Assembly (NCBI GenBank): GCA_010093605.1
Contig: MU004197.1
Coordinates: forward strand, 124,001-188,000
Source of the DNA: Lophium mytilinum
Lineage: Eukaryota
Direction: 5' to 3'
DNA length: 64,000 bases
Shown: positions 1 through 64,000 of the stretch, piece after piece
Numbering within the stretch: the stretch's first letter is position 1
Layout: each line of letters starts with the position of its first letter
Made by a program: the position numbers and the translations under genes
Notes under the pieces: model-generated
What the model was told of the DNA's origin: nothing
Seen by the model: the letters and a program-made list of their open reading frames with translations, nothing else
Database searches by the model: none

Positions 1-2458
1 GCCACCATTAGCGGCATCACCGTTGTCCTCAGGCTCTGTCAACTCCCCTGCGTCATCAACTGCGCCTTCAGCCACGCCCATATTGCTCGTCTCGTGAACT
101 GGAGACACAGGTTGCGCAGCATTGAGAGTACTCTGGCTGGGTGGGGTGGTTTGCGCAACACTGTTGCTACCATCAGCGGCATTGTCGTTGTGGTCAGACT
201 CGTCTCCCTGGGGCTGTTCATCGCGAGAAACAGCATGATCGGGATGCTCATCCTCTGCATTGGAGTCCAGGCCTTGATGTAGCCGGTCGTCTTCAGGGGG
301 AAATCCGGAAGAACCGGAATTAGAATTGACCTCGACCGTGTCTTCCTTCTCCGCGGAAGCCCCATGTGACTGTTCCGGGTCGCCAATGTTCTGCTGCGCT
401 GCTCCAAGGTCACCACTATGGCTTGCCTCCATATGGGGGCGCTCGAAGGCGGCCAATGCTTCAGCAACCTGCTGGGAAACCTGCTGGGAAACCTGCTGGG
501 AAATCTGTTGAGCCACGGTAGCACTCAAGAAGGTCTGGAACTCGTGACTGCATAAGCGCTCATCGACAGCAGCCTTGATATCGCGAGCGCGGTTCGCATC
601 AGCTTGCTCAAGAAACGCATCAAGTTGGGCTACTGCAGCATTGGTCTTGGCAAACTCCTCTCCTACCATCTTCCAAGCAGCGTCGAGTTTTTGCTTCTGT
701 TCCAGGTCTTGGGACACGATATCGTCTATCCGCTTGTTTAGTGACAGAGCTGATAGCGACGCTTTCTTGATGTCGGCGCGAAGGGCCGAGATGCACGTCG
801 ACCCACTTGAGACGCTTGTTTCGTTCAACTTGGAGACATTCTCGTTGAGTGACTTTGTGGTATTTTGGAGCTCTTGCATGCCTTTGCGCAGAATGCCAAT
901 CTTGCTGGTGTGGTCGTTAGATTTCTCTTGGAGCGTGTCGACTTCTTCTCGTCCGAACGATGGCCTCGCGATTTGCTTCTTCAGATCTGAGACGTCTTTT
1001 CGGAGTGATGTGAACTTCTTTGACCCTTCCTTGATGCACTTGCGCTCCAAGTCACGGACTTCCCAAGAGATACTGTCCATGCGCGTAGTCATCTTGTTCG
1101 CAGCTTCGGTGGCAGCCTGATCAACTTCCTTGGCAGTCTCATCACCCTTCTTAACCATGTCTTTCGCTTCCGCGACATCAGCTTTAGCCTCCGAAGCATC
1201 CTTTGCCGTCTTCCTGACCAAGGTCTCCAGAGTCTTAAAGGAATTGTGTTCATGCAGGTGATTCTTGTGAATGAAACCCGCGCTGACCTCGCCCAGGTCT
1301 TTCCGGATGGAGCGTTGATGGTCCTCCAAAGAACCGAAGCGGTCGTCTAAGCTAGTAAAGCCACCTATGCCCAGATGGTGTCGGTGTGTTGGGTTTGCGG
1401 CAACGGCGACTTCATCAGCGATTCTTTTGTAGTTCCACTCCTCGTTGCCGTGTAAGAGCTCTTCCACCTCACTTGTCCGTTGTTCCACCTCAGTGATCCG
1501 GTCTTCCACCTCTTCCAGAGTATGTTGTCTTGCCGGGAAAAACTTGGTATGGGGGTCGGCATCGTGCGCGTGCATATGGCGGGATCGGGAAGGTATGTAA
1601 CTGAGGATGCGTCCCAACTCAGCTCTCTTGGCGCGGCGTTCTTGACGGGCCTTCTCACGTTCCAAACGGACCTCTTCGTCTTTGGGGTCGATTTTGCTAT
1701 AGTGTTGTTAGCAATTGCATGCTTCTGTGACGCTTATGAAGTACAGTGACAGGCCGCAAGTCTAGGCACACCAGTACGCCACTGCTTGGGGTACACCCAG
1801 AGGATCTCGAAGACTCAAGGGCAATGTCAAGCTTCAAGCAGTGCAGATTAGACTGCCTCTTGACCAATTGCCTGCTCAGCAGCCAGGGCACTCCTCACGG
1901 TGACGTTGAGTGGTCAAGCTGGAGCCGAGCTGCAATGAGTCCGTGTGCCCAGACTTGTAGCCCAAGACCGTACCACATATCGAAGGGAGTTCCATGGTGA
2001 GTAAATGAATCGGCGGGACTCACCGGGGAGCATAGAGAATCCGTGCGGCGGCTTCGGTACCTGGTCCTCCCTGCGCAATCCGGGCTTCAATCTTTTGAAG
2101 ACAGTCCTCATACTTTTTCTTGTTTGCAACAAGATCCGCCTCAGCGTCTGCAGCTTTCTTCTGTTGTCTGGCTAGTCTCGACTGCAGAACGCGAACATGC
2201 CGTGCCGAGGATTCTTCCGCCCTTTTGACAACGGCGGCAGAGTGAGCAAGCATGGCTTGGAATTCGGGCCTACGCCAGTGTTAGCAAAACGTGTGCGGTG
2301 TACACCTTTGGGTCGATGGACACTTCAAAGAGCTTTGGGGAAGGGGGAGAAAAGGGTCTGTAGACTTACCACATAGCTGAATGAGGTCTTTCCGTGAGGG
2401 GAGAGACGTTTGCAGGTCCGGGACCAGCTTGCCGCTGTCCTGGGAGAGCAGATGCCAT
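1..2458 (-). CDS. G1: array-type coiled-coil/low-complexity protein, 3' end runs off the window (exons 2458-2370, 2269-2024, 1696-<1)
   Basis: ATG at 2458 (MASALPGQRQ...). Introns 2369-2270 (GTAAGT..GCTAAC..TAG) and 2023-1697 (GTGAGT..GCTAAC..TAG) join exons in frame (SAMW|PEF, YAPR|KIDPK). The frame continues to position 1 with heptad-rich segments resembling G3's coiled coil. Family membership is inferred because the C-terminus is not visible. Confidence 0.75.
1780..1960 (-). repeat. Copy of the ~163-bp intergenic repeat family inside G1 intron 2
   Basis: TTAGACTGCCTCTTGAC...GGGCACTCCTCACGGTG...GAGTGGTCAAGCTGGAGC matches the units at 3040-4130. Confidence 0.65.
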
Positions 2459-2924
2459 CTTGCGGGGTGAGCTGACCAAGCTCGGTGAAGTCCAGCAGTT
2501 TCAATAGTCAACAAGGGCACGAAGTAGGAGTGTGCAACACTACAGACGTGATATAGGTTGGTGAGAGATGGATGATTGTGTCGTGCTGGAGAGTGGTGGA
2601 GTCGAAAGAGTCTGTGGGCGGCGACGCAGAGAAGTAAGTGGACGAGACTTGTCGCCAAGAAACGGAGTGGCCAATGAGCGAGAAGCGAGAAGTGAGAAGC
2701 GAGAAGCGTAGTGGCACTTGTTGGAGATGGTGCATGGATTCGAGGCTACGTCATTAAGAACTGCGTTGAGAGGGCGGATATATATATTACGAACTCTGCT
2801 TGTACAGATTCAAAAGCACTGTAACAAGGACAATTTCAATGACGCGATAGCATAATAAGTCTTCGGACACTGGTGGAATTGATTTGTTAAGGCATGGCCA
2901 GAGATCTTGCTCCCTCGACACCGC

Positions 2925-4130
2925 TGTGAGGGGTATTCTGACCACTTGGTAGCTAGTCAGCCAAGAGGCAATCTAATCTTCACCCTAGGGAACTCATTAT
3001 GGCCCTCGAACTCTCGAGATTGACATGACTTCCCCTCTCTCGACTACGTAGTGAGTATCAGGCTACTTTTTGACGGAGGAAGTGCTTGCTAGCTCGGGTC
3101 TCCCTAACAGCGGCAACAATTAGGCAAAGATAGAGCGAAAGAATCGCGATTTCCAGGCGTCTATCTGATGTTATAGTAATATGCATGCAGGAGAGACTGT
3201 AACGGCTACGGAGTTGATATTAGACTGTCTTTTTACGGAGGAAGCACCAGCAAACGGAGGTATCCCTTACAGTGGCGTTGAACAAGCAAGACTGGATACA
3301 AAGCAATACGATATGCATATCTCTATACTAAAATAATAGCAATATACGTGTAGAAGAGGATGCAACTGCTACAGAGTGAATATTAGGCTGTCTTTTGGCG
3401 AGAGAGATCCCCTAAGCTGGGGTCTCCCTTACAGTGGCGTAGACTAAGCAAGAATAGGGATAGAGATCTAAGTGTTTAGATTTCATTCTAATACGCTGTA
3501 TGTAGAATAGGATATAAAGCCCAAGGCGGTGATTATCAGGATACATTTTAACGAAGAATACACCTATGAGCTGGGGTACTCCTCACAGTGGTGTTGATCG
3601 GTCAGGAATGGAATGAAAGCAGTGATATATCCAGTGATCGAGGTCCTGTACCAGTACGGTGTATGCGGAATAGAACGTAAAGGCTAAGGCCGTGAATATC
3701 AAGCTACCTTTCGACGAAGGAAAGATCTACTAGCTGGGGTATTCCTCACAGTGGTGTTGATTGGTTAGGAATGGAGCGAAAGCAATGAATTTTGCAGGTG
3801 TTGAAATTATGTTCCAGCACGGTGCATGCGGGGTAGGATGTAAAATCTAAGGCTCTGGATATTAGGCTACCTTTTGGCAAAGAAAATGTGTGTTTGTTGG
3901 GGCATGCCTTACACTGGTATTGATCAGTTAGTAATGGAGCGAAAGCAGTGATATATTCCAGGTATTGATATTACACTCCAGTGCTGTGCATGCGGAATAG
4001 GATGTAAGAGCTAAGGCAGTGAGTATTAGACTACCTATTGACGAAGGATATACGTCGTTGCGGGGGCAAACCTTACACTGGCATCAATCGAGCAGAATGA
4101 AGCCAGAATAGTGCTATATCTAGGTTCACT
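2925..4130 (-). repeat. Degenerate tandem array, ~7-8 units of ~163 bp
   Basis: Core GGGGTAYYCCTYACAGTGG recurs near 3097, 3258, 3419, 3573, 3736, 3899 and 4062 (spacing about 154-163 bp). Confidence 0.85.
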
Positions 4131-4274
4131 TCACAGTAACGTACCTGCAGGGTCTTTCGTAGGGCCAGGGTCACGAAAGGCGGTATTGTTCTCACGTTCT
4201 TCACGTAGTAGTTTATCAAGAAAAGCTTTCAGATCCATCATTACCAGTCCAGCTAACCCAAACTACTTGCAGCG

Positions 4275-4426
4275 GGCCCGGCACGCAACCCCCGTCTATT
4301 AGGACGGAGGTCTGCCAGCCCTCGCCCCAAACACCTGTATAGTGCGTTGTCTTAACGCGCAGCTGTCAGGCTGCGCATAGTGACTAACACTATACAGGGT
4401 TGAGACGAAGGCTGGTGTGCTTGACC
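4275..4426 (-). promoter_or_regulatory. Class A structured 3'-UTR RNA element of G2
   Basis: mRNA sense: closing stem GGUC-GCAC/GUGC-GGCC, long hairpin CCAGCCUUCGUCUC/GGGGCGAGGGCUGG with inner stem CUGUAUAGUG/CACUAUACAG and loop CUGACA, second hairpin GACCUCCGUC-CUAAUA-GACGGGGGUU. Homologous to 34381-34522 and 48059-48212. Confidence 0.75.
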
Positions 4427-4503
4427 ATGTATGAAAAGAAAAGAAAAGAAAGAAAAAGAAAAGAAAAAGAAACCACTTGCAGAACCTCATTTTCACCCGC
4501 TCA

Positions 4504-7500
4504 TCAGCCGCCCGCCGCCTCGGACCAGTCGCTCACATCGCTCGCCGCGTCGCTCAGCTCGCTCGAATCGCTATCGCTGTCCTCCTCACGAGCCATGAGA
4601 TGGGACTCGTCGCGCTCCTCGACCTCTCGCTGCTCCTCCCTCAGAGCCCTCATCTGAGCATCCCGCTCGCGACGTCGGTCGTGCACAGTCTCAGTCTGAG
4701 AAGAGCTGGCGTCAGGACTTGCTAGGTCCAAGCTGGTAGACGTCTCCGTATCGTTCTCGACGTTCGCAAGGAACGCGCGAGCTGCATTCGCCGCAGCGTC
4801 AGCCGCTTCCTCGGCGTTGTACAGCATACGTATCGCAGAGGGGGTCTTTAGATCTTTCACCGCTTCGTCGAAGACGGTTGGCCATATCTCCTGGGCGTCG
4901 GCCGACAGCTGCTCGTGGGACTCGTTCATCTTCCGCTCCAGCTCAGCCAGCTCCCGCGCCTGTATCTGCTCGGCAAGCTGTTGATCCGCCTGCTCTTGCG
5001 CTGCTTTCTGAGACGCTTCGTTCGCTGCGTGCTTTGTTTGATACGCTTCCTGGTTCTTCCTCGCCTCCTCGCGCTTCTTCAGCAGTATGGTCTTCCGCTT
5101 CTCCCACGGGTGGTTGAGCTCCTTGGCGAGGGGCTGTTGGTACGTGTCCTCCGTCCGCGACTCAACCGGTTGCTTCAGCCAGTGCTTGAAGACAACCCCT
5201 TCTCTCAGAACGCTGAACCTGATCAGCTCATCATGGGTGAACGTCTGGCCATCTCGTCGATTATGCCGCTCAAGCACCCCATAGATCTGCTTCAGCGCGT
5301 CCTCCCGCATCTGCTCCGCGTCGCACGCGAGGTCCTCGTAGTCCCCATCGTCTAGCACCAATCCGGGGATGCAGTTGTAGGCCGTGGCACTCAGGCCACG
5401 CTCTTTCAGAAAGTCCCCCACGGCATCGCGCCACAGGACCTCGTTGCCGCAATCCGTGAAAATTACGCGCTCGATGGTGTGGAGGTAGTCGCCACTGTCT
5501 GCGGAGCGAGAGTAGAACGTCTGCTCCCTCACCGTCGTGAGATCGATGAGGGTGGAGTCGGAGAGGAGGGGGAGTCCGTCTTGGGTGATGTTCTGGTTGT
5601 CGCGGTCGTAGTGGACGATCAGACGGTAGAGGACGTTCTGGCGCTCGAAGATCTGGCCGAGATCGTCCCCATCCCGCATATCCGGTGGAGGTGGCGGGCG
5701 GGTTGGCTGGTTGGCGGGGTCGGTGAAGACCCTAGGGATGAGGCGGGGGTGTAGGACTAGGTAGGTGGATCGGGGTCCCGATATAGACGGCGGAGACGGC
5801 GACGTGTGGGGAGCCTGGATATTGGCAGTTGGCGCCACTCCAACAGTCGCAGCTGGTTGGAAAACAGGCGGGGATTGTGCTGCCATCTGAGGAGCATCGA
5901 CCTGCTCACCCTCATCTGAAGCCTCGGTGACCTCTTCAGCTTCGCCCATAGGCGAATCAGCCCGAGGAACGATAGGCTCTGGAGCAGGGGTAGCAGCCAC
6001 TGGCGTCAATCCGGCAACGCCAACGCGCGGGAAAAGGGCCTCCAGACTCGGGTCAATAGCCGAATTATCGACCGTTCCCTGGTCTCTATCGGGCGTAGGT
6101 GGCTCCCTGCCTTCAGCCATGTTCGAATCTGCGCTGAAGTCAAAGCTATACAGAGGGGCTCTCAATGCCTCTTGAGGTGCGACAAATGGTTGCAACGCAG
6201 GATCAGATCTAGAAGCCTGTGCCGTATCCACCGGATCAGGGCCCCGAGGAGCATCTGCAGCTTCGCCCATCTCGATATTGGCTCCGTAAATGCCGTCTGG
6301 GCGCGCGTTCCACGGATCAATCCGGTCCCCCCTGGGCTCGCTATCCTGCTGGAAAGCGGGAGCAGACGGAGGTGCCATATGAAAGCCGAAATTGGCAGTG
6401 GGAGGATTGAACCCGAAAATTGGGCTGGGTTGCTGTACCGGTTGCTGAGGCACAAAAGGCACTGGAGCTTGCCTAGCCACTACAGGAGAGGGGGATGGAA
6501 CCGTGAAGCTAAAGCTGTCCGCGTTGAACATGTTTGGCTGAAAGCCATTGGAATGGAAAGCATTCGGCGACACCTGTGGATGGAAGGAGGAGAACACAGA
6601 AGCTGGAGTGGTGGACCCGGGCGGTGGGAGTTGCATAGACGGAGAGAAGACCTGCGAGAAGCTCAGGGCGCTGGGGGGACTCGCCGCATGCTGCAGGGGC
6701 GCAAAATTGGCGGGAGCCTGGCTGCGATCTGGAAGCTGAGGCTGGTTGAACACAGGGGGCTGGAAGCTATTCAAGGTATCGGCAGCTGCGCCTAGATCAG
6801 AGCTTGGAAATGGTGCTGCAGTAGCGGGCAGGAGAGTAGGCGCAGGGCCTCCAGACGGCGGTAGGACAACACCAGTAGTGTCAGAGACCAAGGCAGATTC
6901 CGCATGTTCCTGACCAGCGTGATCGATAGCTTCTTCAAATCCAGCGCCTACCAACAGCAGCGTGGCTGAGGGTCCGTCAGCCGAGGGGGGTCCTCCTGAC
7001 GGTGCGATGGTACCGGCAGCGGAGCTAGGCACGAAAGCCAGATCTGGAAGCTCCTGGGCAACAGCCTTGACACCATCGCTTGTATCAGGAGTTGCGGGGA
7101 GTGAAGTGGACGGCGCTGCGTTAGTAGATGGAGGACTTCCTGACGGCGCGATGACCTTGGCAAGAAAGCCAAACACAGAGAACTGATCTGACTGCTCCTG
7201 AACAGCCTGAGAGATAGGCTCGCTTGAATCACCATCTGGTGATGGAGTGGCGGCGGAGGTTGGGATGGAAAATGGAGGTCCTTCAGAAGGTGCAATGACA
7301 GCGTCAGCAGAGTCTGACACGATGGTGAGATCTGAATCCTCTAGGCTATTGACTTTGGCGGCATCGCCAGAATCAGACTCCGGGGACTGAGATTGAGTAG
7401 AGTCCAAAAGAGGAGAGTGAAGGCCGTCGGACGGTGCGATCATAGTGGCAGCGGAACCCGACGCAATGGTGCGATCTGTCTGCTCTTGGCTTCTGGTCTC

Positions 7501-9259
7501 AACTGCACCATTTGAATCAGACTCCGCCGACTGAGATGTGACAGAGTTCGGAGGATGAAATCGAGGACCGTCAGACGGTGTCGTGACTACGATAACAGGC
7601 GCGGAAACCGACACGAGATTTGAACGGTCCTCCATAACCTCCTTGAAGACCGGCTTGGAAACACGACTACTGATTCGGAGCTTGCCGTTGAAGTCCTTCA
7701 CCAAAGCTTTAACGTCGAATCTCGCGCGGCCAGTCTGAAGCGCCATATCCGATGTAGCTTCTCGTAGCATAGACACCGGAGTGGAAGTAGCCACGACCTT
7801 TCCAGAGCGCTGTCCAGTGATGGCTGCTCCGGCACCGCTATCAGGTTCATCAGCCGAGTCATCCGATTCGTCTGAATCGTCGCTGTCAGAACCATTGAAC
7901 TTGAATTCCTTAGGATCGAAGTGGAATTGTGTGCGCTCTCCTTTGTCTGAGATGCGATCCTCTGATTGTGCATCTGAACCGATCCCTTCGTCATCTGTGT
8001 CCCGCCTGGAGCCACTATACCTCTTAAGGTCATTCACAGTGGTTTCCAGATCGAGAACCCGTTGGCTCAACTTTATGTCTTCCCTATTGCGGGCGTCTAG
8101 ATCGATACGCAACATCTTTACAGTACTCTTAGTACTGAACATCTTCTTGTTATCCTCATCCATATGTATTAGAACTGGATGCTTCAACGAGAAATCCATC
8201 TTCTTGAGATAGCCGCTCTTGACACCTTTTAGTTCTGCCAGGAGTTTGGCGTTTTCTTTCGTCAAGTTTTTGACTTCTCCCTCGAGCTCCGCTACGGCAT
8301 TTTCTGCGGCGCCTTGCTTGACACCTTGATCGAAGCTCCGCGTGGTCAAGTTCTTAATCTTCGCTTCCAGCGTTGCAACTTCCGCCTCATGCTGAAGATG
8401 AATAGGCTTGAAAAGTTCTTCGAAGATTTCTTTGATACGATCATCTGTCACGTGGTTTGTAGCTTGGTTGGTGTCTACTGAAGTATCCACCTCGAGCTTG
8501 ATGTAAGATGAAGAATTGGGACCGGTGCGAGCAGAATCATCTTGGAGAGAGTCCAGGGTTCGTACTGGTGGAAGAGGAGGGACAGATTGAGAAGGAGAGG
8601 CTAAGTGAAGGGGATAGACCAAGTGAGGCGAAGATGCCGGGTGAGGAGGATGGGCTAAGAGGTGAGGAGCTTGGACTACATTGGGATCTGCGAGGTGTGC
8701 ATCGCGGTGAAATCGTGCGCGCAAGCCTTTCCAAATGCGGTGCGCACTGAGAGCTAGCAAAACCCCGAGGATGAGGGTGAGAAAGAGCCATAGAAGCTGG
8801 TGAATTATCGAACGCTCTGCCGATGCAGGCGAGAATGTCCGATTTGAGCTCGATGTAAACGTAGAGTTGTCTTGCATAGGAGCTTAGAAAAGAGTGGGTC
8901 AGCGACGTCCTCATCTATACGAAAGTGAAAAGACTTACGCGTATCAGAAGCGGCCTTTACAGAATCCCACGCCTGTTGCTCTGAGATAGTGAGGTAAATC
9001 GGAGGCGGGTTGTACCGGATAGAAGCTTGGAAAAGAGAAGGTCAGCGACGTCCCCATCCATGCGAGAGTGAATAGACTTACGAGTATCAGGTGCAGACTT
9101 GACAGGGTCCGACACCTCGTGCTCCGAGATAGTGAGGTATATCGGGCGCGGATTGTACCAGATAGTAGCTTTACCAGCGTGAACGAGTATCCGCAGGAGG
9201 ACGTCGATGACATTGTAGCCTGTCTGGATGAGGGCATGGGCGGCCATGTTCGTGGCCAT
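4504..9259 (-). CDS. G2: array-family protein, ~1547 aa (N-terminal TM helix, coiled coil, IAPSxG repeats, FxF-rich region, two KIX-like repeats)
   Basis: 1457-aa ORF extended by exons 9259-9082 and 9025-8939 through 56-nt introns 9081-9026 and 8938-8883 (GTAAGT..GCTGAC..AAG), frame preserved. TM segment LLWLFLTLILGVLLALSA. Confidence 0.85.
8883..9165 (-). repeat. Tandem duplication of a 143-nt exon+intron unit in G2
   Basis: Exons encode YNPRPIYLTISEHEVSDPVKSAPDT and YNPPPIYLTISEQQAWDSVKAASDT, each followed by a closely similar 56-nt intron. Confidence 0.85.
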
Positions 9260-9541
9260 TCAGATTCGCCGATGACAACGTGCAGTGCGGTGGATATGCA
9301 GCGCGGACCAGGCGCGATGAGGTACTCAAATCAATGTCTGCTAGACGATGCGCTACAGGATGAGCTGAGGCAACAATAGTGAGACAAAATATGAGTTGAG
9401 GTTGGTGGAGGAGAAGATATTGGTGGAGGAGAGAGGGTTGGTGGAGGACAGAAGGTTGGTGGAGGAAAGAAGGTTGGCGGGGTGCGGCAGAAGAGTTTTA
9501 GAGGTGGTCGCTGGCGGCCAAGGGAGCCGGGCCTGGGGCGA

Positions 9542-9569
9542 CGCCAAGACCTCGCTGTTGATAGTGAAT
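9542..9569 (-). promoter_or_regulatory. Family upstream motif ATTCAC-Nx-TCTTRGCG (G2 copy)
   Basis: + strand CGCCAAGACCTCGCTGTTGATAGTGAAT. Related copies at 19077-19107, 31071-31097, 40882-40903, 47106-47138, 53541-53569, partial at 2653. Confidence 0.55.
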
Positions 9570-11136
9570 GTAACCTGGCCAAAAAGACATGTTGCGAGAT
9601 ACACGTCATCGGCCATACGGGAGACACGGAGTCACGTGTCAAGATGCTTATGCGGCAGTGAAAATGATACCGCTATATTTATCTGTCTTGTTAAGATCCC
9701 TCTAGAGCCACTGGTGTCGCTGCTTGTTGGGGTGCAAGATTTGGCTTTAGCTGGAGATACAGCAACAGCGGGAAGATGAGGAAGACGAAACAAGGCTGGG
9801 TAGGAAGATGGCAAGGGGCTGAGCGACGGCGACATGGTACATTAGTTATAGAGGAAATGGACCAAAGAATGCTAGCCCCTTCGTCAATGATGGTCGCTCC
9901 GGAGCCGCTATCTAGAATTCCATGATCGTCCTCATCGTCTTAGGCATCCTCGGTCCTCGTATAGTCCTCTTCAGGCTTGTCTTGCTTGCCTGCCTAGGCT
10001 CCTGGCCAGCTCCCTTACCTCACCCACAACTCTGTTGTTCTCTCTGATGTACCGGCGCTCTTGACTCTCCGGTTCTTCGTCGTAGCTACGAGACCGAAGC
10101 GCGTGGTTTTGCGCAAGCTCTTCCCTGTGACCAGTGAGATACTTGAAGATTCGCACTATTATCCCAGTGTAACACATTTGCTCCAACTTGATCTCCCCAT
10201 TGATCTCCCCGTTTGCTGCGCTTTGTTCGAAAAGATCCTTTCGAGGAACCATCCGTCAATGTCTTTGCGGGACTCATTTTTGAAATTTGCAAGCGTGCCA
10301 ATACAATATAGTTGGCGCTTGAGACGAGAAAAGGGAAGTTCTCCAGCCATGCCTCACACCCCCAGACATGAGTGAAATTCGGGCAAAGGCAAAGATAGGC
10401 AAGAGACACAAACGTAGGGATAGGGTGGTAGTAATGAGAGGCCTAACATAAATATCTATACCTTTCCTAGCATTGGATCAACTCTACATGTTGGTTTGTG
10501 TCCACCTTTATCGATAAGAACCAGCCAATAAGGTCTAGCCGCTTAATTTAACGATTGGCCAAGAATTGCTTACGTAACAACCCAACACACTAACGTGCGA
10601 AGGAATACGGCAGGACACTAGGATCTTTTACGAATGCACGTTTTTCTCCGACCATTATTCCATCCCTGCTAGGTGCTACATTTTCTGAACTCGAAGCAGT
10701 AGATATCTGGAACTGTTTTGCCTAACTAAGGGCGTGCTGGCTGTGGCACCCCTAACAGCGGTGTCAATTATGCAAGAGTAGAGCCCGGGCAGTGAGATGT
10801 CTGTGGGCCCCAATATAAGGTATAGTACTATACTGGATCCGCACCATTAGTGAAGGGTAATTACGCAGCAGCATCGATAGCAGTCGAACAGCGCTAGTCA
10901 AGTCACATACTCAGCATTGCACCGTGGTGTTTTTATTTGTTTTTGTATTTTCTCATCCTCTAGAATACTGGGGCCTCCCAGACACCGCTCAACCCCGTCC
11001 ATCAGGACAGACACCCCATGACCATATGCAGTATGCCCATCGCAAAACACCAATATCTGCTTGCAAATTCAAACGCACCCAACTCGCACTCCAAATCGCA
11101 CCTGAGACTCAGCCACCGAAACCCAAAACTATAAGA

Positions 11137-11395
11137 CAAACCCGAACACCGGCTAGCCAGAGCACCGGGGAATACAAGAAATCTTCTTCTGCAAGAGGTG
11201 TCCGCAGTACTGCGTTCAAAACCTCTCATAGTATCGGAACTCCAAGTTTCCCCATTTTTGATTTTGTGGTGTAGTGTCCGGAATGCCACAACCCCTTCCT
11301 CTCCGAGTGATGTCCGCAACATTGCGTTCAAAATCGCTTGAAGAGTCAGGAGTCTGCCGGACGGTTGGCATATGTTGGGTGTAGGTGTTGGGGAT
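11137..11395 (-). promoter_or_regulatory. Class B structured 3'-UTR RNA element of G3
   Basis: Closing CCCCAACACC/GGUGUUCGGG, stem GUCCGG/CCGGAC, and two UUUUGAACGCA-N3/4-UGCGGAC hairpins. Preceded in mRNA sense by an A-rich tract (11413-11510). Confidence 0.7.
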
Positions 11396-11587
11396 TATTA
11401 GTCTTCTAGGCTCTTTTTTGTTTTGTTTTTTTGTTGTTTTTTACTTTTTGTCAGTTGTTTTTGTTTTTTTTTGTTTTTTGTTCTGTTTTTGTTGTTTGTT
11501 TCGTTTTTGGTGGTGTGTGTTGGGCTGCGCAATCGCATAATTCTCTCCATCGCCCTCGGAGCACTACATTCGGCCCCGCTTCTTCGT

Positions 11588-14500
11588 CTACTGAAGCTCC
11601 TGGAGCATTGCTTGCTCAGCTCCGTCTTCCCCTCCCCAGCCATCGTCGTCATCATCATCGTCTGGAACCGCGAAGGTGCTGTTGTCAGGCGCTGTGTCGT
11701 TCTCTGGCGCTGCGGCGAGGGCGGGCGGCTCTAGAGGAACATCCCTTTCCTCTGGTTCTTGTGGCCGCCCCTGCCTGGCGTTCGCCGCCTGACGATCACG
11801 TTCCGCAACGCGTTGAGCCAGAGTCTCGTGGTCAGAGGGCTCGGTGTCGCCCATAAGCTCAGCCTGCCTAGTCGCCTCTTCCTCCTTCTCCGACGCAACC
11901 AATTCAGCTTGCCACTTCTGAAACTGCCGCCCCGCTTCGTCTGCCGCATCCTGCGCGTCTTTGGCCTTCATTAAAGCCGTCGTACGGGCAGCACTGTTCC
12001 TAGCGTCACGAATCGCCTGCTCCGCGACCTTCTTGAGCTCGATTTGGCGCCGCTGCTCCTCCTCCGCTTCTTGCGCCATCTTTGCACGGTACGCTTTATC
12101 TGCGGCGAGGTCGCGTGCGAACTCCGGCTCTTTGAGCTTGTACTTGGCCTGGAACGCTGCGTTCCTAGCGCGCATCTCGGCCTCGGATCGTCGGGCTTCT
12201 TCCTCCATTGCGGCTTCATCTGCTTTCTGTTGGTCCGCGATATCCTTCTTGGCCTTGCGCATCTGCGCCGCGCCGATCGCTATCCGCCCCTCATCGCCCT
12301 CCTGTTGGATCTTCTCACCGTACCGCTGGTCGTTCCGTCGGTCCTCGTAATGGCCAGCTGCCCAGAAGCGAATCGCGCGCTCCTCAGCGTCGACGGCTAG
12401 ATATACCATATCTTCGTCGGTGAACAGCGGCGCGTCTTTGAATAAGCGCGCGCGGTTCTGGCGTTGGAAGACGTGTTCGTATAGAAAGTATAGCCCTTTC
12501 AGGCGGACGTCGTTTAGCCAGTGGGAATACCGTTCCTCCTTCCAGTCTTCAGGGTGATACCGCTCTCGCTGGAGGAACACTGGCTGAAGGCGGTCCAACG
12601 CAGAGCGCGTGCTGAATGGCAACGGTAATGGAGCAATCTGCGTCTCGCGATGCGGTGCCTCTACATTGCTTGACCGTGGCGTCTGCGTGGAAGCTTGTGG
12701 CATAACACTAGGTGGAGGGAACGTGGAGGCTACAACCGTTAGTATTTTACGTTTTCCATCTGTGTTGTTTGAACGTGACATACCATTAGAAGCTTCTGGA
12801 CGAGCATCAGGCGTGGGGGGCGCCTGTGCAAACTGCTGACGTCCGGGTTGGTTTTCCATAGCCTGGGACGTGCTATGAGGGGAAGATGGACTCTGGAGAG
12901 TAGGTTCCATGTTTACTTCCATATTAATGGGCAGAGGCGCAAATCCTGGAAGATCCTTCACAGAGAGTCTCCAATCCGCAAGACACCTAAGCCAGAGTGC
13001 CGAGTTACCAACCTTGACGCTACCCATTCGACGAGACAGCTTCTCGACCTCCTCATGGTATTTATCATAGCTTCCAGCTCCCCGTGCGTTCGCAATCTTG
13101 AACTCCATTGCGCGTGCAAGGGTTACCCGCTCTTCGTATGAAAAGTTGCCGTTGTTGGCAACACCAGCCTCAGATAATGTCTGGAAGATGTGGCCCAAGA
13201 CGCCTTGACGTATATCCAGATATTTACGGAGGGTCGGGTCTGCAGGGAACAGCTCCATAACCGAGTAATTCTGCGAGGAAAGTTGAGGCGCTTGAGGTGG
13301 CGTTGCGTCAGGAACGCTACCTCCGGATGCGTTGTCATCGACGCCCATCTGCTCATCGCCATCATTATCTTGAGTTTCCTCCTTCATTTTGACGTTGCCA
13401 GTTTCGAGGTCATCCCGGGACTGCGGATTTGGCTTGACAACACCTGCGCCTTGGAAATGGTCCTGAACCGTTAGGGCGCCCCCGGAGTGAGCGACCCCGT
13501 TGACTTCAACTTCCTTAGACTCGTGTCCCATTCCGTCCTTCATTTTGACGTTGCCAGTTTCGAGGTCGTCCTTGAACTGCGGGTTTGGCTTCACAGCAGC
13601 TGCGACTTGGAAGTGGACCTGACCCGTTGCGGCGCCCCCGGAGTGTGAGATCCCGTTCTCTTCAACATCCTTGGACACGTCGCCCATATCATGATCGAAC
13701 TTGTCTGTTGTGTTCTCGCCGTTTGCGGTCGCCGGGCCTGCTTGAGGTTGTGTACCCTGATTTGCGTTTACCTGCAGAGCACTAGACACAAACGGCCCTT
13801 GTTGGTTTACGAAAGGTGTAGCTCCTGAGTTGGATGGAGCTTGGTTTGCTGGGACTTGAGTTGCTGGGGCTTGCGCAGCTTGAAAGTCCATAGCATGCTG
13901 GGTGATGATGGGTTTGAAGCTAGGGTCAAAGGTAGAGCGAGGAACAGCAAGTCCGAAAGAACTCGGCGGAGCCGCTGGCCCACCCACTGGAGTCGTTGGG
14001 GCAGCCTTGGCCAAAGTAGACTTCGTAGCGTGCTGGGCGATGTTGGGGTTGAAGCTCGGGATGAAGCTCGGGGTGTAGCTCAATCGAGGGCGCGCAAGTT
14101 TATATTCGTTCACCGGAGTCGCCAACACACTCGCTGGAGTCGCCGAAGTAGTCTTGGGTGTTGTAGGCTCAAAGACCATGGCTTCTTGATTGATAGATGG
14201 GTCGCGAGGAAGTTTGAATTCAAAGCGCGCAGGACGGAGAACTATGTCGCAAGACCGAGTCGCCTGCCCACCGACGGGAGTTGTTGGCGCAGCCTTGGCC
14301 AATGTAGGCCGAGGTTTCAGTGCTTGCTTAGAAAGGGTTGATTTGACTCTAGCCATGTTCACCGAAAGCGGACGAGCAGAAACCGAGCCCCTCGAGCGAG
14401 TCGCTAGCTCGCTCACTGGAGTGATTCGAGCGTCCTTGGGCAATGTAGGCTGAGAGTCGATAGCTTGCCCAATGGTGTTTGATTCGGAACTAGTACGGAA

Positions 14501-17500
14501 TACGAAGCGAGGAGGATCAAGAACGAACTTGCTCGACGAAGTGGTTGGGGTAAAGTCCAGAGACTGCATGGGTACCGGACGGGTGCTGCTCTGCTCTCCA
14601 GCGATGTGAGGAGGGGTTGACGACGTGGAATCGGTGCCAGGAGTCCCAGATGGAAGCGAGCGATCTGAAGCCTCTGTATTTGAGCTCGGTCCCGTGGTCT
14701 CATTCGAAGTGCCCCATTTTGAGGGCTCTGTAGATCGTGCAGTATTGTCCCCGCCTTTGTCGTTGCCGTGAGAGCTTCCAGACGCCTCAGCACCCCCTTG
14801 ACCACCGTCAGCAGGGTCATCGTCATCCGCATCATCGCCATCTTTCTTATGGATACTTAGATCCTTGTCGTCAGCTAGTTCATTCCGCTTTTTGGCAGCC
14901 TGCTCATCCTTCTTTCGCTCATCAGGATCCCTGAAATCGTCATCGTCGATACCGCTAACAAAATCCTTCTTTTTAAGCGTGAAGAGTGTCCCTTCACAAA
15001 CAGGGAGAGGAATTTCGCTAGCGATAGCAATCCACTTTTCATCGGCCTCAGTAGTAAACACGAACTCAGGCGAGAGCTCTTGAAGGATAGCGAGTGACTG
15101 GCGCATGAAGTTTCCCTCATTACTCCAAAAAAGAGTCACCTTTGGCCCGAGAGCAAGCATAAGCAAGTCCTCAGCACTCGTAGGCTTCGCTAAGTGATAG
15201 CGTGTTCGGAGCAAATCTTCCGTTTGCCTCATATTAATAGCTCTCCGCCTAACCTTTTTAATCTTACGGGGCGGAGTATTGGATCCGGCAGTGGACTGAA
15301 GCTCATTCACGGTGTTCTCGCCTTCGGGTTCCTTGTTGTCATCTTTGTTGGGATTGAGCTGGCGAGCGGTGTCGTTGGACACGGTAGTTTGAAACCCAGA
15401 AGAGTTGGTAGCAGACTCCGAAGATGGTCCAGCCAGACCGGTCGATCTCGAGTGATCAGCGTGCTGAGCCGGTAGAGAAGTATCGACACCTGCACCAGTA
15501 GTAATGGCGCTGGGGGATGTCGCATTTAGAACGTTGTTCGTGTCCTCCTCAGTGGTATTCGTGAGGGTCTCTTGTCCTTTCGATGGTGCGCCCGCTCCAT
15601 CTGAACCGTGCGTCTTGACCTCAACCTGTGTGGAGATCTCATTCTTTGTCGAGACCCCATCTTGTGTCGAGATCTCACCCTGTGTCAGAACCTCACCGCT
15701 TGTCAAGACCTCACTGTGTGTTGAGACCTCACCGTTCAATATAGAGCTAGACGGTGATTTCGCTGGTGACTCTGACGACAACGTATCGGTGGCTAGGCTG
15801 TTCGGGTCATGGCTGATAGTGAGGCTGCTGGGAGGAAGCTCCCCATGTTTATCCTCGCCCTTAACACGTTCCACTATATCGGTGACATTGGTGTTGAGCG
15901 CAGATGCTAGGTTGTTTGCGGAGTTTGGTGAGCCATGGGTGAGAAGAGAGCTCATAACAGAGCTTGGCGAACCTGACTCTTCCGAGTTTCCAGTCTGGCG
16001 CACAGGAGAGCTGGGAGTGTTATCCACGGGATTCTGCGCAACAGCCTGGTTTGATTTAATGGCTATCGCACTACCTTTTCCGGGATTGCTTGGATCGTCA
16101 TCGCCATCTGAGTCGTCCTCTTGACCATCACTTTGATCCTCGGAGTCTTTCTTCCTTTCATCCTGGTCTGCACCTGCACCATGGCGGTTGGGAGAGTCAT
16201 CACCCTGACCTGCACCTGCACCATGGCCCTCGTCCTCGGGGGTACCATCATCATCACCCTGGCCTGCACCTGCGCCTTGGTCGTCGTCCTCAGGAGTGTC
16301 GTCATCCTTATCTTTGCGCGTGTCCGAGTCGGGTTCCTGAGTCTCATTCTTTTCTTCGAACGGGGAATAGACGTTAGTCAGTTGCTTCTTGATGTCTTGC
16401 ACATCTTCGCTCAGCGCGAGAACAAGTCCCTTCTCAGCCTTGGAGTCGACGTCGCCACGCATGATCTGGAGATCGTTGCTGAGCGCCGTGACAGCATCCT
16501 TCCCAGCTTTCGAATAAAGGATTTCGCTCATCCCCTCTACTAAAGTGATAACTTTATCGGTATCGGTCTTTGAAGCGAAGTGGCCATCAAAATTCTTGAC
16601 CTCTTGTTCCAGGATAGTGAAATCTTGCTTTTCAGCCTTGTCGTCGACGGCCTTAGCAAGGGCTTGGCTATCCTCCCGGAGAGTGGTGAGGTCTTGCGCA
16701 TGAGCCTTCTGTGAAACATCCGCAGTGAGAGTCTGAACAGTCTGTTCCAAGGCAGTCAAGCGTTTCTTGATGGCCTTCTTTGCAACATCAGCCTGCAAGG
16801 TCTGAACTGAGTTTTGCAGTCCAGTAACGTCATCAGCATCCGACTTCGTGAGAAGTTGAGCATTCGTATTCTGGACCTCTTGTTGCAGATCCGTGACGTC
16901 CTGCTTTTCAGCTTTCCGGGCAAGTTCCTTTGTGACCTTGCGACGAAGAACACCAACACGCCTAATGCTCTTGTCATCTTGCTCCTTCGTCATCATCCGC
17001 AGTGCTTGCTGGGTGTTCTTTGTCGCTCGGACAGCTTCCCTGCGAGAGCGCCTAGTCTGCTTTTGGTGCAAACGTAAAGCAAACCGTTGTTGACGAAAAG
17101 CATGATTCCGCTTCTCCACGGCGACTTTGGAGTCTTCGAGAAGAGTGATTTTGGCTTCAAGCGCAGCGACTACATTCTTGTCTGCCTTCGTTGCGATAGA
17201 AGCGTGCATCTTAGTGTCTTTGTCCTCGGACTCTTTCATAGACGCAAGTGTGGCTCGCAGCATATCCTGGCAGTCCGGATCGGCGAGGCACTCTTTGAAC
17301 AGGCTCTGACGCTCTGAGGTGGTGATCGAAGATTCGGCGTCGGTATGAATTCCCTTGGATAGTTTTTCATCGACGGACTTTTTGTATGCTTCGAAGTCAT
17401 TGTTCAAAGTAGTCAGGAGTGCAGATAGGCCTTCGACTGCTGTGCGCAATTGAGAGAAGTGCGCATGGTCCGACAGCTTTTCGGTCTCGAGGAACTTTGC

Positions 17501-18882
17501 GTCCATGCTGTCGATACCTTTTTTGAGCTGCTTGATAGTATCATGCTCCGCCAATTGGTCGCCTGAAAGAAGACTTTTGAGATCTATGCGGATCTTCTTG
17601 ACTTGCTTGTCAATGCCCTGAGCGGTAGGTATTAGGTTCCCGGCCTCGTCGCGCAGGCCGCAGATAATGTCTCGGAGCTTATTGACTTTCGTCACAAGGT
17701 TCTGGAAAGTCTGATGTTGGAATACAGCATCGGACGTTGGTCGCCTATTGATCTTTCTCGTAAGGGTTTCGATCTTGGGATCCAGATCAGTGGTCTTTGC
17801 GCGACTACTAATGTCTTTCAGGATGTGTCCGAACTTGAGATCCAGATCCTTGGTGAATCCTAACATGAACTGATTCCACATGATAGTCACATCCTCGGGC
17901 TTTGCTCGACCATCAATGTCTTGCTGGATTTCCTCCATCTTGGCACTGAAATCTTCGACCTTCAGACGGCCATCGATCGCTTTCTGGAACTCCTCAAGTG
18001 TAGAAGCCAGGTCTTCGGCATCCGCACAGCTACCAATTGCTTCCATGAGTTCAGCAATCTTGGTATCCCATTCGTCCTTGGAGACAAGATCATCGAGGTC
18101 CTGGATCGAACCCTGAGCAGCTTGTACGGGCTGGATGTTCGCAACGGGCGGAAGCTGAACGTTGACAGTGGCAGGCATCTGAGGATTCTGGGCAGGGATA
18201 GGCTGAGGATTGGGAGGTGGTTGCGCATTCGCGACGTGGCCTGCTAGACCAGCCCCAGCGCGCTTGGACTTTCTCGCGAGGTAGAGTAGGCATACAAGCA
18301 CCGCAATGACTGCGCCAAGGCCGATGGCGGTCGGACTGTCCGCGCAAAGACGTAAGAGATCGTCTTTGAGGAATTGAAAGCGTTCCTTCAGCATGGGGAT
18401 ATTGAGGCGCACGAAGAGCGCAAGGCGGTCCGCAAAGGTGGAGACAGGGGCCTGATTCAGCGGGAATTCTGGTGGGTTGGGATCGTGGCCAATCGTTGCC
18501 ATCATCGACGGATCGATCCAAGGGGCATGAAGACCGTTGGCTTTCCAAACTACACCCAAGATTGTTAGCCATAGATCATAACATACAAGAGGAAACACAG
18601 CATACCTTCTTCCAGAGCCGAAGCAAACTTTTCCGCTGGGCAATCAGTTAGAAATGGTGAATAGAGCAGATTTGAGCCGTTCTTGAGAATCAGATCCGCT
18701 TCCGCCATCGCAATTTTGAAGATCTCCTCTGGTACAATCGGAGGAGGTGGGTCGATGGTCGGATGGAATTCGCCCAGGAGCCACTTCATGAACTCCCGCG
18801 CTTTCTGTGGCGAATGGAAGATGGTTTCCAGGAACCATTGAAGGTCGCGCCACCCGTCGCGGAAAATATGGTCGAAGTCCAT
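11588..18882 (-). CDS. G3: array-family protein, ~2412 aa (TM helix, long coiled coil with ~23-aa KA-x-K-x-D repeats, disordered FxF region, two KIX-like repeats)
   Basis: Exon 18882-18606 (MDFDHIFRDGWRD...) joined by intron 18605-18550 (GTATGC..GCTAAC..TAG) to the 2351-codon ORF in frame (EE|VWKANG). Confidence 0.85.
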
Positions 18883-19984
18883 ATTTGTGAAGAGCGCACA
18901 GCGTGCAGATGCAGTATTGTTAGCAGTAAGGGGAGGGTACCTGTCAGGAACAATGTTGGGAGTGGTTGGTGTGGGTGTGGTTGCTGGTTGCTGGTTGGTG
19001 GGGTGTGTAGGTTGGAGGACGGAGGATGGAGGAGAGAGGGTTTGGAAAAGGCGGACGGGGGTTTTGGGCCTGTTGACGCCAAGAAAACGCAGGCGACGTT
19101 AGTGAATCGAAAGAGTCCGCTGAAGGTAATGTTATTCACTAAACAGGAGATAAGCACGGTTTCACGGTACATCATGTCTAGAGAGTATTGTATAGTTATG
19201 ATGACTGCCTTCCCGGTACGAGGAAAGGCCTGCTGTTGATCTGAGGGCCTCTAATTGTGTGATTTGCCCGTATGCTGCCGGCGCTTGGAGTACCCCCTGA
19301 GGCTGGGCCCGTTCAAACACAATGCCAGGGCCTTGAAGCCGTAAATTGGAGGGGTTCTGTGTACTTCGCTCCCGGGGACATATGAATCGTATGCTCTCTA
19401 TCTCGCCAAGTTTGTGTCGATGGTTTGCAAGTCTCCTGACGACGTTTGAGGTGGCTCCGGCCCTTCTGCCGGCTGATGGTCTGATACCGGATACAAGCGC
19501 AATTATCAGCATGATCAACTTGTCATTTGGCTTTCCGATATTTTGAATAGTGCAGACAGTCTTCAAGAGTCTATGAGTGCGTGCAAAGGCTGAGGTAATC
19601 AAGGCAGGATTAGAGGGCTCAGAATAGGATACCACTTTTCGAGAGATAAACCTGAAACTTCAGATCGCACTCTGTATATCACATCATATACAGCATCATC
19701 CATTAAAGGCTTTCAATATCGCCGCAATGAAGGGAGCATCGTTTTGCATTTCGTGTAGTACGCTGAAGCCACAGAGCCACTGCTAACATTGTTGCAAGAC
19801 CCTAGCATATCCTCACCATATCACATAGTCACTTCATTAGGTTCATCATTATATTAAGTTTCTTTGGTTTTTCTCCCTAACAGTACATCGGCACCATTTT
19901 CATCTCCACCGTGTCATCAACCCACGCAGCCTAGCGGCTTCCATCATTAAAATGCCCATATCAAAACCCACAAGATTGAACACA

Positions 19985-20270
19985 AAACCCGACACTATCC
20001 AGAGATTGTCCAAACCCACAAAGCACCTGTCTCCTCAGGAGTGTCCGCAAGACTGCGTTCCAAACTCCCCAAAGAGGTCAGGCTCCAAGGTATCCTCTCC
20101 TTTGATGGCGCGGTGCAGTGTCCGAGACAATAAAGCGTCTTTCTCTCCAAGGCGTGTCCGCAAGACTGCGATCAAAACCCCTCGAAGCTCCCGAAACCTA
20201 ATCATGACTCGTACACATGTCCCGACACCATCCAGCCAGAGTGTCCGGAACTTCAGACCCCTCTCTCGGG
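19985..20270 (-). promoter_or_regulatory. Class B 3'-UTR element of G4, rearranged and without the A-rich linker
   Basis: Two GUUU-GAWCGCAG-UCU-UGCGGACAC-type hairpins. An extra distal fragment (CCGACACCATCCAGCCAGAGTGTCCGG, 20222-20248) lies right next to the stop codon. Confidence 0.6.
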
Positions 20271-20280
20271 CCGTCTCTTC

Positions 20281-21814
20281 TTAGCGTTGGTCCTTTAAAG
20301 AGAGCTCGATAGCCAATTTTACCTGCTCTTCGTCGAAGTCGGGGTCCTCTACCTTATAGTCATGACCTCTCGGCGGTGGAATATTACGGACGCGAGTAGG
20401 ACGACGTGTGCTGGTAGTCGATGCAGGAGGCGTTGTTGAGGCAAATACAGATCGGCCGGAATCGATCTCCAGTTTATCCATGCGCTCCATAGTCTCGTTG
20501 ACTAAGCTCGATAACGACAAGTACTGCTCACTGTCGAGAGTACGTAGCATCTTGATAACGATATCGGGCAGGAATTCCTCTGTCAACTCTCGGACGCAAT
20601 CTCGTTGCTCGCGCTTCACCCAGTCCATAGCTTTCTTAGTCATAGTCCTGTGGGTTCTATTGCGCGTGGCGACAGACATAACAAATCGTGACAAGTCCCG
20701 GTGGTGGCGACGCTCCGACTTGATCTGCGTAAGTTTGACCTGCACCGATTGCTTACGCAGGGTGTCGAACCGCTCGAGACCTTGCTTGACGAGTTTGTCT
20801 TGCTTGTCTTGTGATCTCTTTAAAGCCTGGACTATCCCACGGAGCTCGGCAGCCTCTTTCTCAGCAGCCTTCTTGGCCTGTCTCTCGCCTTCGAGATGTT
20901 GTTTCATTTCCGAGAGGGCTCGGTCGTAGCGTTCATTCAACGTAGTCAACTGGGACTCGAATGCGGAGAACCTTCGATTGAGCGCAGAATCTTCCGCCTC
21001 GTCGGCCTTGCTGGTAGTTATAGCGTTCCCAGCGTGCTTGCTATCATGGTTTGTTGTGACGTCGTAATGCCCCTCAGTCGGACCGTACTGCTCACTGGTG
21101 CCCGAAGAAGCATTGACACTGACACTGCCATTCTTTTCGTCCAAATATTTGTCGTCTTGGTCATGGTCACGGGTTGCGGCCTCATCGAAGGTGCTCTCCT
21201 CTTGCGCTCCAAATTTATGACTCGAGAGCCAGATAGAGAACAAGGGGGAGAACCAGAAATAGAATCGGGCAATGAGCCTGATGAAGCCGACACAGGCGAA
21301 GAGGAAGGGGAAGACTCCCGCTGGGTTATCGTTGCAGTACGCTCGAGTAGAGTTCCATGTGATCAGTCTCGGCGCACACGTCGGCAGGGCGTGGTAGGGG
21401 AGCAATGCTTCATGGTGCAAGACGAGGTGGGTTGTTGTCGGATCGTTCCACGGGGCGAACATCTCATTGACCTTCCAGACTGCAGGAAAAAATGTCAGCA
21501 AAAGACATCGCGCAATGGGAATATCTACACTTACCATTCTCGAGTTCGTCGAGGTACTTGATGTCCGGTGAAATATTTAGGTAGGGGGAGTATGGCAGAT
21601 TGGATGAGTTTTTGGCTATAACGTCGGCAGTGCTGAACGTAATTTTCCAAGGCGCGGGCGGCGGGGGTTCGATAGTCTTCGGATGCGGGAGGATGCCTTG
21701 CAGGTACATGATGAACCTGCGGAAGCTCTCGGACGGATGCAATGCAAGGTTTAGGCCATAGCGCATGTCGCGCCACGTATCCCGCCACGCATCCCGAAAG
21801 ATGCTGGGGGCCAT
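20281..21814 (-). CDS. G4: short paralogue of G3, ~492 aa (TM, coiled coil, C-terminal UIM-like motif, no KIX-like repeat)
   Basis: Exon 21814-21535 (MAPSIFRDAWRD...KNSSNLPYSPYL) is clearly homologous to G3 exon 1. Intron 21534-21480 is at the same position (EN|VWKVNE). Protein ends DEEQVKLAIELSLKDQR. Confidence 0.85.
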
Positions 21815-22699
21815 CGCTCTGAGTAGACGCGCAGAGCTTGAGCGCTGTTAGTAGTGTATTGGGGACAGCTGTCGTGATACTGTAAGGGTAGGAGTGTGTC
21901 GCAGTGATGCGGCAGGTGGATGGTTGGGAGTGGAGAAGAGACACAGGTGTGCCGACTTACGATGTGGAAGGGCCAGAGGAAGAGTTTGCTCGGCAGCAGT
22001 GGAGGTGAATGACCACAACCGCTAGCAGGCCCAATTGATGGCGAGTGCGCAGAACAGTGCCAGAGATTTGCAGTGGAGGCAGAGCGGAACACCCTGGGGA
22101 GTGCGTCTGGACGGACGCGATCACCTTGACGAGTGTACCAGTCGGGATAGAGAGCGGAGACAAGCTACACGGGACGAGGATGCGGGTGATGATCTGGTGG
22201 GATCAAAGGAGGATGTGGAGGAAGAAAAGCCTGGAGACTGCGGGAGGAAGACCTCGAGGGAGACTGCGAGCTTAGTGAGAATGACGATGGTGGGCTGGCT
22301 TGCTCTTCGATACACAGAATTTAGTGAATAAGATTACTCTAGCGGCTGAATTTAATGTGCCTCAGCAGGCGTAGTTTGCAACCACGATACGGGTACGCTT
22401 TTAACGGTACGCCATCTATTAGGGTCAATTGAAAGGATACTTTCATTGATATTACGAAACGATATATCCTCATTACACAATGCAGATGCTATAATGCTAT
22501 TAAGGTGGATCATACGCGGACAGACTGCAACAAACAAAGCGGAACCAGTATATGACACGTATTTCTTTAAGCCGCAGGATCTAATGTGTCACAATCATAA
22601 AAGCCGAGGAAACAATGTCTCTCTCTTTCGAAGAGCAAACGATGTCGAGCGGGATGCCACGAGGAGATCTAGCTAGGTAAGCGGTCATAGTTGCGTAAG

Positions 22700-25000
22700 G
22701 AACCTTGGAAAGCTCTGAGATAGGGGCATCAGTGCCATTACGAGCTCGACTTATATGGCCTATGGTCGTTGAAGTATACTCCTAAAGCACTATAAGACCA
22801 TGTATTGGAGGAGTGCAGTCATCGTCTAGGCGGGTTCACGCTGCCTTCCGTGGATATTCTCAGATCTCTAGGTCTTCTACCCGAGATTCTCCTTATACGT
22901 AGCTTACTCCTTATGATGTCCCAGTGCCCAGTTTTGCTATGTAACGAAGATGCGGGTCGCAATTAAGTCTCTACAAAGACGTTCGACGTCCTTGTACCTT
23001 CTAGTATAACATTCCTCGCCATCGCAAATATCCTATTACAAAGGTTAGCAAGCTAGTACTACGGAGCGGCTGAGAGGGGCCTTGCGTACAATTATTTGGT
23101 TTGGCATAATATAATACGCCGCGTACATAGCCTACTTGCCTCCTTCGCAAGTCCATCCAAAAGTCAAATTTTTGCTACGAGGCCTTCAACAGTAGACAGT
23201 CTTACTGCTGCGCTATATAGATAGTTCGCCGAGTAGAGAAGCAATGCATACAAAAGGTATTCCAGCTAGATTAGCGCGTCTCTATTCGCCCGATGAGGCT
23301 TACATTCAAAAGCTATAATACTAGACTGATAATATAATGTCTTAGAGTCTAGCGTCTTAACTTCAATATTATATTCAGAAAATGCCACAACTAAATCCAC
23401 TTATAGTATAGGTTTTTGTACACGCTTTATTACTACTAAAGCTGCTACAGCCTTTTAAGTAGTTTAGCTCTATCTATGTATAAGTTAGATTTATTTTAAA
23501 AATAGTATATTCGGCCACGTACACTAAATACATCTCTAGTATTTCCCTAGGGTAGTAAACCAGCCCTGCTATTCACAGCACCTTGCGGTGCACCTGCACC
23601 TAAGCATTTTAATTAGCCGCCTCTTTCTCCCTTACTATCGTTTGCTAAACAATTTCTATTATAGTAATTTAGTAATTATTTCCTATTCTTATCACAAGGC
23701 TAAAGATTAGGGTCTAACGCATCTCGATACAGTATAGATCCAGTAAACTATATATTAAGCTATAAAATATATCTATTAGCTATAAGCTATTAGCATCTTA
23801 TTACCGGAGCACTTGCATTTAAGTCTTTCTCCGGCTGCCTATAGTATTTACGTCTTTTAGACAGACTGGCAAGTGAATTTAGTACAGTAGATGGCAGGTC
23901 CCGGCTTTAGTATAGTCCCCTTAGGTTTATTAGGGGCACGAGTATTTCCACACCCTCCTATCGTATATTAACACCCCCCAACTTTGGTAGATGCACACCC
24001 CTATCATCTAATCTTTCAATTAGCTAGAACGGCTCGGACTTTTATTCGGAGCTCCAGTGGCCGGCCGCCTGGCTCAAAGGAGGGCATTACAGAACAGCAG
24101 CAGCACCACGGAAGGCAGTATAGCGGCCTGAGAGCGCCCATCCTGAGCCTCAGCCTCAGCCTCAGCTTGCTCCTCAGCCTTAGGCGGCGCCAGCGCGGCT
24201 TCCTTATAAGGAGCTCCAACGTCAGATAGCATTATGCGAGGAGGATAGCTAGTGGGGTGCAGCGGCGATGTAGGGGGGGCCAGGTTTAATGCAGAGAGGC
24301 CGTAATAAGGTGAGGATTTAACTGTTTTAGCATGCTTATAGGCACGTAGGCACGTAGGTAGCAATATAACGGCCTATATACACTGTAGGAAACGGGAAGT
24401 ATGTATAGTAAAACGGGTATGCTGCATAGCCTGGCCATAACTACAGCCTCATGTACGGCCTCATGTACGGCCTCAATAGGCTGCTGGAAACGGTAAGAAT
24501 GCGCGATGAAATGGCCGTGATCCGAGCCCTCCGGACCAATCAGAAGATCAGACGGGAGGAGGGTGTGCATCTACCAATATCGGGGGGTGTTAGTATACGA
24601 TAGGAGGGTGTGGAAATACTCGTGCCCTTTATTAGAGCTGGAGATGAACGTATTAGAAAATGCTTAATCTTCGTCTCGTCTTTGTTTTTGGTCTCTTTCT
24701 TAGGCCTTACCAGCTCGCCTATCTTCTTGTTGCTAGAGATGAGCAGTCCCTTAACTCTTTCTACTGGTTGCTGTCCCTCTCCAACTGGCAGCGTCCCTTT
24801 TCTGAACATTTCTCGTGTAACAATGGTCATGGTGACTAGCGCTGGGGACTCGGGAGAGGTCGACGCCGGATGTGTGTAGGTGATGTGAGGTGTTTAGAGT
24901 AGGGAGGAGCACGCATATATAATAACAGTGGTATACTATTGCCTGATTATAATTAGAACAAGCATTCCCCTCCAACTCTAGTCAGTCGCCCTGAGATGGT
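22700..25000. mobile_element. AT/TpA-rich degenerate block, probable RIP-mutated repeat or transposon relic
   Basis: By eye, TpA-rich and CpA/TpG-poor, with no long ORF. No termini or transposase recognised. Confidence 0.35.
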
Positions 25001-25079
25001 TGCGCACCCGCGACACGTATACCTAGCACCGCGTCACTATCGCTCTATGTGAAACGTTTCTGGAGCTTATCGAGAACCA

Positions 25080-25590
25080 AAGGGGGAGTCGAGTTGCAAG
25101 GAATGTAAGTTAGACTGTCGCTTGGCCAAAAGGCTCCCGAGGAATCAGGGTATCCTCTACAGTCGTACGATTAGGTAGGATTCAAGCTAAGCAGTATGAT
25201 TCGGAGAGCCCAGAATTTTGAGGACCTAAGGCGGAGTCTAGTTCCAAGCAGGTAAAACTCAAGGCAAATAGATTTGAATCCGGTTGCCTAGACTTTTAAT
25301 AACATAATGCCAAGTTGAGTTCCAAGTCGTTTATTCTAGACTGCCTTTTGACTAAACGGCTACCACGTAGTCAGGCCACCCGTGACAGTATTGTGGAGTG
25401 AGCAAAATACAAGCCAAGCAGTGTCGAGTTCGCGTGCCCAGACTTTCGAGAACCCGAGGCGTAATCACTTTTCAAGCAGTGTACATCAGACTACCTCTTA
25501 ACTAGCTGGGTACCAAATAGCCAGGCCACCCTTTACAGTAGTGTCGAGTGAGCAAGACTGGAGCTAAGCAGTGATGAATTCGTATGCCTA
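25080..25590 (-). repeat. Three degenerate copies of the ~163-bp repeat family
   Basis: TAGACTGYC..GGKYAYCC..ACAGT..GAGTGAGCAA cores near 25147, 25372 and 25521. Confidence 0.65.
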
Positions 25591-25849
25591 GGCTTATATC
25601 GTGGTATGGGTGAAGCATATTGTATCAATAGAAGCATCACATGAGCTCACTCGCTCACTCAAATCATGCAATTATGAAGTTTCTGTAGTTTTCATCTAAT
25701 CAAATCTTTTCACAAAAGGCCCGGAGACCCATTTATCTACCCCCAGAGCCTCAATGCTCTGACTTCACGCAAGAATGCAAGTGCATAAGGCCGTTCAATC
25801 CTCTACCGAACACATATCCCAGCCCCTGAAAACCTGGAGGTTAAAGACA

Positions 25850-26067
25850 CAACCCCATGTCATCTAGCCAGAGCGTCCGGAACTACAGGACGCCTACATC
25901 TTCAAGGGGGGAGCGCAAGCCTGCGTTCAAACCACCCTTGAAGAGTCAAGACGCCCTGTTTCCTCTTCTTTGAACGTGTGGCGCATCTGCGCCTCAAACG
26001 ACTCAAAGAGGAGGAGGAGTTTGCCGGACTGTTGGCAGGCCTTGGCTATAAATATTGGTGTTCGTTG
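25850..26067 (-). promoter_or_regulatory. Class B structured 3'-UTR RNA element of G5
   Basis: Stems UAGCCA/UGGCUA and GUCCGG/CCGGAC enclose arm 1 (UCUUUGAG..GGCGC-AGAU-GCGCC..UUCAAAGA) and arm 2 (CAGGGCGUCU..UCUUCAAGG..CGCA-GGCU-UGCG..CCUUGAAGA..AGGCGUCCUG). A-rich linker at 26080-26175. Confidence 0.75.
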
Positions 26068-26241
26068 ACTTTCCAGATTCCTTTTTACTATTTTTTGTGT
26101 CGTTTTTGCTGTTTTTTTTGTTTTTGTTGTTTTGCTGGGTTTTTCGGTTGTTTCTGGGTTTGTTTTTGTCGTTTCGAGGCCTTCATCCCCCCTTCCTTCG
26201 GCTTACAGCACCGAACACTCGTAGGCAAACCATCCTCGCTC

Positions 26242-29200
26242 TCAAAGCCCCGTCTCCTCGTCTGGAGTCTCACGCGACCTACCCCCGATCTTACGCTTGC
26301 GCGTCTGCTCCACAACCACATAGTTGGAGTCGAGAAAGCTTGGGTCGACTGCCTCCTCCCTCCGCCTCTCCACCTGGAAGGACGCAAATTCCGCAGACTT
26401 ATCCGCTAGCTCACGCGACTCAACCCCGATCTTGCGCTTGCGTGTCCCCTCGACGACCACGCAGTTGAAATCGAGAAAGTGTTGGTCGACTTCCTCGCCC
26501 CTCCGCCTCTCCCCCTGCAAGGACGCGAACTCGTGAAACTCCTTCACTAAGTCACGTTTCTTTAACACGAATTTGGTATGCCACTCCCACGGGACAGTGA
26601 ACTCTTGGGTTGACATCACCTGGTCGTAAAACCCGGTATCGTAGATACGTCTGAAAAGGTACTCGTGTTTGAAGAAGCGCCACACGATCTCCTCACGGTC
26701 CAAAACGTACAGACTCAGCTCGTCTTCGGTGAGAAGAGGGGCCCCTTCGTGCGGATATTGTTGGTTTTGCGCTTGTAGATGCATGTACAACCTGGCAATC
26801 CAGTATTTGCGCATCTCGTCCTGTCGACTCTTCTTGTCGTCTAGGCATTCGCCGACTTGAAGGTGGTCTACGTTGAGGCCAACAGGGCGAAGTTTGGCAA
26901 GCTCCTCAGAGTCTTTGCGCTCCTGCTCCTTGGCCTTCTCAGCCTCTGCGGCAAGGCGAGCTTCCTGTTGCTCGCGTACCTCGGCGTTCAAGCGCTGTTG
27001 CTGCTCCCCCTGTATGTAGGCCTGTCCACGGAGCAACTGAGAGATGATCTCCCGATTATAGTCGTTCTCTGTCTCTTTCTCCGAGCGTTGGTAGCTACCA
27101 ATGACTTTCACAGCTTCTCCCTCATGAAACTTCGCACATTTAACCAATTTGTCCTCTGAGAACATTGGGCTGCCGTCAAACACCTGCGCCGAATTTGTCT
27201 GGGAGAACGCTCGGTAAATTTCAAGTAAACCCTGCGCGCGAAGAGGCAACTGGTCGCAGTGGAGCCGCCAGATACGCTCATATGAGGGAAAAAGGCGGTA
27301 TACGCCTTCTTCTCCGATACGATTTGGTCGAAGCTGAGCTGGGATAGGGATATCGTTGCCGCTTTCCTGAGCATCCCCAGTTGCCTCCATTTCGATGTTC
27401 TTATCACTATTGGGTTCTTGGAGACTTGTCGCGGCTGGGGTGGCAATGGGTTCGGTCTTGCGCCGAGGCACTTCTTCCTCCATATCCACATCTACCCCGG
27501 AATTTCCACCGGGGTATGCTTGGCGAGTAGCTTTGCGAGTAGGTGGTGCGTAATCCGGAAGCCTCTCAGTCCACTTTACCACGTTGCCGAGCGTGAATTT
27601 CCAAATCGCGGGGTTCGACTCGGCTTTCTTCAACTGCGTAAGCTGTCCTTTGGTTTTGCGATAATAGACCTCGAGGATCTCGCCACCGGCAACACAGTTG
27701 ATTTCAGTAGCGCGAGCCAAAGCAACCACCTGCTCTGCGGAAAGATCTGCTCTATTGGCAGTAGCAGTCCTTGAGAAAGCTTTGAAGATCTTATCGAGTT
27801 CTTGGCGCCGGTCGTGAACAAAGTGCTTGTTCAGATCAAGGTTCGCAAGGACAAGCTGCGGATGGGCGGGGACCCAGGGAGTTGTCGGAGCTGCGAGGGG
27901 TTCAGCGAGTCGAGGAAGTACACACTGAGGGATTTTACGTGGGGTCTGTGCCGGTTGAGGTGGTAGAATCTGAGCAATTGCAGGCTCCTGTGAGATTGAT
28001 GTCCCTACGACGGCTTGCGATTGACTCAAGCTGGACCCTCCATCTGTATCTGCTTCTCCCATATCTTCATCGTCACGCTCCTCGGCGTCGTCCATGCTAG
28101 CCTCGACGTACTGGTCGTTTGTTTCACGAGCGGACGAATCATGGAGACGATTCGAGCCTGATTCAGAAGCCGACGTTGGTGGCGCACGCACAAAAAGTGC
28201 CTGCCATTGCGTCTCGTTCGCAAAGGAAACCTGAGAAGTTGTAGAAGAAGTGCTCGAACCTCGAGTGAGCGTTGCACTTGAAGATCCCCCACTAGTCGCT
28301 AAAGATGGATCATCTGTAGGAACATCATCTATTTCCATCTCTGAACTTGACGTATCCGCAGCACCGTTCGATGGCTGAGGCTGCGTGGAAGGTAGATTAA
28401 GTAACGCAGCGTCAAATGGCGGCAATGAAGCCTGAAGAGGCGGAGACGTGAAAGAAGTTGTAGATGGCCCTGTGGGGTCTGCAGTAGCAGATGCCTGCCC
28501 TGGTTGTGTTGGGGGACCCGCGTTGGGCAAGCGGTTGTTGCTCATGGTCACCTCTTCACCATCTTCCTCAGAGTCTGAAACGTGGTCCAATTCCATTCCC
28601 TCATTCTCAGCGTCGTCCATTGACGCTGATTTCTGGGCAGTCAAGATCAGACCTTTTTGAGTGGGGTTCGCGACATTCTCTGAGCTGTTTCGGGCAGTTC
28701 CAGATCCCGTGGCCTCTAGTTCATTAGGGGGTCGAGAGTCAGCCGAATTGGAAGCTGGCGCAGGAGCACCGAACAGCGTGGCAGACCCTGAAGGAGTAAC
28801 AGTGCCATTGGTATTAGATGCGTTTGACAACGTCCCGCTGGAAGCTTCAAAATTTGCCGCGGCATTTGAAGCACTTGCTGAGACTTTGCGTGTGGCCGGG
28901 TCCTCCTGAGCATGCGTTCGTGAAGCATCAGCGACAGGTGAATCGTGACTGCTGATACTGGATGTAAGGGTCGACCCGCCATGATCGCAGGGCTCATCCT
29001 TATTGGCAGTAGAAGTGGACTGTTGGGGCTCAGATATCGGCCCGGCTTCACATTGCGTATTGGCTAAGCCTTGATTGACTCGAGCGCGTTCTGCACCACC
29101 ATCTCTACCATCAGAATCGTCGTCAGAGTCGTCAGATTCCCCGTCATGCGGCTTCTCGTCATTCTTCTTGCAAGAACTCTTTGAGTCCTTGCGACGGGCA

Positions 29201-30881
29201 GCCTGATCCGGATCGTCCTCCTCATGGTCTTGGCCGTCCTCTGGGCTCTCTGTGGTCTCCTCGCCCGATATAAGCGCACCCTCATCGCTTGTAGTTTCGT
29301 CCTGAGCAGCACGTCTCGCGAAGAAAGTATCTGGCTCAAGATTCTCCCCATCGCTGAACAGGTCGTCAGACTCGCTCTCATTCTTGCACTCATTCTTGCT
29401 CTCATTATCGATAGAAGCATAGTCTAGACCCGGCGTGAAGACTTGGCCAAGAGACTGCTTCTCTTCGAGTTTGTCATGGATGAGTTCAGCAGTCTCGGTC
29501 GACTCTGCGTTCTGCTCCGAGTGGGACTTCGAGAGGTGGGCTTGTGTTGCAAAGGTCGGGGGAGGTGTCTCCTGCTGAGAGTCCAACACTGAATCGTCAG
29601 CGACGGTTTCAGACGGCTGAGATGAGTTGGCTTCTGTTACAGCATCGTCGACACTATCCAGAGCATTACTACCGCGGCTAGAAGTACTATCGTCGTGAGC
29701 GAAAGCAGGCTCGTCGCGGCTGGAAGATGCATCGCGGGGGTCGGACGTAGGGGCATCAGACTGGAAGGCTGGGACAAGAACGACCGTAGGGGCATCGGAA
29801 AGCTGGGGTTGGGACTCGAGCGCTGTAGTGTCGTCGAGACTTTTTGAAGTATTGATCTCGTCCTCCGGATCGACCCCCTCAACTGCGCGCATTTCGTTGT
29901 GGTCTTCTTTGGCAGGTAAATCAATGATCTCGGAGTGGTTTCCTTGATCGGCTTCATCGTTTTCGGATGTATCGCCAGCGAGGGGAACATTGGCATCTGG
30001 CCGGAAGACTTCGACGGGAGAGAAAATTTGGATATCTCGGTTTTCAAGATCGGGAGATGTTGGAGCGTACTCAGACTGGTATCCATGATCGGACTCCGTT
30101 TGCGATTGTTGTGCTTGACGAAAGGTCTCATCCTGTTCAGCAGAGCCGTAATTCTCGGTCTGCTGCGTAGACTCGGTCCCGCAGCACTTGGTGCAATGCT
30201 GAACACTGCTCGATGCCATCTCCAGAGTTCCAATGCGATCTATGATGGATTCGAGCTTAGATTTTTCGACCAAAACCGTCTGAGGATTCACTTGGGATGA
30301 AGCCCGGGACTCCTCCAGCATCGATTCAAAGAGAGCGCGACAGTCATCTCTCGTGAACGGTCGCGACTCCTTTGCGCTTGCTTTGAGACGTTTGATCTGT
30401 CTTTCGAGACGATTTATCGCAGCGTTGGTTTTCGAGCACCACATCTGCAAGGTGCGAATGGACTTATCGTCTTCAGCGAACCGGTTGAGAACGTCGACGT
30501 GGAAAAGGTGAATTTCGTCTACAAGCCACGCGAAATCTGAGTTTTCCCGCATGGATATGTTAAGCTTGCCCTCCTTGAGCTCGCGCGCGATTTGCCTCAG
30601 CTCTTGGTAGCCCCTCGAACATCTCGAGACTTTTCTGTCATCCAATTCGTCGATTCGGAGACGCAGATTCTTTGGCATCACATCGGTGGACTTTGCGGTC
30701 GTCAATGTGCTATATTGAAGTTAGATTTGTGTGAAGAATGGTGTGTATGTCGCAAACAACAGACTACACGCTATGACGGGGAAGACAAAGCACTGAGATC
30801 TTACGGCATAGCACTGTCAGTATCATGGGCGGTAGAGCCAGGCTCATCTGCAGCCGTCGCACCAGGCCCAGCGGAGTTCAT
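26242..30881 (-). CDS. G5: array-family protein, ~1514 aa (no TM, short coiled coil, acidic disordered region, three KIX-like repeats, duplicated RKRK-containing tail)
   Basis: Exon 30881-30805 (MNSAGPG...) and intron 30804-30710 (GTAAGA..CTAAC..TAG) join in frame to the 1487-codon ORF. Confidence 0.8.
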
Positions 30882-31522
30882 GACGTGTGATGCCAGCGTT
30901 TGCTGTGCTGGCACACGCAGATTGGAGATGTTTGTGTAACTGCAAATGGAAACCGGTGGTGTGTGTGGAGGTGTGGTGGGTGGGGGAGTGATCAAGGGAG
31001 GTTGGTGGAGAAGAGAAAGTCTGTGGAGGGCGGGAGAAAGACTTTGAGCTTGTGGGCGCGTGGTGCGGCTGCCAAGACTTTGCAGTTGGTAGTGAATGGA
31101 TTGATGCCCGGAGTGTAAGCGCTTATCGATAAGAGGCTTTCCTCCGGCATGAGTGATTTATTAATGGACGAGCCTAATTATCACCCCCCTTTTTGCTACG
31201 TATCACCCCCTATCTTGCTACATAGACCTTCAGAGAGCTTCCTGCCGACTTGATGCCGCTGCTAGAGGTGCCCCAGTTGGCAGCTGGCCGGCCGGCCAAA
31301 CAGTAGTCTGAATCGCATTGTGTAGACGTAAGCGACATGTATCACGTGACTCGTCACATGCTCTCACAACTTTGGTGAAAGTGCGGCACGTCACCCGCTA
31401 CAAAAGCCCGCTTATCTCCTACGCAGTGTCTTTCATTTTCGTTCAACCACTGCTTACGGACCCACTCCCCGAACACACACCAAGCAGACTCTGTCCTTGC
31501 ATCTATCTTCAACGCTCACACG
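30882..31522. promoter_or_regulatory. Divergent promoter region shared by G5 and G6
   Basis: Head-to-head genes ~640 bp apart. Contains the palindrome CTTATCGATAAG (~31122), a 22-nt direct repeat TATCACCCCC..TTGCTAC (31179-31221) and TCACGTGA (~31342). Confidence 0.5.
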
Positions 31523-32866
31523 ATGCCACCAAAAAGCATTGGCAAAGCTGATAGTGCTGAAACTGATCTTGAAGTTAACGATGCTTTAGCAATTGGCGTG
31601 ACCTCCATCTCCCTGAAGACTGACCCTGCGTCTGAGGCGAGAGAAGTGCGCCGACGAGCTGCCCAGCTCTTTAGTAGCCGTATTCCTGCAGCTCAGGATG
31701 CTGCGTCCGTCCCCCATCTAAAAGGAACCTCCCCATCTGCACTCCCCGCCTTTGGTACGGCGACCCCAACTCCAGCGCCCCGAGCTCTAGCGTACCCTAA
31801 CCTGGTTCCTACCAAGCTTGACGGCGTTGATCACTTGACTCGCCGCCAGGAACAGCTTGAAGCCATCTATGCCGCGCTGGAGAAGGCTAATATTCGGTTC
31901 AAGAGCAACTCACCTAAGGAATATCTGATCGAGATTGCTCGGGCCAGGGAAGATATCTACACGCAGAAGCGCCCATTCCATGCACCACCAACCGCCTACA
32001 CCGAAGAGAAGTACCTTGATCTCATGGAGTACGAGATCGCAAAGAAGATCCATGGCGCGAACAAGAAGTCCTGGAACAATCTAATTGCGAAGCACTCAAA
32101 GAACCAAAATGCCGTCCCTACCTATGCGCCGCCAACGGCCGCGCAAGTCCCTCTTCCTATGCAGCTCATTCCCAGTGCTGTTCAGAGCAAGATTCCGCTT
32201 TCATTGCGCCAGAAGCATCTTGATGCGCTGTTCGAAGCCTACCAGAATGCTAACAACAAGCATCTTCGCTTTGGCCATCCGATCCTCCTCGAATCAGCAG
32301 ACCTGATCAACCTCTCCCGACAAGCTGAAGCAGCCCGTGCTATAGTTCCTACAGAGACAGACTACAGGATTGGCCTGGAGAACGACGTGAAGACGATCCG
32401 CGACTTCAAGACCCGCGACTGGTGGCGCGCCGTCGCCAAATTCCTCCGCCCGTTCCAAGTTGCCGCCCAAGCCCCCGTCCGGCCAGAGCTCCTCCCACGC
32501 GATGTTAAAGGTATCGATATGAGCACCACCCGCCAGAATCGCCTCAACGCCCTATACAACACCCTTGGTCATGTGAATGAGCGTCATATCCGACAAGGCA
32601 AACGTCTTCTCGGGGATGCAGCAGTCGTCACGATAGCCTCGATCCTAGAAAAACGATCGGTTCGTACACACAGCCGTGTTCGCACAGAGGACGAATACTT
32701 GGAAGAGATGCAGATGGCTATCGAGTCATATTGGCATTCTACTAAGTCTACCTTGTTTTCGCTCATTCGGGAATTTGAACCGACGCGGAAGGAGCTACGG
32801 AAGAGGCAGGACGAGGAGGCCGAGAAGGAGGCCGGGATAGTGTCCGAAGAAACTACGATGAACTAA
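31523..32866 (+). CDS. G6: 447-aa soluble paralogue made mostly of three KIX-like repeats
   Basis: Uninterrupted ORF. Repeats RRQEQLEAIY..N..LIEIARAREDIY, LRQKHLDALF..N..LINLSRQAE and TRQNRLNALY..N..VVTIASILE are collinear with the G5 C-terminus. Confidence 0.85.
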   Translation: MPPKSIGKADSAETDLEVNDALAIGVTSISLKTDPASEAREVRRRAAQLFSSRIPAAQDAASVPHLKGTSPSALPAFGTATPTPAPRALAYPNLVPTKLDGVDHLTRRQEQLEAIYAALEKANIRFKSNSPKEYLIEIARAREDIYTQKRPFHAPPTAYTEEKYLDLMEYEIAKKIHGANKKSWNNLIAKHSKNQNAVPTYAPPTAAQVPLPMQLIPSAVQSKIPLSLRQKHLDALFEAYQNANNKHLRFGHPILLESADLINLSRQAEAARAIVPTETDYRIGLENDVKTIRDFKTRDWWRAVAKFLRPFQVAAQAPVRPELLPRDVKGIDMSTTRQNRLNALYNTLGHVNERHIRQGKRLLGDAAVVTIASILEKRSVRTHSRVRTEDEYLEEMQMAIESYWHSTKSTLFSLIREFEPTRKELRKRQDEEAEKEAGIVSEETTMN

Positions 32867-34380
32867 TAGGGTCGATTCAGCGACGATAGTGACGGGGAGA
32901 ATGGGAGCGGAGTGAGAAGGGGAACGAGGCCTATGATGCGCGGGGAGGAGTGGCAGTTGGCGACGTAAAGTACATGCTACGCTAACTCATGAGGAAAATA
33001 CTGCGCCTTGATTCGAGTAATATGGCGCAATCCTCATCTCTAAGCATTTGTACGGACAGCCTTACAGACGAAAAGGCTGAGTCTACCGCTGCCGCTGCGA
33101 CGGGAAATTCTGCCAGGACTCAAGAGTTGATGTCCTCGTAGCTTGTAGTGTAGACATAGACGATTAGATGAGAAACCACCATAGTAACGAGTGGTTGGAA
33201 CCAAAAATCTGATAATGCATTGAACCCAATGCTACGCCTGTGTTTCTTCAAAGTGACTGTAGCCTTGTCCCTGTATAACTCCTCCTTTTCCTTTCCGACA
33301 TATTGGCGCACAACGTGAATTTCACCTCTTGAGGTAGCCGTTCGGGTGGGGAGGCCTAGTAATGCACAGTCCAAATACAGCTAGACCTAGGGATTCATAT
33401 CCCTACGCAACCAAAGATGAAATATGCATTGTCGAGGTTCAAGTAAGGTTCTCTGCTGTTTCTCCTACCCGTATCCTTCCCGGTGTTTCTATTACTGCTT
33501 CAATAGCTAGATGGAAGTGCTCCGCTAGCATATCCAATCCCTGAAGGTCGCGTCCTTCCGGACGGGGCATGCAACTGGGACGCAAGTCACGGCGTGTGCA
33601 CTTCCTGTATATGCAAAGTGTATTGATTCTACCTAAAACAAAGGAAAGTTCTTCAGCTCATGCAGGACGCTTTTCTTGCCATATGTGATTGCTCTCACAC
33701 ATTTGAAGTGCATCGTAGATGTTATCGTAGCGTTCTCTTACCTGAAGCACTTCTTACAGTCGCATCGACCGGGCAAGACTGCTGTTCAATCGGAGTAACA
33801 TGGGTGATCTCAGCCTCAAGCAGCTAATTCCGCGCCCCACCAAGTAGTCACAGTAATAGAAAGCATAATCATAGATCCTAAAGGTCCAAAGGTCCTATAA
33901 TACAAGCCGCACCAAGACCGCCGTCATACTGTATACAGAAGTCCCAAAGCGCCAAGTCCTTATATCGAACAGCTAACTTGTCTAGCAGCACACGCTAGGG
34001 CCGCACCGCCCTCCTTCTCTGGCCCACTTCATTATAGCTAGACGCGCCTTCCTCCCCCACGATTGGCTGTGAGACTGCTTTTAGAACGTCATGAAAAGTT
34101 AGGTTTTCGAGTTTCCTCGTTTTTGAGGCAGTGTCTCAGCGGTACGCCAGATCATTGACAAGCACTTGCTGTAAGGGGAAATAGGGCGAAGAGAAAAAGG
34201 AACGAGAAGGAAAAGAAACTGCCCAAATACAGTAAATTAATAAAACGTACAGAAATAGAAAGAAACAATCATGTACACCAAACTCACTTCATCAGCCATG
34301 CACGCAGTAAATCATCATGAATAGTTTTTTCGACCTAGCATTGCTACTCCGACTAGATCAGCCCAATACCATCTTCGCGA

Positions 34381-34522
34381 ACCTAGCACGCGACCCCATC
34401 TATCAGGAAAAAGGTCTCCAGCCCCCGCCCAATACCCGTATGATGCATTGTCTCGCGCACAGCTATTAGGCTGGCGCATGACTAGCACCATACATTGAAA
34501 CGAGGGCTGGTGTGTGCTGGCC
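34381..34522 (-). promoter_or_regulatory. Class A structured 3'-UTR RNA element of G7
   Basis: Same fold as 4275-4426 with compensatory changes (GUAUGGUGC/GCAUCAUAC). Loops CUAAUA and CUGAUA. Confidence 0.75.
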
Positions 34523-34659
34523 GCATCCTACGGGTATCTATTCCAACGCCGTATGAACCACCCATGTAACAAGAAGGAAAGACAAAGGAAATCCCACTTG
34601 CAAAACCCCATTTTGACTCAGCCACTCGCTGCCGTCCCGTTCATCCCCCGCATCGCACG

Positions 34660-37600
34660 CTACACCCACTTCCTCAGCATCTTCTTCCACTGCTTCTCCG
34701 TCAACTCTTCAATGATTCCCAGTGCTTCGCCGCTGGCATCCGTATACTCAGACTCCCGATCACCTGGCTCCAAATCCGAATCCGAATTCAGGACATCCGT
34801 CACCACCTCCAGCTCGCGTTGAAGCGCGATAGCCTGCAGTATATCTAAGCTAACACCCGTGCCGTGGGTGTTGTTGGCCGAGTTGAGGAAGTCAAGGAGC
34901 TCGTCCAGCGCGTCCACACGGTTTATATGCCAGCCGCCGATCTCGTCGTGGTCTTCTGTCACCACAGGCTTAAACTCATCCGGCTCGGGCTCAGACTCGG
35001 GCTCAGATTCGGGCTCAGCAGCAGGCTCAGGAGCGGGCTCTGGCGCGGCATCAATCTCTCTTCGGCGCTTGGAAGGGTTGTCGTTGTTGTAGTGGTCACG
35101 GTCCCAATCTTCGTTGCTCCCCCCTGCGGCACCCTCGCCAGCGTCTCTGTCTCTTGGAAGAACAAGCTCATCGGGGTCAGTTGTAGTATCGGGGTCAGGA
35201 ACGTAGGCTTGGAAGTTGGCGTCCACATCCGGCGGTGGAAGGGTATGGTTGCCCCAGTTCATGGTCCCCGCAAGGGGCACCTCTTCCCACTCCGTCTCAC
35301 CTGACCTATCGGACCCGTCTTCATCTGGCGTTGCGAGCGCAAGGAGCTCCTCATCGAAGTCGTGGGAAGCAAAAGCTTGTTCATATTCTTCGGGAGCGAG
35401 AGGCTGTTTATCTTCGTACTTATCCTCGTCCGAATCTGAGGTCTGGCAGTCGCCGAAGTCAATCTCATCGTTCTCGTCATACTCGAACTCCGGCGGGCGC
35501 GGCGCGCGATATGCCGTTGGAGAGTTGCTCCGCGACTGACGGGGCGAGAAAGTGGGTTCTGAGCCCGAGTCGGAACTCCTCGGCGATGGGGGTGGTGAGT
35601 AGTCGCCTGCGGAGGCGGTGTCGTTGGCAAGGCCGTTAGACGGGAGGTTGGCGAAGCCGTACCCTGGGTAGCCTCTAGCTGGAAGCGCTGTTGAACTTTC
35701 GCCATTGTTGGTATCACCTAGTTGTCCGTCGTAGTTTGGGCCGCCGTACATAGAGGCCAAAGACCTTGGATGTGTCAGGTTCTGGTCGAAGGTCTGAGGC
35801 TGGGCTCCTAGGGTCGTAAGGGGAGGAGGGGAAAGCGTCATGTCGGTATCCTCTGGAGCTTCTAAAGGCCCCGACTGCCCGGTAGTAGTACCAGGAGGGT
35901 CGTAGACGCCATTCTGAAGATCGGTACTAAAGCCTGGGCTATTCATAGCATCGAGCGCCGCGGTGAAGCTCATGTCGATATCAAACTGGGGTGCGAACGT
36001 TGTAGTCATATCCAGTTCAGCGTCGTTGACAGCCCCATCCGCAGCCTCATCCCTCATAGTGGTGTCAACTTCGCCTTCGCCGGGAGTCTGTCCAGTCGGG
36101 GTGACACCTTGCATGCCTTCCCCAAAGGTATAGCTTGTCGAACTGCTACCTGTAGGGGGACCCTGAGCCTCCTCCGCAGATGTTGAAGGACCGCTATTTG
36201 ATAGAGTCACGGGAGTGCTCGTGGGACGACATGTAGTCTGAGTGGTTGACAATTGTCCCTGATTACGAGCTCGTCTGAGAGGGGCAATCTTTCTACGAGG
36301 AGCTGTCTCTATGACAGGAACAGTCTCTTTAGGTCCGTCCTCATCGCGTTTGTCTCCGTCGTTAGAGTCCGACAACCTATCATCTTGACCCCTAGATTCA
36401 TCGTCTTGACCAGTCGCGGACGTGGGAAAAGTTGTGTTACTCTCTCTGGCAGAAGTCATCCGAGGCCCTCCGTTCTGGCCTACCACGAAGTCTTTAGTGG
36501 CCCGCTGGCCTCCGTTAGCGGTTGTGGTGGTGTCAGTGTGAGGAGCAGCGGCTGCGGAGGGAGACACGGAAAGGGTAGGAGGAGCCATTGATACTGGCAC
36601 ATTTGCTCCTGTTCTGGAAATCGCGTCGACCATATCGTTAGGCTGAACACTGGAAGCTGGTGTATGAACGGGGCGAGAAGCCGCCGATGATGTAGAACTT
36701 CCGGATATTGGAGCTTTAGTCCTCTTAACTCCTCGGGCTCGAGCAATCTTGCGTCCCTTCAGCTCCTCGGAAGTTGCCTTGAGACTCTCATATGTTGCTG
36801 TATCATCCTCATCAGGATCAAGTTTATTCACGTTTCTTTGATCAAGACGGGTACCACCTCGCTTCGTAGCGCCGCTGCTTTGCTGGCTCATCATGCCAGA
36901 AAGATCAACAGGACCGGCATTGGAAGGAGTCGGACGTGCCTGGGCCAAGGCGGGAGCCTCAGTAGTTATGGTTGGAGGGGAGGCGCTTGTGCTCGTTGGG
37001 GTGGCATTAGAGACATGAACAACTTCATCTCCTTCAACCTTCTTTGCAGTTGTCGGAGTTTGTGAGACTTGTGACGATGACGCTGCCACAGCTTGAGACG
37101 ACGATGGCTCAGCATTTAGTTCCGTGCTAGTTTCGGTCGCTATTGGTGGATAGATGAATTTGAACAGCGTCGGAGCCCCCTCTGGCTTAGCTGTAGTCTC
37201 TGCCGCGGCTTCTGGCTTCTTCACCAACCCGGAGATATCGAACGTAGCCAGGTTGAGAGGCGGCGCAGATTGCGTGGTGGCGCGAACGCGCGGAGTAGCC
37301 GTTGTCTCGGAAGCGAGAGGAGCTGCGGTCGAGAAGAGCTTCACGGGAGCTGTCGTGGCGGGTAGTCCGGGACGGGTTGCCTGAGGCGTAACCGTAATCC
37401 GCGATGTAGTTGTAGATGCCGCTGATGTTGACTTGGCCGGTTCATCAGTGACAGTCGGTGTAGTTGGAGCTAGGACCTCAACATTGTTGGCAGTCGAGTT
37501 TGTAGGACCGTCCCGCAGTACGGTCACTACAGAGGAAGTAGACGTCGCTCGAGAGCGGGTATTGGGGCCCGTCTCAACGGCGTTAGAAGCGGCTGTAGAA

Positions 37601-40600
37601 GTCAACGGCCCAGCTGCATCATCTTCCGCAGTCGTGAGAATAGCTGGGGTCGGTCTTGCAACACCAGCTCCAGGTTGACTAATGAACCTAGACAGATCGA
37701 TATGACCTCTGTCGTCGTTGGAAGTAGTGACAGACACGGATTGTAGTCGAGACAACACCGAATCAACAGTCTCATCAGATTCCGAACTAACGACCCCCGC
37801 GCCGCCTTGACCAGCCTCATCTTCGTCGTCGTCCTCGCTGTCTGATTCTGACTCGTCTTCCTCACGACTGGATTCTCGCCATTGATTGTCGCCAGAAGTC
37901 GATCTAGGCGGCTTGAAGTCTTGATTTGCGGCGGTCCCGTTGTCAGTTTGAGGGCGATCATGACCTGCTGAGGTCCTACTGTCAGCGTTATCGTCTGACG
38001 CCTGTTGATCATCGTCAACAGCGGTATCAGATGCGCGATCTTGAACAGTGTCTTGGGTGGCAGAATCTGGTCTATTCGGCGAAGATCCTGGAAGCGCAGA
38101 GGTATCCAGCGTCGCTCCTGTAGCATGAGGCGGAGAACCAGATGAGATAGGTGTGACTGTCTCCAAAGGCACTACCACAGTTTCAGAAGCGATACATTCC
38201 TCACGCTTATTAGCACGAGCGTTTTCCTCCATAGCTTGATGCACCTCCTCGCACTCATAGCAGACCGGCTGGCCGTCGAAAATCTTGGTGGATTGCGTAG
38301 CCTTAAACCTCCCGCCATGAAGGAAACAGGTGACTACCCGACCGTTTAGCCATGAGGATGAGGGACTCCCAGTTTTAGTGAGGGTATATATGGTTGGACG
38401 GTATACTGGTGGAGATGGAGGTGGAGGTGGAGGGGGTGTGCGAGGACGAGGACCCTCCTGCTCAAGGACCAGTTCCTCGGACGCCCTGCCCTTCCCCTTC
38501 CCCTTGTATCTTGGCCTAGAGTCATAATCTGGTTCATCTGTAACCCCTTCCGAACTATCTTTCTCATTGTCCTGAGTGTCCCGGGACTCAGAAGGAGCGT
38601 AGTTTGCAGCATCTGCTTCAGCTGCAAATGTATCAGTTTGAACAGTTTGATCTTGTGCATATGAGGTATTCTGGTCTTGATCAGGGAGATTATCAGGACT
38701 AGAGGGAGGCGCGCATTCCTTATCCTGAGGTGGAAGCTTGTATGAACCAGGAGGTGGCGTACAATCCCGATCCATCTTTGGCGGAGTCGATGTGGAGGGG
38801 GGCAAAACTGAACTAGGCGATGAAGAAGAAGTAGTAGGAGTAGTCGGCACCGCTTGGGCAACGTTGAACCTAGCCAACGCTTGAGCGATCTGTTTTTTGA
38901 TATCTTTTTCCATAGCTTCTTGCAAAGCCGCAAAGCGCTCTTCAATTTCCCGGTCTTTCTGAGCCTGTTCGGTCCTAAGTCTTGCCAGTTCTTCAGCATG
39001 GTCTTTTACTTGCTGGTCACGGTCCGCCTCGAGCGCAGCGACTATTTTCGTCAACGCCATGATCCGACGTGCTTGGGCCTTTATATTGCCATCTAAGCCA
39101 AGGGCAGTCGACAGTGATGAAGCTCGATCTTGTGCAGCTTGCTTCTTGTGCGCTTCGTAGTTTTCCTCGAGGAGACTGAGGGACTTATCGAGGGAGTCGA
39201 CCTCGGTTTTGCTAGCCCTCTTGTTGAGTGCGACCTGCACTCTGTCGCGCAGCTTGTTCAGTTGTGCTTTCCAATCGTCCACACTTGCTGACGATACATC
39301 CCGTGATGTCGAAGGCCCAGCTTCGGCGGATTGATGACTAGTCTTCCGCATCGTCTCGAACTCTTGCTGTAGTGTGGCTATCGCGGCTTCCAGATCGTGA
39401 AGTTTCCGGGAGTACTCTTCTGGTGAGGCGGAGCGGGAGTGAACCTTCAAGAAGCGCGCTTTCGATCGATCTGACACACTGACTGATCTCCGGCCTCCGA
39501 ACGTAGTGCGCGCGAATCTGTTCTGTCGCGTTGTTTCTTCATCCAGGCCAGCCGTGTCGAAGTCGTGCTGTGTCGCACGTCTCGCGGGACGCTGCGCAAC
39601 AAAGCTGTCAATGAGGTCCCAGAGACGCTCTTGGTATTGCTGACTGTCGAGCAACATGGCAAGAAGCGCGAAAATAATCCTCAATGGGTCAGGCGTTGGC
39701 TTGGTGGGGCGCCAAAGGACGACTGCGTTATGAATGGAGGGGGTGGCCACGGGTGTATGCGCTGGGGGAGCAGGCGAGCCAGGAGGGCCTGGTGGACCTG
39801 GAGGACCTCGCGGGCCGGGGGGTCCTTGTGGGCCAGGAGGTGACGGTGGCGCTGGAGGTGGAGGAGGTAGCCCAGGTGGCCCTGGTGGGCTAGGTGGAGG
39901 AGGTGGAGGAGGCGGAGGAGGCGGAGGAGGCGGATGACCACCATTGTTGTTGTTTGGAGGGGGTGCTAGGGCATTCGGTGGAAGAGCTTGCCTACGGCGC
40001 ACGAGTAACCAGCGGATGAGATTGCGACAGAATTTCAAGATCAAGTATAAGCCATAGAAGGCCAAGGACCAGACAACCACGCTGAACAGTAGTTGTAGTG
40101 GTGTGAGGTTGTATTCCACATCTGGCATGAAGCGGCGAGCGGTATAGCGAGGTTTCGTCGCATTGATGCGTAAGGTGGCTAGAAGGAGTCGTATTAGCAG
40201 GAGAATACCTTGAACAAGTTATAGAACTTACGGATATCGAAGAACTTTGAATTTTCGAAACCGCCAACCAAATGTTCACCAGTGGAGACAGGGACGTCTT
40301 CAAACTCGAAGGGATTGGCTTCCACTGTCGCTGTCTCTATGATCTTCGTGGTGACGCTTGTCAAGGGAGGAGGAGTTGCAGTTGAGATGAAGGCTCGCTT
40401 TGTCGTGATCGGGAACGCCCTAACGCATGTCGTGTCGCCCTTTGAGCAGGGAAGATTGACCGTAGGTTTATATTTGCGGGTCTCCCAAGGACGGCCGGTG
40501 TTGATCCAGAGACGCAGAGCCTTCTCTACAGTCATGTATACATATACCGTTGCTCTGACCTCCTTGTCCCAAATGATGTACATGGCGCGATCAAACGCCA

Positions 40601-40640
40601 TGAGCCAGCTCAGGGGGGTATACGCTCCGAGAGCAGACAT
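34660..40640 (-). CDS. G7: array-family protein, ~1975 aa (TM, poly-Pro/GPP tract, RATQ motif, coiled coil, CxxH..CxxC, Nup50-like motif, one KIX-like repeat)
   Basis: CCACCATG at 40640. Exon to 40232 and intron 40231-40179 (GTAAGT..GCTAAT..TAG) join in frame (DI|PTLR) to the 1822-aa ORF. Confidence 0.85.
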
Positions 40641-41379
40641 GGTGGAGACTTGAACGAACAGGCTCGTCGTCGGGATTGTGTACAGAATGCGCGGACCAGG
40701 CGCAGAGAGAGGTCTCCAATAGATACCAAGAATGTGCACATAGGCCGCAGTGGAATTTGCGGTGTGGTGTGGTGGGGATTGTAGGGTGGTATCGAAGGAG
40801 GTGGGTGGTGGAGAAAGTAAGTCTGGGAAGTGCGAGGGCCTTGTTATGGATTAGCAGCCGGGCACAGGCACATCGAAACGACGCTAAGAGCTAAGCAGTG
40901 AATATAAACCTACTGCAGGGTCTCGAAAATGACGTCAAAGACGAAAGGGGCGTCATGTAAACAAAAGCACGGAAGCTCGGGGAGCGCGCTAAAGATCTAA
41001 TCAATTCACTGAGATGTTCAGGCACAATACTGAGCCATCAAATTAGGGCCCCGGATATACCACCGCTCCAAATACGATCTTGATCACTCGATACTACTGT
41101 GAGGAGGACCCTGTGTAGTCCGTTTGAGCTACGTCAAAAGGTAGGCTATTCAGCGCTCATGCACATACGAAGACTGGCCACATGCTCCCCCGCCCAATCT
41201 TGATAGTGGGTAGCTACAGCTGAGGTTTTCTCTCCGTGAATTGGTCCCTAAGACTAGACCTCTAGATAACCTTTTCAACGTCCTTAGACATTATACAACA
41301 CTATGATATATTTTGTCTACTTCCTACAGCCTCCTGAAGGACCTCCATAGACGCTGAAATTTTCGAATTACATATCAAA

Positions 41380-41960
41380 GCCAGCGCACTGTAAATTAGA
41401 GTACTATTTACTTGACTAAAAGTATGTTACTTGGGGTCCCCTGGACAGTGGTATGATGAGAGCAGAAGTGAAGTTAAAGCAATGGCATACCGGACCGTCT
41501 GAGCTTTTGACCTAGTACTGAGTGCTATGGGACATGTGTGGGCATTCCGCGCATACGCTTGGGGTATCTTGATAGGCTTTCGAAACTCTGAGTATGACAG
41601 CGATGCATCGTGAACATGGCTGCCGTTTGACTAACCAAAGACTTGCCGCTTGGGGTACTCCTTACATTGGCGTTAAGTGATCAATATTAATTTTAAAGTA
41701 GTGGAACATCAGTCTTCCTAATACTTCAACCTATTACCAGAGTATCTCTTGATATATTAAATCCCTTATACTGTATATATAAAATAGAGTAAAGTATTTC
41801 TAGACACCCCACGCATCTACTGGGGGTATCCCGATAGAGTTCTTGATCTCTATAAACGATGCATAGCTTGATGTACTGGATTTCTAGCTGCCATTTGACT
41901 AACTATAGACACGCTTACCGGGGTCCTCCTTACAGCGGCGCAACACGAGCACATAGTAGA
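41380..41960 (-). repeat. Degenerate copies of the ~163-bp repeat family
   Basis: GGGGTMCYCCT..ACAKTGG-type cores near 41433, 41652 and 41920. Further single copies near 10745, 33745, 47509 and 57755. Confidence 0.6.
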
Positions 41961-42184
41961 TTTTATGTCACCGATTTTGGTATCACTCCAATGGTCACAG
42001 ATGTCAAAGTACCATCAGTGTTTAGTTATTTTTATATTTTTTTGTAGTTTCAATCTTTTCTCCTGATGCGCATCACCCCAAGCACCCAATCCCCATATAA
42101 CAAAAGAAACAAGGCCGTAAAATCCACCACACACACAGAGAGAAACCTGCCCGCCGACGCCCCTACACAGGAAAACTGATAGAC

Positions 42185-42392
42185 AAACCCCAACACCATC
42201 TAGCCAGAGTGTCCAGACTACACGGTGCCTTCTTCTCCAGGGGGGATCGCAAGCCTGTGATCACACCTCCGTAAAGCGTCAGAGCACCAAGTTTCCTCCC
42301 CCTTGGACGGGTGAGGCAGATGCCTGTCAAACCGACCCAAGCAAGATTCTGCTGGACGAATGACGAGAACTGGCTAGACGTGCTGGGGTTTG
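42185..42392 (-). promoter_or_regulatory. Class B structured 3'-UTR RNA element of G8
   Basis: Closing stem AAACCCCAGCAC-GUCUAGCCAG / CUGGCUAGAU-GGUGUUGGGGUUU, stem GUCCAG/CUGGAC (covaries with GUCCGG/CCGGAC), two GC hairpin arms. A-rich linker at 42393-42455. Confidence 0.75.
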
Positions 42393-42507
42393 TTAGTTTT
42401 CTTTTTCTTCTTTTCTTTCTAATTTTCAGTTTTCTTCTTTTTTTTGGTTTGTTTGAAGGTTGCATCTTCGGGCTCCGCACTCCCCTATCCTCACTACCCT
42501 CGTCCCA

Positions 42508-45500
42508 TTACTCGCAGTTCTTAATGGTGTTTGCCCACTCTGTTTCATTGCCCGTCTCGATCCCAGTCACTTCCAGTTTCAATTGCCACTCATACGACTC
42601 TAGAGGAGTCGTGTTCCCCGTGGACGCCTCGTCGAGTGCTTCAATGGCCACGTCCTCCTCCCGAACCATAGCGAGCATCTGGAGCGCCCGCATGGTCTTG
42701 CGCGTGCGGTACCTCTTGTTCGTCTCCAGCAACACCTTCAAGATCTTCTTTAGACCATCGACGCGCAGTTGTTTATGGTTGCCGTAGAACTCGTCGGCGG
42801 AGCGGGGCACAAAGGGAACCTGTGGGCGGTCGTCGCGCTTGCGGAGCTTCGGGGCTCGTGTGGGACGTGTTGCTAACTGCTCTTGCGTCGCGGGGGTGGG
42901 GGTATTGTCCATAGAAGCAGACTGGCCAGGTGCTGGAATAGCTGAGGAAGAATCACCGACTGGAGACGATGTGATTTTTGGCACCGGTAGAATTGGTGTT
43001 AATGGCTCATATGTGCCCAACGAAGAGTCGGGGTCGAAGTGAGGAAGCGTATCCCACATATCGCTCTCTGGCACAGTCGTCGCATTGGATGCCGGATATG
43101 TAAGCTGAGGCGCTGCACTAGAGTCAGATGGCCAGGTGAAAGTGGACGAGAACGGTGTTGGATCCGCGCTGCCAGACCAGGAGCCTCCTCCATCAATTGG
43201 CGGTGGTGGCGCATAGAGGTCCCAGTTGTTGTCGCTAGGATTCACTGGATCGAACCCGGTTGGCTTGGAAGATTGATCAAGGGGCGTGTTCGGCACTGAC
43301 GCGTGGGAGTCAAAGTCGTTGGAACTGCCGGAACGATGGCTCTTATCAACCGCACCGTTGCCAAACGGGGACATGTAAGCAGACCAAACGCTTCTTGGAT
43401 TCGCGTTGCCCAACGCGGAACTTCCTCCTGCAAAGAGGCTCCGCTCCCACTCGTCGTCGTCGGGATCCACGGGATCGAACCCGGTTGGCTCGGAAGGTTG
43501 ATCAATGGGCGTGTTCGGCACTGACGCGTGGGAGTCAAAGTCGTTGGAACTGCCGGAAGAATTGCTCGTAGCAGGGGATCTGTTCATGTAGGGGCTGTTT
43601 TGCACCTCCTCTGCCGATAGAGGTTGCATAAGGCGCGCATCTAGCGCTGGTGGATCTGGCGCTGGCGGCCCTGACGCTGGCGGATGTGGCGCTGCTGGAC
43701 CTGACAACCCTTCCAATGGATTGGCGAAGGGTTTCTCCACATCAACCATTTCGTCAGTGTCATCGTGGCTATTCGATGGTTCACTCATCCGAGGCTCTTG
43801 ACGCCATGGTTCCTGACGCCATGGTTGTGGTCCCAAAACCGGTGCCGAACCCACCTGACCGGGAGGTTGGGTATAGCCATTGTCTGGCGCCTGCGTGTGG
43901 ATAATATCTTCATGGAGATTGACGAAGGGCACGCTCACGTCAACCATCTCATCGTACAGCTCGAATGCTAGTGCCTGTTCTTCTCGATGGACGAGGACGC
44001 GGAGACGAGAGGTCCATGCCGAGCGGATATCTTGACCGTTGACATATAGAAACAAGATGTTGGCGTTAAACTCCTTACTCTTTCGGACCCTGAAGCCATA
44101 AAGATCTGGGCCTAGCACCCTCAGAGGCCTCTTCCGATCGCGACCCCGTTGGAGCCAATGTAGGGTACCAGAAGTAGTAGAAGGATCAACTAGTTCTCCT
44201 GCTCCGGGTATGAAAGTTGGCACAGATGCGAAGATGGGCGTGGGTGCGCTGAAGATTGGACCGATCGGCTGAAGCTGCTGACGACCTGCTGGGTTTACTG
44301 GGGCTTCCTCGGGGACCGCAGAACGCTTTTCAGCGGGGAATGAAATGGTGAACAGATTCCAGCCTGGAGGACGATTCTGCTCGAGAGAGGTTGATTTCGC
44401 AGGGTCAGGGACGAGGCTCGGCAAAGAAGGCTCTAGATCACACGACACATGCTCGGTCTTTGGAGACGGCGTAGCACCGTGAGAGGGACTGTGAGGGGCC
44501 TCCGGCGCATCATCTGGTGGGTCTTGACCATCCACCAGATTCAGCTCGTCTGGAATAGACGTGGTACCCGTAGAATCAATGTTGGTCGGAGGGGGCGACA
44601 GAGGAGCCACAGGAGTGGAAAACGTCTGGGTTGGAAGCACGACATCTGAAGCTACTTCCGATACATGTGATTCGACACCCTGATTCTCGGCCTGAAGCTC
44701 ATGCTCTTGCTTAGCATGATAGTGGTCCGGGACCTCTCCGCTGGAAGTATCAGGACGGAAAGCTGCAGCGATTTGTGATGCGATTTCGGACTCCGGCGCG
44801 CTGTCATCGTCGCTATAAGGTGTGGACGCGCTATCTTCCTGCTGGACGGTCTGATCCTGCTCCTCGGCGTCGCTAGTTTGCTGAGCTTCGTCATGCGCTG
44901 AGGAGGATGTCTGGTCGTCACGGTTGGGCGGCAAAGCTGTACCAAGCTCTGTCTGATTCTCAGGCTCACGGCGGTCTTGTTCGCCGCTTGCTTCGATAAC
45001 GACGTCACCCTGCTGGAGAGTTTGATCCTGCTCGTCTTCCTCGCTATCATGCTGGATCTGTGCACCGTCCGAGGGCGTTTGGGCTTGGTGATCGAGCGCC
45101 AAGGCCGTGTCAAGATCCGTCCGATTCTCAGGCTCACCACTGTTCTGTTCCCTGCTTGCTGCGATATCGACGCGGATTGTAAACTGGGTAACGCTTTCAC
45201 TTGGACATTTTACCACAGCCTGCCAAGCTTTGCGCCTATCCTCCTCCGTCCAACGCGAGCTCAAATCGGAGATAGGCCCATCGTCTTGTTCATCTTCCGA
45301 CGAAGGCTCCCATCTCGGTAAGTTTGATGGAGCTTTGGCCTTCAGGAGACCCGACTTGGGCGGACCTTCCATTCTCGGAACGTACATGCTTACAGATGCA
45401 CGCTCTTCATCGGAGAAGCGCGGTAAAGGTCCGGGAGAACTTGGACGGCGGATCAAGGTCCTTGGTACCTTGACTACTTTGCCGTGATCCATTTGAGGGA

Positions 45501-46863
45501 AGGAAGCATGATAGTCATACCACTTTTTATACGCCTTGAAGGATGGGGTTTGAAATACTGAGTCCGAAGTGATACGGGTGACAATGCCGTCGAATTTGTG
45601 CGTCTCGTTCCAGCATACATCGCTTGCTCCACCATCTTCTTCCTTTGCTTGCTTGTCGTCAGTGAGGTTTCGAACCTCATCTTGCGTGGCTCGACGCAAT
45701 GCGGACTTGTCGAAACTCAGGACTTCAAGCGCATGTATCATACGTGAACGCCAAGCGGATTCGTCGGCATCGAGATTCTGAAGATAGTGCTGTGTGCCTG
45801 GTCGCGATATCGGGGGATCTGGTATGGGAAGAGACACAGCAACCGGAGGGAGATAGACACCCGTGGGGAGATGGAGAGTAGAGCTACTGGCATAGGGAAC
45901 AGGAACCACCTGGCCACCAATTGACGTGAAAGCAAAGAGAGGGCCAGAAACCGGAGGGAGTTTCAAGCCGGTGAGCGCTGGAACTATAGTCTGAACAGGC
46001 AGCGTGTCGATCATGGGTCGGCGGAGATGGCGCAGCAAGGGCGCGATCCGGTTGTTCCAGAGAGCGCAGAGACGGCGCAGCGAGGATGCTATGATGGACT
46101 TGTACATCGCGCCGAGACGGCGCATCAAGGGCGCGATGATGTTCCTGTATAGCGCGCGGAGACCGTAGAGTACACCGAGGAGAAGGGGGATGTTGAAAAC
46201 ATATGGCGCCCACCGGTGGAATGCAATATTGTCTAGAACATTTCCAGGACCGGAATCATCGTCTCCATCGGTTGGGCCAGATGGATCATCGTCTTCCTCG
46301 GTTGGGCCAAGTGGGTCATCGGAGGTCAGAAACGTGACTAGTGGACTTGGTATTAGCAGCGATACACCACGGGAAGAGTAGCATGCATTCTTACAGTTGC
46401 TGAAAGTGGAACCATCCGCAATACCAGATTCATTTTTTGTCTCGGGCTTCGTGTAGTGAATATAGACCACTCGTTTGGGGACGTAATCAGAAAGCGCGCT
46501 GCTGCCAGACCAGTAATCTGCGCTAGAATCTCTGGAGTCGAAGTCTGGAAGGGTCAGGCGGAAGTCTGTGAGAGTGAGGCGGAAGTCTGTGTGGGTGAGG
46601 CGGAAGTCTGTGAGGGTCAGGCGGGTCGGGGCCGGATTGTAGTGCCAGACTGCCTTTCCGGTATTAACAGCTATCTGGAGGCCTGTGTCGAATGTACTGC
46701 GAACCACCTGCGAGAGCAGGAGGATGAACATATCGAACATTCCGACACCAGTAGTGAAATGCCTATAGTTTGATTAGCTTGTCTTTCCAGGTATTCAGTT
46801 GTGAGGAAGGGGGATATAGGGCGCTGAAACAATTCAATGACAGTGACGGGTTTCAACTTACAT
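42508..46863 (-). CDS. G8: array-family protein, ~1400-1418 aa (TM, RATQ motif, disordered region, one KIX-like repeat)
   Basis: 1410-aa ORF. Upstream intron 46861-46763 appears to split the start codon (AT|G). Possible stop-free 57-nt intron at 46394-46338. N-terminus NTGKAVWHYNPAP resembles G2 HAGKATIWYNPRP. Confidence 0.8.
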
Positions 46864-48058
46864 TGTGAGCGGATGTGTTCGAGCAGATTGCTGGCAAGCA
46901 GCGAAAGCAGTGTGCCTGGACCAGAGGCAGCGCGCGAAGTCCAACGACAGTGAAGGAGCCGCAAAAGTGAGGTTGTGGAACACCAAGGCAGGGCGTGGTG
47001 TGGGGTATGAGGTGGTGTGTGGAGTGTCGATGGGAGGTGGTGAGGAGGAAGGTCCGTCAAGAGCGAGGGCAACGGATTGAAATCAGCAGCGTAGGCGCTA
47101 GGCGGCGCTAAGAGCTAGAGGGCACTTTCACTAGTGAAGTGAAATGACGTAATTGTGCGAATTTGATGCGACGGGGTTTGTGTGTCAACATCGGGTATTC
47201 ACTAGTTGTGGGCCTCGCTTTGTACCGGGTCCGGGCAAATTGGTGTTGCAGAGGGAGATTTGGCGAAGAAGGGAGAAGATGCTCAAGGTCTAGCTATATA
47301 TGCATGTAGTGTCGCAGGGGTTGAAAATTAGCTATATTCATAGACTTAGAAGTCATTCAGTCCTCTTTCTACAGTACTGAGTTATATGGTTGGACAGTCC
47401 TTGCAAGTCCTAGGGTGCTCCAAAAAGCATGGAAACTTCGAAATGCCATGTGACGGCCATCCTAGTGGGAATTAGACCACCTTTTGACCAACGGAGGAAT
47501 TGCTCCTTGGGGCACACCTTACAGTAGTGTCGGGAGAGCAAGGGTGAAGCCAAAACCATGGCATATCCATGTTGCCCACATCCAAAGCTCAGTACTGTAT
47601 GCTTATCCAATGCCTTGTTTATAGATCTGGTTTAGCGCGTGTCGCTGTTGACATCTCAATACTCAGACCAAAATATATTCAGGGGGACTAGCAGGTGCTG
47701 TCGCGGCTCTCAAAAGGACTGTTTGATCAGTACGATCTATGCTTGGTTGAAATTAGTACCCATATATCACAATTCTATTCCACGTATCCAATATAGCGCA
47801 GGTAGAATGTAGCATCGCAGCCTTCAAAACACCATGGACGTAGGAGTCTTTCAAACACATATCACCAGTGTCAAATCGAAGAGTCAAAGTTTGTAAATAT
47901 GCTTCATCGGATTCCAAACAGCTATTAAACCATTCAACTGTGATTACCAACAAAAGCTCCCTACTCGCAATACACTCGCACCGTTGACTACAATAGAACA
48001 CACAAAGAAATGAAAAAGATCTAGCATTTACTCCCAACTAGACCGACCTATCTGAGCA

Positions 48059-48212
48059 GGTCTAGCACGCGACCCCGTCTATCAGGACAGAAGTCTCCCA
48101 GCCTCCGCCCCCGCCCCAAATACCTGTATAGTTCCTTTGTCGAGCACGCAGCTATTAGGCTAACGTGTGACTAGCACCATACAGGGTTGAGACGAGGGCT
48201 TGTGTGAACTGA
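48059..48212 (-). promoter_or_regulatory. Class A structured 3'-UTR RNA element of G9
   Basis: Stems GCCCUCGUCUC/GGGGCGGGGGC, CUGUAUGGU/ACUAUACAG, CACG/CGUG, AGC-CUAAUA-GCU and GUC-CUGAUA-GAC. Confidence 0.75.
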
Positions 48213-48325
48213 TGCGTCCCACGGGTGGCCAGAATCGACAGCAATGCAATCGCATTGTAAACAAAGATAGAACACACAAAGGAACAAAGAGAATAGAATC
48301 GACCTCATCCACCAGTCACGTCCTC

Positions 48326-51300
48326 TCAACAGAACTCCTCAGCATCCCCGTACTTATCCGCGAAGTAGTCCTCTGGGTCCTCGTCGTCAGCCGTCGCTTG
48401 CTGAGCAGGCTGGGGCGCCGGAGCAATCGCAGGGGGTGCCGGTGGCTGCGCAGAACCTGTGGAGCTCTGCCCCTTCAGAGGTCGCACGCGGCGCTTCGCA
48501 AGCTGCTCGGTAGAGGCGCGCTTGGGCGTGTCTGTGTCGGCGGAGGCCTGGCCGTCGGAAGATTTGTGTTTGAGCTCGTGATCGTCGTCCTCGTCGTGTG
48601 TAGAGCTTTGATCTTCGCTTGGAGGGCTCTGGTCAGGGCGCGCCTTTGCTTCGGTGCTCTCTTTCTGCGCCTTGCGGTCCTTCAACATCTGCGCCTGAGC
48701 CCCAGAGTCCTCTTCCATGGTCGCCTTCGAGTCCTCATGCAAGGCTTTGTCCAGGGCCTCGGCCTCTTCTCGCTGCTCAAGGATCATTTTGACGTCGAAG
48801 TGGCTGGCTAGATATGCTTGGAACTCCGAGTAAATGGTGAGATAGTAGTTTCGGGAGCCTATCTCGATGCCGCCGTACTCCTGAAGCATCGCCTTTTTGT
48901 ACTCATCTTTTCGATCGGACTCAGGAGATTTGAGCGTTTGCCGAGCGAGGGGTTCTTCTCGAGACCGCGCCCACTCAATGAGTCTGGATTTGCTGAAATT
49001 TGTAGTATACGTCTCGTTTCCCTTCTTTAAGGCGCAGAAGAGTGCGGTAAGGCGGCGTATTCGCTCTTCTCCAAATTTGATGCCCTCGATGTGGTTAGGG
49101 GGTACCTGTAAATTGACTATAGGATCTGCGGGAGGAGGAGCGAGGGCTGTGGATGACGGCGCTGCTATGTTCCGGTTGTTGGGATCAGCGGCTTCTTTGA
49201 GTGCATCTTGATCTTCGACGGTGATAGCCTTGTTTCTCAGAAACTCGAGAAGAACGTCGCTGTCCATGGAAGGCGTATTTTGGAAAAGGTGGGAGATCTG
49301 TTCCTGGATCTTACCGTTGTACCTAGATCTTGAGATCGGCATAGGTACAGAGCTATCGTTCAGCCATCGCGCAGAGAATTCCCGCTCCATTGTTCGCGCA
49401 ATGATTGACAGAAAGTTTTGCGAGTAGCCGGTATGAAGCCGGTCGTTAGCCTCGTCGAGGATCTCGAATATGTCCTCCAGCCGGGATTGGCGCACAGGCA
49501 AGTATTCTGCCACTACGCCAGGGATGTGGAAAGGTTCCAGTTGAGGAATCGTGTCTTCGGAATCTGCATCGACGGCCTCTGCTTCCTCGAGTTCTTCCTC
49601 TTCGAGAATTGGAGCTAGTCCAAATGCATTTGGACGTGTTGGGGACACCGCCCTAGCTTTACCCTTATCTACCCTGCGTTCCATACGTGCCCGATCTGTG
49701 ACACCAGCTGACATCGAAGGCCGTTGGGTTGATTTTTCCTGCAGAGGCTCAGATGACGCACTGGAGGCATAAGAGCTAGCGGCCTGGAATGCGGGCAGGA
49801 TCGTGTCGGATGATGCTGAAGGCACAACCACGTTCGGAAAGGCTGGCTGAGTTTCCATGCCGGCCGGAATTTCAGAAGTAGGTTGAGTCTGATTTTGTGG
49901 TTGACTAGACATGGGTGCATCCTCTTCTTGCGTGGAGGCATCGTCCATGTTCGCAGCTTCCATGCCGGCTGGCATTCCAGACGTCGGCGGAGGAGGATGC
50001 TCATATTGACTAGACCTGGGGGAATCCTCATCTTTCGCGGAGGCATCGGCCATGTTCACAGCTTCCATGCTGGCCGGGGTTTCGGGAATAGATTGAGGCT
50101 GAACTGGAGGTTGACCAAACACGGGCGCATCCTCATCTTTCGTGAGAGCATCCGTCATATCCTGATTCTCCTGCGTCCTGTCCCCGCGGGGTAGCTCCTG
50201 AGCAACTGAAGGCCCAGCACGGTGAGCGTCAGCCTCGTTCTGCTGAGCTGGAAGACCTAGTTTTCCGAAAGGCCACTGATAGTTGGATAGGGCTGGTGCC
50301 TCAGCTCGCGTAGGGGATGAATCGAATATTGCATTCGCTCCCGGAGTCTGTAGCGGTGGAAGTGCTGGTCCTTGCGGACCTGCTGGTGAGGGCTCAGCCA
50401 CACCATCCGACTCTGCCATTTGCAGATCCTCGTTGGGGGGTTGAACCGCGTCCATTTCGGTATCTCCCTCAAATTGAAACCCATCCATATAATTGTCACT
50501 ATGTTTGGGTGGATTCGATGGCTCCTGCATGCCACTAATTTGTTCACCCGCTGGACGCGATTCAGAGCTCAGCAACGACGTGGTCGCGCCGTCAGCCTGA
50601 GTATTGGTATCTGCGTTCGCAGCATTTCCCTCGAGCCCAAACATCGAAGAGCTGTCGCCTTCATCTTGATCGGGCTGAGAGTTTGACAGAGCTGCCCCGG
50701 CATCGTCGTCCGCATATACCATCCTCGCGTTGTCCATATCTTCGGCAGGAGTCTTCAGATCTGGAGCTTGGGTATATGTGTTTTGCGGAGTGCCAAAAGC
50801 AGTAGGGGCACCACCGACACCCGCAGCGGAAGCGACATTCGAAGGCAAAGGGATACCGATATAGGGTGCAGGGATAGAAGCTTGCGCTAGCCCTAAACTC
50901 GGAAGTGCCGGGGGTGCCGTAGAGCTGTTTAGATGTTGGGCAATGTGCTTAGACATATCCGGGGTTTGAATAGGGGAGATGGTTGGAATTGATGGGACTG
51001 AACTTGGTGCATAGGTTTGCACGATTTGATCGGTAGTAGCACTGGCTGGGGGACTCTCTGGAGCTTTAGGTGGAGCCATAACGGTCGGAGCAGCTTCCTC
51101 GATTTTGGGCTGTGGGTCCTCAGCCTCGTCTGACGGCACATATTCCCGCTCAAATATTCTGTGTACTGCCGGGTATTGAAAGTCGTCGCTAACTCCAATG
51201 CTCATCGTAGAGAAGTCAATGATTGGGCCGATGCTCTGAGAGCTCTGCTCAGCGTCTAAAGCAGCTGTACTCTCATCAGACTCCTCGACACCGGTCACAT

Positions 51301-53217
51301 GTGACGAAGAGGTGGGGACTGCATTCGAGACCGGCGAAAGCGACGCAGTGGAAGTTGGCACGTTCGGCACATCGGCCAAGGCATGCGTATCAACTGCTGG
51401 GGGAGCTGCACTAACAGGCGGAGGATTTGATGGAGGCAGTCCCATGCACTTCAATAGAGCAGCAAGCCGAGTCTCGATCTCCCAACCGATGTCGGTGCTG
51501 ACGATCTCCGCAACGCCGTCATCGTCTTCAGTCTCAGTGTCGGAATGCTCCGATTCGGTGTCCTCGTCCAACGACACAGGCTCGCGCCATTGAATCAGGT
51601 CGGATGTTGATCTAGCGGAGTTGACATTGTCGATCTGGCTCTCCGAGGCGTGCTTTTGTATAACTTGGCATGGCTCTGCTAGAGTAAACCCGACAGCGGC
51701 ATCTTGTTGGAAAAGTGCATCCTGTTTCGTGGTGAAGTTGACGTCTGGGGGTTTGATGTTCGAATGGTAGCTAGATTCCGAGACGACAACAGAAGCATCC
51801 TGAATCACGGCGTTTGCGACTGGCTTTTGGGCGGTTGGTTGTGTTTTTGGGGTTCTCTTCTGTGTACGGCGAAGACGACGAAATTTCGATCGCCCAGGCG
51901 TTTCGATATCAGCCTGAATAACCTTTTCGGGTATGGAATGGGCCTTAGTGGGCTCTGCGGCAGGAGTCTGAGCCTGGGGACTTTTAATTTTGGAGTTCTG
52001 ATCCAAAACTGAAGCTCCTTCGACATGACGACGCTCAAGGGAAATCTTCTTGCTCTTGATCGCGTCCTTGGCATCGGAGCTTTCTTTGCCGGAACCGTGA
52101 TGTTGCGCTGGCAATTCTTCCCGCTTCGTGAATTCCTGGGGTTTACGTCGCGAAATTCGCATGTTGCGTCCTCGTGACAGCGCGCCCTCTGGAGGATTTT
52201 CTTCGGGGGCGGGAGGGACCTTTGGCTTAGGCGCGTAGTATTGGAACCAAAACGCGTCAGATTCCGCAACCTCATCCGCCTTCCTTTGGGCCCATTCGGC
52301 CTGGAAACGCGCCTTACGCTCCGCGCGTCTGAGGCTCTGCTTCTTCAAGTGGACCAACATTGCGTCTAGATCGTTTATTAGGCGGAGCCGACGGACTTCT
52401 TTTACGGCGGGGAAGAGAACAAAAATGTAGTGGTCTCTGAACTCTCGCCACACCGTAGTCGGGTCGCGAAACATTCCGAAGGCTTTCTTTGCGTGGGTCA
52501 GTAAATCTAACGCGTCTTGATCGAGCCCAAGGTTGAGGATGTCGTCTTGGGTTGCCCGTCCAGATCTGGGCACCCATATAGAGACTTCGGGCGAGGAATC
52601 TTGGTGCGCGGCGTGAACTAGACGCGAGCAGGTCGGAAGGCTGTGGTGTGATTTAGGTTTCATCTTGCGAGAGAGCTTTGCTTTGAAGCAGCGAAGCGCA
52701 TCAACCGTGCGACGAGAAACCTTTCCGGGCCACTGGTAAAGAAATCGGAACCGCTGAGAGGCGACCGGGACGAATCCAAAGAATGCAGTTGTTGTGCAGC
52801 GGAGTATCGCGTCGCAGTAGCGAAACGTATCCGCTATAGCGTGAGCCACCGCCCCCAGCCATCGAAGAAGTTGTCGGCAGAGTTGGAAGGCGCAAGCAAG
52901 AAGTCCAAGGATCGCAAGAGTCGTGGCGGAAAGGCGTGCTTTGCTCGCGAAAAGGGCATCGGACATGCGGCGGGACATCGCACTGCGCCAGCGAGCAAGG
53001 ACATGGGCATGGGCATATGTTGCGGTGACGAGGATGATGATAGCGAGAATGGCAAAGGGGTATCCGAAGCCTGGGATGAAGCCGCTGAATGAGGCAGGGC
53101 TGGGTGGAGAGGCGTCTAGAGATCACATTAGTAGAGCGCAAGAGGTGAGGGGACAGGCTAATAAGACGCGGGATAGAGCTTACCATTCCGTAAGGGCTCG
53201 AAGTCATCTCCGAGCAT
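48326..53217 (-). CDS. G9: array-family protein, ~1607 aa (TM helices, RATQ motif, disordered region, two KIX-like repeats, basic C-terminal motif)
   Basis: 1550-aa ORF extended upstream through YPFAILAIIILVTATYA and intron 53183-53116 (GTAAGC..CTAAT..TAG) to an ATG at 53217. Start position is uncertain. Confidence 0.75.
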
Positions 53218-54655
53218 CAAACTCAGGTAGTCGCCTCGAGTTTGATCGTCTATAGTGCTTTGGGGAGATGCCGCGATAGAGGAAGGTGCTGCTACCGTGT
53301 CAGAAGGTGGCGCGCAAATGGTCTGCGGGGGAGCCTTACCTCAGAAGTGAGAGAGCGTAGCAGGGTGCCCGGACCAAGGGCAGATATTCAGTGAACCAAC
53401 CAAGGATGCAAGCGCAAGAGCCAGAAGGCTGGTGCGATGCAAGATGGGGCTGGGAGGTGAGGATCAATGGAGGATGGTAGTGGAGAGAAGGGGATCCGGT
53501 CAAGTGCAACAAACAAGTGTAATCTCCGTCGGATGGTTGTCGCCAAGACCTAGACGGGCCACGGTGAATGCAGTGACGGTGGGCGGAAGGGGTGTTGGAG
53601 CTTTCACTCACGTCAATAGACGAGAGAGCCAGGCTTGTTAGAGAGGAGCCTGAACAACGTGGGGCTGCGAGAGTTTTGGCATCTGTCTAGACACTCAGGG
53701 CTCAAGAGGAAGCTCCGATTCCTCGGAGCTGAATGGAAGGTGTTGAAGCGTAGGCGGGTAGGCGGGGAGTGAGAAAAGGTTGTACACCTAGGAATCAGGC
53801 CGCGTACAACTAGTGCTTCCTCTGTTTCGGCAAGTGGCAACTAGAAGAGAATTGATGAAGAGCGTTCACGGCATGATTGAGCAAGGATGCAGTGGCCAAA
53901 TCAAGGATTGAACGCATTCGTACAGAAGATGGTCAAGGCCTAGGGTAAACGTAACCCTAGGCAGAACACGATGGTCCCTAAAGACGATTATTTGGTTACC
54001 GGATGTGATATATAGAACAGAGAAGAACGTCGGAGATAGAAGTCAAGAAATAAAGAATATCCACGTTAAATCGAGAGGTTTGGAGAAAGCGAGAGCGTTG
54101 ATCAATATAACTGTCTTTGCACATAGGTACTATCGGTTCAACATCTTGCAAACATTCTTCTTGTTGACCTACCTAGAGAGCGAATCCATCGGTCGCCTTA
54201 TCTGAGTGCTCACTTACCTATTTCCTCCCACAGCTATACGACATCTTCAGCTCGGCCCTGCTCCACGAGCGGAGCCGCGCAGCGCGTCACTCCAGCTTGG
54301 ATAAAAATCGCGGTGTAAGACCTCCCCGGCGGAGCCCGTTTCTTTACCGCCAGATGCTCGACTGTTCTGGCAGCTTCGACGCAAAGGACAACAACACGGT
54401 TCTGGTGGCACTCGGGTGGCCCTTTAAAGCACGGCGACGCGGTCGGAGCGGACATGTGCTGCTAAAGCTAATCGAGATCAGCCGGAGCCACCGCGAAGGG
54501 AGGCAGTGTACGGCCTCTTGTAGGTGGGGTTTGATGTCCGATGGGATCCTCGTAGAAATGGCTTGTGAGAACTATACGTACTCCGAGGCATGGCAGCAGA
54601 TGTTATGGGAACACCAATCTAATGCATATTGAGCTGAAGAGAAGAATATCAAGAG

Positions 54656-57310
54656 CTAGACTGCGGTATTAGTATATGTAGGAATGTAGAGTAAAAAAGT
54701 AGCATACCTCTGCTTAGACCGATCTAATGCTTTGGCCTCGTCGATCTTCTCCACCCACGCTTTCCGATCGCGAACGGAGAAAGTGCCGAGCGTATGCATG
54801 TGTGTGTTTGTGTTTACAAAGAATTGGTAGATGACCGAGCCACGAGGTACTTCATCGATAATGGTGGCTTTCATGAATTGGTTGTCGATATCTGGGAGGG
54901 TAGCACAGAGCTCGGTCGTTGTCAGAGGCTGGATTGCTGGTCAGTGAAAGGGAATCAAGGCGTAGGAGCTATACCATACCTCTTCCAGAAGCCAGAACTT
55001 TCCCTCTGTAGCACCACTAGCATTGCCTTCACCCTCTTTTCGAGAACGCACTTTGCCCCAAAAGAGATTGTTGTCAAGTAAGACGGCGTGCACTGGAATC
55101 CACTGGCCTTTGCCTCTAATGCGTAATGCGAGCGGTCCTTGGTGGATGATAGTGCGAGCCGGGTCGGAGATGTTCAGTTGATTGAGGAAGTCTACGTTTA
55201 TGGTTTGGATGCGGCGGTAGAGGTTCTGGAGCTGCTCACGACGCGTAGATTTTTCCTGGATCGCACGACACGATTGCTGAAGGTTTTGTAGAGAACGAAG
55301 CGAATGTCTCAAGCTTTCGATCTCTCCCTGATATGCTTGCCCGGATGGCAAGACACCGTATGAGTTCATAATAGAGTTCAAAGTGTCGATATGAAGTTGC
55401 AATTGTAACGTAGGGATATTCGTGAAATCTTCCCATGTCTTGCCGAGCCAGGCAGGTCGCAGACCAAGGGTATTGACGAATGCTCGAAACTTGGGGTCCG
55501 TGGAAAGGGTGAGGCGGACAGCATGTTGAGCATGGGGAAGACGCTGATGATACGTCCGATATGCGACTTGAGACTTTGATACCCAGGCGGTGATGATTTT
55601 GGAATCGCCCGTGGCGAAAGGACTTTGGCTGATTTGTGAGTTTATGGGCAACCGTAGATAATCTTGGTGCAACGCAACCAATTCCTTGATCATTTGAAAA
55701 GCTTCGAGATGTTTCGCCAGAACTGGCCACTTCGAGAGCACTGGAATAACGAAAATTTGATCAAAGGAGGAAAGACGAGTGATGAGGTTCGACTCGGATT
55801 CGACTATCCCAGCCCAGAAAGTGTGGCGGTCTATCTCTTGCGCTGAAACAACCTTAATGTCATCGGTCTCTGAAGAAAGGGTCTTGAACAGGTCTAAATT
55901 GGATTGACTTTTCTCAGATAAAGGTTTGCGGCGAGGCGCCCAAGAACCAGATGTTGTTCGCGGAGAAGAGTCCACAGATCTCGGCGGTCTGCTGTCTACT
56001 GTGGTCGTGGATTCCATTGCGGTACGACTAGAAGATGAGGATACTGCCGAAGACGAGTCCTCGAAGTTCGAAGAAAGAGAGCTTGATGCTCCTGTGGAAT
56101 TAGTTACTACCGATGACCGAAGGGTAGGCGATTGGGGGGTGGCTCCTGGCCGACGTGGGGGTAGAGGCGGTTTTTCTTCCTCCTCGACGTGGGCGTCTAC
56201 CGTGGTTTGCGTGGATGTTGTGCTGCGCACAGAATCCTCGCGCTTTCTAACATTTCTAGATGGGTCAATCGTCGAGCCTGTCTTGGTGGAAACTATGGGC
56301 GGCATGAACGGTAGGTAGCTTCTCTCGATATCATCTAGAAAGGGGTCTCGTTCAATATCCTCAAAGGCTGGTGCATGGAGGCTTGACGCTGGCCCAGATA
56401 AGTCGAGGTTCTGCAGCTCATCGAGCGTATCTGATAGAGGTTGCGATTGTGGCTCATCTTCGTGGTCATCAAAATTGATTAAATCTCCTTCAATGACTTC
56501 AACTGGCGGTTTCGGCTGTTCATTCCGCGCATCGGCAGCGGCCATTGCTCTTCGATATGCCTTGGAATTGACGACCTGGTCATCAAAGTCGAACTCTGCT
56601 TGGCTGGCAATAGATTGTGCATCGACGCCGGATTTGACGTCGAATATAGACGCGGGAACTTTTATCCGGGGATGCGTAGAGCGCAACGACTTGGACCGAG
56701 TTGCAATTTGTTCCAAGGTGCCGGAGTTCTCTCGCAGAAGGCGTTTGATGTCACCCAGGGATTCCCTGTGATGATTACGATTAGCACACAAACATGTTAT
56801 AGCGCAAGCACGGTATCGCACATCTGGAGGCCTTGAATCAAGAGCGTCATAGCAGTCTGCTGACCGCGAATCTGCATCAGCAGTTCTTTCATCCTATCTT
56901 CCTCCCACACTATTCTAGACCGCTGCTTCCAACCCAGCTCACCTCCTGGCAAACCGGAGCCAGCCAACCGCTGCACCTCCTCGTCCAGACACGAGTACAC
57001 AATCATGCATCCCGTCAAAGCAGTATCGAAGGCAGTTTCAAGCTCGGGTTTTTGTCCTAGAGCGTCGCGAAGGAGGAGGCTTTGCACCTGGGAAAGGGCG
57101 GCGCTGATGACCATGGACTCGGAGTAGATAGACGTGATGGTAACGGACGCACCCAGATATCTTTCGCGGAGATCGTAGAGGCCCTTGGCGCACCGTATAG
57201 TTTCGGAGAGGACATTTATCTGCGTACAGCTTAGTAACGTTACGCAGGAAGAGTTCACGCGCCGTGAGATTGATACATACGACGTTAGCGGCGACACTGA
57301 GAGGATCCAT
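54656..57310 (-). CDS. Putative Rho guanine-nucleotide exchange factor-like protein (MDPLS-type fungal N-terminal helical domain + DH + PH)
   Basis: MDPLSVAANV start. Introns 57280-57220, 56821-56766 and 54979-54929 keep frame. DH-like IVESESNLITRL..F..P and PH-like IIHQGPL..W..VHAVLLDNNL..RKAWVEKI. A further 3' intron is possible. Confidence 0.7.
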
Positions 57311-58109
57311 TGTTTGGAGTTTCCGCTATGGCGGACTTGGAAGAAAGCACCCGTTGGTTTTGTTCGCGGAAAAGCTCCACGATTATTTAAGAAGACAGTT
57401 CTGTTACCGGGCATAGCATACTGTTTTGTATTTCAAGGGCGTTTTCGTCTCAAGAGGTGAGATTGATGATGTGACGACGCGACGTGCGATCCCTGCTCGG
57501 AGCGTAAGCGCCGTTTCTCCGGCTGCTTTCGATCTCAACGTCATTCCATCCCACCCCACCCATCCCAGCCATCAACTCCACACACCAATGAGACCTGCTG
57601 ATTAGTAGGCGACCTTAGACAGACCAAAACTCTATGCGCACTCGTTTACCACTGCTAGGGGTGCCGCCATGGGGCGACCACAATGTAGGCATCATGTCAA
57701 GCTTTCGAGAGCGTAAGCTAAGCTCCTTCTTGACTAAGAGGTATCCTCGCGATGGAGCTGCCCCTGACAGTGGCATCCGGCTTGCAAAAGCGGCCGGACA
57801 AAGCTCTATTGTCAGAGTCCTTCTTTGTTAGCTAGGCGTGTTGATCGTTCCCTTTGTTCTCTACTCCACTGATCGAATGCTTAAGACAGCCTGCTTTATT
57901 TAGAAGACACAAAGAAACAATGCACTAGAACTATGCCTGAAACAGGCCAGCGGGCTCAAATATCTGTACAACAATCTACAATTGAATAACATTGACTATT
58001 CCAGCAGCATCCCACAATCCTCGGAAAGTAATCATTTTAATCTCCACAGCAGCAGCATCGATACCTCATTAATTGCACAGAACTTCCGCCGTAGAGCCCA
58101 CCGCTCGTC

Positions 58110-61100
58110 ATGCCACCAGCCCGATCCATCAGGGAATGGTTCCACGACGAGATCATCATCGGCTATCTCAACTTCTATTATCGAATCTATTTCTGCGCTC
58201 TCCATCCACTGACATGCACCGTAGAGACCATTCAGTCGCTTATACATAGTTACTGGGACGGTCTCCAAATCATGCAGAGTGGTTTTCAAGGGCTCCGCAA
58301 TCTGGCCACAGTTGGAGAAAACGAGCATACACCCCCGACGACATTTCTTGAGGATATCTTCGCGGAGGACAGTACTACAGCATATGAATCCGCAGCCCCT
58401 TACTCCGCGTCTACTTTGACCTATATTGACATTTCAACTGACGACATGGGCGTGGAAACCCATTTCTTCAGCGACGAGGACGTTCCAACTTGCACCCCAG
58501 GACTTAGGTGTACCACCGATGTGCTCACTAGCAACGGATTTGCAGGATTTTCGAAATCTGCTGCGTCGCTTTTGAGCGCCACCCCTTTAGCAAACATCGC
58601 TTCTTCTCTCACAACCACCAACAGCAACCCCACTACTCTCCAAACCGCGATAACGACGTCTACCAGCAGCGTCCCTGCCTCCAATCTGACAGGCGGCTTC
58701 TTCGAGCTTGTAAACGACAAGCTAGTTGCGGGATGGACGCTTGGGCACAACTTTGTTTCTGCGATGTTTCGAGGCCTAGTTCTGATTTTCGGCAACTTCT
58801 TCTCCCTGACACACAATTTCCTACGCTCAGCGATTGTAGCTATTGTTACACCTATAAGCAATAAGTTGCTGGAGTGTCGGGCTATCTTTTATGGACTCTT
58901 GTCCTGCATTCGCCGGGGCTGGTTCTCCTGTGAAGGCTTTGTAGAATGCGTGGGAAATTGCATTATTTCAACGTGGCGTAAGATCAAACCATGCGAGGGC
59001 TGGGACGGGTGTAAGTGGTGGATCATGGATCCTCCCTCAAAAGCGCTCTTATTCGCAGCCTTGTTGTTCGTCTCACTTGTTACAATCTTCTATTGGTACT
59101 TAGACAAGTATGAGAGGCGATCCTTGGGGAAATTTGCGCAACCTCCTTTCACTGGCGGTAACCGAAAGGGTGCAGGCAGGAGCGGTAGAGGTGGCGGAGG
59201 CGGCGGCGACGACGGTGGAAATGACAAGAAAGACGGCAAAGACGACGACAATAAACCTGCTCCACACGATCACCCTGCGCCTGAGTCAAGTACCACGTCA
59301 CCTCCTCCAATTCCTGGGTCGACAGTTCCCGCTGGCCAACCTACTGGACCTGCAAATACCAACAAAAGACAAATCAACGGCTCCCAACCCAGCGGACGAC
59401 AAGGCAAAGATATCATAGTAGCTCTTAGAGACATCAACGAACGCTTAAGAAGGGTTGAAAACGCCGGGTCTTCGAAGGCACAAACGGACCTTAAAGCAGT
59501 CAAAGAGCTGGAAGCGAGACTACAACGCATGGTGACCATGTCTAGCAACCCAGCCCAACATGGTGCGGTCAACGTCAATGACGCTGAATATATCAGATCT
59601 CTTGAAGAAAGGGTTCAAGAGCTTGAAAATCCCACTGGTCAGGCCCACTTAGACGAACTTCGGAGCATAGCAGACGCAAAGGACCGCTTTGACCGAAACG
59701 TCGAAGCCAAGCTCGCTGAGATCAAGGCTACAGTCAACGAAGCTAATGAACAGTTCCATCGGCATCGCATGGCTAAAGACCAGCAAAACAAAGAGGAAAG
59801 GGAGAGAGTTGTGGAACTTATCGAAGAGAAGATGAAGGAGGCCAGGGAGGAGTTAGAATCCGAGATCGCCGAGTCAATTGCTAAGTTAGGCAGTGCGCTT
59901 ACATCAACTGTGGCGAGATCAATTGAGGTAACGAACCAGGAGCAGACTCGACCGCTCCGTGAAGAGACCCAAAAAACGGCGGAGAACTTCGTGGCGGCTA
60001 AGAAAGCAAGCGATGAGGCCACCGCTGATATACTGAGAATTAGCAACGGTTTTCAGGACGTACAAAGCCAACTTTTGAGCATGTCTCGGTCTCTTGGGAA
60101 GAACCCCGGTGCAACGACTGTTCCGTCAAACGGTACCATCCAAAGATCAAACTCAAAGGCGGAGCCAAAGGTGGAGCCAAAGGCAGAGCCATCCGGGGCG
60201 GTCCCGAAGAAGGTACTCAAGTATGACGGGCTCTCGCCAAAGCCTGACTACCCCAGAACACCCAAACAGCCCACCGACGCATCCAAGCCAACAATCAAGA
60301 ACTCCGCTGGCAAGAAGAAATCTGAACCAACAACCTGGGCCCCTGTTTCGTCCAGCACAACTTCGCAAGTTAGTATTCCCGTCGCTGCACCGCCTGAAAA
60401 GCCGTTCACGGACCCCATGCCCACCCAAGAACCAGTCACTGAAAATACAAGCAGCTCAGGCACTAATCCGGCAGTATCGACCAAGACCGATGGAGGCGTA
60501 GAGGCGAAGCCCATGCCATCCACACCGATAGACCAAACTGTCAAGGATGATAAGGATGGCATCCAATTGGCAACGCCAACGGGCATTACCGGCGTTTCGC
60601 AGCCTGGATTGAAGCCGAAAGTTGAGTCCGTTGAAAGCGTAAAGTCGAAGCCGGCGCCATCCGCACCGGTCGACCAGACTGTCAAAGATGATAAGGATGG
60701 TATCCAATCCACGAAACCAAATGGCATTACCAGCGTCTCGCAGCCTGAATCGAAGCCGAAAGTTGAGTTCGTTGGAAGCGTAAATTCGAAGACGGCGCCA
60801 TCCCCGACGATCGATCAGACTGTCAAAAAGGGTAAGAATAACACCCAACTTGCAAAGCCGACAGACACGTCCAGAATCTCGCCTCTTGTAGCGGCCCCGA
60901 AAATTAGCACAAGTGCAACTGCTCCAACCGCCGCTGGTAAGGTTCCGAGTAAAAAGGGCAAGCGAGAGCCACCGCCTCCGCCATTCCTAACCGCATTGCC
61001 TCCTTTAAACCCATTCGCCCCACCTCCCGTCACTGCGAGTCGAGTGGGTGGTTTTGATCCGAAAGCTCACGAGGAGGCTTTGGCAAGTGGCAAGATCGAT

Positions 61101-64000
61101 TTCGGAGCCGGTGGCATGGGCAAATTCTTCCCGGTGAAGAAAGAGACAGAACGAGAAAAGCGGCGGACCCCCACAGCACCCGTTGCCACGCCGAGCCTAT
61201 TGCCATTTGTTCCCAGTTCAGATCCTTCAAGCAACACTAACCACCCCCCAGTCTCATCTACCTTTTTGTGGCAGGTGCCCAAGGCTGACCCTCCCCGTAG
61301 CAACGATGGACCTAAGGCCCCGACAGGACGGGAGGATGTGACTATGGGGGAAGCGAAGGCGGAGGTGTTACAACAACCATCAGGGCCACCATCGTTAGGA
61401 AGTTCAGTGTGGGGACCGTTCTCAGGAGCTGGTCCCATGCCGGTCCATATCAACTCTTATCAGCCGCCGGGCCCAGATTCCGTACCCTCATTTCCGCCCA
61501 AAGAACACTTAGCATCGTCAGGAGATCGCATGGAAGAATCTGGCCAAGATTACCAGAACGAGGTAGCACAGCGTGAAGCACTGCTACAAGCGCGAAAAGA
61601 AGCAGACGCACAGCTACTAGCACAGCAAGAAGCGCAAGCACAGCTATTGGCACAAGTACAGCCACAACAATTGGCAGAGGAACAATTACGACTGCAGGCA
61701 CAAAATCAAACGCAATCAATCAACAACCCGCCCTTGAATTTGAGCCAAATATGGCAGGGGCTTCAAACAAAGCAGCTGCCACAAGGTCCAGCGGGAGCTA
61801 GTGTAACGGGACATTACCCTCAAAGGCCTCAACCAGGATCCAATGACGTGGATATGGCAGACGTCGACGGTGTTCAAATACAGGCTGTTGGGCCTCTTGA
61901 GGCGCTGCAGGACGAACCGGGAACTTCAGATACGGTCAATGGTACCATCGACCCTGATTCGAAACTTTCGCCCATGCAGTCGTCATTTGCTTCGCTTCAA
62001 GCCCGACCAGAAGAGCCTCTAAAAGCTCTTTTGATCAACAAGGTACCAGAGCCGGCATACATGAACCACGCGCTTAGTACTTTTCGACACCGTATCACAC
62101 AGATCGTCAAGCACTATAACGACACGTATAGGGACTTCAAGGATTCGGAGGGGCTGGCCGTCAATCTTGACGATATCATCATGCAATTCGTGGATTCCTG
62201 GCTCAAAGCAATTGCCTTGGAGGCCAACGGGCAGGACGAGCCTTTTAGGGTGATTGAGCACCGAGGCGCGCAAGTTCTGCATCATCTCTCGACAGCCACC
62301 AAAAGCGAATGGGCTGTAATGGTTTTTGAATACACGTCGTCAGGCGGTGAAGTTATCTTGCCAGCTTTAGACACCCCTATAATGACACAAGGCGGCGGCG
62401 TAAACACTGGTTCGGACCCTGGCGTGGCGACGGGCATTGGCCCTGTGGGTGGACAAAGAGGATTTGTTGCGACTGACGACGAAGTCAAAATGCATGGCGA
62501 GGGAATGGAGCGTAATGGGATACACTATTCCAACTGGGTCCTCCAGGGAAATGACGCTCTTTTCCAACATGTCAGCAATAGATATTACGACGAACTCGAA
62601 CGGCTTGTATTATCTAAGAATGACCAGCACCGAGAGCTGGTTGATCGCCAGGGTAGGCCGCTCAACTTGGACATGATGGGCTCGTCCTTTATGCTAAAAC
62701 TTCTTGACGACATCGCCCACAGAGCAGTCAAAGGCAACGAGCTCCCCAGTATTAAAGCCGACGCAAACGCAATATGTCGGAGAATTGAGCGGATGGGCGC
62801 TACTGAGTGGCAGGCAACGCTGCAGGACTTTGTTGATAGAACTGGCGCGAGGAAGCTTCCGGATATGCCTGATTCTGTTCAGGCGGAAAAGCAAGCGGAA
62901 GTGCCTCAAACTCCCAAAACATCCTCAAAGAACACTTCCACGCCGAAGGCCAGACCGCCTCCGACTGGCACCTTGTTCAAGCATGAAGCCAAACCAGTTT
63001 ACCGCAGTCATGCCCACAAAAAAAGTGGCAACGCTCTCAAAAAGATCGCCAAGGAAAAGAACAAGCTGTTTCGAGTTCCTGGCTTAGGAGAAACGGGTGC
63101 TCTGAACCTAGATGGCATGGAAGATAGTTTTGTCGATTTCCTCTGTGACACGATTGCAATGCAAGCCAAGGGCAAGAACGTATTCGAAAATCAATTCGAG
63201 GAGGTTGAGGCAAGGGGCTACCAGATGGTAAGGGAATTAAAAGATTCTAGCGCCGAACAGTGGGCCGCGTGGGTGCAAAGATACCACGACCGCCTTCTCG
63301 TCGCTCCAGCATCTTCTGGTTTACGCCCTGTGCAAATTCAAGGATCATTCGCGAAGAATGAGACTGAGGAAAACATGCGAGCAGTGTACTTCCCCCGTCT
63401 CCTTGCCTTGGTGAAATCTAAGAACGAACAATACCAAGGGCAAGTCGATAGCTTCGGCAGACCACGAAGCATTCATGCCAAAGAGTTCAACCGTATGGCA
63501 AAGCTGATTCTCGACCGGATAACGACAAGGGTACAGCAAAATGGATCCGCAGACTATAAGAGCAATGCGGACAACGTCATCCAAGAGTACGAAGAAGACG
63601 AGGGCGGCCACAGCTGGGAAGGCTTGTTACGAGGTCTTCGCGCCCCACAAAATCAGCGTCCAAGCATCATATCACCGGCAACACCCACAGCACTTGCAAC
63701 CCCGTCTACGCCCCTATCTAATTCCAACAATCCATACCCCACTCACTCAGGAAACTGGCAGACGGAGGCCAGCCGCACGCACCAAGCCAACGCAATCGCT
63801 CAAAAGTACAAAGGCTATGTCGACACATCTGCGTCGGGTGACGACGCGCTTGTTGACTTCTGCAAAGTCGTCGAGGGACAGGCCTTCAAGCGCGCTAACG
63901 GCTCCTACGATGGCTACAAATTCGAAGTGAAGAAGGCACTGAACAGCGCTGCTGAAAAGGTGCGCAACATGTGGCAAAAGGAGCGTATTAAACAGACCGA
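58110..64000 (+). CDS. G10: array-family protein, >1960 aa, runs off the window (TM, coiled coil, 47-aa repeats, four long helical repeats and one KIX-like domain)
   Basis: ATG at 58110 (MPPARSIREWF...ALHP, compare G4 ALHP). No stop found in the stretches translated, and absence from the ORF track fits a frame running off the end. TM segment ALLFAALLFVSLVTIFYWYL. KIX-like NWQ..SR..LVDFCKVVEGQAFKRANGSYDGY at 63750-63960. Confidence 0.8.
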   Translation, partial: MPPARSIREWFHDEIIIGYLNFYYRIYFCALHPLTCTVETIQSLIHSYWDGLQIMQSGFQGLRNLATVGENEHTPPTTFLEDIFAEDSTTAYESAAPYSASTLTYIDISTDDMGVETHFFSDEDVPTCTPGLRCTTDVLTSNGFAGFSKSAASLLSATPLANIASSLTTTNSNPTTLQTAITTSTSSVPASNLTGGFFELVNDKLVAGWTLGHNFVSAMFRGLVLIFGNFFSLTHNFLRSAIVAIVTPISNKLLECRAIFYGLLSCIRRGWFSCEGFVECVGNCIISTWRKIKPCEGWDGCKWWIMDPPSKALLFAALLFVSLVTIFYWYLDKYERRSLGKFAQPPFTGGNRKGAGRSGRGGGGGGDDGGNDKKDGKDDDNKPAPHDHPAPESSTTSPPPIPGSTVPAGQPTGPANTNKRQINGSQPSGRQGKDIIVALRDINERLRRVENAGSSKAQTDLKAVKELEARLQRMVTMSSNPAQHGAVNVNDAEYIRSLEERVQELENPTGQAHLDELRSIADAKDRFDRNVEAKLAEIKATVNEANEQFHRHRMAKDQQNKEERERVVELIEEKMKEAREELESEIAESIAKLGSALTSTVARSIEVTNQEQTRPLREETQKTAENFVAAKKASDEATADILRISNGFQDVQSQLLSMSRSLGKNPGATTVPSNGTIQRSNSKAEPKVEPKAEPSGAVPKKVLKYDGLSPKPDYPRTPKQPTDASKPTIKNSAGKKKSEPTTWAPVSSSTTSQVSIPVAAPPEKPFTDPMPTQEPVTENTSSSGTNPAVSTKTDGGVEAKPMPSTPIDQTVKDDKDGIQLATPTGITGVSQPGLKPKVESVESVKSKPAPSAPVDQTVKDDKDGIQSTKPNGITSVSQPESKPKVEFVGSVNSKTAPSPTIDQTVKKGKNNTQLAKPTDTSRISPLVAAPKISTSATAPTAAGKVPSKKGKREPPPPPFLTALPPLNPFAPPPVTASRVGGFDPKAHEEALASGKIDFGAGGMGKFFPVKKETEREKRRTPTAPVATPSLLPFVPSSDPSSNTNHPPVSSTFLWQVPKADPPRSNDGPKAPTGREDVTMGEAKAEVLQQPSGPPSLGSSVWGPFSGAGPMPVHINSYQPPGPDSVPSFPPKEHLASSGDRMEESGQDYQNEVAQREALLQARKEADAQLLAQQEAQAQLLAQVQPQQLAEEQLRLQAQNQTQSINNPPLNLSQIWQGLQTKQLPQGPAGASVTGHYPQRPQPGSNDVDMADVDGVQIQAVGPLEALQDEPGTSDTVNGTIDPDSKLSPMQSSFASLQARPEEPLKALLINKVPEPAYMNHALSTFRHRITQIVKHYNDTYRDFKDSEGLAVNLDDIIMQFVDSWLKAIALEANGQDEPFRVIEHRGAQVLHHLSTATKSEWAVMVFEYTSSGGEVILPALDTPIMTQGGGVNTGSDPGVATGIGPVGGQRGFVATDDEVKMHGEGMERNGIHYSNWVLQGNDALFQHVSNRYYDELERLVLSKNDQHRELVDRQGRPLNLDMMGSSFMLKLLDDIAHRAVKGNELPSIKADANAICRRIERMGATEWQATLQDFVDRTGARKLPDMPDSVQAEKQAEVPQTPKTSSKNTSTPKARPPPTGTLFKHEAKPVYRSHAHKKSGNALKKIAKEKNKLFRVPGLGETGALNLDGMEDSFVDFLCDTIAMQAKGKNVFENQFEEVEARGYQMVRELKDSSAEQWAAWVQRYHDRLLVAPASSGLRPVQIQGSFAKNETEENMRAVYFPRLLALVKSKNEQYQGQVDSFGRPRSIHAKEFNRMAKLILDRITTRVQQNGSADYKSNADNVIQEYEEDEGGHSWEGLLRGLRAPQNQRPSIISPATPTALATPSTPLSNSNNPYPTHSGNWQTEASRTHQANAIAQKYKGYVDTSASGDDALVDFCKVVEGQAFKRANGSYDGYKFEVKKALNSAAEKVRNMWQKERIKQT
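60500..60860 (+). repeat. 141-nt (47-aa) coding tandem repeat in G10, ~2.5 copies
   Basis: GAYCARACTGTCAA recurs at 60531, 60672 and 60813 (DQTVKDDKDGIQ...). Confidence 0.85.

Follow-up and report, generated by a model that had tools for sequence, protein, structure and literature searches.

How can large genes that stand side by side share one design when their proteins can hardly be aligned with each other? This question is raised by a 64-kb stretch of DNA from the wood fungus Lophium mytilinum, the whole of which we call the window. An earlier note, made from the letters of the sequence, had described it as a tandem array of ten hyper-divergent paralogues. Ten large genes (A to I, and L) lie in the window, and eight of them are arranged head-to-tail on the minus strand. 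On sequence comparison, at least eight (B to I) are related genes, which appear to encode very long, mostly disordered and often membrane-anchored proteins. A RhoGEF-like gene is a neighbour of the cluster. The genes and their main parts are as follows.

1..2458, minus: gene A, partial, its C-terminus off the window; an ORF (1-1665) plus putative upstream exons read from the DNA
4507..9247, minus: gene B, annotated protein P0005, 1543 aa, TM helix at aa 110-128
9026-9081 and 8883-8938, minus: the two phase-1 introns of B
5386-5667 and 5026-5343, minus: the two C-terminal modules of B
11591..18882, minus: gene C, model from this analysis, 2412 aa, TM helix at aa 166-184
18606-18882, minus: exon 1 of C
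18550-18605, minus: phase-1 intron of C
12194-12541, minus: the one clear C-terminal module of C (a weak second at about 12968-13222)
20284..21814, minus: gene D, model from this analysis, 492 aa, with a TM-like helix and a heptad segment and without a C-terminal module
21480-21534, minus: phase-1 intron of D
26245..30881, minus: gene E, annotated protein P0003, 1514 aa, without a TM helix
30710-30804, minus: single annotated intron of E, phase 2
27514-27846, 26932-27276 and 26506-26847, minus: the three C-terminal modules of E
31523..32965, plus: gene F, P0001, 468 aa, soluble
31811-32131, 32171-32479 and 32495-32812, plus: the three modules that make up F
34663..40640, minus: gene G, model from this analysis, 1975 aa, TM helix at aa 166-184, polyproline tract
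40179-40231, minus: phase-1 intron of G
34663-34956, minus: single C-terminal module of G
42511..46740, minus: gene H, model from this analysis, 1391 aa, with an N-terminal motif in common with B
46338-46394, minus: in-frame 57-nt phase-1 intron of H
42511-42801, minus: single C-terminal module of H
48329..53217, minus: gene I, P0004, 1607 aa, first exon of 11 aa, TM helix at aa 23-51
about 53119-53183, minus: phase-1 intron of I
49205-49519 and 48785-49099, minus: the two modules of I
58110..64000, plus: gene L, partial, with a TM-like helix (aa 313-331), a heptad segment and a disordered middle
62064-62378, 62532-62864, 63009-63314 and 63360-63656, plus: L's own repeats, at least four

One RNA run from the same species (X1), compared with positions 40001-60000, has two contigs of low depth on gene I; the 5' end of G, the whole of H and the 5' end of L are without cover in this run, which says nothing about their expression.

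The gene cluster and its C-terminal module

The coding sequences are almost unalignable, just as the earlier note had it. Only two pairs of the 10 gene models match at E <= 0.01 in an all-against-all phmmer comparison (C with D at the N-terminus, and I with F at the C-terminus), BLASTP between the ORFs gives short C-terminal matches only, and self-blastn of the window gives no CDS-CDS match between loci. RIP is not supported as the cause of the coding divergence, because the coding regions lack RIP-like indices.

Seven of the genes (B, C, E, F, G, H and I) have in common a C-terminal module of about 100 amino acids, with the motif that had been read from the sequence beforehand (R-x3-L-x2-[ILF]..N..L-x3-A-x3-E..Y); the C-terminal repeat occurs in 14 copies across eight ORFs. 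Among 13 copies of the module, R12 and E47 are invariant, and L16, N27 and Y68 are conserved in at least 90%. The earlier note had named profile comparison as the check on mutual homology, and its outcome is significant in seven of the eight genes: leave-one-gene-out HMMs, searched against the 1273 six-frame ORFs of the window, recover these genes with E-values from 2.9e-6 to 4.3e-16 and report no ORF outside the family. Gene D belongs to the family through the similarity of its N-terminal exon to that of C and through the 3' element that they have in common.

The other two genes stand apart. The repeats of L are missed by the leave-one-gene-out profile, and hhalign does not join them to the family module either (E 0.13). 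They have the same predicted four-helix fold as the module; the likeness of L to the family is one of architecture and predicted fold, without detectable homology. Gene A contains disordered and coiled-coil stretches; all-against-all phmmer and BLASTP find nothing homologous to it among the other genes, and its membership of the family is unproven. A first exon common to A and E (similar start, phase-2 intron) was considered and has no BLASTP support. The count of ten paralogues is in this way reduced to eight, plus L by fold and architecture.

Gene architecture and relatives in a sister genus

The N-terminal exon is separated from the TM helix by a GT..AG intron of phase 1 in B (which has two), C, D, G, H and I; all seven of these introns, in six genes, are in phase 1, and the spliced frames are open. 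This part of the proposed common layout applies to those six genes but not to E, with its phase-2 intron and no TM helix. The N-terminal exons themselves are of at least two types. Those of C and D are homologous (E 2e-17, and 2e-22 in the phmmer comparison of gene models) and B and H have a similar N-terminal motif (E 5e-4), but hhalign joins no C/D-type exon to a B/H-type exon (E 0.42), so the single N-terminal module that had been proposed must be given up. A Pfam scan of the N-terminal exons found nothing above cut-off.

TM-like helices are predicted in B, C, D, G, I and L, and none in A, E or F; the hydrophobic segment of H is below the threshold used. On the C-terminal side of the TM helix the net charge amounts to +1 to +6, and these basic residues would put most of each protein on the cytosolic or nucleoplasmic side. 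The long disordered middle that had been noted is well seen in the eight large proteins, in which hydrophobic-poor regions make up 42-73% of residues (32% in D and 20% in F). The coiled coil has a more limited distribution than had been claimed, since a crude heptad test was positive in five of the 10 proteins and negative in the remainder. We also saw basic NLS-like clusters in the translations, judged by eye, and acidic tails with aromatic residues (W/F/Y) in B, C and I.

Among 1.84e9 representative proteins, 10 were found at E <= 0.001, and nine of these are from Lophium or Mytilinidion, as assigned by name (P0001, P0002, P0008 and P0011) or because they match the window or the models built from it. 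Within the reach of HMMER, the family seems limited to these two genera of Mytilinidiaceae; a search of metagenome contigs with F as the query gave 167 pattern matches and no relatives. Orthologues in the sister genus are only 29-60% identical, which would be compatible with fast evolution. One further soluble member that consists of modules only, P0008, is encoded elsewhere on the same contig. In P0010, a protein of Mytilinidion, the middle matches E and the C-terminal half matches C, and N-terminal type and 3' type do not co-vary (H combines the N-terminal motif of B with the 3' element seen in C, D and E). Such mosaics suggest recombination between copies.

Structured 3' elements and other intergenic DNA

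All four blastn matches between loci are non-coding, with 70-78% identity, and by this comparison the 3' non-coding parts are better conserved than the coding parts at the DNA level. The earlier note had described one structured 3' element; such structured elements do occur, but they are of two different kinds.

11104..11421, minus: type-1 element of C, an A-rich tract and then hairpin units
19963-20267 (D), 25807-26090 (E) and 42141-42409 (H): other type-1 copies
4231..4439, minus: type-2 element of B, multi-hairpin, about 200 nt, behind a CT-rich tract
34332-34526 (G) and 48011-48213 (I): other type-2 copies

Within the 64 kb, all seven main profile matches are behind family genes, in the sense of the gene, and start about 17-155 nt past the stop codon; the type-1 profile has one extra weak match, in the 3' region of G (34044-34151, E 3.3e-5). 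There are six type-1 hairpin units in total. Pairing extends to 95% of cells in the type-1 hairpin, and seven pairs have changed on both sides, compared with 3.4 in shuffles, with a covariation score that none of 500 shuffles reached, the structure having been predicted on the same alignment that was used for the pair counts. For type 2, three of 60 pairs have changed on both sides, which is thin because there are only three copies. The type-2 element folds with -103.5 kcal/mol in the sense strand (z -7.9) and -80.8 kcal/mol in the antisense strand (z -4.2), and its shape is that of several hairpins within an outer stem and not of a simple terminal inverted repeat. The many G-U pairs in the 3' elements point to a strand-specific fold. 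Rfam has no match at gathering score, and at E <= 1 one unrelated snoRNA match elsewhere.

Upstream of the genes the picture is different: the best 8-mers occur in four of the 10 upstream regions, a level that 17 of 100 shuffles equal, so the short upstream motif of the earlier note is not confirmed. Its statement that the non-coding parts are more constrained than the proteins is supported for the 3' parts but not for the promoter motif.

A further repeat of 160 nt recurs between genes.

2905..4127, plus: array of the 160-nt intergenic repeat
1740-1969, 10679-10834, 25096-25611 and 31240-31331: further copies, first set
33684-33835, 41019-41951, 47442-47602 and 57692-57787: further copies, second set

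It has 23 nhmmer matches, 19 on the plus and four on the minus strand, includes tandem arrays, and has no conserved structure (three predicted pairs only). One copy is within the putative intron of A, and it may be a plain dispersed repeat. The gap between D and E has RIP-like dinucleotide indices.

These features bear on an alternative that denies the conserved non-coding segments a function as RNA: they would be mobile elements or satellites, or would owe their similarity to gene conversion among neighbouring copies. The 160-nt repeat, present on both strands, arrayed in tandem, lacking a consensus structure and inserted in A's putative intron, agrees with such an origin, as do the RIP-like indices of the D-E gap; the mosaic modules agree with gene conversion, by which short segments could stay alike without selection. 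We nevertheless regard this alternative as unlikely. A mobile element would be expected at unrelated sites in either orientation, and across the 64 kb the 3' elements do not behave in that way: the seven main matches lie just past family stop codons in gene sense, and the only other one is the weak type-1 match in G's 3' region. Their strand-specific fold, the compensatory changes above the level of shuffles, and the type-2 arrangement of a hairpin set inside an outer stem also argue against it.

Predicted fold, possible roles and known systems

AlphaFold2 models of the family module (pLDDT 82) and of the L repeats (pLDDT 89) were made from alignments without detectable mutual similarity, and the module is predicted to be a four-helix bundle. 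The top structural match of both models is domain II of TFIIS in PHF3, and the next fold matches of both are TFIIS, the Bye1 TLD, RECQL5 IRI and Gal11 KIX. This match to a TFIIS domain II or KIX fold, at Z 5.7-8.6, is not decisive, because such values are common by chance for helical bundles. Foldseek found no match in the PDB at E <= 0.001, the best E-value in a search of PDB sequences with the module profile was 0.41, and the ESM Atlas had no usable match for F. Pfam gave no family at its cut-off for 12 ORFs; when 13 repeats were searched singly at E <= 10 it gave seven unrelated families, one repeat each, with neither TFIIS_M nor KIX among them. No such family is described in the portions of the literature consulted, on this species and on TFIIS-like or KIX domains combined with a membrane anchor. 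The earlier remark that the layout fits no described family agrees with the results from Pfam, PDB sequences and Rfam.

We think it fairly probable that the locus is a tandem-duplicated family of two genera that encodes long-reach membrane tethers, with structured 3'-UTR elements under selection. The cluster would have grown by tandem duplication and by exchange of modules between copies. The plan would consist of a short exon, a phase-1 intron and a signal-anchor TM helix, then a proline-rich or helical stalk and a disordered tether of about 700-1400 aa with gene-specific tandem repeats, and finally one to three copies of the four-helix module of about 100 aa and a charged tail. Anchored members may present a binding module of TFIIS-domain-II/KIX type at the end of the tether, and the soluble members (F and P0008) may act as free versions of it. 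Each mRNA would bear one of the two 3'-UTR elements, which selection would keep because of shared post-transcriptional control (of localisation, decay or translation), while the mostly disordered coding sequence would drift or diversify fast. Taken as a whole, the earlier observations stand for the cluster, the module, the introns and the 3' elements but not for a single N-terminal module or an upstream motif, and their interpretation as a multigene system of real paralogues on a common plan survives without the number ten, the single N-terminal module and the promoter motif.

That interpretation also took the proteins to be possible nuclear-envelope factors, here read as ones of the inner nuclear membrane, on which conflict, allorecognition or control of developmental stage would exert diversifying selection. 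A match of G, and only G, to the Pfam NUP50 family falls in this direction, although at 19.6 bits (E 0.0014) it is below the gathering score of 22.5; so do the NLS-like clusters, the nuclear nature of the best-matching folds, which bind RNA polymerase II or activators, and a combination of TM helix and long linker as in Heh1/Heh2. However, no LEM, SUN, KASH or nucleoporin family is found at the Pfam cut-off, and no HET or NACHT type domain occurs in these proteins. The low orthologue identities are compatible with diversifying selection, but relaxed constraint also predicts fast change in disordered regions. We consider this reading improbable.

Still less probable is that the proteins are membrane-tethered transcription regulators, from which proteolysis frees a C-terminal part (basic clusters, helical-bundle modules and an acidic tail with W/F/Y) that goes to the nucleus. 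The TM anchor with its cytosolic orientation, the TFIIS-II/KIX-like predicted fold, the acidic aromatic tails of B, C and I, and the soluble paralogues made of modules only would all suit such regulators, but there is no DNA-binding domain and the fold match is not decisive. We see as a long shot, a little behind these regulators, the combination in which inner-nuclear-membrane tethers keep RNA polymerase II or activators at the periphery of the nucleus, with soluble competitors and 3'-UTR zipcodes. A basic import signal and a very long disordered linker would carry the C-terminal end through the pore, arrays of TFIIS-II/KIX-like modules would hold the polymerase or activators in competition with F-type paralogues, and two classes of structured zipcode would set where and when each mRNA is used; if true, this would be a lineage-specific, fast-diversifying gene-positioning system with its own RNA regulon. 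Finally, that the resemblance is an artefact of low complexity or disorder and not of one family, as the near-empty pairwise searches and the failure of sequence to join L and A to the others might suggest, is hardly credible and for B to I is refuted, by profiles of the ordered module that are significant in seven genes with no outside match, by intron phase and position conserved in six genes, by 3' elements common to seven, and by the C/D N-terminal exon.

If the preferred reading, of long-reach tethers with selected 3'-UTR elements, holds, the locus contributes a protein module and two structured 3'-UTR elements that have not been described before. It would be a natural case in which RNA structure is kept among paralogues while their coding sequence diverges past DNA alignment, and a handy system for studying selection on 3'-UTR structure and the evolution of disordered tethers after tandem duplication. 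Should the module function as TFIIS domain II or KIX does, arrays of it anchored in a membrane would provide a novel means of positioning transcription machinery or activators there; otherwise, the locus is a clearly defined orphan family from a fungal lineage that has received little study.

Among known systems, TFIIS domain II is close to the module in size and is likewise a helical bundle. The family module matches it with Z 8.6 (PHF3), 7.0 (Bye1) and 6.6-6.7 (TFIIS), and the L repeat with Z 7.8 (PHF3), 7.5 and 7.2 (TFIIS) and 7.3 (Bye1), at an rmsd of 2.7-3.0 over 85-90 residues. In contrast to TFIIS proteins, the Lophium proteins lack zinc ribbon, PHD and SPOC partner domains and carry one to three copies of the module at the end of a disordered, membrane-anchored chain. 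The match to RECQL5 IRI (Z 8.3, rmsd 2.8 for the family module) recurs for L. The KIX matches of the module are Gal11 (Z 7.5), CBP (6.4) and ARC105 (5.7, with 25% identity), and those of the L repeat are Gal11 (6.3) and CBP (5.4). KIX and the module seem similarly spaced in their conserved positions, with R/L in an early helix, A..E in a middle one and E/D-Y in a late one, but the module model has a fourth helix, and it has no Pfam KIX match. Complex-I subunits of LYR type (NDUFA6/B14 class) reach equal structural scores (Z 6.2-8.3), but there is no Pfam match to them and the repeats here are in large proteins that do not look mitochondrial; this likeness is most likely one of generic bundle shape.

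The overall design has its own parallels. Yeast Heh1 and Heh2 reach the inner nuclear membrane by means of a TM helix and a long disordered linker, which sets their basic import signals apart from the TM helix. No search relates these proteins, or the fungal tethers leashin and septal-pore proteins, to the Lophium family in sequence or domains, and the order of parts in Heh1/Heh2 is reversed in the Lophium proteins, but all of them presumably follow the same design, in which a long disordered linker connects a membrane or organelle anchor with a binding domain at the end of the protein.

Relatedness of the genes

The window has a GC content of 0.44–0.58 and contains 11 ORFs of at least 250 aa, none of which reaches the cut-off for any Pfam family. 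Ten large genes were candidates for the family: A–E and G–I, arranged head to tail on the minus strand, and F and L, on the plus strand. Between I and L the cluster is broken by an unrelated gene, whose two ORFs we treat as one spliced gene because RNA contigs show introns there:

54582–57414, minus strand: RhoGEF-like gene (ORFs J and K), sub-threshold RhoGEF match (E = 1.5e-5)

The contigs show four canonical minus-strand introns inside this interval and a fifth just downstream (54468–54581), and the gene is covered at a word depth of up to 64; gene I has two contigs at a depth of about 3. The data come from a single same-species run, evidently of RNA because its contigs skip canonical introns; as these are contigs, the depths are only indicative. 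Another contig (57684–57925), spanning a partial copy of a 160-nt intergenic repeat upstream of L, skips 48 nt with non-canonical ends (GT..TG) and could represent a 5' UTR belonging to the gene on either side.

For the greater part of their length, the gene products cannot be aligned with each other. BLASTP matches among them are short and exclusively C-terminal, phmmer searches found no matches among the first 750 residues of the proteins and two pairs at E <= 0.01 among full gene models, and a self-BLASTN of the window gave no CDS–CDS matches between loci, all in agreement with an earlier note's claim that the coding sequences are nearly unalignable. RIP is not supported as the source of this divergence because the coding regions lack RIP-like indices, which occur only in the AT-rich 4.7-kb gap between D and E. 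Within this gap, the interval 21900–25000 has a GC content of 0.44–0.46, TpA/ApT of 1.22–1.28 (in the RIP-like range) and no convincing ORF; the gap also contains a 72-nt inverted repeat (23929–24000 / 24561–24632, 92% complementary).

The genes are linked mainly by a C-terminal module of about 100 residues. Its 13 aligned copies have only 12–23% identity to the first copy, with R12 and E47 invariant and L16, N27 and Y68 conserved in at least 90%. An iterated profile found 14 copies across eight ORFs. Because this profile had been built on sequences that it then detected, we rebuilt it eight times, each time withholding all the repeats of one gene. In searches of 1273 six-frame ORFs, B, C, E, F, G, H and I were each detected by a profile made without them (full-sequence E-values from 2.9e-6 to 4.3e-16), L was not, and no ORF outside the family was reported. 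The repeat proposed in the earlier note is real, both in its motif residues and in this recovery of seven genes. D has no C-terminal module; its first exon is homologous to that of C (E = 2e-17 in six frames, 2e-22 among gene models), and its 3' element is of the kind also found behind C, E and H. We therefore recognize eight related genes (B–I), fewer than the ten paralogs first claimed: L carries at least four repeats of a separate kind, which neither the profile nor hhalign (E = 0.13) joins to the family module, and A, which has no transmembrane helix and whose C-terminus lies beyond the window, has no sequence link. An apparent likeness of A to E in the first exon was dropped for want of BLASTP support.

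Exon–intron structure and protein plan

For B, E, I and F, introns were obtained by mapping annotated proteins onto the window. B has two 56-nt introns, both in phase 1: an exon and its intron were duplicated in tandem as a 143-nt unit (8866–9151, minus strand), so that the annotated protein contains a 28-aa segment twice in near-identical form. I has a single phase-1 intron behind an 11-aa exon. For four other genes, matching phase-1 introns (GT..AG) were read from the DNA:

C: 56 nt
D: 55 nt
G: 53 nt
H: 57 nt, in frame, so that the ORF runs through it

All four spliced frames are open. The seven introns of these six genes are thus all in phase 1, and every one is placed between the first exon and a hydrophobic helix. 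The proposed phase-1 intron before a transmembrane helix holds for B, C, D, G, H (where the helix is sub-threshold) and I, but not for E, whose annotated intron is in phase 2 and which has no such helix. No single N-terminal module unites the genes: at least two kinds of first exon occur, one in C and D and another in B and H (reciprocal E-values of 5e-4 and 8e-3 for B/H). The two kinds are not related by hhalign (E = 0.42), and no first exon has a Pfam match. The first exon of H contains a 21-nt tandem repeat (46540–46644, minus strand) coding a repeated 7-aa unit.

In a hydropathy scan, B, C, D, G and L each showed a single strong helix, I showed two, and A, E and F none; the hydrophobic segment of H is below threshold. 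Net charge is higher C-terminal of the helix (+1 to +6), so by the positive-inside rule most of the protein should be on the cytosol/nucleoplasm side. A coiled coil, expected in every gene, was detected by a crude heptad test in A, B, D, E and L but not in the other five. The long disordered middle was borne out: in the eight large proteins, 42–73% of residues are in hydrophobic-poor windows rich in S, T, P, G, D, E, N and Q, and these regions contain gene-specific tandem repeats (C, E, H, I and L have disordered parts with repeat units of 105–156 nt, families D4, D6, D10, D12, D14 and D17). B, E and G share an island, an acidic serine run followed by a glycine-rich motif, that is also present in Mytilinidion proteins. 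Right behind its helix, G has a polyproline/P-G-P tract of about 70 residues (39839–39931, minus strand), and at the matching position shorter stretches rich in proline occur in B and C. The last ~15 residues of D (20284–20350, minus strand) resemble a ubiquitin-interacting motif, being acidic, hydrophobic, then A and S, with what we take to be the spacing of that motif; Pfam found none in D at E <= 1.

Structured 3' elements

All four inter-locus BLASTN matches (70–78% identity) are outside coding exons, three being intergenic and one in the putative intron of A, as expected if non-coding parts are more constrained than coding ones. The window contains three kinds of non-coding element: the 160-nt repeat and two structured 3' elements, type 1 and type 2.

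Type 2 lies behind B, G and I, starting 68–137 nt past the stop codon after a CT-rich tract. It is about 200 nt long, with a mean column identity of 70%, and folds into a long imperfect hairpin and two smaller ones within an outer stem (60 pairs). The copy behind B has a folding energy of -103.5 kcal/mol in gene sense (z = -7.9) and -80.8 kcal/mol in antisense (z = -4.2). A type-2 profile has exactly three matches in the window.

Type 1 lies behind C, D, E and H, with profile matches starting 17–170 nt past the stop codon, and opens with an A-rich tract in C, E and H. Each copy has one or two hairpin units of about 80 nt (six in total). Pairing covers 95% of cells in these units, and G-U pairs are numerous when they are read in gene sense. 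Seven pairs are altered on both sides, compared to 3.4 in shuffles, and none of 500 shuffles reached the covariation score, the structure itself being a prediction made on that alignment. Matches to the whole-element profile are confined to these four sites, apart from a weak one in the 3' region of G. The tracts that come right after the stop codons, CT-rich in the type-2 genes and A-rich in C, E and H (4433–4472 and 42398–42437), are partly complementary (inverted repeat I3, 73%).

The 160-nt repeat, for which no consensus structure was found, has 23 matches in the window (19 on the plus strand), including a nine-copy block (2905–4127) with seven tandem plus-strand copies from 3032. Copies follow the 3' element of six genes (B, C, E, G, H and I) at a distance of about 100–700 nt. 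Because these genes include G, whose downstream neighbor is convergent, the repeat is not merely a promoter element belonging to the following gene. The conserved upstream motif of the earlier note was not recovered: no short motif was significant in the upstream regions.

Each of the seven 3' elements comes directly after the stop codon of a family gene and is oriented in gene sense. The elements therefore were most likely inherited along with the genes, and compared with the coding sequence they have diverged far less. The structured, conserved element first described is in fact two different ones. H has the N-terminal motif of B but a type-1 3' element, as C, D and E do, so N-terminal and 3' types do not go together, and the family copies are therefore mosaics.

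Relatives, predicted fold and comparison with known families

Searching 1.84 billion representative proteins with the module profile gave 10 matches at E <= 0.001, among them F, E, I and B themselves, one Lophium protein on the same 1.6-Mb contig outside the window, and three proteins assigned to Mytilinidion by their names or as orthologs of window genes. The matches also include a repetitive protein with twelve weak stretches, which was taken as spurious. ORF 31523–32866 (447 aa) is 99% identical to a Lophium mytilinum hypothetical protein; the sole other relative in that search was a Mytilinidion resinicola protein (P0002, 60% identity), a fourth Mytilinidion relative. Both species are Mytilinidiaceae (Dothideomycetes). 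Two of the Mytilinidion proteins are on one common 483-kb contig. Orthologs are 60% identical for F, 41% for I, 43% for the C-terminal part of C, and 38% and 29% for the two halves of B. P0010 (M. resinicola, 1581 aa) matches E in its middle (48–57% identity over 82–122 aa) and C in its C-terminal 650–700 residues (43%), which points to either recombination between copies or a merged gene model.

AlphaFold2, run on the 13-copy alignment, predicted the module as a four-helix bundle (pLDDT 82, pTM 0.71). The module had no match in a PDB sequence search and its model none at E <= 0.001 in Foldseek; a separate, independent structure search gave the following.

Fold matches of the predicted module
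PHF3 TFIIS domain II: Z 8.6
RECQL5 IRI module: Z 8.3, rmsd 2.8
Gal11 KIX: Z 7.5
Bye1 TLD: Z 7.0
TFIIS: Z 6.6–6.7
CBP KIX: Z 6.4
Complex-I accessory subunits: Z 7.1–8.3

A separate confident model of the L repeats (pLDDT 89) has PHF3, TFIIS (twice) and Bye1 as its four top matches (Z 7.2–7.8, rmsd 2.7–3.0). By the search tool's guidance, Z below about 8–13 can be chance for helical bundles, and these values are within that range; because two models from unrelated alignments agree, a TFIIS-II/KIX-like bundle is the best available description of the predicted module, and the same agreement suggests that the L repeats share its fold. At the sequence level (Pfam), membership of the TFIIS or KIX families fails.

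The family shown here is lineage-restricted and arranged in tandem; it has a common plan of exons, introns and domains, its modules are mosaic, and its 3' elements, of two types, are conserved, structured and strand-specific. The anchored members may act as membrane tethers with a long reach, presenting a binding module made of a helical bundle, of which F and the off-window Lophium protein, with two modules, would be free forms; the 3' structures could place the family under shared post-transcriptional control. The proteins may be located at the nuclear envelope, as the earlier note proposed: G has a sub-threshold NUP50 match, basic clusters were seen by eye, and the predicted fold of the module resembles nuclear domains.

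No Pfam, PDB-sequence or Rfam entry matches the family or its elements (type 1, type 2 or the 160-nt repeat), and the titles and opening parts of abstracts in our literature search describe no such family, consistent with the view that this layout belongs to no described family. It appears to be a new family assembled from familiar building blocks, of interest mainly for putative 3'-UTR structures that have outlasted the coding sequence.

Follow-up and report, generated by a model that had tools for sequence, protein, structure and literature searches.

Downstream of one long gene and upstream of the next, a 64,000-nucleotide stretch of the Lophium mytilinum genome (hereafter the window) carries a tandem array of units of about 163 bp, in which a donor-like, a branch-like and an acceptor-like word recur on the gene strand. 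The locus raises the question of whether these units are introns of a transcript or repeats that have come to resemble them. A first-pass annotation had read the array as a chain of intron-plus-exon units, either a multiply spliced non-coding transcript or 3'-UTR extension, or a tandemly amplified introner-like unit. The explanation preferred here, to which we give about an even chance, is that a short (~145-163 nt) non-coding repeat, one of a dispersed family, was amplified in tandem here long ago and so produced the array.

Eleven long open reading frames (ORFs) occupy most of the 64-kb window, nine of them on the minus strand, and in a Pfam search of all eleven no family reached the cut-off. 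The array lies between the stop codon of gene G2 (4504) and the inferred start of gene G1 (2458), both on the minus strand; it begins ~350 nt past the G2 stop and shares the orientation of G2, and the interval from the G1 start to the array contains a TATA-like, AT-rich stretch as well as a CT-rich tract (2677-2708). One ORF gave a sub-threshold Pfam match to RhoGEF, its best named relative being a protein of Mytilinidion resinicola (76% identity), with other Dothideomycetes next. Seven ORFs without a Pfam family above cut-off are very long (1421-2351 codons; 4504-8883, 11588-18643, 26242-30720, 34660-40218, 42508-46773, 48326-53122 and 58095-63998), and several of them contain in-frame tandem repeats of 105-156 nt; the run represents lineage-specific proteins that are probably disordered. 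Paralogy of the flanking long ORFs as the origin of the shared spacers was rejected, their matches being weak and confined to low complexity.

Eleven inferred introns form the comparison set for this organism, three in the RhoGEF-like gene backed by alignment to the Mytilinidion protein and eight placed by ORF joining only (Table 1). Ten measure 51-100 nt and one 327 nt; across the window, their donors are of the GTAAGT/GTATGG type, their branches CTAAC/CTAAT and their acceptors YAG. The 327-nt member, G1 intron 2 (2023-1697), has a GTGAGT donor and a CTAAC...TAG end; its basis is ORF joining alone, and a search for G1 homologues that could confirm it returned none at E <= 0.001. Two segments inside long ORFs also carry perfect intron signals, namely 12783-12730 (minus strand; GTATGT...TACTAAC...TAG, 54 nt) and 46394-46338 (minus strand; GTAAGA...CTAAT...TAG, 57 nt). 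Both have a length that is a multiple of three and are open in frame, and they are possible retained or optional introns.

Table 1. Features of the window discussed in the text (positions of the 64,000-nt stretch; minus-strand introns of the comparison set are written from donor to acceptor).
Feature	Position	Strand	Remarks
Whole tandem array	3036..4153	-	Profile search: a partial leading unit, then seven units of 154-164 nt
Intron-like segment 1	4011..4076	-	GTAAGG, CTAAT, TAG; 66 nt
Intron-like segment 2	3847..3912	-	GTAAGG, CTAAT, TAG; 66 nt
Intron-like segment 3	3684..3749	-	GTGAGG, TTGAT, TAG; 66 nt
Intron-like segment 4	3521..3586	-	GTGAGG, CTGAT, TGG instead of acceptor; 66 nt
Intron-like segment 5	3369..3432	-	GTAAGG, CTAAT, TAG; 64 nt
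Intron-like segment 6	3206..3270	-	GTAAGG, CTAAT, TAG; 65 nt
Intron-like segment 7	3044..3108	-	Weak donor GTTAGG, CTGAT, TAG; 65 nt
G2 stop codon	4504..4506	-	Long ORF G2, 1459 codons, without a Pfam family
G1 inferred start codon	2456..2458	-	Same strand as G2
G2 3-prime element	4281..4419	-	Repeat distinct from the array family, ~140-165 nt, nearly perfect hairpin
Family copy inside G1 intron 2	1829..1971	-	52 nt from donor, 132 nt from acceptor
Inverted family copy	2877..2991	+	Tail to tail with the last array unit, 51-nt spacer between
Solitary family copy	10694..10831	-	Intergenic
Second small family array	25098..25606	-	Three units, period ~150; no complete signal set
Partial family copy	31239..31329	+	Upstream of a plus-strand ORF
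Partial family copy	33731..33819	-	Convergent intergenic region
Inverted family copy	41024..41156	+	220 nt from the 41377-41951 cluster, to which it stands tail to tail
Loose cluster of three family copies	41377..41951	-	41951-41875, 41721-41609, 41520-41377
Solitary family copy	47453..47598	-	Complete set GTAAGG, CTAAT, TAG; 61 nt
Partial family copy	57714..57792	-	Divergent intergenic region
RhoGEF-like gene intron	57280-57220	-	GTATGT donor; homology-backed
RhoGEF-like gene intron	56821-56766	-	GTGCGA donor, CTAAT branch; homology-backed
RhoGEF-like gene intron	54979-54929	-	GTATGG donor, CTGAC branch; homology-backed
Intron by ORF joining	2369-2270		
Intron by ORF joining (G1 intron 2)	2023-1697		
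Intron by ORF joining	18605-18550		
Intron by ORF joining	21534-21480		
Intron by ORF joining	30804-30710		
Intron by ORF joining	40231-40179		
Intron by ORF joining	46861-46763		
Intron by ORF joining	53183-53116		

The seven segments listed by the first-pass annotation were exact on recheck in both their coordinates and their motif counts (GTRAGG, CTRAT and TAG, each in six of seven). Donors are GTAAGG in four units, GTGAGG in two and GTTAGG in one; the branch-like motifs, each 14-15 nt from the segment end, are CTAAT in four, CTGAT in two and TTGAT in one; the segments end in TAG six times and in TGG once. A complete sense set of donor, branch and acceptor is present in five of the seven units, and the gene strand of the array holds six GTRNG words, one per unit, with GTTAGG in the seventh. 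The units run head to tail as in a minisatellite, at near-constant donor-to-donor spacings of 164, 163, 163, 154, 162 and 162 nt, and Tandem Repeats Finder reported the best-kept portion only (3505-4046; period 163, 3.3 copies, 75% matches). GC content is 43.8% in the array (computed on 3043-4141) versus 52.3% in the window, and similarity to the other units stops directly past segment 7. The six spacers measure 98, 97, 97, 88, 98 and 97 nt; once joined, they contain stops in all three frames, which rules out a coding reading and agrees with the earlier remark that they show no convincing reading frame. By the standards of the introns inferred in this genome, the segments are splice-competent on paper, as had been proposed: they run from GT to AG over an organism-typical 64-66 nt, with a CTAAT or CTGAT branch at a workable distance and a TAG in range, and the G at donor position +6 also occurs in a homology-backed intron (GTATGG).

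A second site where duplication multiplies splice-like signals is found at the 5' end of G2 (8876-9171, minus strand), close to its likely start (ATG ~9257). It consists of a 143-nt tandem duplication (2.1 copies, 81%) with a GTAAGT word in each copy, once followed by ...TATAG, and its period is not divisible by three.

The array unit is not confined to the array. A profile built from its seven units matched 12 more places in the window at E <= 0.01 (1.4e-13 to 0.0011) and none in 40 shuffled windows, and BLASTN independently ties several of the copies together; membership of a dispersed family, which the option of an amplified introner-like unit had implied, is thereby borne out. After iteration, the search recovered 21 family copies in the 64-kb window, the seven array units included. 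They occupy eight of the ten intergenic regions between the 11 long-ORF genes, with one more copy in G1 intron 2, overlap no long ORF and are mostly co-oriented with the genes. Three clusters or arrays are formed (3036-4153, 25098-25606 and 41377-41951), two of which end in a tail-to-tail inverted copy. The inverted copy beside the present array (2877-2991) is 60-61% identical to the 25-kb copies versus 43% to the adjoining array unit, and is therefore best regarded as an independent family member that arrived separately. Neighbouring array units share 57-76% identity (mean 62.6%), other copies ~52%, and no higher-order structure was found within the array. If neutral, a Jukes-Cantor distance of ~0.5 implies an age of tens of millions of years or more, if rates in ascomycetes are taken as 1e-8 to 1e-9 per site per year (PMC12130899). 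A metagenome scan for the two-block family pattern returned 20 stretches, none of which matched the family profile at E <= 0.001; one gave a 53-nt match at E 0.0017, and four contigs from one sample proved to be an unrelated coding repeat.

Other short repeat families occupy the same intergenic regions, so that the genome appears rich in such elements. The hairpin-forming element that follows G2, distinct from the array family, recurs on the minus strand after two other genes (34386-34514 and 48065-48206), 85-260 nt past the stop codons of three unrelated long ORFs in all. Its members share 76-78% pairwise identity in BLASTN and 80% mean column identity in alignment, and their consensus fold reaches -52 kcal/mol with 53 pairs, one of them with a compensatory change among three sequences; the family may be MITE-like or a 3' UTR structure. 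Two further pairs of 3'-flank elements, each shared by two different genes, are 25845-26006 / 42181-42340 (72% identity) and 11198-11343 / 20041-20187 (70%), and in the two cases read (stop codons at 26242 and 42508) an A-rich tract of low complexity separates the stop codon from the 3' element. A small number of recurring modules seems to make up the spacers of the window. Elsewhere, the region 23001-24000 has a GC content of 38.8% and lies in the range of repeat-induced point mutation (RIP) on both indices, and a 107-nt inverted repeat (23934-24038 / 24627-24521; 82%) has its arms ~480 nt apart; together they are possibly a decayed transposon.

Across the family, the best-kept blocks are CCACTGT.AGG..T.CCCC and GTCAAAAGG.AG.CT.AT. 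The donor-like GTRAGG falls in the best-kept core and the branch-like CTRAT at the end of the second block, so that the donor-like word and, in part, the branch-like one are inherited; the kept block also extends into what would be exon. Among the copies beyond the array, six of 14 have GTRAGG and five of the 13 that cover the position have CTRAT, and signal columns are only mildly better kept (0.606 vs 0.52; 12 of 143 shifts reach the observed value), the acceptor not being kept at all (rank 89 of 141). Column conservation inside and outside the array is correlated at r = 0.45. A complete sense set occurs in two of these 14 copies (2877-2991 and 47453-47598), whose number includes the six units in the two remaining clusters, all lacking one. 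Splicing is therefore not what keeps the family as a whole; the pattern belongs to this array only, and the TAG acceptor is particular to it.

A full set of signals can arise by chance in a single unit. Among 5000 shuffled circular units, 152 held some donor/branch/acceptor set under a loose rule and four held the exact pattern of the earlier annotation, so that one ancestral unit with a full set would be uncommon but not rare; the loose rule also finds antisense sets in four of the seven array units, which shows that it is permissive. Averaged over pairs of the six full units, identity is 0.876 in the 14 signal columns versus 0.612 in the remaining ones, a value reached among 162 circular shifts by the observed placement alone and by eight of 20000 random block sets, and ten of the 14 signal columns are invariant versus 37 of 148 others (Fisher p 0.0007), although these figures probably overstate the surprise by an unknown look-elsewhere factor, their significance being inflated because the array was probably picked for its conserved signals. 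The check proposed by the first-pass annotation, that splice positions should be better conserved than neighbouring bases, accordingly gave a positive result within the array; its caveat that shared ancestry could preserve the signals accounts for their presence, but not for their excess conservation. Outside the signal columns, the intron-like interiors (0.605) and the spacers (0.616) are equally loose, a pattern expected of real introns. The excess survives regression on conservation outside the array (six of 20000 random block sets reach it). Base composition was rejected as the cause of the kept columns, since after matching four of 20000 sets reach the signal value. RIP is unsupported as the source of TA-containing signals, TA/AT being RIP-like at 1.09 and (CA+TG)/(AC+GT) not RIP-like at 1.11; transitions and transversions between array units stand at 493:371. 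Some kept blocks of the array are unrelated to splicing (TGCTTT, CATGCA and CCCCAG).

The preferred explanation would account for the array in three steps. One progenitor unit of the family would by chance have held donor, branch and acceptor in order and at suitable spacing; tandem copying, presumably through unequal crossing-over or slippage, would have multiplied it; and the outcome would be a chain that resembles intron-plus-exon units and is splice-competent on paper. Seen directly are the signals, the array and the family with its distribution, whereas mobility, the mode of amplification and the lack of a splicing role would follow by inference. Against it, a neutral array offers no reason for the excess in the signal columns, selection of the case aside; terminal inverted repeats, target-site duplications and a coding partner were looked for and not found; and the occupation of eight of ten intergenic regions by copies of ~52% identity could mean a functional cis-element.

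The first rival is real splicing. The array would then be transcribed on the gene strand, as G2 read-through or a long 3' UTR or as a separate non-coding RNA, and its units spliced, which we consider rather unlikely. Selection would act on the splice signals alone, the act of splicing mattering and not the RNA sequence, and possible roles would include marking of read-through for nonsense-mediated decay (NMD) or by exon junction complexes (EJC), or limiting interference with the G1 promoter. Such splicing would fit the position of the array ~350 nt past the G2 stop in the same orientation, the single GTRNG site per unit, and the five units whose donor, branch and acceptor have the length and spacing of the organism's inferred introns; real donors that include GTATGG indicate that G at +6 is tolerated, and CTAAT occurs among real branches. 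The signal columns are far better kept than the others, with spacers and intron interiors equally loose, and because this array-specific excess falls exactly on the signal columns, splicing is kept as a live reading. Two of the seven units are nevertheless defective, one with TGG for an acceptor and one with GTTAGG for a donor; the spacers contain ATGs and stops and are unconserved; the family elsewhere largely lacks the signals (complete in two of 14 copies and in no unit of the other clusters); and the p-values are inflated by the selection of the array and its unknown look-elsewhere factor. The three kept blocks, moreover, resemble one another at the level of DNA: GTAAGG in reverse complement reads CCTTAC, which stands beside CCTAAT and CCTTAG, and this likeness makes a DNA-level reading possible. 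Unlikely as well is the fuller version, in which all seven units would be real mini-introns of a gene-strand non-coding RNA, the chain having grown from a dispersed repeat with a donor-like core, the signals being selected and repeated splicing itself being the function; under it, the chain may, for example, mark or dispose of G2 read-through ahead of the G1 promoter.

That DNA-level reading would make the family a cis-acting module, carrying protein-binding sites or serving as a nucleosome-sized boundary or promoter-proximal element, and the array a cluster of such modules upstream of G1. We judge this distinctly unlikely, although short blocks are kept across copies, eight of ten intergenic regions are occupied despite ~52% identity, six genes have a copy ~170-600 nt upstream of their inferred start codon, the unit length of 150-163 nt would lie near the nucleosome repeat, and the kept words include those unrelated to splicing besides the three 'splice' blocks that resemble one another. 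The copies were, however, found by matching kept blocks, so that their conservation is partly ascertainment; one copy lies in an intron and one in a convergent 3' region, orientation beside promoters is mixed, and no known motif or protein is tied to the family. It is very unlikely that the window displays the non-genic source copies of an introner family whose copies elsewhere in the genome would make introns of coding genes. The family is indeed dispersed and mostly gene-co-oriented, with a donor-like site in its core, and the nearest named relative of one protein (Mytilinidion resinicola, 76%) belongs to the Dothideomycetes, a class that bears introner-like elements (PMC3609843); yet no ORF is interrupted by any of the 21 copies and no intron coincides with one, the single copy in a gene being a secondary insertion in a longer intron, a type of case that a published screen removes (PMC12130899), and the segments are not longer than ordinary introns, have no stable fold and are far from near-identical. 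A plain private minisatellite with an intron look due to pure chance is equally hard to credit. The 152 of 5000 shuffled units that carry some set under the loose rule and the antisense sets in four of seven units would suit it, but the repeat is not private (12 matches outside the array versus none in 40 shuffles), and the excess conservation of the signal columns would go unexplained.

Assignment of the family to a known class of element was considered on the same 64-kb window, where an introner-like element (ILE) was rejected because no copy is an intron, identity is low and no stable fold is formed. All 21 copies leave the long ORFs uninterrupted, and the similarity of the genic copy (1829-1971) stops 52 and 132 nt short of the two ends of intron 2023-1697; identity averages 62.6% in the array and ~52% elsewhere; at 64-66 nt the segments fall within the 51-100 nt spanned by ten of the eleven introns inferred; and folding z-scores of 12 sequences range from -1.92 to +1.17, with no consensus base pairs among 17 family copies. 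Of the earlier proposal of a tandemly amplified introner-like unit, the tandem arrangement and the dispersed family stand, but the unit is not an ILE in the published sense, 0 of 21 copies being introns. Whole units showed no MITE hairpin (folding z -1.41 to +0.68, no better than shuffles). The flanks of 13 loci showed no clear terminal inverted repeats or target-site duplications, fuzzy copy ends weakening the test for duplications, and no coding partner was found for the family, so that mobility can only be inferred. Rfam gave no gathering-score match in the window and none at E <= 5 in 2800-4500 that could be a SINE head, and ARAGORN found no tRNA gene in the window. In its behaviour the family resembles a small, non-autonomous element, either mobile or satellite-forming.

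As no more than a decayed tandem repeat of a dispersed element, the array would be ordinary, yet it warns that amplified repeats can imitate the structure of a multi-intron gene and so mislead its prediction. If its signals are truly selected, it would be a compact natural case of a sequence-independent, splicing-dependent function in a fungal intergenic spacer, and a non-genic repeat family would supply ready-made splice sites, which bears on the origin of new introns. The literature searched on tandem repeats with a splice donor in each unit and on MITE or tandem elements of Dothideomycetes describes no such array.

Introner-like elements of Dothideomycetes were reportedly treated by van der Burgt and colleagues in 2012. 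ILEs are introns of unrelated coding genes, near-identical to one another, longer than regular introns and endowed with stable predicted folds (PMC3609843, Collemare et al. 2013). The present family resembles them as a short multi-copy element of a Dothideomycete-type genome, mostly co-oriented with genes and carrying a donor, a branch point and, in the array, an acceptor, although the set is complete in five of seven array units and in two of 14 other copies. It differs in that introns are absent from its copies, which share ~52-63% identity, in segments that at 64-66 nt have the length of ordinary introns, and in folds no better than those of shuffles. Repetitive elements inserted within regular introns have been set apart from ILEs (PMC3609843), and repeats inside longer introns are filtered out in a published screen (PMC12130899). 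The copy in the 327-nt G1 intron 2, whose similarity ends well before the splice sites, is of this kind. It is one of 21, however, and the array itself is intergenic.

Satellite and minisatellite arrays can derive from short interspersed elements. The family is similar to such satellites in that its unit is found solitary, in arrays of three and in an array of seven, in the near-nucleosome length of the monomer, and in the old, unhomogenised state of the copies; it departs from them in that a search for inverted termini, for target duplications and for a polymerase III head found none, and in its unusually well kept splice-like columns. Tandem duplication of a segment with cryptic splice sites is listed as mechanism 6 of intron creation and described as 'experimentally proven' (PMC3609843). 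Although that model operates inside transcribed genes, whereas the present array is intergenic and has no reading frame, the two have in common that donor and acceptor sites are multiplied at a fixed spacing.

Follow-up and report, generated by a model that had tools for sequence, protein, structure and literature searches.

Twin CURAYA hairpins behind the stop codons of three Lophium mytilinum genes: a candidate structured 3'-UTR module

The 64-kb window of Lophium mytilinum DNA analysed here (the whole stretch, not the element itself) raises a question: what is the ~150-nt sequence, here called class A, that recurs behind three long genes? The genes themselves offer little guidance. All three lie on the minus strand: a 1457-aa ORF at 4504-8877 upstream of copy 1, which belongs to the Lophium mytilinum hypothetical protein BU16DRAFT_543537 (NCBI); an 1822-aa ORF at 34660-40128 upstream of copy 2; and a 1550-aa ORF at 48326-52978 upstream of copy 3, which is part of NCBI hypothetical protein BU16DRAFT_596099. 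For the first and third ORFs, the NCBI models have C-termini that match the stop codons. No Pfam domain was found in any of the three, BLASTP among them gave nothing below E 1e-3, and word-index protein searches with the copy 1 and copy 3 ORFs retrieved only the proteins themselves. Pfam assigned no family to 10 of 11 ORFs and gave a sub-threshold RhoGEF match for the eleventh; a full HMMER scan with the neighbouring 447-aa ORF at 31523-32866 (plus strand) had that ORF as its sole match; and an ESM Atlas search for protein context gave no usable match. The encoded proteins are long and mostly low-complexity, with an N-terminal hydrophobic segment, and the genes are tandemly arrayed. The same 3' flanks are also populated by other repeat families.

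A covariance model built from the three copies (Infernal, filters off) finds exactly three full matches in the window, all on the minus strand: copy 1 at 4272-4428 (164.4 bits), copy 2 at 34377-34523 (140 bits) and copy 3 at 48056-48215 (154.9 bits). Measured from the element starts proposed in an earlier, sequence-only reading of this DNA, the copies begin 77 nt (4426 vs. stop 4504-4506), 137 nt (34522 vs. stop 34660-34662) and 113 nt (48212 vs. stop 48326-48328) past the stops, so its claim of three gene-sense copies placed after stop codons holds. As copy 2 faces the convergent ORF at 31523-32866, it is not the promoter of a downstream gene. One lone stretch at 10992-11008 (minus strand) resembles the short hairpin described below, being identical to copy 3 at 16 of 17 positions with the loop CUGAUG; it lies ~590 nt behind the ORF at 11588-18643, an ORF with a 3' flank of a different class. 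The model gives this stretch E 1.8, and in its own context the hairpin does not appear as the minimum-energy fold.

The similarity between copies forms an island. Pairwise identity among the three is 76-81%, and BLASTN among intergenic regions confines the class A similarity (E 4e-18 to 2e-27) to 140-166 nt; divided by segment, identity is 78-81% in the core, 59-69% in the next ~60 nt and 37-57% in the upstream flank. When each gene is compared by BLASTN as a whole unit of CDS and 700 nt of 3' flank, similarity between genes resides in the 3' elements alone and in no CDS. The intermediate segment corresponds to a downstream extension of copy 1 at 4195-4271 (minus strand; 59-69% identical between copies), with homologues at ~34300-34376 for copy 2 and ~47985-48055 for copy 3, which may form a fourth hairpin (RNAalifold, extended alignment A5). 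Between stop and element, the 3' UTRs of copies 1 and 2 also have in common a post-stop motif, AAAATGRGGTTYTGCAAGTGG, on the minus strand at 4473-4493 with its second instance at 34594-34614 (BLASTN 78% over 50 nt, E 4e-4). Outside the window, contigs of the source genome contain at least one further class A copy (on a 4008-nt contig, with letters that differ from those of copy 1), a count made at a likeness of at least 80%, when the window's own copies are just 76-78% alike, so that diverged copies escape it.

In each copy, a short hairpin comes directly after an imperfect one of ~95 nt. The long hairpins lie at 4316-4414, 34418-34510 and 48107-48199, with the loops CUGACA (4364-4369), CUAAUA (34464-34469) and CUAAUA (48153-48158), respectively; the short hairpins lie at 4285-4315 (loop CUAAUA, 4297-4302), at 34392-34416 (loop CUGAUA, 34401-34406) and, in copy 3, around the loop CUGAUA at 48080-48085. 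The minus-strand folds have energies of -88.2, -71.4 and -63.8 kcal/mol for copies 1, 2 and 3, with z-scores of -9.1, -5.4 and -3.9. In copy 3, a 6-nt GGGGCG duplication in the 3' arm creates an alternative, better-paired register, and pairing at the base of the long stem is thereby restored. The three-way junction that the sequence-only reading had drawn is retained in part: copies 1 and 2 fold with a closing helix GCAC/GUGC, but it comprises just 4 bp; copy 3 has UCAC as the 5' strand of this helix, and its extended folds are closed in another way. A 162-nt repeat family of 11 units yielded no consensus structure.

All six loops proposed earlier were located, and all are CURAYA hexaloops closed by a C-G pair. 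The same loop thus caps two hairpins with unrelated stems in 6/6 cases; positions 1, 2, 4 and 6 are invariant, positions 3 and 5 vary by transitions alone, and by our own arithmetic the chance that a second hexaloop would match CURAYA is ~1 in 1000. The loops are no better conserved than the rest of the element: copy 1 differs from copies 2 and 3 by 3 changes at 12 loop positions, which is about the element average. None of the other minus-strand CCTRAYAG sites in the window (7838, 18941 and 22416) lies within a hairpin loop. The likening of CURAY to the fungal branch point stands, since CTRAY is given as the branch-site consensus of filamentous ascomycetes in PMC5677156 and PMC4408805.

A stem of this kind would also suit an RNase III enzyme. 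According to this alternative, which we regard as improbable, the ~40-bp imperfect hairpin is a substrate of Dicer or of an Rnt1-type enzyme, and its cleavage either ends or destabilises the mRNA or releases small RNAs that act in trans on those other family members whose arms are near-identical. Stem length and imperfect pairing do resemble those of small-RNA precursors, the arms are the best-conserved blocks between copies, and the element lies in gene sense directly behind the coding region. However, cleavage of the long stem leaves the second hairpin and the shared hexaloop unexplained, the window holds no arm-matching sites beyond the three copies, and the sole miRNA-like Rfam match is noise (mir-150, 15.6 bits vs. 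a gathering threshold of 55, E 1.1).

The two strands of the element do not fold equally well. Plus-strand folds reach -73, -61 and -45 kcal/mol, compared to -88, -71 and -64 kcal/mol on the minus strand for copies 1, 2 and 3, a loss of 10-18 kcal/mol; the gene-sense strand folds better because its non-Watson-Crick pairs are G-U pairs (7, 8 and 9 in the three minus-strand folds vs. 0, 1 and 0 A-C 1x1 mismatches), as the sequence-only reading had noticed. The substitutions between copies point in the same direction: by our own count, 13 one-sided changes are wobble-compatible on the minus strand vs. 2 of the A-C type (binomial p 0.007); 17 of 78 paired columns vary vs. 19 of 41 unpaired columns (Fisher p 0.007); and pairs are kept more often than if an equal number of changes were placed at random, with P ranging from 0.007 to 0.17 over six directed comparisons, three of which fall below P 0.03. 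Standard pairs occupy 96.3% of the 134 pair cells vs. 31-44% when partners are slid, although such pairing statistics are partly circular because these three sequences also supplied the structure.

Covariation proper is not demonstrable from three sequences. The two compensatory examples pointed out earlier are both real, one computed (A-U/G-U/G-C at alignment columns 38-88) and one seen by hand (a change from G-C to A-U in copy 3, within the apical stem), and no others were found; a shuffle control on the three sequences reached the observed value in 379 of 500 shuffles and is uninformative. As for what lies behind the G-U excess, CpG sites on the minus strand show six C>T changes vs. no CpG>CpA, a pattern that fits selection for G-U pairs over symmetric CpG decay; but part of the excess could reflect strand-biased mutation rather than selection, because the minus strand as a whole has more C>T than G>A changes (16 vs. 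6). We also considered RIP, in which C>T changes would fall mainly at CpA, as the source and rejected it on sequence context: 7 of the 16 C>T changes precede T, 6 precede G, 2 precede C and 1 precedes A.

The asymmetry between strands also bears on whether class A acts as part of an mRNA at all. It might instead be a small non-coding RNA gene in its own right, or a palindrome that serves at the DNA level as a protein-binding or recombination site, and merely sit between genes. The element is compact and strongly structured, and a palindrome of this length could act as DNA; nevertheless, the G-U asymmetry favours RNA over DNA, the borders carry no consistent T-run or promoter-like feature, the spacing to the stops is tight, flanking UTR motifs are common to copies, and no Rfam family matches, all of which make this alternative highly improbable. 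A scan for bacterial-type promoters and terminators found nothing, as expected in a fungus.

Other sequencing runs add little. Among runs recorded as RNA, none contains the stretch. On 34001-54000, run X9, guessed to be RNA, covers 48349-48568, 52338-52591 and a few other short pieces; its depth is ~2-3 at the two named intervals, and with no cover on either element it is uninformative about 3' ends. Run X5 gave short pieces alone, unrelated to the element. In run X3, 40 nt of one 151-nt contig fall on 48167-48206 with 4 differences and another contig falls on the flank at 34267-34354, which is too little.

No Rfam family accounts for class A. Rfam 15, applied to the whole window at gathering thresholds, gave no match, in agreement with the earlier view of the element as undescribed; in E-value mode the best match for copies 1 and 3 was snoTBR2 at 16.8 bits (gathering 62), followed by the mir-150 match mentioned above. 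A loop-free pattern from the 5' arm had 0 matches in metagenomes, and a short-hairpin pattern had 7, at high-GC loci with no similarity beyond the pattern, which we took as chance. Judged by title and abstract opening, the papers on Lophium mytilinum among the matches listed concern taxonomy or comparative genomics and do not mention the element; its novelty is judged against that literature and Rfam alone.

How, then, did the same element come to lie behind three genes? Marks of insertion surround all copies. Between the stop and copy 1 runs a (CTTTT)n pyrimidine tract at 4433-4472 (minus strand; Tandem Repeats Finder), which is (GAAAA)n on the plus strand, and a 13-nt direct repeat with 12 of 13 positions identical (4260-4272 and 4470-4482) brackets copy and tract together; 1 of 300 shuffles of the 120-nt flanks scores as high. 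Read on the plus strand, antisense to the gene, copy 1 thus presents a body, a (GAAAA)n tail and a 13-nt target duplication, a layout that looks like that of a retroposon. Copy 3 is bracketed by a direct repeat of 53 nt, ~77% identical (family D17; 47967-48019 and 48241-48292), that is matched in 0 of 300 shuffles but is unusually long for a target duplication. The repeat around copy 2 (13 nt, 12/13; 34201-34213 and 34568-34580) lies in purine-rich tracts on either side and is the weakest of the three, as 14 of 300 shuffles of its 200-nt flanks reach its score in low-complexity sequence. The target-site duplication expected of a SINE or short retroposon, directly flanking body plus tail, is thus present, most weakly at copy 2. 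CT-rich tracts comparable to that of copy 1 precede copies 2 and 3 on reading of the sequence, but the purine-rich tracts of these two copies lie on both sides of the element. No tRNA-like head was detected (ARAGORN, 0 genes in the window), nor any 5S or 7SL match in Rfam. In a MITE, inverted repeats would form the element ends next to a 2-10-bp target duplication; here the long inverted repeat is internal, conserved sequence runs past both of its arms, and no short duplication abuts the hairpin arms.

It is conceivable, although we consider it rather unlikely, that class A is nothing but the non-functional relic of a short, SINE-like retroposon or other repeat, which landed antisense in an ancestral 3' UTR and was carried along by tandem duplication, its hairpins being a property of the insert and its conservation owing to later origin or gene conversion. 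The direct repeats and tail just described, the end of similarity near the element borders, the further copy elsewhere in the source genome and the other repeat families inhabiting the same 3' flanks all speak for such a relic. Against it, no source RNA is recognisable (ARAGORN and Rfam, including 7SL and 5S); the tail is on the strand opposite to the better-folding one; substitutions favour minus-strand pairing; close copies are few, with one other contig in the source genome at a likeness of at least 80%; and 3/3 copies share place and orientation relative to the stop. DNA outside the direct repeats appears homologous between copies by eye, with BLASTN backing just the post-stop stretch of copies 1 and 2, so that at most one insertion event would be needed. 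The non-random position and orientation, together with the homologous outer flanks, therefore suggest a single old insertion handed down by gene duplication and not a set of scattered copies. The sequence-only reading had named random scatter, as for a MITE or SINE, as evidence against itself; insertion marks of that kind are present, and the three copies of the window show no such scatter.

On balance, we give about an even chance to the following reading. Class A would be a conserved and structured stretch of RNA, ~150-200 nt long, that lies in the 3' UTR on the sense strand, offers a dock to an RNA-binding factor and is possibly exapted from an insertion. The module would mark a subgroup of a lineage-specific, tandemly arrayed Lophium mytilinum gene family and be transcribed as part of the mRNA; its twin CURAYA loops would be docking sites for one RNA-binding factor, and docking would give these mRNAs a common post-transcriptional fate, be it in stability, localisation or translation. 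The direct repeats, and the A/G-rich tail that the other strand carries, make it probable that an ancestral 3' UTR acquired the module by insertion and that it was then passed on in gene duplications and retained. With its sequence island, its fold, its strand bias and its loop identity, all of them observed, class A is a well-defined candidate and not a discovery, represented in one species by three copies and at least one more.

A bolder version, to which we attach little probability, is that the CURAY loops mimic the fungal branch site, and that the exapted insertion became a family-wide address label recruiting a branch-point-binding protein, or a KH protein of the STAR type, to mRNAs that are intronless and unspliced; a second 3'-UTR class, class B, would mark the remaining members, and jointly the labels would serve to sort or to time how the two subfamilies are expressed. 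If so, a rapidly evolving, hypervariable cluster of orphan genes would possess a post-transcriptional code. Should the module be functional in any manner, such a defined structured 3'-UTR element, common to paralogues with unrecognisably diverged CDS, would be a rarity for a filamentous fungus. It would also offer a handle on the co-regulation of an orphan gene cluster and one more case of an inserted repeat giving rise to a regulatory RNA.

Several known systems share one or another of these properties. Fungal SINEs are short retroposons that have an A-rich tail and lie between target-site duplications; class A resembles them in size, in its flanking direct repeats and in the A/G-rich plus-strand tail of copy 1, but it has no tRNA-, 5S- or 7SL-like head, occurs in few close copies at a fixed post-stop position, and folds better on the opposite strand. 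SF1/BBP and STAR proteins (QKI/GLD-1) recognise the single-stranded motifs UACUAAC and ACUAAY. The sequence-only reading had related CURAY to such sites; the class A loops contain CURAY in 6/6 cases but not the fuller motifs, the preceding base being C in 6/6 loops and A in 0/6; moreover, the class A motif lies in a closed hexaloop and not in single strand, with no surrounding intron signals. The thrS operator of E. coli consists of two anticodon-arm mimics with seven-base loops in a 5' leader, bound by dimeric ThrRS. Class A differs in being fungal, post-stop and built on hexaloops, with no link to a tRNA synthetase; like the operator, it has two hairpins with look-alike loops, putatively on one mRNA and for one protein, and its loops read like the C-U-anticodon-A of Ile and Val tRNAs and start with a YUNR (U-turn) motif. 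The iron-responsive elements of the transferrin-receptor 3' UTR are several hairpins with a C-G-closed six-base loop, CAGUGN, through which one protein controls mRNA stability; class A has the loop CURAYA, lacks the C-bulge motif and is unmatched by the Rfam IRE model, whereas the arrangement of hairpins with a fixed C-G-closed six-base loop after the stop codon is the same. Finally, the mRNAs of trypanosome VSGs carry in their 3' UTR a conserved 16-mer, a linear motif, behind strongly diverged coding regions; class A is a ~150-nt structure in an unrelated organism and gene family, but like the 16-mer it is a non-coding element kept behind a diverged gene family.

Class A, a structured element of about 150 nt that would carry two C-CURAYA-G hexaloops, is real in all three copies: BLASTN of the intergenic regions aligned them at 76–78% identity over 140–166 nt, with E values from 4e-18 to 2e-27. 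Run with filters off over the 64-kb window, a covariance model made from these copies gave exactly three full matches, all on the minus strand, at 4272–4428 (copy 1), 34377–34523 (copy 2) and 48056–48215 (copy 3). The placement 3′ of stop codons, claimed in the sequence-only reading, is borne out: the element starts 77, 137 and 113 nt past the stops of the minus-strand ORFs 4504–8877, 34660–40128 and 48326–52978, respectively, and in the first and third of these genes the stop coincides with the annotated C-terminus. BLASTN among the three flanks gave nothing further except a 50-nt post-stop stretch common to copies 1 and 2; at the sequence level, the class A core is an island of 78–81% identity behind otherwise unalignable genes, with identity of 59–69% in the downstream extension of about 60 nt. 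As had been supposed, class A belongs to no Rfam family. Contigs of a run that may be this DNA's source contained one more copy, carried by a contig of 4008 nt whose sequence is unlike that of copy 1, and the genome therefore holds at least four copies; this comparison catches only copies that are at least 80% alike, whereas the window's own copies are just 76–78% alike. A 151-nt contig of a leaf-litter run matches 40 nt of copy 3 with four differences, and JGI metagenome contigs, scanned with two patterns, returned no class A homologue. Class A, as aligned from three copies in one species, is a well-defined, undescribed candidate for an RNA structure.

The genes that precede the element belong to a series of long unbroken ORFs (1457, 2351, 418, 1487, 1822, 1410 and 1550 aa, and others), nearly all on the minus strand. 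ORF 4504–8877 matches, at 100% identity, a hypothetical protein listed by NCBI for the dothideomycete Lophium mytilinum, on a 1.6-Mb contig. Clustered on the minus strand of 1–53000 are at least eight long ORFs (418–2351 aa) without Pfam domains, and 10 of the 11 window ORFs tested had no Pfam family; the adjoining gene at 54941–56821 (minus) looks ordinary and has a weak RhoGEF match (25.2 bits, below the Pfam cut-off of 27.6). The translations have hydrophobic segments at the N-terminus and coiled-coil-like bodies of low complexity, along with acidic tails and internal tandem repeats (e.g. 13375–13686, 26269–26550 and 49850–50164). Two class A ORFs matched only themselves among 5.8 billion proteins, and a 447-aa neighbour had no homologue other than its own record among 1.84 billion representatives. 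Within the cluster, BLASTP between ORFs gave only a handful of local similarities, all of them marginal (E about 1e-4 to 1e-5), and no match among the three class A ORFs. By eye, the post-stop sequence of ORF 48326–52978 (48290–48330) resembles the last codons of ORF 4504–8877 (…DV.…GG, stop), and the acidic tail DAEE of ORF 48326–52978 recurs in a different frame at the end of ORF 34660–40128 (34600–34662); the C-termini of the class A ORFs may be homologous and displaced by frameshift or premature stop.

Each long ORF of the cluster carries one of two types of 3′ module. The second type, class B, comprises conserved minus-strand blocks, 70–90% identical, at 11125–11343, 20041–20256, 25845–26006 and 42172–42340, behind the ORFs that end at 11588, 20281, 26242 and 42508; its features include recurring short hairpins with the pattern CGCA-NNNN-UGCG, a block CCGGACACUCUGGCURGAUGGUGU and, in three of four cases, a CA-rich tract between the stop and the blocks. 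Further downstream, in the flanks of both classes, lies a repeat family of about 162 nt (3068–4046, tandem with period 163; 10691–10816; 25321–25596; 33692–33817; 41381–41725; 47457–47582), with six tandem units behind ORF 4504–8877 and one or two elsewhere. Eleven units aligned over about 125 nt had no consensus structure; the family also has matches in further contigs of the putative source run and in one contig of a putative RNA run. Within the tandem array, units contain YCURAUA on the minus strand, and CTRATA occurs in the flanks 22 times on the minus strand vs. 6 on the plus (9.6 expected), mostly from this single array.

Every class A copy is predicted to form a long imperfect hairpin of about 93–99 nt, with lower, middle, GUC/GAC and apical stems, and a short hairpin directly adjoining it. 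The modelled fold is best in gene sense: −88.2 kcal/mol (z −9.1) on the minus strand vs. −73.0 (z −6.5) on the plus for copy 1, −71.4 (z −5.4) vs. −61.2 (z −5.4) for copy 2, and −63.8 (z −3.9) vs. −45.3 (z −1.8) for copy 3. The strands differ because the non-Watson-Crick pairs are G-U on the mRNA strand, as proposed earlier: copies 1, 2 and 3 have 7, 8 and 9 minus-strand G-U pairs, whose plus-strand counterparts are C-A mismatches, and just 0, 1 and 0 A-C 1x1 mismatches. We regard an independent RNA gene or a DNA element as a very improbable reading of class A, and an RNase III or small-RNA hairpin as improbable. The three-way junction of the sequence-only reading stands in part: its 4-bp closing helix GCAC/GUGC forms in copies 1 and 2, whereas the 5′ strand in copy 3 is UCAC. 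When longer flanks are folded, the outer closure differs among copies and a possible fourth hairpin competes with the closing helix for the same 3′ strand; we therefore treat class A as a pair of adjacent hairpins whose closing helix is uncertain.

The alignment fits the paired model, with the caveat that the structure derives from the same three sequences on which it is evaluated. Over 46 pairs, 96.3% of 134 cells hold standard pairs, vs. 31–44% for slid partners. Of the compensatory changes claimed from sequence alone, one two-sided pair entered the count; a second, in copy 3's apical stem, where A-U replaces G-C, appears only by hand when a bulge is considered. In the shuffle control, 379 of 500 randomised sets attain the value observed, which makes this control uninformative for three sequences. 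Weaker lines of evidence point to a structure under selection: one-sided changes keep the minus-strand wobble in 13 cases vs. 2 of A-C type (p 0.007, our own count); 17 of 78 paired columns vary vs. 19 of 41 unpaired ones (p 0.007), some of the latter being paired in individual folds; an equal number of changes placed at random keeps fewer pairs (P 0.007–0.17, six directed comparisons); CpG sites show six C>T and zero G>A; and a 6-nt duplication in copy 3 restores pairing at the stem base. Over all changes between copies on the minus strand, C>T exceeds G>A by 16 to 6, so strand-biased mutation may contribute to the G-U excess. RIP was rejected as the source of the C>T changes, the sequence context not being RIP's.

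Marks of insertion, new with respect to the sequence-only reading, surround the element. Direct repeats bracket every copy: 4260–4272 and 4470–4482 for copy 1 (12/13 identical; 1 of 300 shuffles), 34201–34213 and 34568–34580 for copy 2 (12/13, inside purine-rich tracts; 14 of 300) and 47967–48019 and 48241–48292 for copy 3 (53 nt, about 77%; 0 of 300). On the plus strand, copy 1 runs repeat, body, (GAAAA)n, repeat, a layout that reads as a short retroposon antisense to the gene. A scattering family is less likely: the random position and orientation that the sequence-only reading had associated with a MITE or SINE are not seen in the window, where all three copies share both. Moreover, visual comparison suggests that the DNA beyond the repeats is homologous among the copies, including a post-stop motif at 4473–4493 and 34594–34614 and the downstream stretch of about 60 nt. 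A tRNA-, 5S- or 7SL-like head was not detectable, and class A as seen in the window has neither the head nor the dispersal of a SINE. In the simplest history, the sequence would have been inserted once, in an ancestral 3′ UTR, and multiplied as the gene was duplicated, with copy 3 possibly a separate nearby event. That the element is only a functionless relic of such an insertion is, in our judgement, unlikely, if the most serious competitor.

We give roughly an even chance to the reading that class A is a sense-strand 3′-UTR module, perhaps an exapted old insertion, whose twin hexaloops would dock an RNA-binding factor. The six proposed loops all lie at the coordinates given in the sequence-only reading, each closed by C-G: CUGACA and CUAAUA in copy 1, and CUAAUA and CUGAUA in both copies 2 and 3. 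The same pattern thus recurs in six of six cases on two hairpins with unrelated stems; positions 1, 2, 4 and 6 are constant, and positions 3 and 5 vary by transitions only. As the loops change from copy to copy at about the element's average rate, the case for function comes from how alike the two loops of one copy are, by our own arithmetic about a 1-in-1000 match, rather than from added conservation. All start with YUNR, a U-turn motif familiar from the loops of antisense RNAs. They differ from SF1 and STAR sites in lacking the fuller cores, because the base before CURAY is C in all six. What they do contain, as had been noted from the sequence, is CURAY itself, the branch-site consensus reported for Fusarium and Neurospora (PMC5677156, PMC4408805).

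Follow-up and report, generated by a model that had tools for sequence, protein, structure and literature searches.

Genes and repeat copies at the locus

The window analysed here is a 64-kb stretch (64,000 nucleotides) of the genome of Lophium mytilinum, a Dothideomycete. Two neighbouring ORFs match proteins of that species at 100% identity. The genes that concern us are neighbouring long open reading frames (ORFs), arranged in tandem on the minus strand with a single orientation, each followed by a copy of a repeat that we call class B. ORF G3 (11588-18643, minus strand) encodes 2351 amino acids without a Pfam family and lies upstream of copy 1. ORF G4 (20281-21537, minus strand; 418 amino acids) lies upstream of copy 2 and has an N-terminal VWK.N...APW.DP motif in common with G3. 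Copy 3 is preceded by ORF G5 (26242-30705, minus strand), which matches an annotated hypothetical protein at 100% identity and ends at the same stop codon, and copy 4 by ORF G8 (42508-46740, minus strand; 1410 amino acids).

A short protein module or an N-terminal motif is common to the genes bearing class B; beyond this, similarity between their proteins is nearly nil. None of the long ORFs contains a Pfam family, word-based homolog searches with the family proteins returned only the proteins themselves, and nothing usable for them came from the protein atlas. The protein module has four matches from outside the window. G2, another gene of the family, has a homolog outside the window that is 33-37% identical, while a RhoGEF gene nearby shares 76% identity with its relative. 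Some of the family proteins have a hydrophobic stretch near the amino-terminus. The family is a lineage-specific tandem array of long, disordered, fast-evolving proteins. Other dispersed repeats, those of the 163-nt family, occur in the same intergenic regions.

Class B is a hairpin-rich repeat of 230-300 nt, present in four related copies, all on the minus strand. The nhmmer profile made from these copies has five matches in the 64-kb window at E<=10, the four training copies and one decayed remnant. Copy 1 (11119-11419, coinciding with repeat families D11 and D16) consists of a 5' closing half, two long arms arranged as a 112-nt direct repeat and a 3' closing half. Copy 2 (19965-20266) is a rearranged fragment, in which two long-arm units, spaced 113 nt from each other, come after a 3'-tail segment; the 5' closing half has been lost and both long arms have been kept. 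Copy 3 (25830-26086) is laid out as a three-way junction of a closing stem (with UAGCCA and GUCCGG/CCGGAC), a short arm and a long arm. Copy 4 (42167-42413) also has a short and a long arm, enclosed by a fully paired closing stem that includes GUCCAG/CUGGAC. The copies thus differ in architecture by a 47-nt indel, by duplication of an arm and by the rearrangement of copy 2. The remnant (34044-34151, minus strand; nhmmer E 3.2e-5, not in the profile training) has its tip hairpin destroyed and gave no match to the covariance model of the long arm at E<=10.

The original prediction had placed the four copies behind G3, G4, G5 and G8, and all of them were found there in gene sense, with 168, 14, 155 and 94 nt between the stop codon and the start of copies 1 to 4, respectively. 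The remnant begins 508 nt past the stop of ORF 34660-40128, downstream of an intact element of a different type (class A), so that all five class B sequences are in gene sense and at most 616 nt past the stop of a family ORF. The start of the next gene's ORF is at least 2.2 kb away, against 94-168 nt to the upstream stop for three of the four copies.

Pairwise BLASTN aligns copies 3 and 4 with 72.4% identity over 163 nt (E 1e-16) and copies 1 and 2 with 69.6% over 148 nt (E 1.3e-9), and a 25-nt hairpin pattern allowing up to three mismatches has four matches against 0.00 expected. Pairwise alignment scores within class B range from 42 to 77.5, compared with a shuffle null of 6.9+-2.9. For the last 250 nt of the coding sequences they are 12.5-13.5 (null 11.3+-3.7) and for the 250 nt downstream of class B 12-21 (null 9.5+-2.6). 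Class B is the sole conserved island amid otherwise unalignable 3' regions.

The repeat is non-coding, because the protein annotated for ORF 26242-30705 terminates at the stop codon of that ORF. No open reading frame common to all copies was found, and copies 1 and 3 contain stops in all frames on both strands; together with the 47-nt indel, this led us to reject a coding exon. Rfam 15 gave no match at gathering score in the whole window, and its sole match at E<=1 between positions 10000 and 27000 is an unrelated sR7 inside a coding sequence (E 0.13). ARAGORN found no tRNA-like genes. A metagenome scan with a hairpin-plus-tail pattern returned 16 loci, which were discarded as chance matches, none of them fitting the element profile at E<=10.

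Behind three other genes of the family, the corresponding position is taken by class A. The absence of visible similarity between the two classes, noted originally, is borne out by their profiles, neither of which matches the other class. The class A elements are far more stable in the sense direction, with minimum free energies (MFE) of -99.9, -84.9 and -79.7 kcal/mol against -78.7, -65.2 and -56.1 kcal/mol in antisense. In the one gene with an intact class A element, class B is present in decayed form only; this single case fits the notion of alternative elements.

Arms, closing stem and flanking tracts

The long arm, which is the conserved core of class B, is a hairpin of about 75 nt, of which there are six instances: two each in copies 1 and 2 and one each in copies 3 and 4. 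From base to tip, it is made up of a basal stem, an internal loop, a stem of 9-11 bp, a UUU(G) bulge on the 5' side, a four-base-pair CGCA/UGCG stem and a variable tetraloop. In copy 1, long arm 1 (11279-11362, minus strand, as are all arms) ends in CGCA-AUGU-UGCG and scores 81.0 bits with covariance model R1, and long arm 2 (11167-11250) ends in CGCA-GUAC-UGCG and scores 88.6 bits. The arms of copy 2 (20123-20206 and 20011-20093) score 84.4 and 77.3 bits, that of copy 3 (25878-25962) 87.3 bits and that of copy 4 (42213-42295) 79.2 bits. The latter has the tip CACA-GGCU-UGCG with one A-C mismatch, while the CGCA-N4-UGCG tip is the same in the other five. The tip loops read AUGU, GUAC, GUCU and GGCU.

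The short arm of copies 3 and 4 is related to the long arm. In copy 3 (25952-26023) it has a UUUGA bulge and the tip GGCGC-AGAU-GCGCC; in copy 4 (42284-42351) the tip is AGGCA-UC-UGCCU. When its 16 base pairs were compared between the two copies by script, eight were the same, one had a single change, five had double changes and two were broken. The motif G-UUU-GA followed by a short GC hairpin, which had been noticed in the arms originally, recurs in the six long arms and in the two short arms, with the exception of arm c4a2, which has GGUGUGAU in its place.

Pairing in the long arm was analysed over six arms, 21 base pairs and 124 cells, with 500 shuffles. Paired cells amount to 94.4%, compared with 87.4+-1.7 in the shuffles (reached in 0/500), although related sequences may beat shuffles without any structure; with slid partners, the value falls to 43.5-58.1%. 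Changes on both sides of a pair occur at 7 of the 21 pairs, a number reached by 1/500 shuffles, and in 10 cells (0/500), for a sample of four copies with six long arms from one genome that gives covariation statistics little power. Compensatory changes are present in the long and short arms, and covariation in the closing stem is weak. In the tip stem (helix 3), four of five pairs never vary and there is no covariation. When the long-arm covariance model was run over both strands of the 64 kb with filters off, it retrieved nothing at E<0.01 beyond its six training arms, save antisense readings of two of them. Individually, four of the six long arms are no stabler than shuffles (z -0.5 to -1.0); the arm of copy 3 has a z of -6.04.

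The termini of the element are inverted repeats of about 35-40 nt, perfect in copy 4, where the closing stem has 36 pairs (34 Watson-Crick and two G-U). Long closing stems had been attributed to all complete copies. On the 36 columns paired in copy 4, this holds for copy 4 itself (36/36 cells), while copy 1 (24/33) and copy 3 (22/32) are decayed, and conservation does not extend to the long closing stem. The proposed exchange between GUCCGG/CCGGAC and GUCCAG/CUGGAC is real, column pair 50/244 being GC, GC and AU. The closing stem has 81.2% paired cells, where shuffles have 79.1% (21/500), and in its long helix 13 of the 24 pairs depart by broken cells only. The pattern looks like that of a decaying inverted repeat.

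Whole copies 1, 3 and 4 fold better than shuffled sequences on the minus strand (z -3.51, -5.45 and -5.33, respectively), as had been anticipated, but copy 2 does not (z -1.38). They fold about equally well on both strands, with sense and antisense MFE values of -93.1 and -90.6 kcal/mol for copy 1, -100.4 and -99.9 kcal/mol for copy 3 and -99.6 and -91.2 kcal/mol for copy 4.

Between the stop codon and the element, repeat-family and sequence analysis revealed an A-rich (A/C) tract at copy 1 (11408-11523, minus strand; repeat family D1), an A-rich tract at copy 3 (26085-26166, minus strand) and an A/G-rich tract at copy 4 (42404-42459, minus strand). Read on the plus strand, these copies are directly followed by T-runs; there is no T-tract at copy 2. 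On the other side, each of the four copies has an A-rich block at a distance of 100-205 nt in the 3' direction, and three of the blocks contain an AAUAAA or AAUAUA hexamer. The blocks, all on the minus strand, are located at 10924-10955 for copy 1 (with AAUAAA, around 175-205 nt away), at 19838-19876 for copy 2 (GGAGAAAAA..GAAACUUAAUAUAAU), at 25668-25713 for copy 3 (GUGAAAAGAUU..GAAACUUCAUAAUU) and at 42018-42066 for copy 4 (GGAGAAAAGAUUGAAACUACAAAAAAAUAUAAAAAUAAC). Each is a candidate poly(A) signal region, and their placement fits a putative poly(A) signal beyond class B. The A-rich tract upstream of class B could itself act as the poly(A) region, which would leave the element outside the mature mRNA.

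Strand, function and rival explanations

The long arms contain 21 G-U against 5 A-C cells in gene sense (p 0.0025 against a 1:1 split). This excess has a p of 6e-4 against background intergenic composition and is marginal (p 0.052) when the arms' own G+U-rich composition is taken as the null. The structure conservation index (SCI) of the long arms is 0.69 in gene sense and 0.49 in antisense, and their mean MFE is -28.2 and -22.9 kcal/mol, respectively. The G-U pairs expected on the mRNA strand are therefore seen in the arms, but neither in the closing stem (6 G-U versus 5 A-C) nor in the whole-element MFE structures, from which the sense excess is absent. The surplus of G-U over A-C in the arms favours the gene-sense strand as the RNA.

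From the sequence, class B is probably a regulatory RNA structure at message ends. The fuller proposal, to which we assign about an even chance, is that the sense transcripts would carry class B in their 3' part as a structured cis-acting module, passed on together with the tandem paralogs and preserved by selection. The long arm would be the functional core, of which each element holds one or two, and in complete copies a long-range stem whose quality varies would surround the whole. Class B would have been duplicated along with its gene, and selection on base pairing may have maintained it while coding and flanking sequence diverged past alignment. Transcription presumably runs through it. 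The near-invariant bulge-plus-tip region may be a docking site for an RNA-binding protein; alternatively, the double-stranded arms may be read by a dsRNA-binding factor. Either mode of binding could set the fate of the mRNA (stability, translation, 3'-end formation or localisation) alike for the paralogs that bear the element. An 'address tag' function, as suggested originally, is a guess. A further reading, which we regard as improbable, makes class A and class B interchangeable 3' tags of a species-restricted tandem family and the best-conserved part of each locus. Every gene would need either one, so that the gene with an intact class A could let its class B decay, and the choice of tag would route the mRNA to one of two fates. 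These could be two pathways of localisation or of decay, or else the hairpins could yield small RNAs by which dosage is balanced across the family.

An unlikely alternative is that class B is a mobile DNA repeat of the MITE-like or foldback type, or what is left of one, that landed near these genes or was carried along in their duplication. The hairpins would then be a by-product of a palindromic structure, and occasional template switching in replication, not selection on an RNA, would refresh their pairing. The size of 230-300 nt and the inverted termini agree with this, as do the near-equal folding of whole elements on both strands, the copy-to-copy differences in closing-stem decay, the variable internal build with tandem arm units and the presence of the 163-nt dispersed repeats in the same intergenic regions. 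Template switching is reported to make and mend stems without selection (PMC8794818). Such copying would however produce perfect complements, whereas G-U pairs recur at the same columns in class B. The compensatory changes are found in the internal arms and not in the termini, and 21 G-U against 5 A-C cells on one strand is not expected from strand-symmetric decay or RIP. In the aligned flanks of copies 1, 3 and 4 no direct repeat that would mark a target-site duplication is visible, although old ones could have decayed, and the 64 kb contains no other copy on either strand. If insertions were independent and random within intergenic DNA only, the placement of five out of five in gene sense past family stops would have a p of ~2e-5.

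Two further explanations we consider very unlikely. One is an element acting at the DNA level, as a protein-binding palindrome (such as one bound by a dimeric transcription factor at CGCA-N4-TGCG), a terminator or insulator separating the tandem genes, or a cruciform-prone recombination site driving duplication of the array. A DNA-binding site explains the CGCA/TGCG core, which is the same in five of six arms and does not covary, equally well, and the location between tandem genes of one orientation and the whole-element symmetry are also in keeping with it. The stems beside the core, on the other hand, change sequence yet stay paired, which is needless for a sequence-specific DNA site; the preference of G-U over A-C is a property of RNA, G-T being a mismatch in DNA; and three of the four copies lie close behind the upstream stop and far from the next ORF start. 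The other is a small-RNA hairpin precursor (microRNA-like or siRNA) or separate non-coding RNA exerting family-wide RNAi control in trans, to which the long imperfect hairpins (some 30 bp per arm, and the 36 pairs that close copy 4) and the sequence common to four genes would be suited. A weaker variant, a plus-strand Pol III or SINE-like unit ending in a T-rich tract, is compatible with the plus-strand T-runs directly after copies 1, 3 and 4, but copy 2 is without one, the G-U excess favours the minus and not the plus strand, and GTTCAAAACC, which we take to be a B-box-like motif, is not kept in most arms. Against both versions, ARAGORN found no tRNA-like unit and Rfam no family.

If class B, as the cis-acting RNA module favoured here, is transcribed, a structured 3' RNA module would be the main conserved feature of an orphan gene family of a filamentous fungus. 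Class A and class B would then amount to a swap of post-transcriptional 'tags' carried out by nature, and the compact hairpin with its near-invariant bulge and tip could be used to fish out the binding protein. Were it a foldback transposon relic, the finding would be an ordinary one, still showing repeat-derived hairpins that mimic covariation.

Comparison with known systems

tRNA-derived SINEs and Pol III units have a tRNA-like head with A and B boxes and an A-rich or simple-repeat 3' tail; such a unit was rejected, with 0 ARAGORN genes and an A-rich tract that, on the minus strand, precedes the element. H/ACA snoRNAs have a hairpin-hinge-hairpin-tail fold with ANANNA and ACA boxes and ends that are not paired in a closing stem. 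The ends of class B do pair in one and there is no Rfam match, and this assignment was likewise discarded. Rnt1-type AGNN tetraloops and the CNGG loop of Smaug do not correspond to the AUGU, GUAC, GUCU and GGCU loops observed. ENE elements (of PAN, MALAT1 and transposons) require an internal loop with a U-rich strand on either side, and an A-rich tract downstream. They resemble class B in that an A-rich genomic tract adjoins a stem-loop near the 3' end, but class B has a three-nucleotide UUU bulge on the 5' side only, GAC on the 3' side and its A-rich tract upstream; the loops and bulges of the arms do not fit an ENE-type triple helix.

Like MITEs and foldback elements, class B is small, has terminal inverted repeats (36/36 in copy 4, 24/33 in copy 1 and 22/32 in copy 3, with copy 2 missing one terminus), folds back, lies near genes and occurs as diverged copies. 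It differs from them in having no target-site duplications, in its fixed orientation and position beside one gene family, in the compensatory changes within its internal hairpins and in the strand-biased G-U excess.

The SIDER2 elements of Leishmania are retroposon-derived 3' UTR elements reported to have a cis effect on mRNA turnover (PMC5509151, PMC2943621). The likeness lies in a repeated element present in many 3' UTRs, with two tandem hallmark units of ~79 nt and a secondary structure that matters, and by analogy SIDER2 may serve as a working model of the way in which 3' elements with twin units of repeat origin could act. SIDERs are degenerate trypanosomatid retroposons with hundreds to thousands of copies, whereas class B has no retroposon features, with its A-rich tract on the 5' side and no tRNA-like head; a relationship in sequence between the two is not expected. 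The 3' UTR structures of Ascomycota (thioredoxin, RING-finger protein, thioesterase, GLY1 and MET13) are supported by covariation (Gao, Jones and Rivas 2021, PMC8216456). They too are multi-stem structures just downstream of fungal coding sequences, derived from comparative analysis, but each of them belongs to a single orthologous gene conserved in hundreds of species, while class B is shared by paralogs of a lineage-specific tandem family in one genome, with variable builds and a non-homologous alternative in class A. With such structured 3' UTR cis-elements, class B has compensatory pairing in common, at 7 of 21 pairs in the long arm and 5 of 16 in the short arm.

Position and architecture of the class B copies

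The four copies of class B, the hairpin-rich repeat located 3′ of four reading frames of the gene family, are present where the original prediction placed them: c1 (11119–11419, behind G3), c2 (19965–20266, behind G4), c3 (25830–26086, behind G5) and c4 (42167–42413, behind G8). Each lies on the minus strand, in the same sense as the reading frame it follows, and the distances from stop codon to element are 168, 14, 155 and 94 nt, respectively. A fifth, decayed piece (34044–34151) is located 508 nt past the stop codon of G6. The stop region and the element are separated by 55–115 nt of A-rich sequence in c1, c3 and c4 (minus strand, 11408–11523, 26085–26166 and 42404–42459, respectively), while c2 is without such sequence. 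Class B is non-coding, since c1 and c3 contain no open frames, with stops in all six, and the annotated G5 protein terminates at the stop codon of its own reading frame.

The building block that recurs in class B is a hairpin of about 75 nt, the long arm. It has six occurrences: two each in c1 and c2, as direct repeats of 112–113 nt, and one each in c3 and c4. From base to tip, the long arm is made up of a basal stem of 5–6 base pairs, an internal loop and a stem of 9–11 base pairs, followed by a 5′-side UUU(G) bulge, a G-C pair and a CGCA/UGCG stem, capped by a tetraloop of variable sequence (AUGU, GUAC, GUCU twice and GGCU twice). In c3 and c4, a related short arm replaces the first long arm, with a 47-nt indel relative to c1 and c2. 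Inverted termini form a long-range closing stem in c1, c3 and c4. Copy c2 lacks the 5′ closing half and opens instead with a duplicate of the 3′ tail, which makes it a rearranged tandem of 2.3 units.

Folding, covariation and strand bias

In the gene sense, three of the four whole copies fold better than dinucleotide shuffles, with z-scores of −3.51 for c1, −5.45 for c3 and −5.33 for c4, but c2 reaches only −1.38, so that the predicted advantage over shuffled controls holds for the first three. The antisense z-scores are −2.39, −5.01 and −4.63 for c1, c3 and c4, respectively, and −0.40 for c2. As the antisense of c1, c3 and c4 folds nearly equally well, the thermodynamics reflect the palindromic build and do not pick a strand. 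When long arms are folded singly, only two of the six are clearly above shuffles (z −6.04 and −2.27), the remaining four having values between −0.5 and −1.0.

For the 21 consensus pairs of the six-arm alignment, 94.4% of 124 cells are paired, compared to 87.4 ± 1.7% in column-preserving shuffles, none of 500 of which reach the observed value; when the partners are slid, pairing is only 43.5–58.1%. Both sides have changed in seven pairs (1 of 500 shuffles) and in ten cells (0 of 500). RNAalifold, applied to the four whole copies, retains the second arm, with seven both-sided changes among 41 pairs. Between the short arms of c3 and c4, 16 homologous pairs were counted by script, the MAFFT alignment being off by one base: eight are unchanged, one has a one-sided and five a both-sided change, and two are broken. 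The closing stem is paired in 36 of 36 cells in c4, 24 of 33 in c1 and 22 of 32 in c3, overall 81.2% against 79.1% in shuffles (21 of 500). Both sides have changed in three of its pairs, including the predicted GUCCGG/CCGGAC to GUCCAG/CUGGAC covariation, and in its long helix 13 of 24 pairs differ solely through broken cells. The long closing stems of the original prediction are therefore present in three copies, but fully paired only in c4. Taken together, these statistics make the arms look constrained and the closing stem look like a decaying inverted repeat. The covariation counts are suggestive, coming from few, related sequences and a structure derived from those same sequences.

The long-arm pairs include 21 G-U cells versus five A-C cells, an A-C cell being equivalent to a G-U pair on the opposite strand. 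The G-U excess has a p-value of 0.0025 against a 1:1 split and of 6 × 10−4 when the expected share, 0.48, is taken from the remaining intergenic DNA of the window, and of 0.052 when the G+U-rich composition of the arms themselves is taken as given. The structure conservation index (SCI) of the arms is 0.69 in the gene sense and 0.49 in the antisense. The G-U pairs predicted for the mRNA strand are thus found in the arms, but not as a bias in the closing stem (6 versus 5) or in the minimum free energy (MFE) structures of whole elements, where none was seen.

Surroundings of the element and the gene family

Among c1, c3 and c4, the elements align with scores of 42–77.5 (null 6.9 ± 2.9), whereas the last 250 nt of the corresponding coding sequences are unalignable (12.5–13.5 versus 11.3 ± 3.7) and the next 250 nt past the element hardly align. 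A covariance model of the long arm, run with filters off over the 64 kb in both orientations, recovers the six training arms and no other match at E<0.01, except the antisense of two of them. The probability of five independent random insertions, all in sense and within 620 nt of family stop codons, is about 2 × 10−5 even within intergenic DNA. With random insertion improbable, the element either travelled with the gene in tandem duplication, outlasting its surroundings, or has a strict preference for site and orientation. No target-site duplications were seen in the class B flanks. About 100–205 nt beyond each copy there is a similar A-rich block (minus strand, 10924–10955 for c1, 19838–19876 for c2, 25668–25713 for c3 and 42018–42066 for c4), containing AAUAAA or AAUAUA in three of the four cases; this block is likely the poly(A) signal region, which would place class B inside the 3′ UTR.

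Other repeats are present in the region. Behind G2 (3041–4152), a 163-nt unit forms a tandem array of about 6.7 copies, and partial single copies (10717–10832, 25511–25591, 33735–33781, 41019–41138 (reversed), 41418–41520, 41626–41709 and 47482–47572) are located some 700–1500 nt downstream of most family genes, nearly all in one orientation; candidate identities are a satellite, a transposable element relic or a regulatory block. A 107-nt inverted repeat of 82% identity (23934–24038 and 24521–24627), which may be a transposon relic, is found in the extended interval from G4 to G5, within a segment of low GC content (0.44 at 22001–24000).

Behind G2, G6 and G9, the place of class B is taken by class A, a second structured element (minus strand, 4231–4425, 34325–34522 and 48010–48214, respectively), which has, as predicted, no sequence in common with it. 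Class A forms a multi-hairpin fold with 53 consensus pairs, many of them conserved G-U, preceded by a U/C-rich tract. Its MFEs are −99.9, −84.9 and −79.7 kcal/mol in the gene sense and −78.7, −65.2 and −56.1 kcal/mol in the antisense, an advantage of about 21–24 kcal/mol, and it is clearly strand-specific. The purine-rich (GAAAA-like) tract before c4 (42404–42459) resembles the reverse complement of 4435–4475, a CUUUU-like tract ahead of the class A element of G2; this may be a simple-repeat coincidence or may hint at RNA-RNA pairing of the two classes.

The family comprises seven minus-strand reading frames of 418–2351 amino acids, arranged head to tail (G2, G3, G4, G5, G6, G8 and G9). A Pfam search with them found no family, and BLASTP among them is nearly empty. 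A module of about 65 residues, with the pattern R-x3-L-x2-[IL]-[YF]-x2-L-x3-N ... RE ... TE-x-Y, is common to G2, G5, G6, G8, G9 and the plus-strand reading frame 31523–32866 (5119–5331, 26623–26835, 27052–27264, 31820–32719, 34732–34944, 42577–42789 and 48875–49516), while G3 and G4 have an N-terminal motif in common. Speaking of one gene family, as was done originally, is reasonable on these grounds, but the family is loosely defined. A profile search with the module in 1.84 billion representatives gave only eight proteins at E≤0.001, four of them encoded in the window. One of the other four, P0032, is the closest homolog of G2 (4504–8877) outside the window and is only 33–37% identical, compared to 76% identity between the neighbouring RhoGEF gene (54941–56821) and a Mytilinidion resinicola protein; the family is thus very fast-evolving and narrowly distributed. 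The C-terminus of G9 has an outside homolog, P0034, with 42% identity. The window is of fungal origin. For reading frames 26242–30705 and 48326–52978, hypothetical proteins under the name Lophium mytilinum match at 100% identity, and a word-based search found no other homologs of these two. Inside long reading frames there are in-frame tandem repeats of 105–156 nt (13375–13686, 26269–26550, 43220–43573, 49850–50164 and 60484–60906), typical of rapidly expanding disordered proteins.

Interpretation and comparison with known systems

We favour, at about even odds, the reading in which class B belongs to the sense transcript as a structured cis-element, with the long arm as its core. A protein would then likely recognise the near-invariant UUUGA bulge and the CGCA/UGCG tip, and the stems flanking them would be retained through pairing alone. 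The retention of both arms in c2 after loss of the closing half fits a cis-element, as do the decay of class B at the single gene whose class A is intact and the recurrence of G-U pairs at identical columns across arms. The main rival, a foldback or MITE-like repeat with pairing perhaps refreshed by replication template switching, a process shown to create and repair stems (PMC8794818), seems rather unlikely to us. In its favour, whole elements fold symmetrically on both strands, the closing stem decays unevenly and the architecture varies among copies; against it, the placement is fixed, the arms covary and G-U pairs are in excess. We attach little weight to a DNA-level palindrome, whether it serves recombination, insulation or protein binding, and equally little to a hairpin precursor of small RNAs or a separate non-coding RNA. 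With the observation itself confirmed, the original interpretation is partly supported; its alternative RNA "address tag" for the family is a guess, one of several as to the mRNA fate that the element would control.

Class B matched no Rfam family, no tRNA-like unit was found in it, and it is not known from a published description, none of the titles retrieved on Lophium mytilinum, Dothideomycetes MITEs and fungal structured RNA motifs being about it. It is a new family of a general kind already known. The nearest described things are 3′ UTR structures of Ascomycota that have covariation support (PMC8216456); these belong to single conserved genes in many species, whereas class B belongs to paralogs of an orphan family. 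As an analogy, the nearest functional model for its possible action, although not a relative, is Leishmania SIDER2, which PMC5509151 and PMC2943621 describe as residing in 3′ UTRs, with two tandem hallmark units of about 79 nt whose structure mRNA decay requires.

Follow-up and report, generated by a model that had tools for sequence, protein, structure and literature searches.

An internal Nup50/Nup2-like stretch in a giant orphan ORF of Lophium mytilinum

Introduction

In the nucleoporins Nup50 and Nup2, an N-terminal motif is known for stripping cargo from importin-α (PMC7891619, PMC6340215). In the literature searched, we found no report of a Nup50-like motif (Pfam family NUP50, PF08911) in a protein that is not a nucleoporin. 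A locus of Lophium mytilinum raises the question whether a counterpart of this motif is present deep inside a large open reading frame (ORF), termed G7, and what it would do in such a protein. We addressed this question computationally for the 11 large ORFs of the window, i.e. the whole stretch of 64,000 nucleotides that was analysed.

Results

G7 (34660..40128, minus strand) is an intact ORF of 1822 amino acids with an ATG start. Judged by its composition (P 11%, S+T 20%, D+E 15%), the deduced protein is mostly disordered; it also contains coiled-coil-like stretches, and its GC1/2/3 pattern is similar to that of annotated paralogs. Since the exact ORF is absent from the protein collection, G7 may be unannotated. 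Residues 877-1243 have no self-match in the representative library (1.84 billion representatives), where a junk repeat protein (P0002) is their sole match.

The stretch in question, KRGGTRLDQRNVNKLDPDEDDTATYESLKATSEELKGRKIARARGVKR, comprises residues 1089-1136 of G7 (36721..36864, minus strand). A KR pair is followed by L..RN, an acidic run and then ATSEELKGRKIARARGVKR. Translation of the window reproduced this peptide, as well as the related peptides quoted for two other ORFs, G8 and G9, exactly and at the positions given for them in the original prediction. The proposed likeness to Nup50/Nup2 was borne out by the Pfam profile for excised pieces of G7 and G9, which score above the gathering cut-off of 22.5 bits, but not for the whole proteins, which remain below it. 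Whereas whole G7 gave 19.6 bits (E 0.0014; the E-values include the correction for 24736 models), a 130-aa piece reached 26.3 bits (E 1.1e-5) and a 67-aa piece 24.4 bits. A 68-aa piece of G9 scored 24.3 bits (E 4.7e-5), whereas whole G9 had no NUP50 match at E<=1; the G8 piece matched neither NUP50 nor any other Pfam family. The aligned stretch of G7 covers residues 1095-1148 (36685..36846, minus strand) and positions 9-59 of the 71 profile positions.

When all 11 large ORFs were scanned in 136 tiles of 150 aa, NUP50 was the sole family above its curated cut-off in any tile, with 26.2 bits (E 1.2e-5) for the G7 tile that holds the motif region. A 108-aa tile of G9 gave 18.8 bits (E 0.0025). 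Only two of the 136 tiles, one from G7 and one from the G9 C-terminus, matched NUP50, and none of the other 134 tiles, which have the same composition, did so. The profile is not promiscuous, because it exceeded its cut-off in none of 14 control genomes (six-frame translations; the controls are all prokaryotes).

We then counted the core of the second half, A[ST]xExLxxR. Among the 11 large ORFs (14086 residues) it is found three times, with one copy in each of G7, G8 and G9; shuffled sequences give a mean of 0.071, and none of 2000 shuffles reached three. A stricter core with basic residues after it yielded exactly the same number of matches across all six frames of the window, again in G7, G8 and G9. 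Moreover, the 48-aa motif is the single most K/R-dense segment of its length in G7 (13 of 48 residues versus a protein mean of 9.1%). On these three grounds, the motif exceeds chance.

G7, G8 and G9 are distant collinear paralogs, each with a hydrophobic anchor near its N-terminus. The 1550-aa ORF G9 (48326..52978, minus strand) is 100% identical to an annotated hypothetical protein of 1607 aa (P0003), in which an N-terminal extension of 57 aa precedes the hydrophobic segment, and the 1410-aa ORF G8 (42508..46740, minus strand) is identical to the annotated protein P0004. The C-terminal stretch of G9 (48431..48580, minus strand), which contains KRASTEQLAKRRVRPLKG (48470-48523), aligns with NUP50 profile positions 7-59. 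In G8, the half-motif ATQEQLATRPTRAPKLRKR (42835..42891, minus strand) is located inside the best local alignment with G9 (G8 residues 1272-1295 versus G9 residues 1476-1499; 46% identity over 24 aa, E 0.22). The core is an island of similarity; outside it, alignment of the paralogs is confined to a few short collinear patches. Whereas the predicted half-motifs of G9 and G8 do carry the core, the one assigned to ORF C (11588-18643; named G3 in the original prediction), RKIKKVRRR (15242..15268, minus strand), is a basic patch only, and no tile of this ORF matches NUP50. The motif cannot be regarded as a family feature either: G8 and ORF C lack a NUP50 match, and the motif is absent from ORFs B, D, E, F and I.

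A helical module is common to G7, G8, G9 and other ORFs of the window. From an alignment of 12 copies (A2) it is predicted to form a helical hairpin (pLDDT 78.5), for which we found no Foldseek match in the PDB at E<=0.001, no PDB profile match and no Pfam match. G7 has a divergent copy at residues 1737-1784 (34777..34920, minus strand), which matches the G9 module in blastp (E 0.006) and reaches an iE of only 2.4 against the module profile. An AF2 model of ORF F from its single sequence was unusable (pLDDT 42). The orphan gene family occupies most of the 64-kb window.

Relatives of G7 and G9 were found in none of the databases searched. Whole G7 had no homolog among 8000 scored candidates, a list that low-complexity words may have crowded, and residues 1100-1550 of G9 matched only their own protein (P0003). 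With the 67-aa motif, none of 26 candidates among longer proteins reached E<=10; queries of the ESM Atlas with the motif or ORF F returned no usable match, and the phage collection none at all. Searches of the PDB sequences with a 90-aa piece, a 48-aa piece and a profile of three sequences (A1) returned no chain of Nup50 or Nup2 at E<=10. The best PDB matches were EF-hand loops of lanmodulin (E 0.17, not significant). An EF-hand reading was discarded, as position 12 is S, the loop is single and Pfam yields no EF-hand match. As to transcripts, run X3, which was taken to be RNA by guess, contained two small contigs with 100% identity to the window (48349-48568 and 52338-52591), both on G9, at a depth of about 3; the first spans the G9 motif. 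G7 had no cover in X3 or X1, and coverage this thin carries weight in neither direction.

These results bear on the possibility of a chance or neutral resemblance, i.e. that a short, low-information profile has picked up a functionless basic-acidic-basic patch, and that the disordered ORF around it evolves fast and may not be transcribed. Such an origin would agree with the whole-protein score under the Pfam cut-off, the visibility of G9 only in excised pieces, the lack of orthologs and of a PDB match to Nup50 or Nup2, and the absence of G7 from the protein collection. However, it has to accommodate E-values that are corrected for all models, two independent tiles that match one family while 134 tiles of the same composition do not, a core kept in three paralogs at a count that no shuffle reaches, and a stretch with the highest K/R density anywhere in G7. 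We consider a chance resemblance doubtful, albeit the most serious of the alternatives.

The basic residues of the stretch deserve a closer look. K1089-R1090 (36859..36864, minus strand) is the candidate counterpart of K3-R4 in Nup50/Nup2 (P1'/P2', minor NLS pocket). As the Pfam alignment begins at profile position 9 and does not reach the pair, this correspondence is inferred. The second half (A1118-R1136; 36721..36777, minus strand) comprises the A[ST]xExLxxR core together with R1126, K1127, R1130, R1132, K1135 and R1136, and its basic residues are found at offsets 37 to 47 from K1089. A classical bipartite NLS (KRx10-12 followed by K(K/R)x(K/R) or K(K/R)(K/R)) has no match in the 11 ORFs; G7 does have a monopartite word, K[KR]x[KR], at residue 1135. 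The stretch could also be an ordinary NLS that engages the major site via KRTK (residues 1135-1138), whether or not the distant KR takes part, or a basic chromatin- or DNA-binding patch, its likeness to NUP50 being a by-product. Bipartite NLSs with linkers of more than 20 residues exist, e.g. in XRCC1 (PMC4548243), and mutations in the basic motif of Nup50 abolish chromatin/DNA binding, too (PMC8634129). Like the long-linker NLSs, G7 has two basic elements more than 20 residues apart; unlike them, it has a spacer of about 35 residues in which conserved, non-basic positions agree with the NUP50 profile. An ordinary NLS would leave unexplained precisely the carriers of the profile score (L..RN, the acidic run and A[ST]xExLxxR) and the retention of non-basic matches in G8 and G9, and we judge it, or a chromatin patch, to be rather unlikely.

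It had also been proposed that the family may mimic nucleoporins, its combination of TM, NLS and FxF words in disordered regions recalling POM121. This idea was not supported by a comparison with shuffled sequences: FxF counts were 1 observed versus 0.8 expected for G7, 1 versus 1.3 for G8 and 4 versus 1.3 for G9. FG dipeptides are near expectation (G7: 3 versus 2.2) except in G9 (8 versus 2.0), and FxFG and GLFG are missing from all 11 ORFs. Pfam scans of whole proteins and tiles revealed no Ran-binding or other nucleoporin domain, no HeH/LEM domain and no MSC domain, and sequence searches found no homolog. POM121 has an N-terminal membrane span, an NLS cluster and C-terminal FG repeats, whereas G7 has a hydrophobic anchor, one NLS-like stretch and no FG repeats. 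With FG and FxF words at chance level and no Ran-binding or other nucleoporin domain, G7 does not appear to be a nucleoporin, and membership of Nup50 or POM121 is not supported.

A purely functional mimicry would be a membrane-tethered importin-α sink or cargo-release factor at the ER or nuclear envelope, for which the stretch would not serve as an import signal of G7 itself. The same NUP50 profile evidence applies to it; Nup50 and Nup2 release cargo through their N-terminal motif (PMC7891619, PMC6340215), and Nup50 that is forced into the cytoplasm competes for importin-α and blocks import (PMC13648615). Yet G7 lacks FG repeats, a Ran-binding domain and a pore-targeting region, and the data fit a plain import signal equally well. 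We regard this alternative as distinctly improbable.

The hydrophobic, membrane-span-like segment of G7 covers residues 11-34 (40027..40098, minus strand), with acidic residues ahead and K/R behind. Its assignment as a membrane anchor is based on hydropathy alone (Kyte-Doolittle 19-residue mean reaching 2.2). Directly after the anchor follows a poly-proline/GPP-rich tract (residues 47-125; 39754..39990, minus strand), and a juxtamembrane CRxLxRWL is common to G7 and G9 (E 0.005). Four other ORFs (G8, C, D and I) have the corresponding segment 70-300 residues further inside. G7 is a giant, mostly disordered and probably membrane-anchored orphan protein. That the segment is a secretion signal or leaves the bulk of G7 in the lumen, as in a mucin-like S/T/P-rich wall protein whose motif never meets importin, would suit an S/T/P/A-rich composition behind an N-terminal hydrophobic segment, but is most improbable in view of a segment of about 24 residues with K/R behind and no basic n-region, its internal position in G8, C, D and I and behind the extension of annotated G9, the D+E content of 15%, and the coiled-coil-like stretches.

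Discussion

We favour, with a probability of roughly 0.4, the reading that residues 1089-1136 of G7 represent a Nup50/Nup2-type long bipartite importin-α signal in a lineage-specific, N-terminally anchored, giant disordered protein, where they would act as a membrane-span/linker/NLS sorting signal. This reading builds on the sequence, the profile match and the retention of the core in three paralogs, all of which are observed. As to binding and its mode, the KR pair would dock into the minor NLS pocket of importin-α, and past the acidic spacer the ATSEELKGRKIARARGVKR half would rest on the side of Arm repeats 9-10, like the N-terminus of Nup50/Nup2. As to topology and localisation, the bulk of G7 would face the cytosol, with about 1050 mostly disordered residues between anchor and signal, so that the stretch would act as a sorting signal that takes the extralumenal domain via the pore into the inner nuclear membrane or nucleoplasm. 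The inner-nuclear-membrane route has a precedent in Heh1, Heh2 and Pom121 (PMC4569319). G9 and G8, which keep only the second half and basic residues, may be weaker or differently bound versions.

How far does the analogy with Nup50 and Nup2 extend? In Nup50, the substitutions K3E, R4D, R38A and R45D abolish importin-α binding (PMC8634129), and in Nup2 mutations were directed at K3, R4, R38, R39, R46 and R47 (PMC7891619); a role of K3/R4 in the minor NLS pocket has been described (PMC3946659, PMC8634129). G7 shares with these proteins the profile match over positions 9-59 of 71 and the succession of KR pair, acidic spacer and basic cluster, the latter at +37 to +47 compared with mutated sites at about +35 to +44 (compared by eye). 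In contrast to their motifs at the extreme N-terminus, the G7 motif is internal, starting from residue 1089 of 1822, and it belongs to a protein with a membrane anchor but neither FG repeats nor a Ran-binding domain, whose whole-protein NUP50 score stays below the cut-off and which has no single-sequence similarity to the solved chains. A free N-terminus is not needed: in 3TJ3, four residues from the vector precede Nup50 and run along importin-α (PMC3946659). The assignment of the two G7 halves to importin-α sites is tentative, since the two Nup2 sites are inconsistently assigned in PMC7891619 and PMC3946659 lists both Nup2p peptides, KRVAD (2C1T) and MRRKI (1UN0), in the minor pocket.

The second point of comparison is Heh1, Heh2 and Pom121. 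A membrane-span/linker/NLS sorting signal can be placed on either side of the span and requires a linker longer than about 53 residues (PMC4569319). Like these proteins, G7 combines a span, in its case a putative one, a long disordered linker and a candidate importin-α signal, and the anchor-first order has been shown to work (PMC4569319). From its hydropathy-assigned anchor to the motif, G7 has about 1050 S/T/P/A/D/E-rich residues, and by this analogy the order of anchor, linker and motif fits an inner-nuclear-membrane sorting signal. Several features differ, however. The NLSs of Heh1, Heh2 and Pom121 are IBB-like and use the major and minor pockets, whereas the G7 stretch recalls the way in which Nup50/Nup2 bind (minor pocket plus Arm 9-10); G7 has no HeH/LEM domain, MSC domain or FG repeats; and its linker is about five times longer and includes coiled-coil-like stretches.

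A bolder scenario, which we would call unlikely at present, concerns the origin of the signal. A lineage-specific, tandemly expanded family of giant disordered proteins anchored in the ER or nuclear envelope may have gained a Nup2/Nup50 importin-α module by capture or convergence, and would use a cargo-release-type rather than an IBB-like mode as a new inner-nuclear-membrane import signal or as a membrane tether for importin-α.

At present, the finding is a statistically supported resemblance, on the sequence level, in an apparently unannotated orphan ORF. If functional, an internal copy of the motif in a membrane-anchored giant disordered protein would widen the repertoire of importin-α signals. 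If the favoured reading is true, it would add a second kind of signal among the few proteins, Heh1, Heh2 and Pom121, that reach the inner nuclear membrane by active import, and it would provide the first functional handle on the orphan gene family of the 64-kb window.

Gene content and annotation of the window

Eleven ORFs, 418 to 2351 aa in length, are present in the window, nine of them on the minus strand; two extend past the window ends. G7, the mostly disordered protein bearing the motif under study, is encoded by an intact ORF of 1822 codons (34660-40128, minus strand) whose codon-position GC pattern resembles that of its neighbours. The ORF of G8 (42508-46740, minus strand) exactly matches an annotated protein of 1410 aa, and G9 (48326-52978, minus strand) shares 100% identity with a public "hypothetical protein" (1607 aa) of Lophium mytilinum, a Dothideomycete ascomycete. 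The exact G7 sequence was absent from the public protein collection searched and an exhaustive phmmer search with aa 877-1243 gave no self-match. Therefore, unlike G8 and G9, G7 has apparently been missed in the public annotation. No relatives were found for any family member searched. The only trace of a conventional domain anywhere in the window is a sub-threshold RhoGEF match in ORF H (54941-56821, minus strand; 25.2 bits, cut-off 27.6).

Several repeats were observed at the DNA level. The intergenic DNA 3' of each of six giant ORFs on the minus strand, B, C, E, G7, G8 and G9, contains a repeated element of roughly 44-61 nt (GGGTAYYCCTTACAGTGG...; 3258-3780, 10744-10787, 25374-25567, 33745-33788, 41434-41696 and 47510-47553), which forms 162-nt tandem units at 3231-3980. 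B, G7 and G9 each have, about 85-210 nt beyond the stop codon, a conserved element of 40-47 nt (...GTGACTAGCACCATACAGGG...; 4380-4419, 34448-34494 and 48137-48206), possibly a 3' UTR or terminator element common to these ORFs. The disordered portions of ORFs C, G8, G9 and I also include tandem repeats that keep the reading frame, their units ranging from 21 to 225 nt (13375-13686, 13969-14448, 43220-43573, 44903-45172, 46540-46644, 49901-50158 and 60484-60906).

An orphan paralog family

G7, G8 and G9 align with each other only in short collinear islands, i.e. a juxtamembrane CRxLxRWL, a RATQ(D/H)D patch, an acidic W patch and a C-terminal helical module. This module of about 45-60 aa, with the pattern R.Q..L..I[FY]..L...N ... 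L..[IL]A...E, recurs as 12 clear copies spread over ORFs B, C, E, F and G9, on the minus strand at 5137-5322, 5473-5658, 12335-12520, 13040-13225, 26641-26826, 27070-27255, 27640-27825, 48893-49078 and 49322-49507 and on the plus strand at 31829-32014, 32192-32377 and 32516-32701; G8 and G7 carry additional weak copies. It is predicted to fold into a helical hairpin (pLDDT 78.5) and had no Pfam, PDB-sequence or Foldseek match. The module defines an orphan paralog family that occupies most of the window. Close to the N-terminus, a single strongly hydrophobic segment is present in each of ORFs B, C, D, G7, G9 and I, the G8 counterpart being under threshold. In G7 this segment is directly followed by a poly-proline, GPPGP collagen-like tract (aa 47-125; 39754-39990, minus strand).

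The NUP50 match of G7

The peptides quoted in the original prediction for G7 (aa 1089-1136; 36721-36864), G9 (48470-48523) and G8 (42835-42891) are all three exact minus-strand translations, and the basic word RKIKKVRRR is present in ORF C (15242-15268). The Pfam NUP50 scan, named beforehand as the test, was specific in its outcome: excised G7 pieces of 130, 67 and 150 aa scored 26.3, 24.4 and 26.2 bits (E about 1e-5), whereas the whole protein reached 19.6 bits (E 0.0014), under the curated cut-off of 22.5 for PF08911. When all 11 large ORFs were cut into 136 tiles, the G7 match was the only one of any Pfam family above its curated cut-off; the one further NUP50 match was in the last G9 tile (18.8 bits). 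A 68-aa piece of G9 scored 24.3 bits, while whole G9 gave no match at E<=1 and a G8 piece none. The profile is well behaved: none of the 14 prokaryote genomes used as controls gave a match above the cut-off. Judged by sequence, the profile-level resemblance of G7 to NUP50 is real and specific.

Among 14086 residues the core A[ST].E.L..R is present three times, with one copy apiece in G7, G8 and G9 and basic residues following every copy; shuffling gave an expectation of 0.071, and none of 2000 shuffles yielded three. The top local alignment between G8 and G9 falls on this core. Since the three proteins are paralogs, the shared core shows that it was retained, not that it arose independently. 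The motif is restricted to these three proteins, complete in G7, partial in G9 and present as the core alone in G8. Single-sequence PDB searches with the motif found no Nup50 or Nup2 chain. A chance resemblance is a fairly unlikely explanation, though the strongest of the alternatives.

K/R density in G7 peaks in the 48-aa stretch, and basic clusters are rare elsewhere in these proteins. That the stretch serves as an ordinary NLS or chromatin-binding patch is a somewhat weaker proposition still. At its acidic centre (NKLDPDEDDTATYESLK; 36790-36840, minus strand; aa ~1097-1113) the motif bears a faint, non-significant likeness to a lanmodulin-type EF-hand loop (E 0.17), which we regard as fortuitous because loop position 12 is S. 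Separately, the C-terminus of ORF E (26269-26550, minus strand) contains a 141-nt tandem duplication with a monopartite-NLS-like TRKRKIG word per copy.

The original prediction also suggested that the family may mimic nucleoporins, its TM, NLS and FxF disorder recalling POM121. This was not borne out: FxF and FG words are about as frequent as chance predicts, FxFG and GLFG are absent from the large ORFs, and Pfam scans revealed no Ran-binding, HeH/LEM or MSC domain. Therefore, G7 is not a member of the Nup50/Nup2 or POM121 families, nor an FG-nucleoporin mimic.

A putative importin-alpha signal

Portions of PMC3946659 describe how Nup50 K3/R4 fill P1'/P2' of the minor NLS pocket, with the remaining fragment running along Arm 9-10 and four upstream vector residues tolerated in 3TJ3. 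According to parts of PMC13648615, residues 20-48 contact Arm 10 and deletion of residues 24-51 abolishes binding, as do K3E, R4D, R38A and R45D in a section of PMC8634129, whose authors term the motif a bipartite NLS. Nup2 uses K3, R4, R38, R39, R46 and R47 (PMC7891619, in part). Compared by eye on residue numbers, G7 has K1089/R1090 followed by basic residues at offsets 37 to 47. We tentatively read the motif as a putative long bipartite importin-alpha signal of the Nup50/Nup2 type (probability roughly 0.4).

The putative G7 anchor (aa 11-34), assigned from hydropathy only, has acidic residues before it and K/R after it, so the bulk of the protein should be cytosolic; a lumenal orientation is very improbable. 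Anchor, linker of about 1055 residues and motif would together constitute a membrane-span/linker/NLS signal. As described in part of PMC4569319, such signals bring reporters of Heh1, Heh2 and Pom121 to the inner nuclear membrane by import, function whichever side of the span they lie on and require a linker of >53 residues; the predicted layout of G7 would reproduce this arrangement. The same tethered motif might instead make G7 a membrane-bound importin-alpha sink, which we consider a distant alternative. As an importin-alpha signal, the G7 motif would represent a new form of a known signal, sited in an orphan protein.
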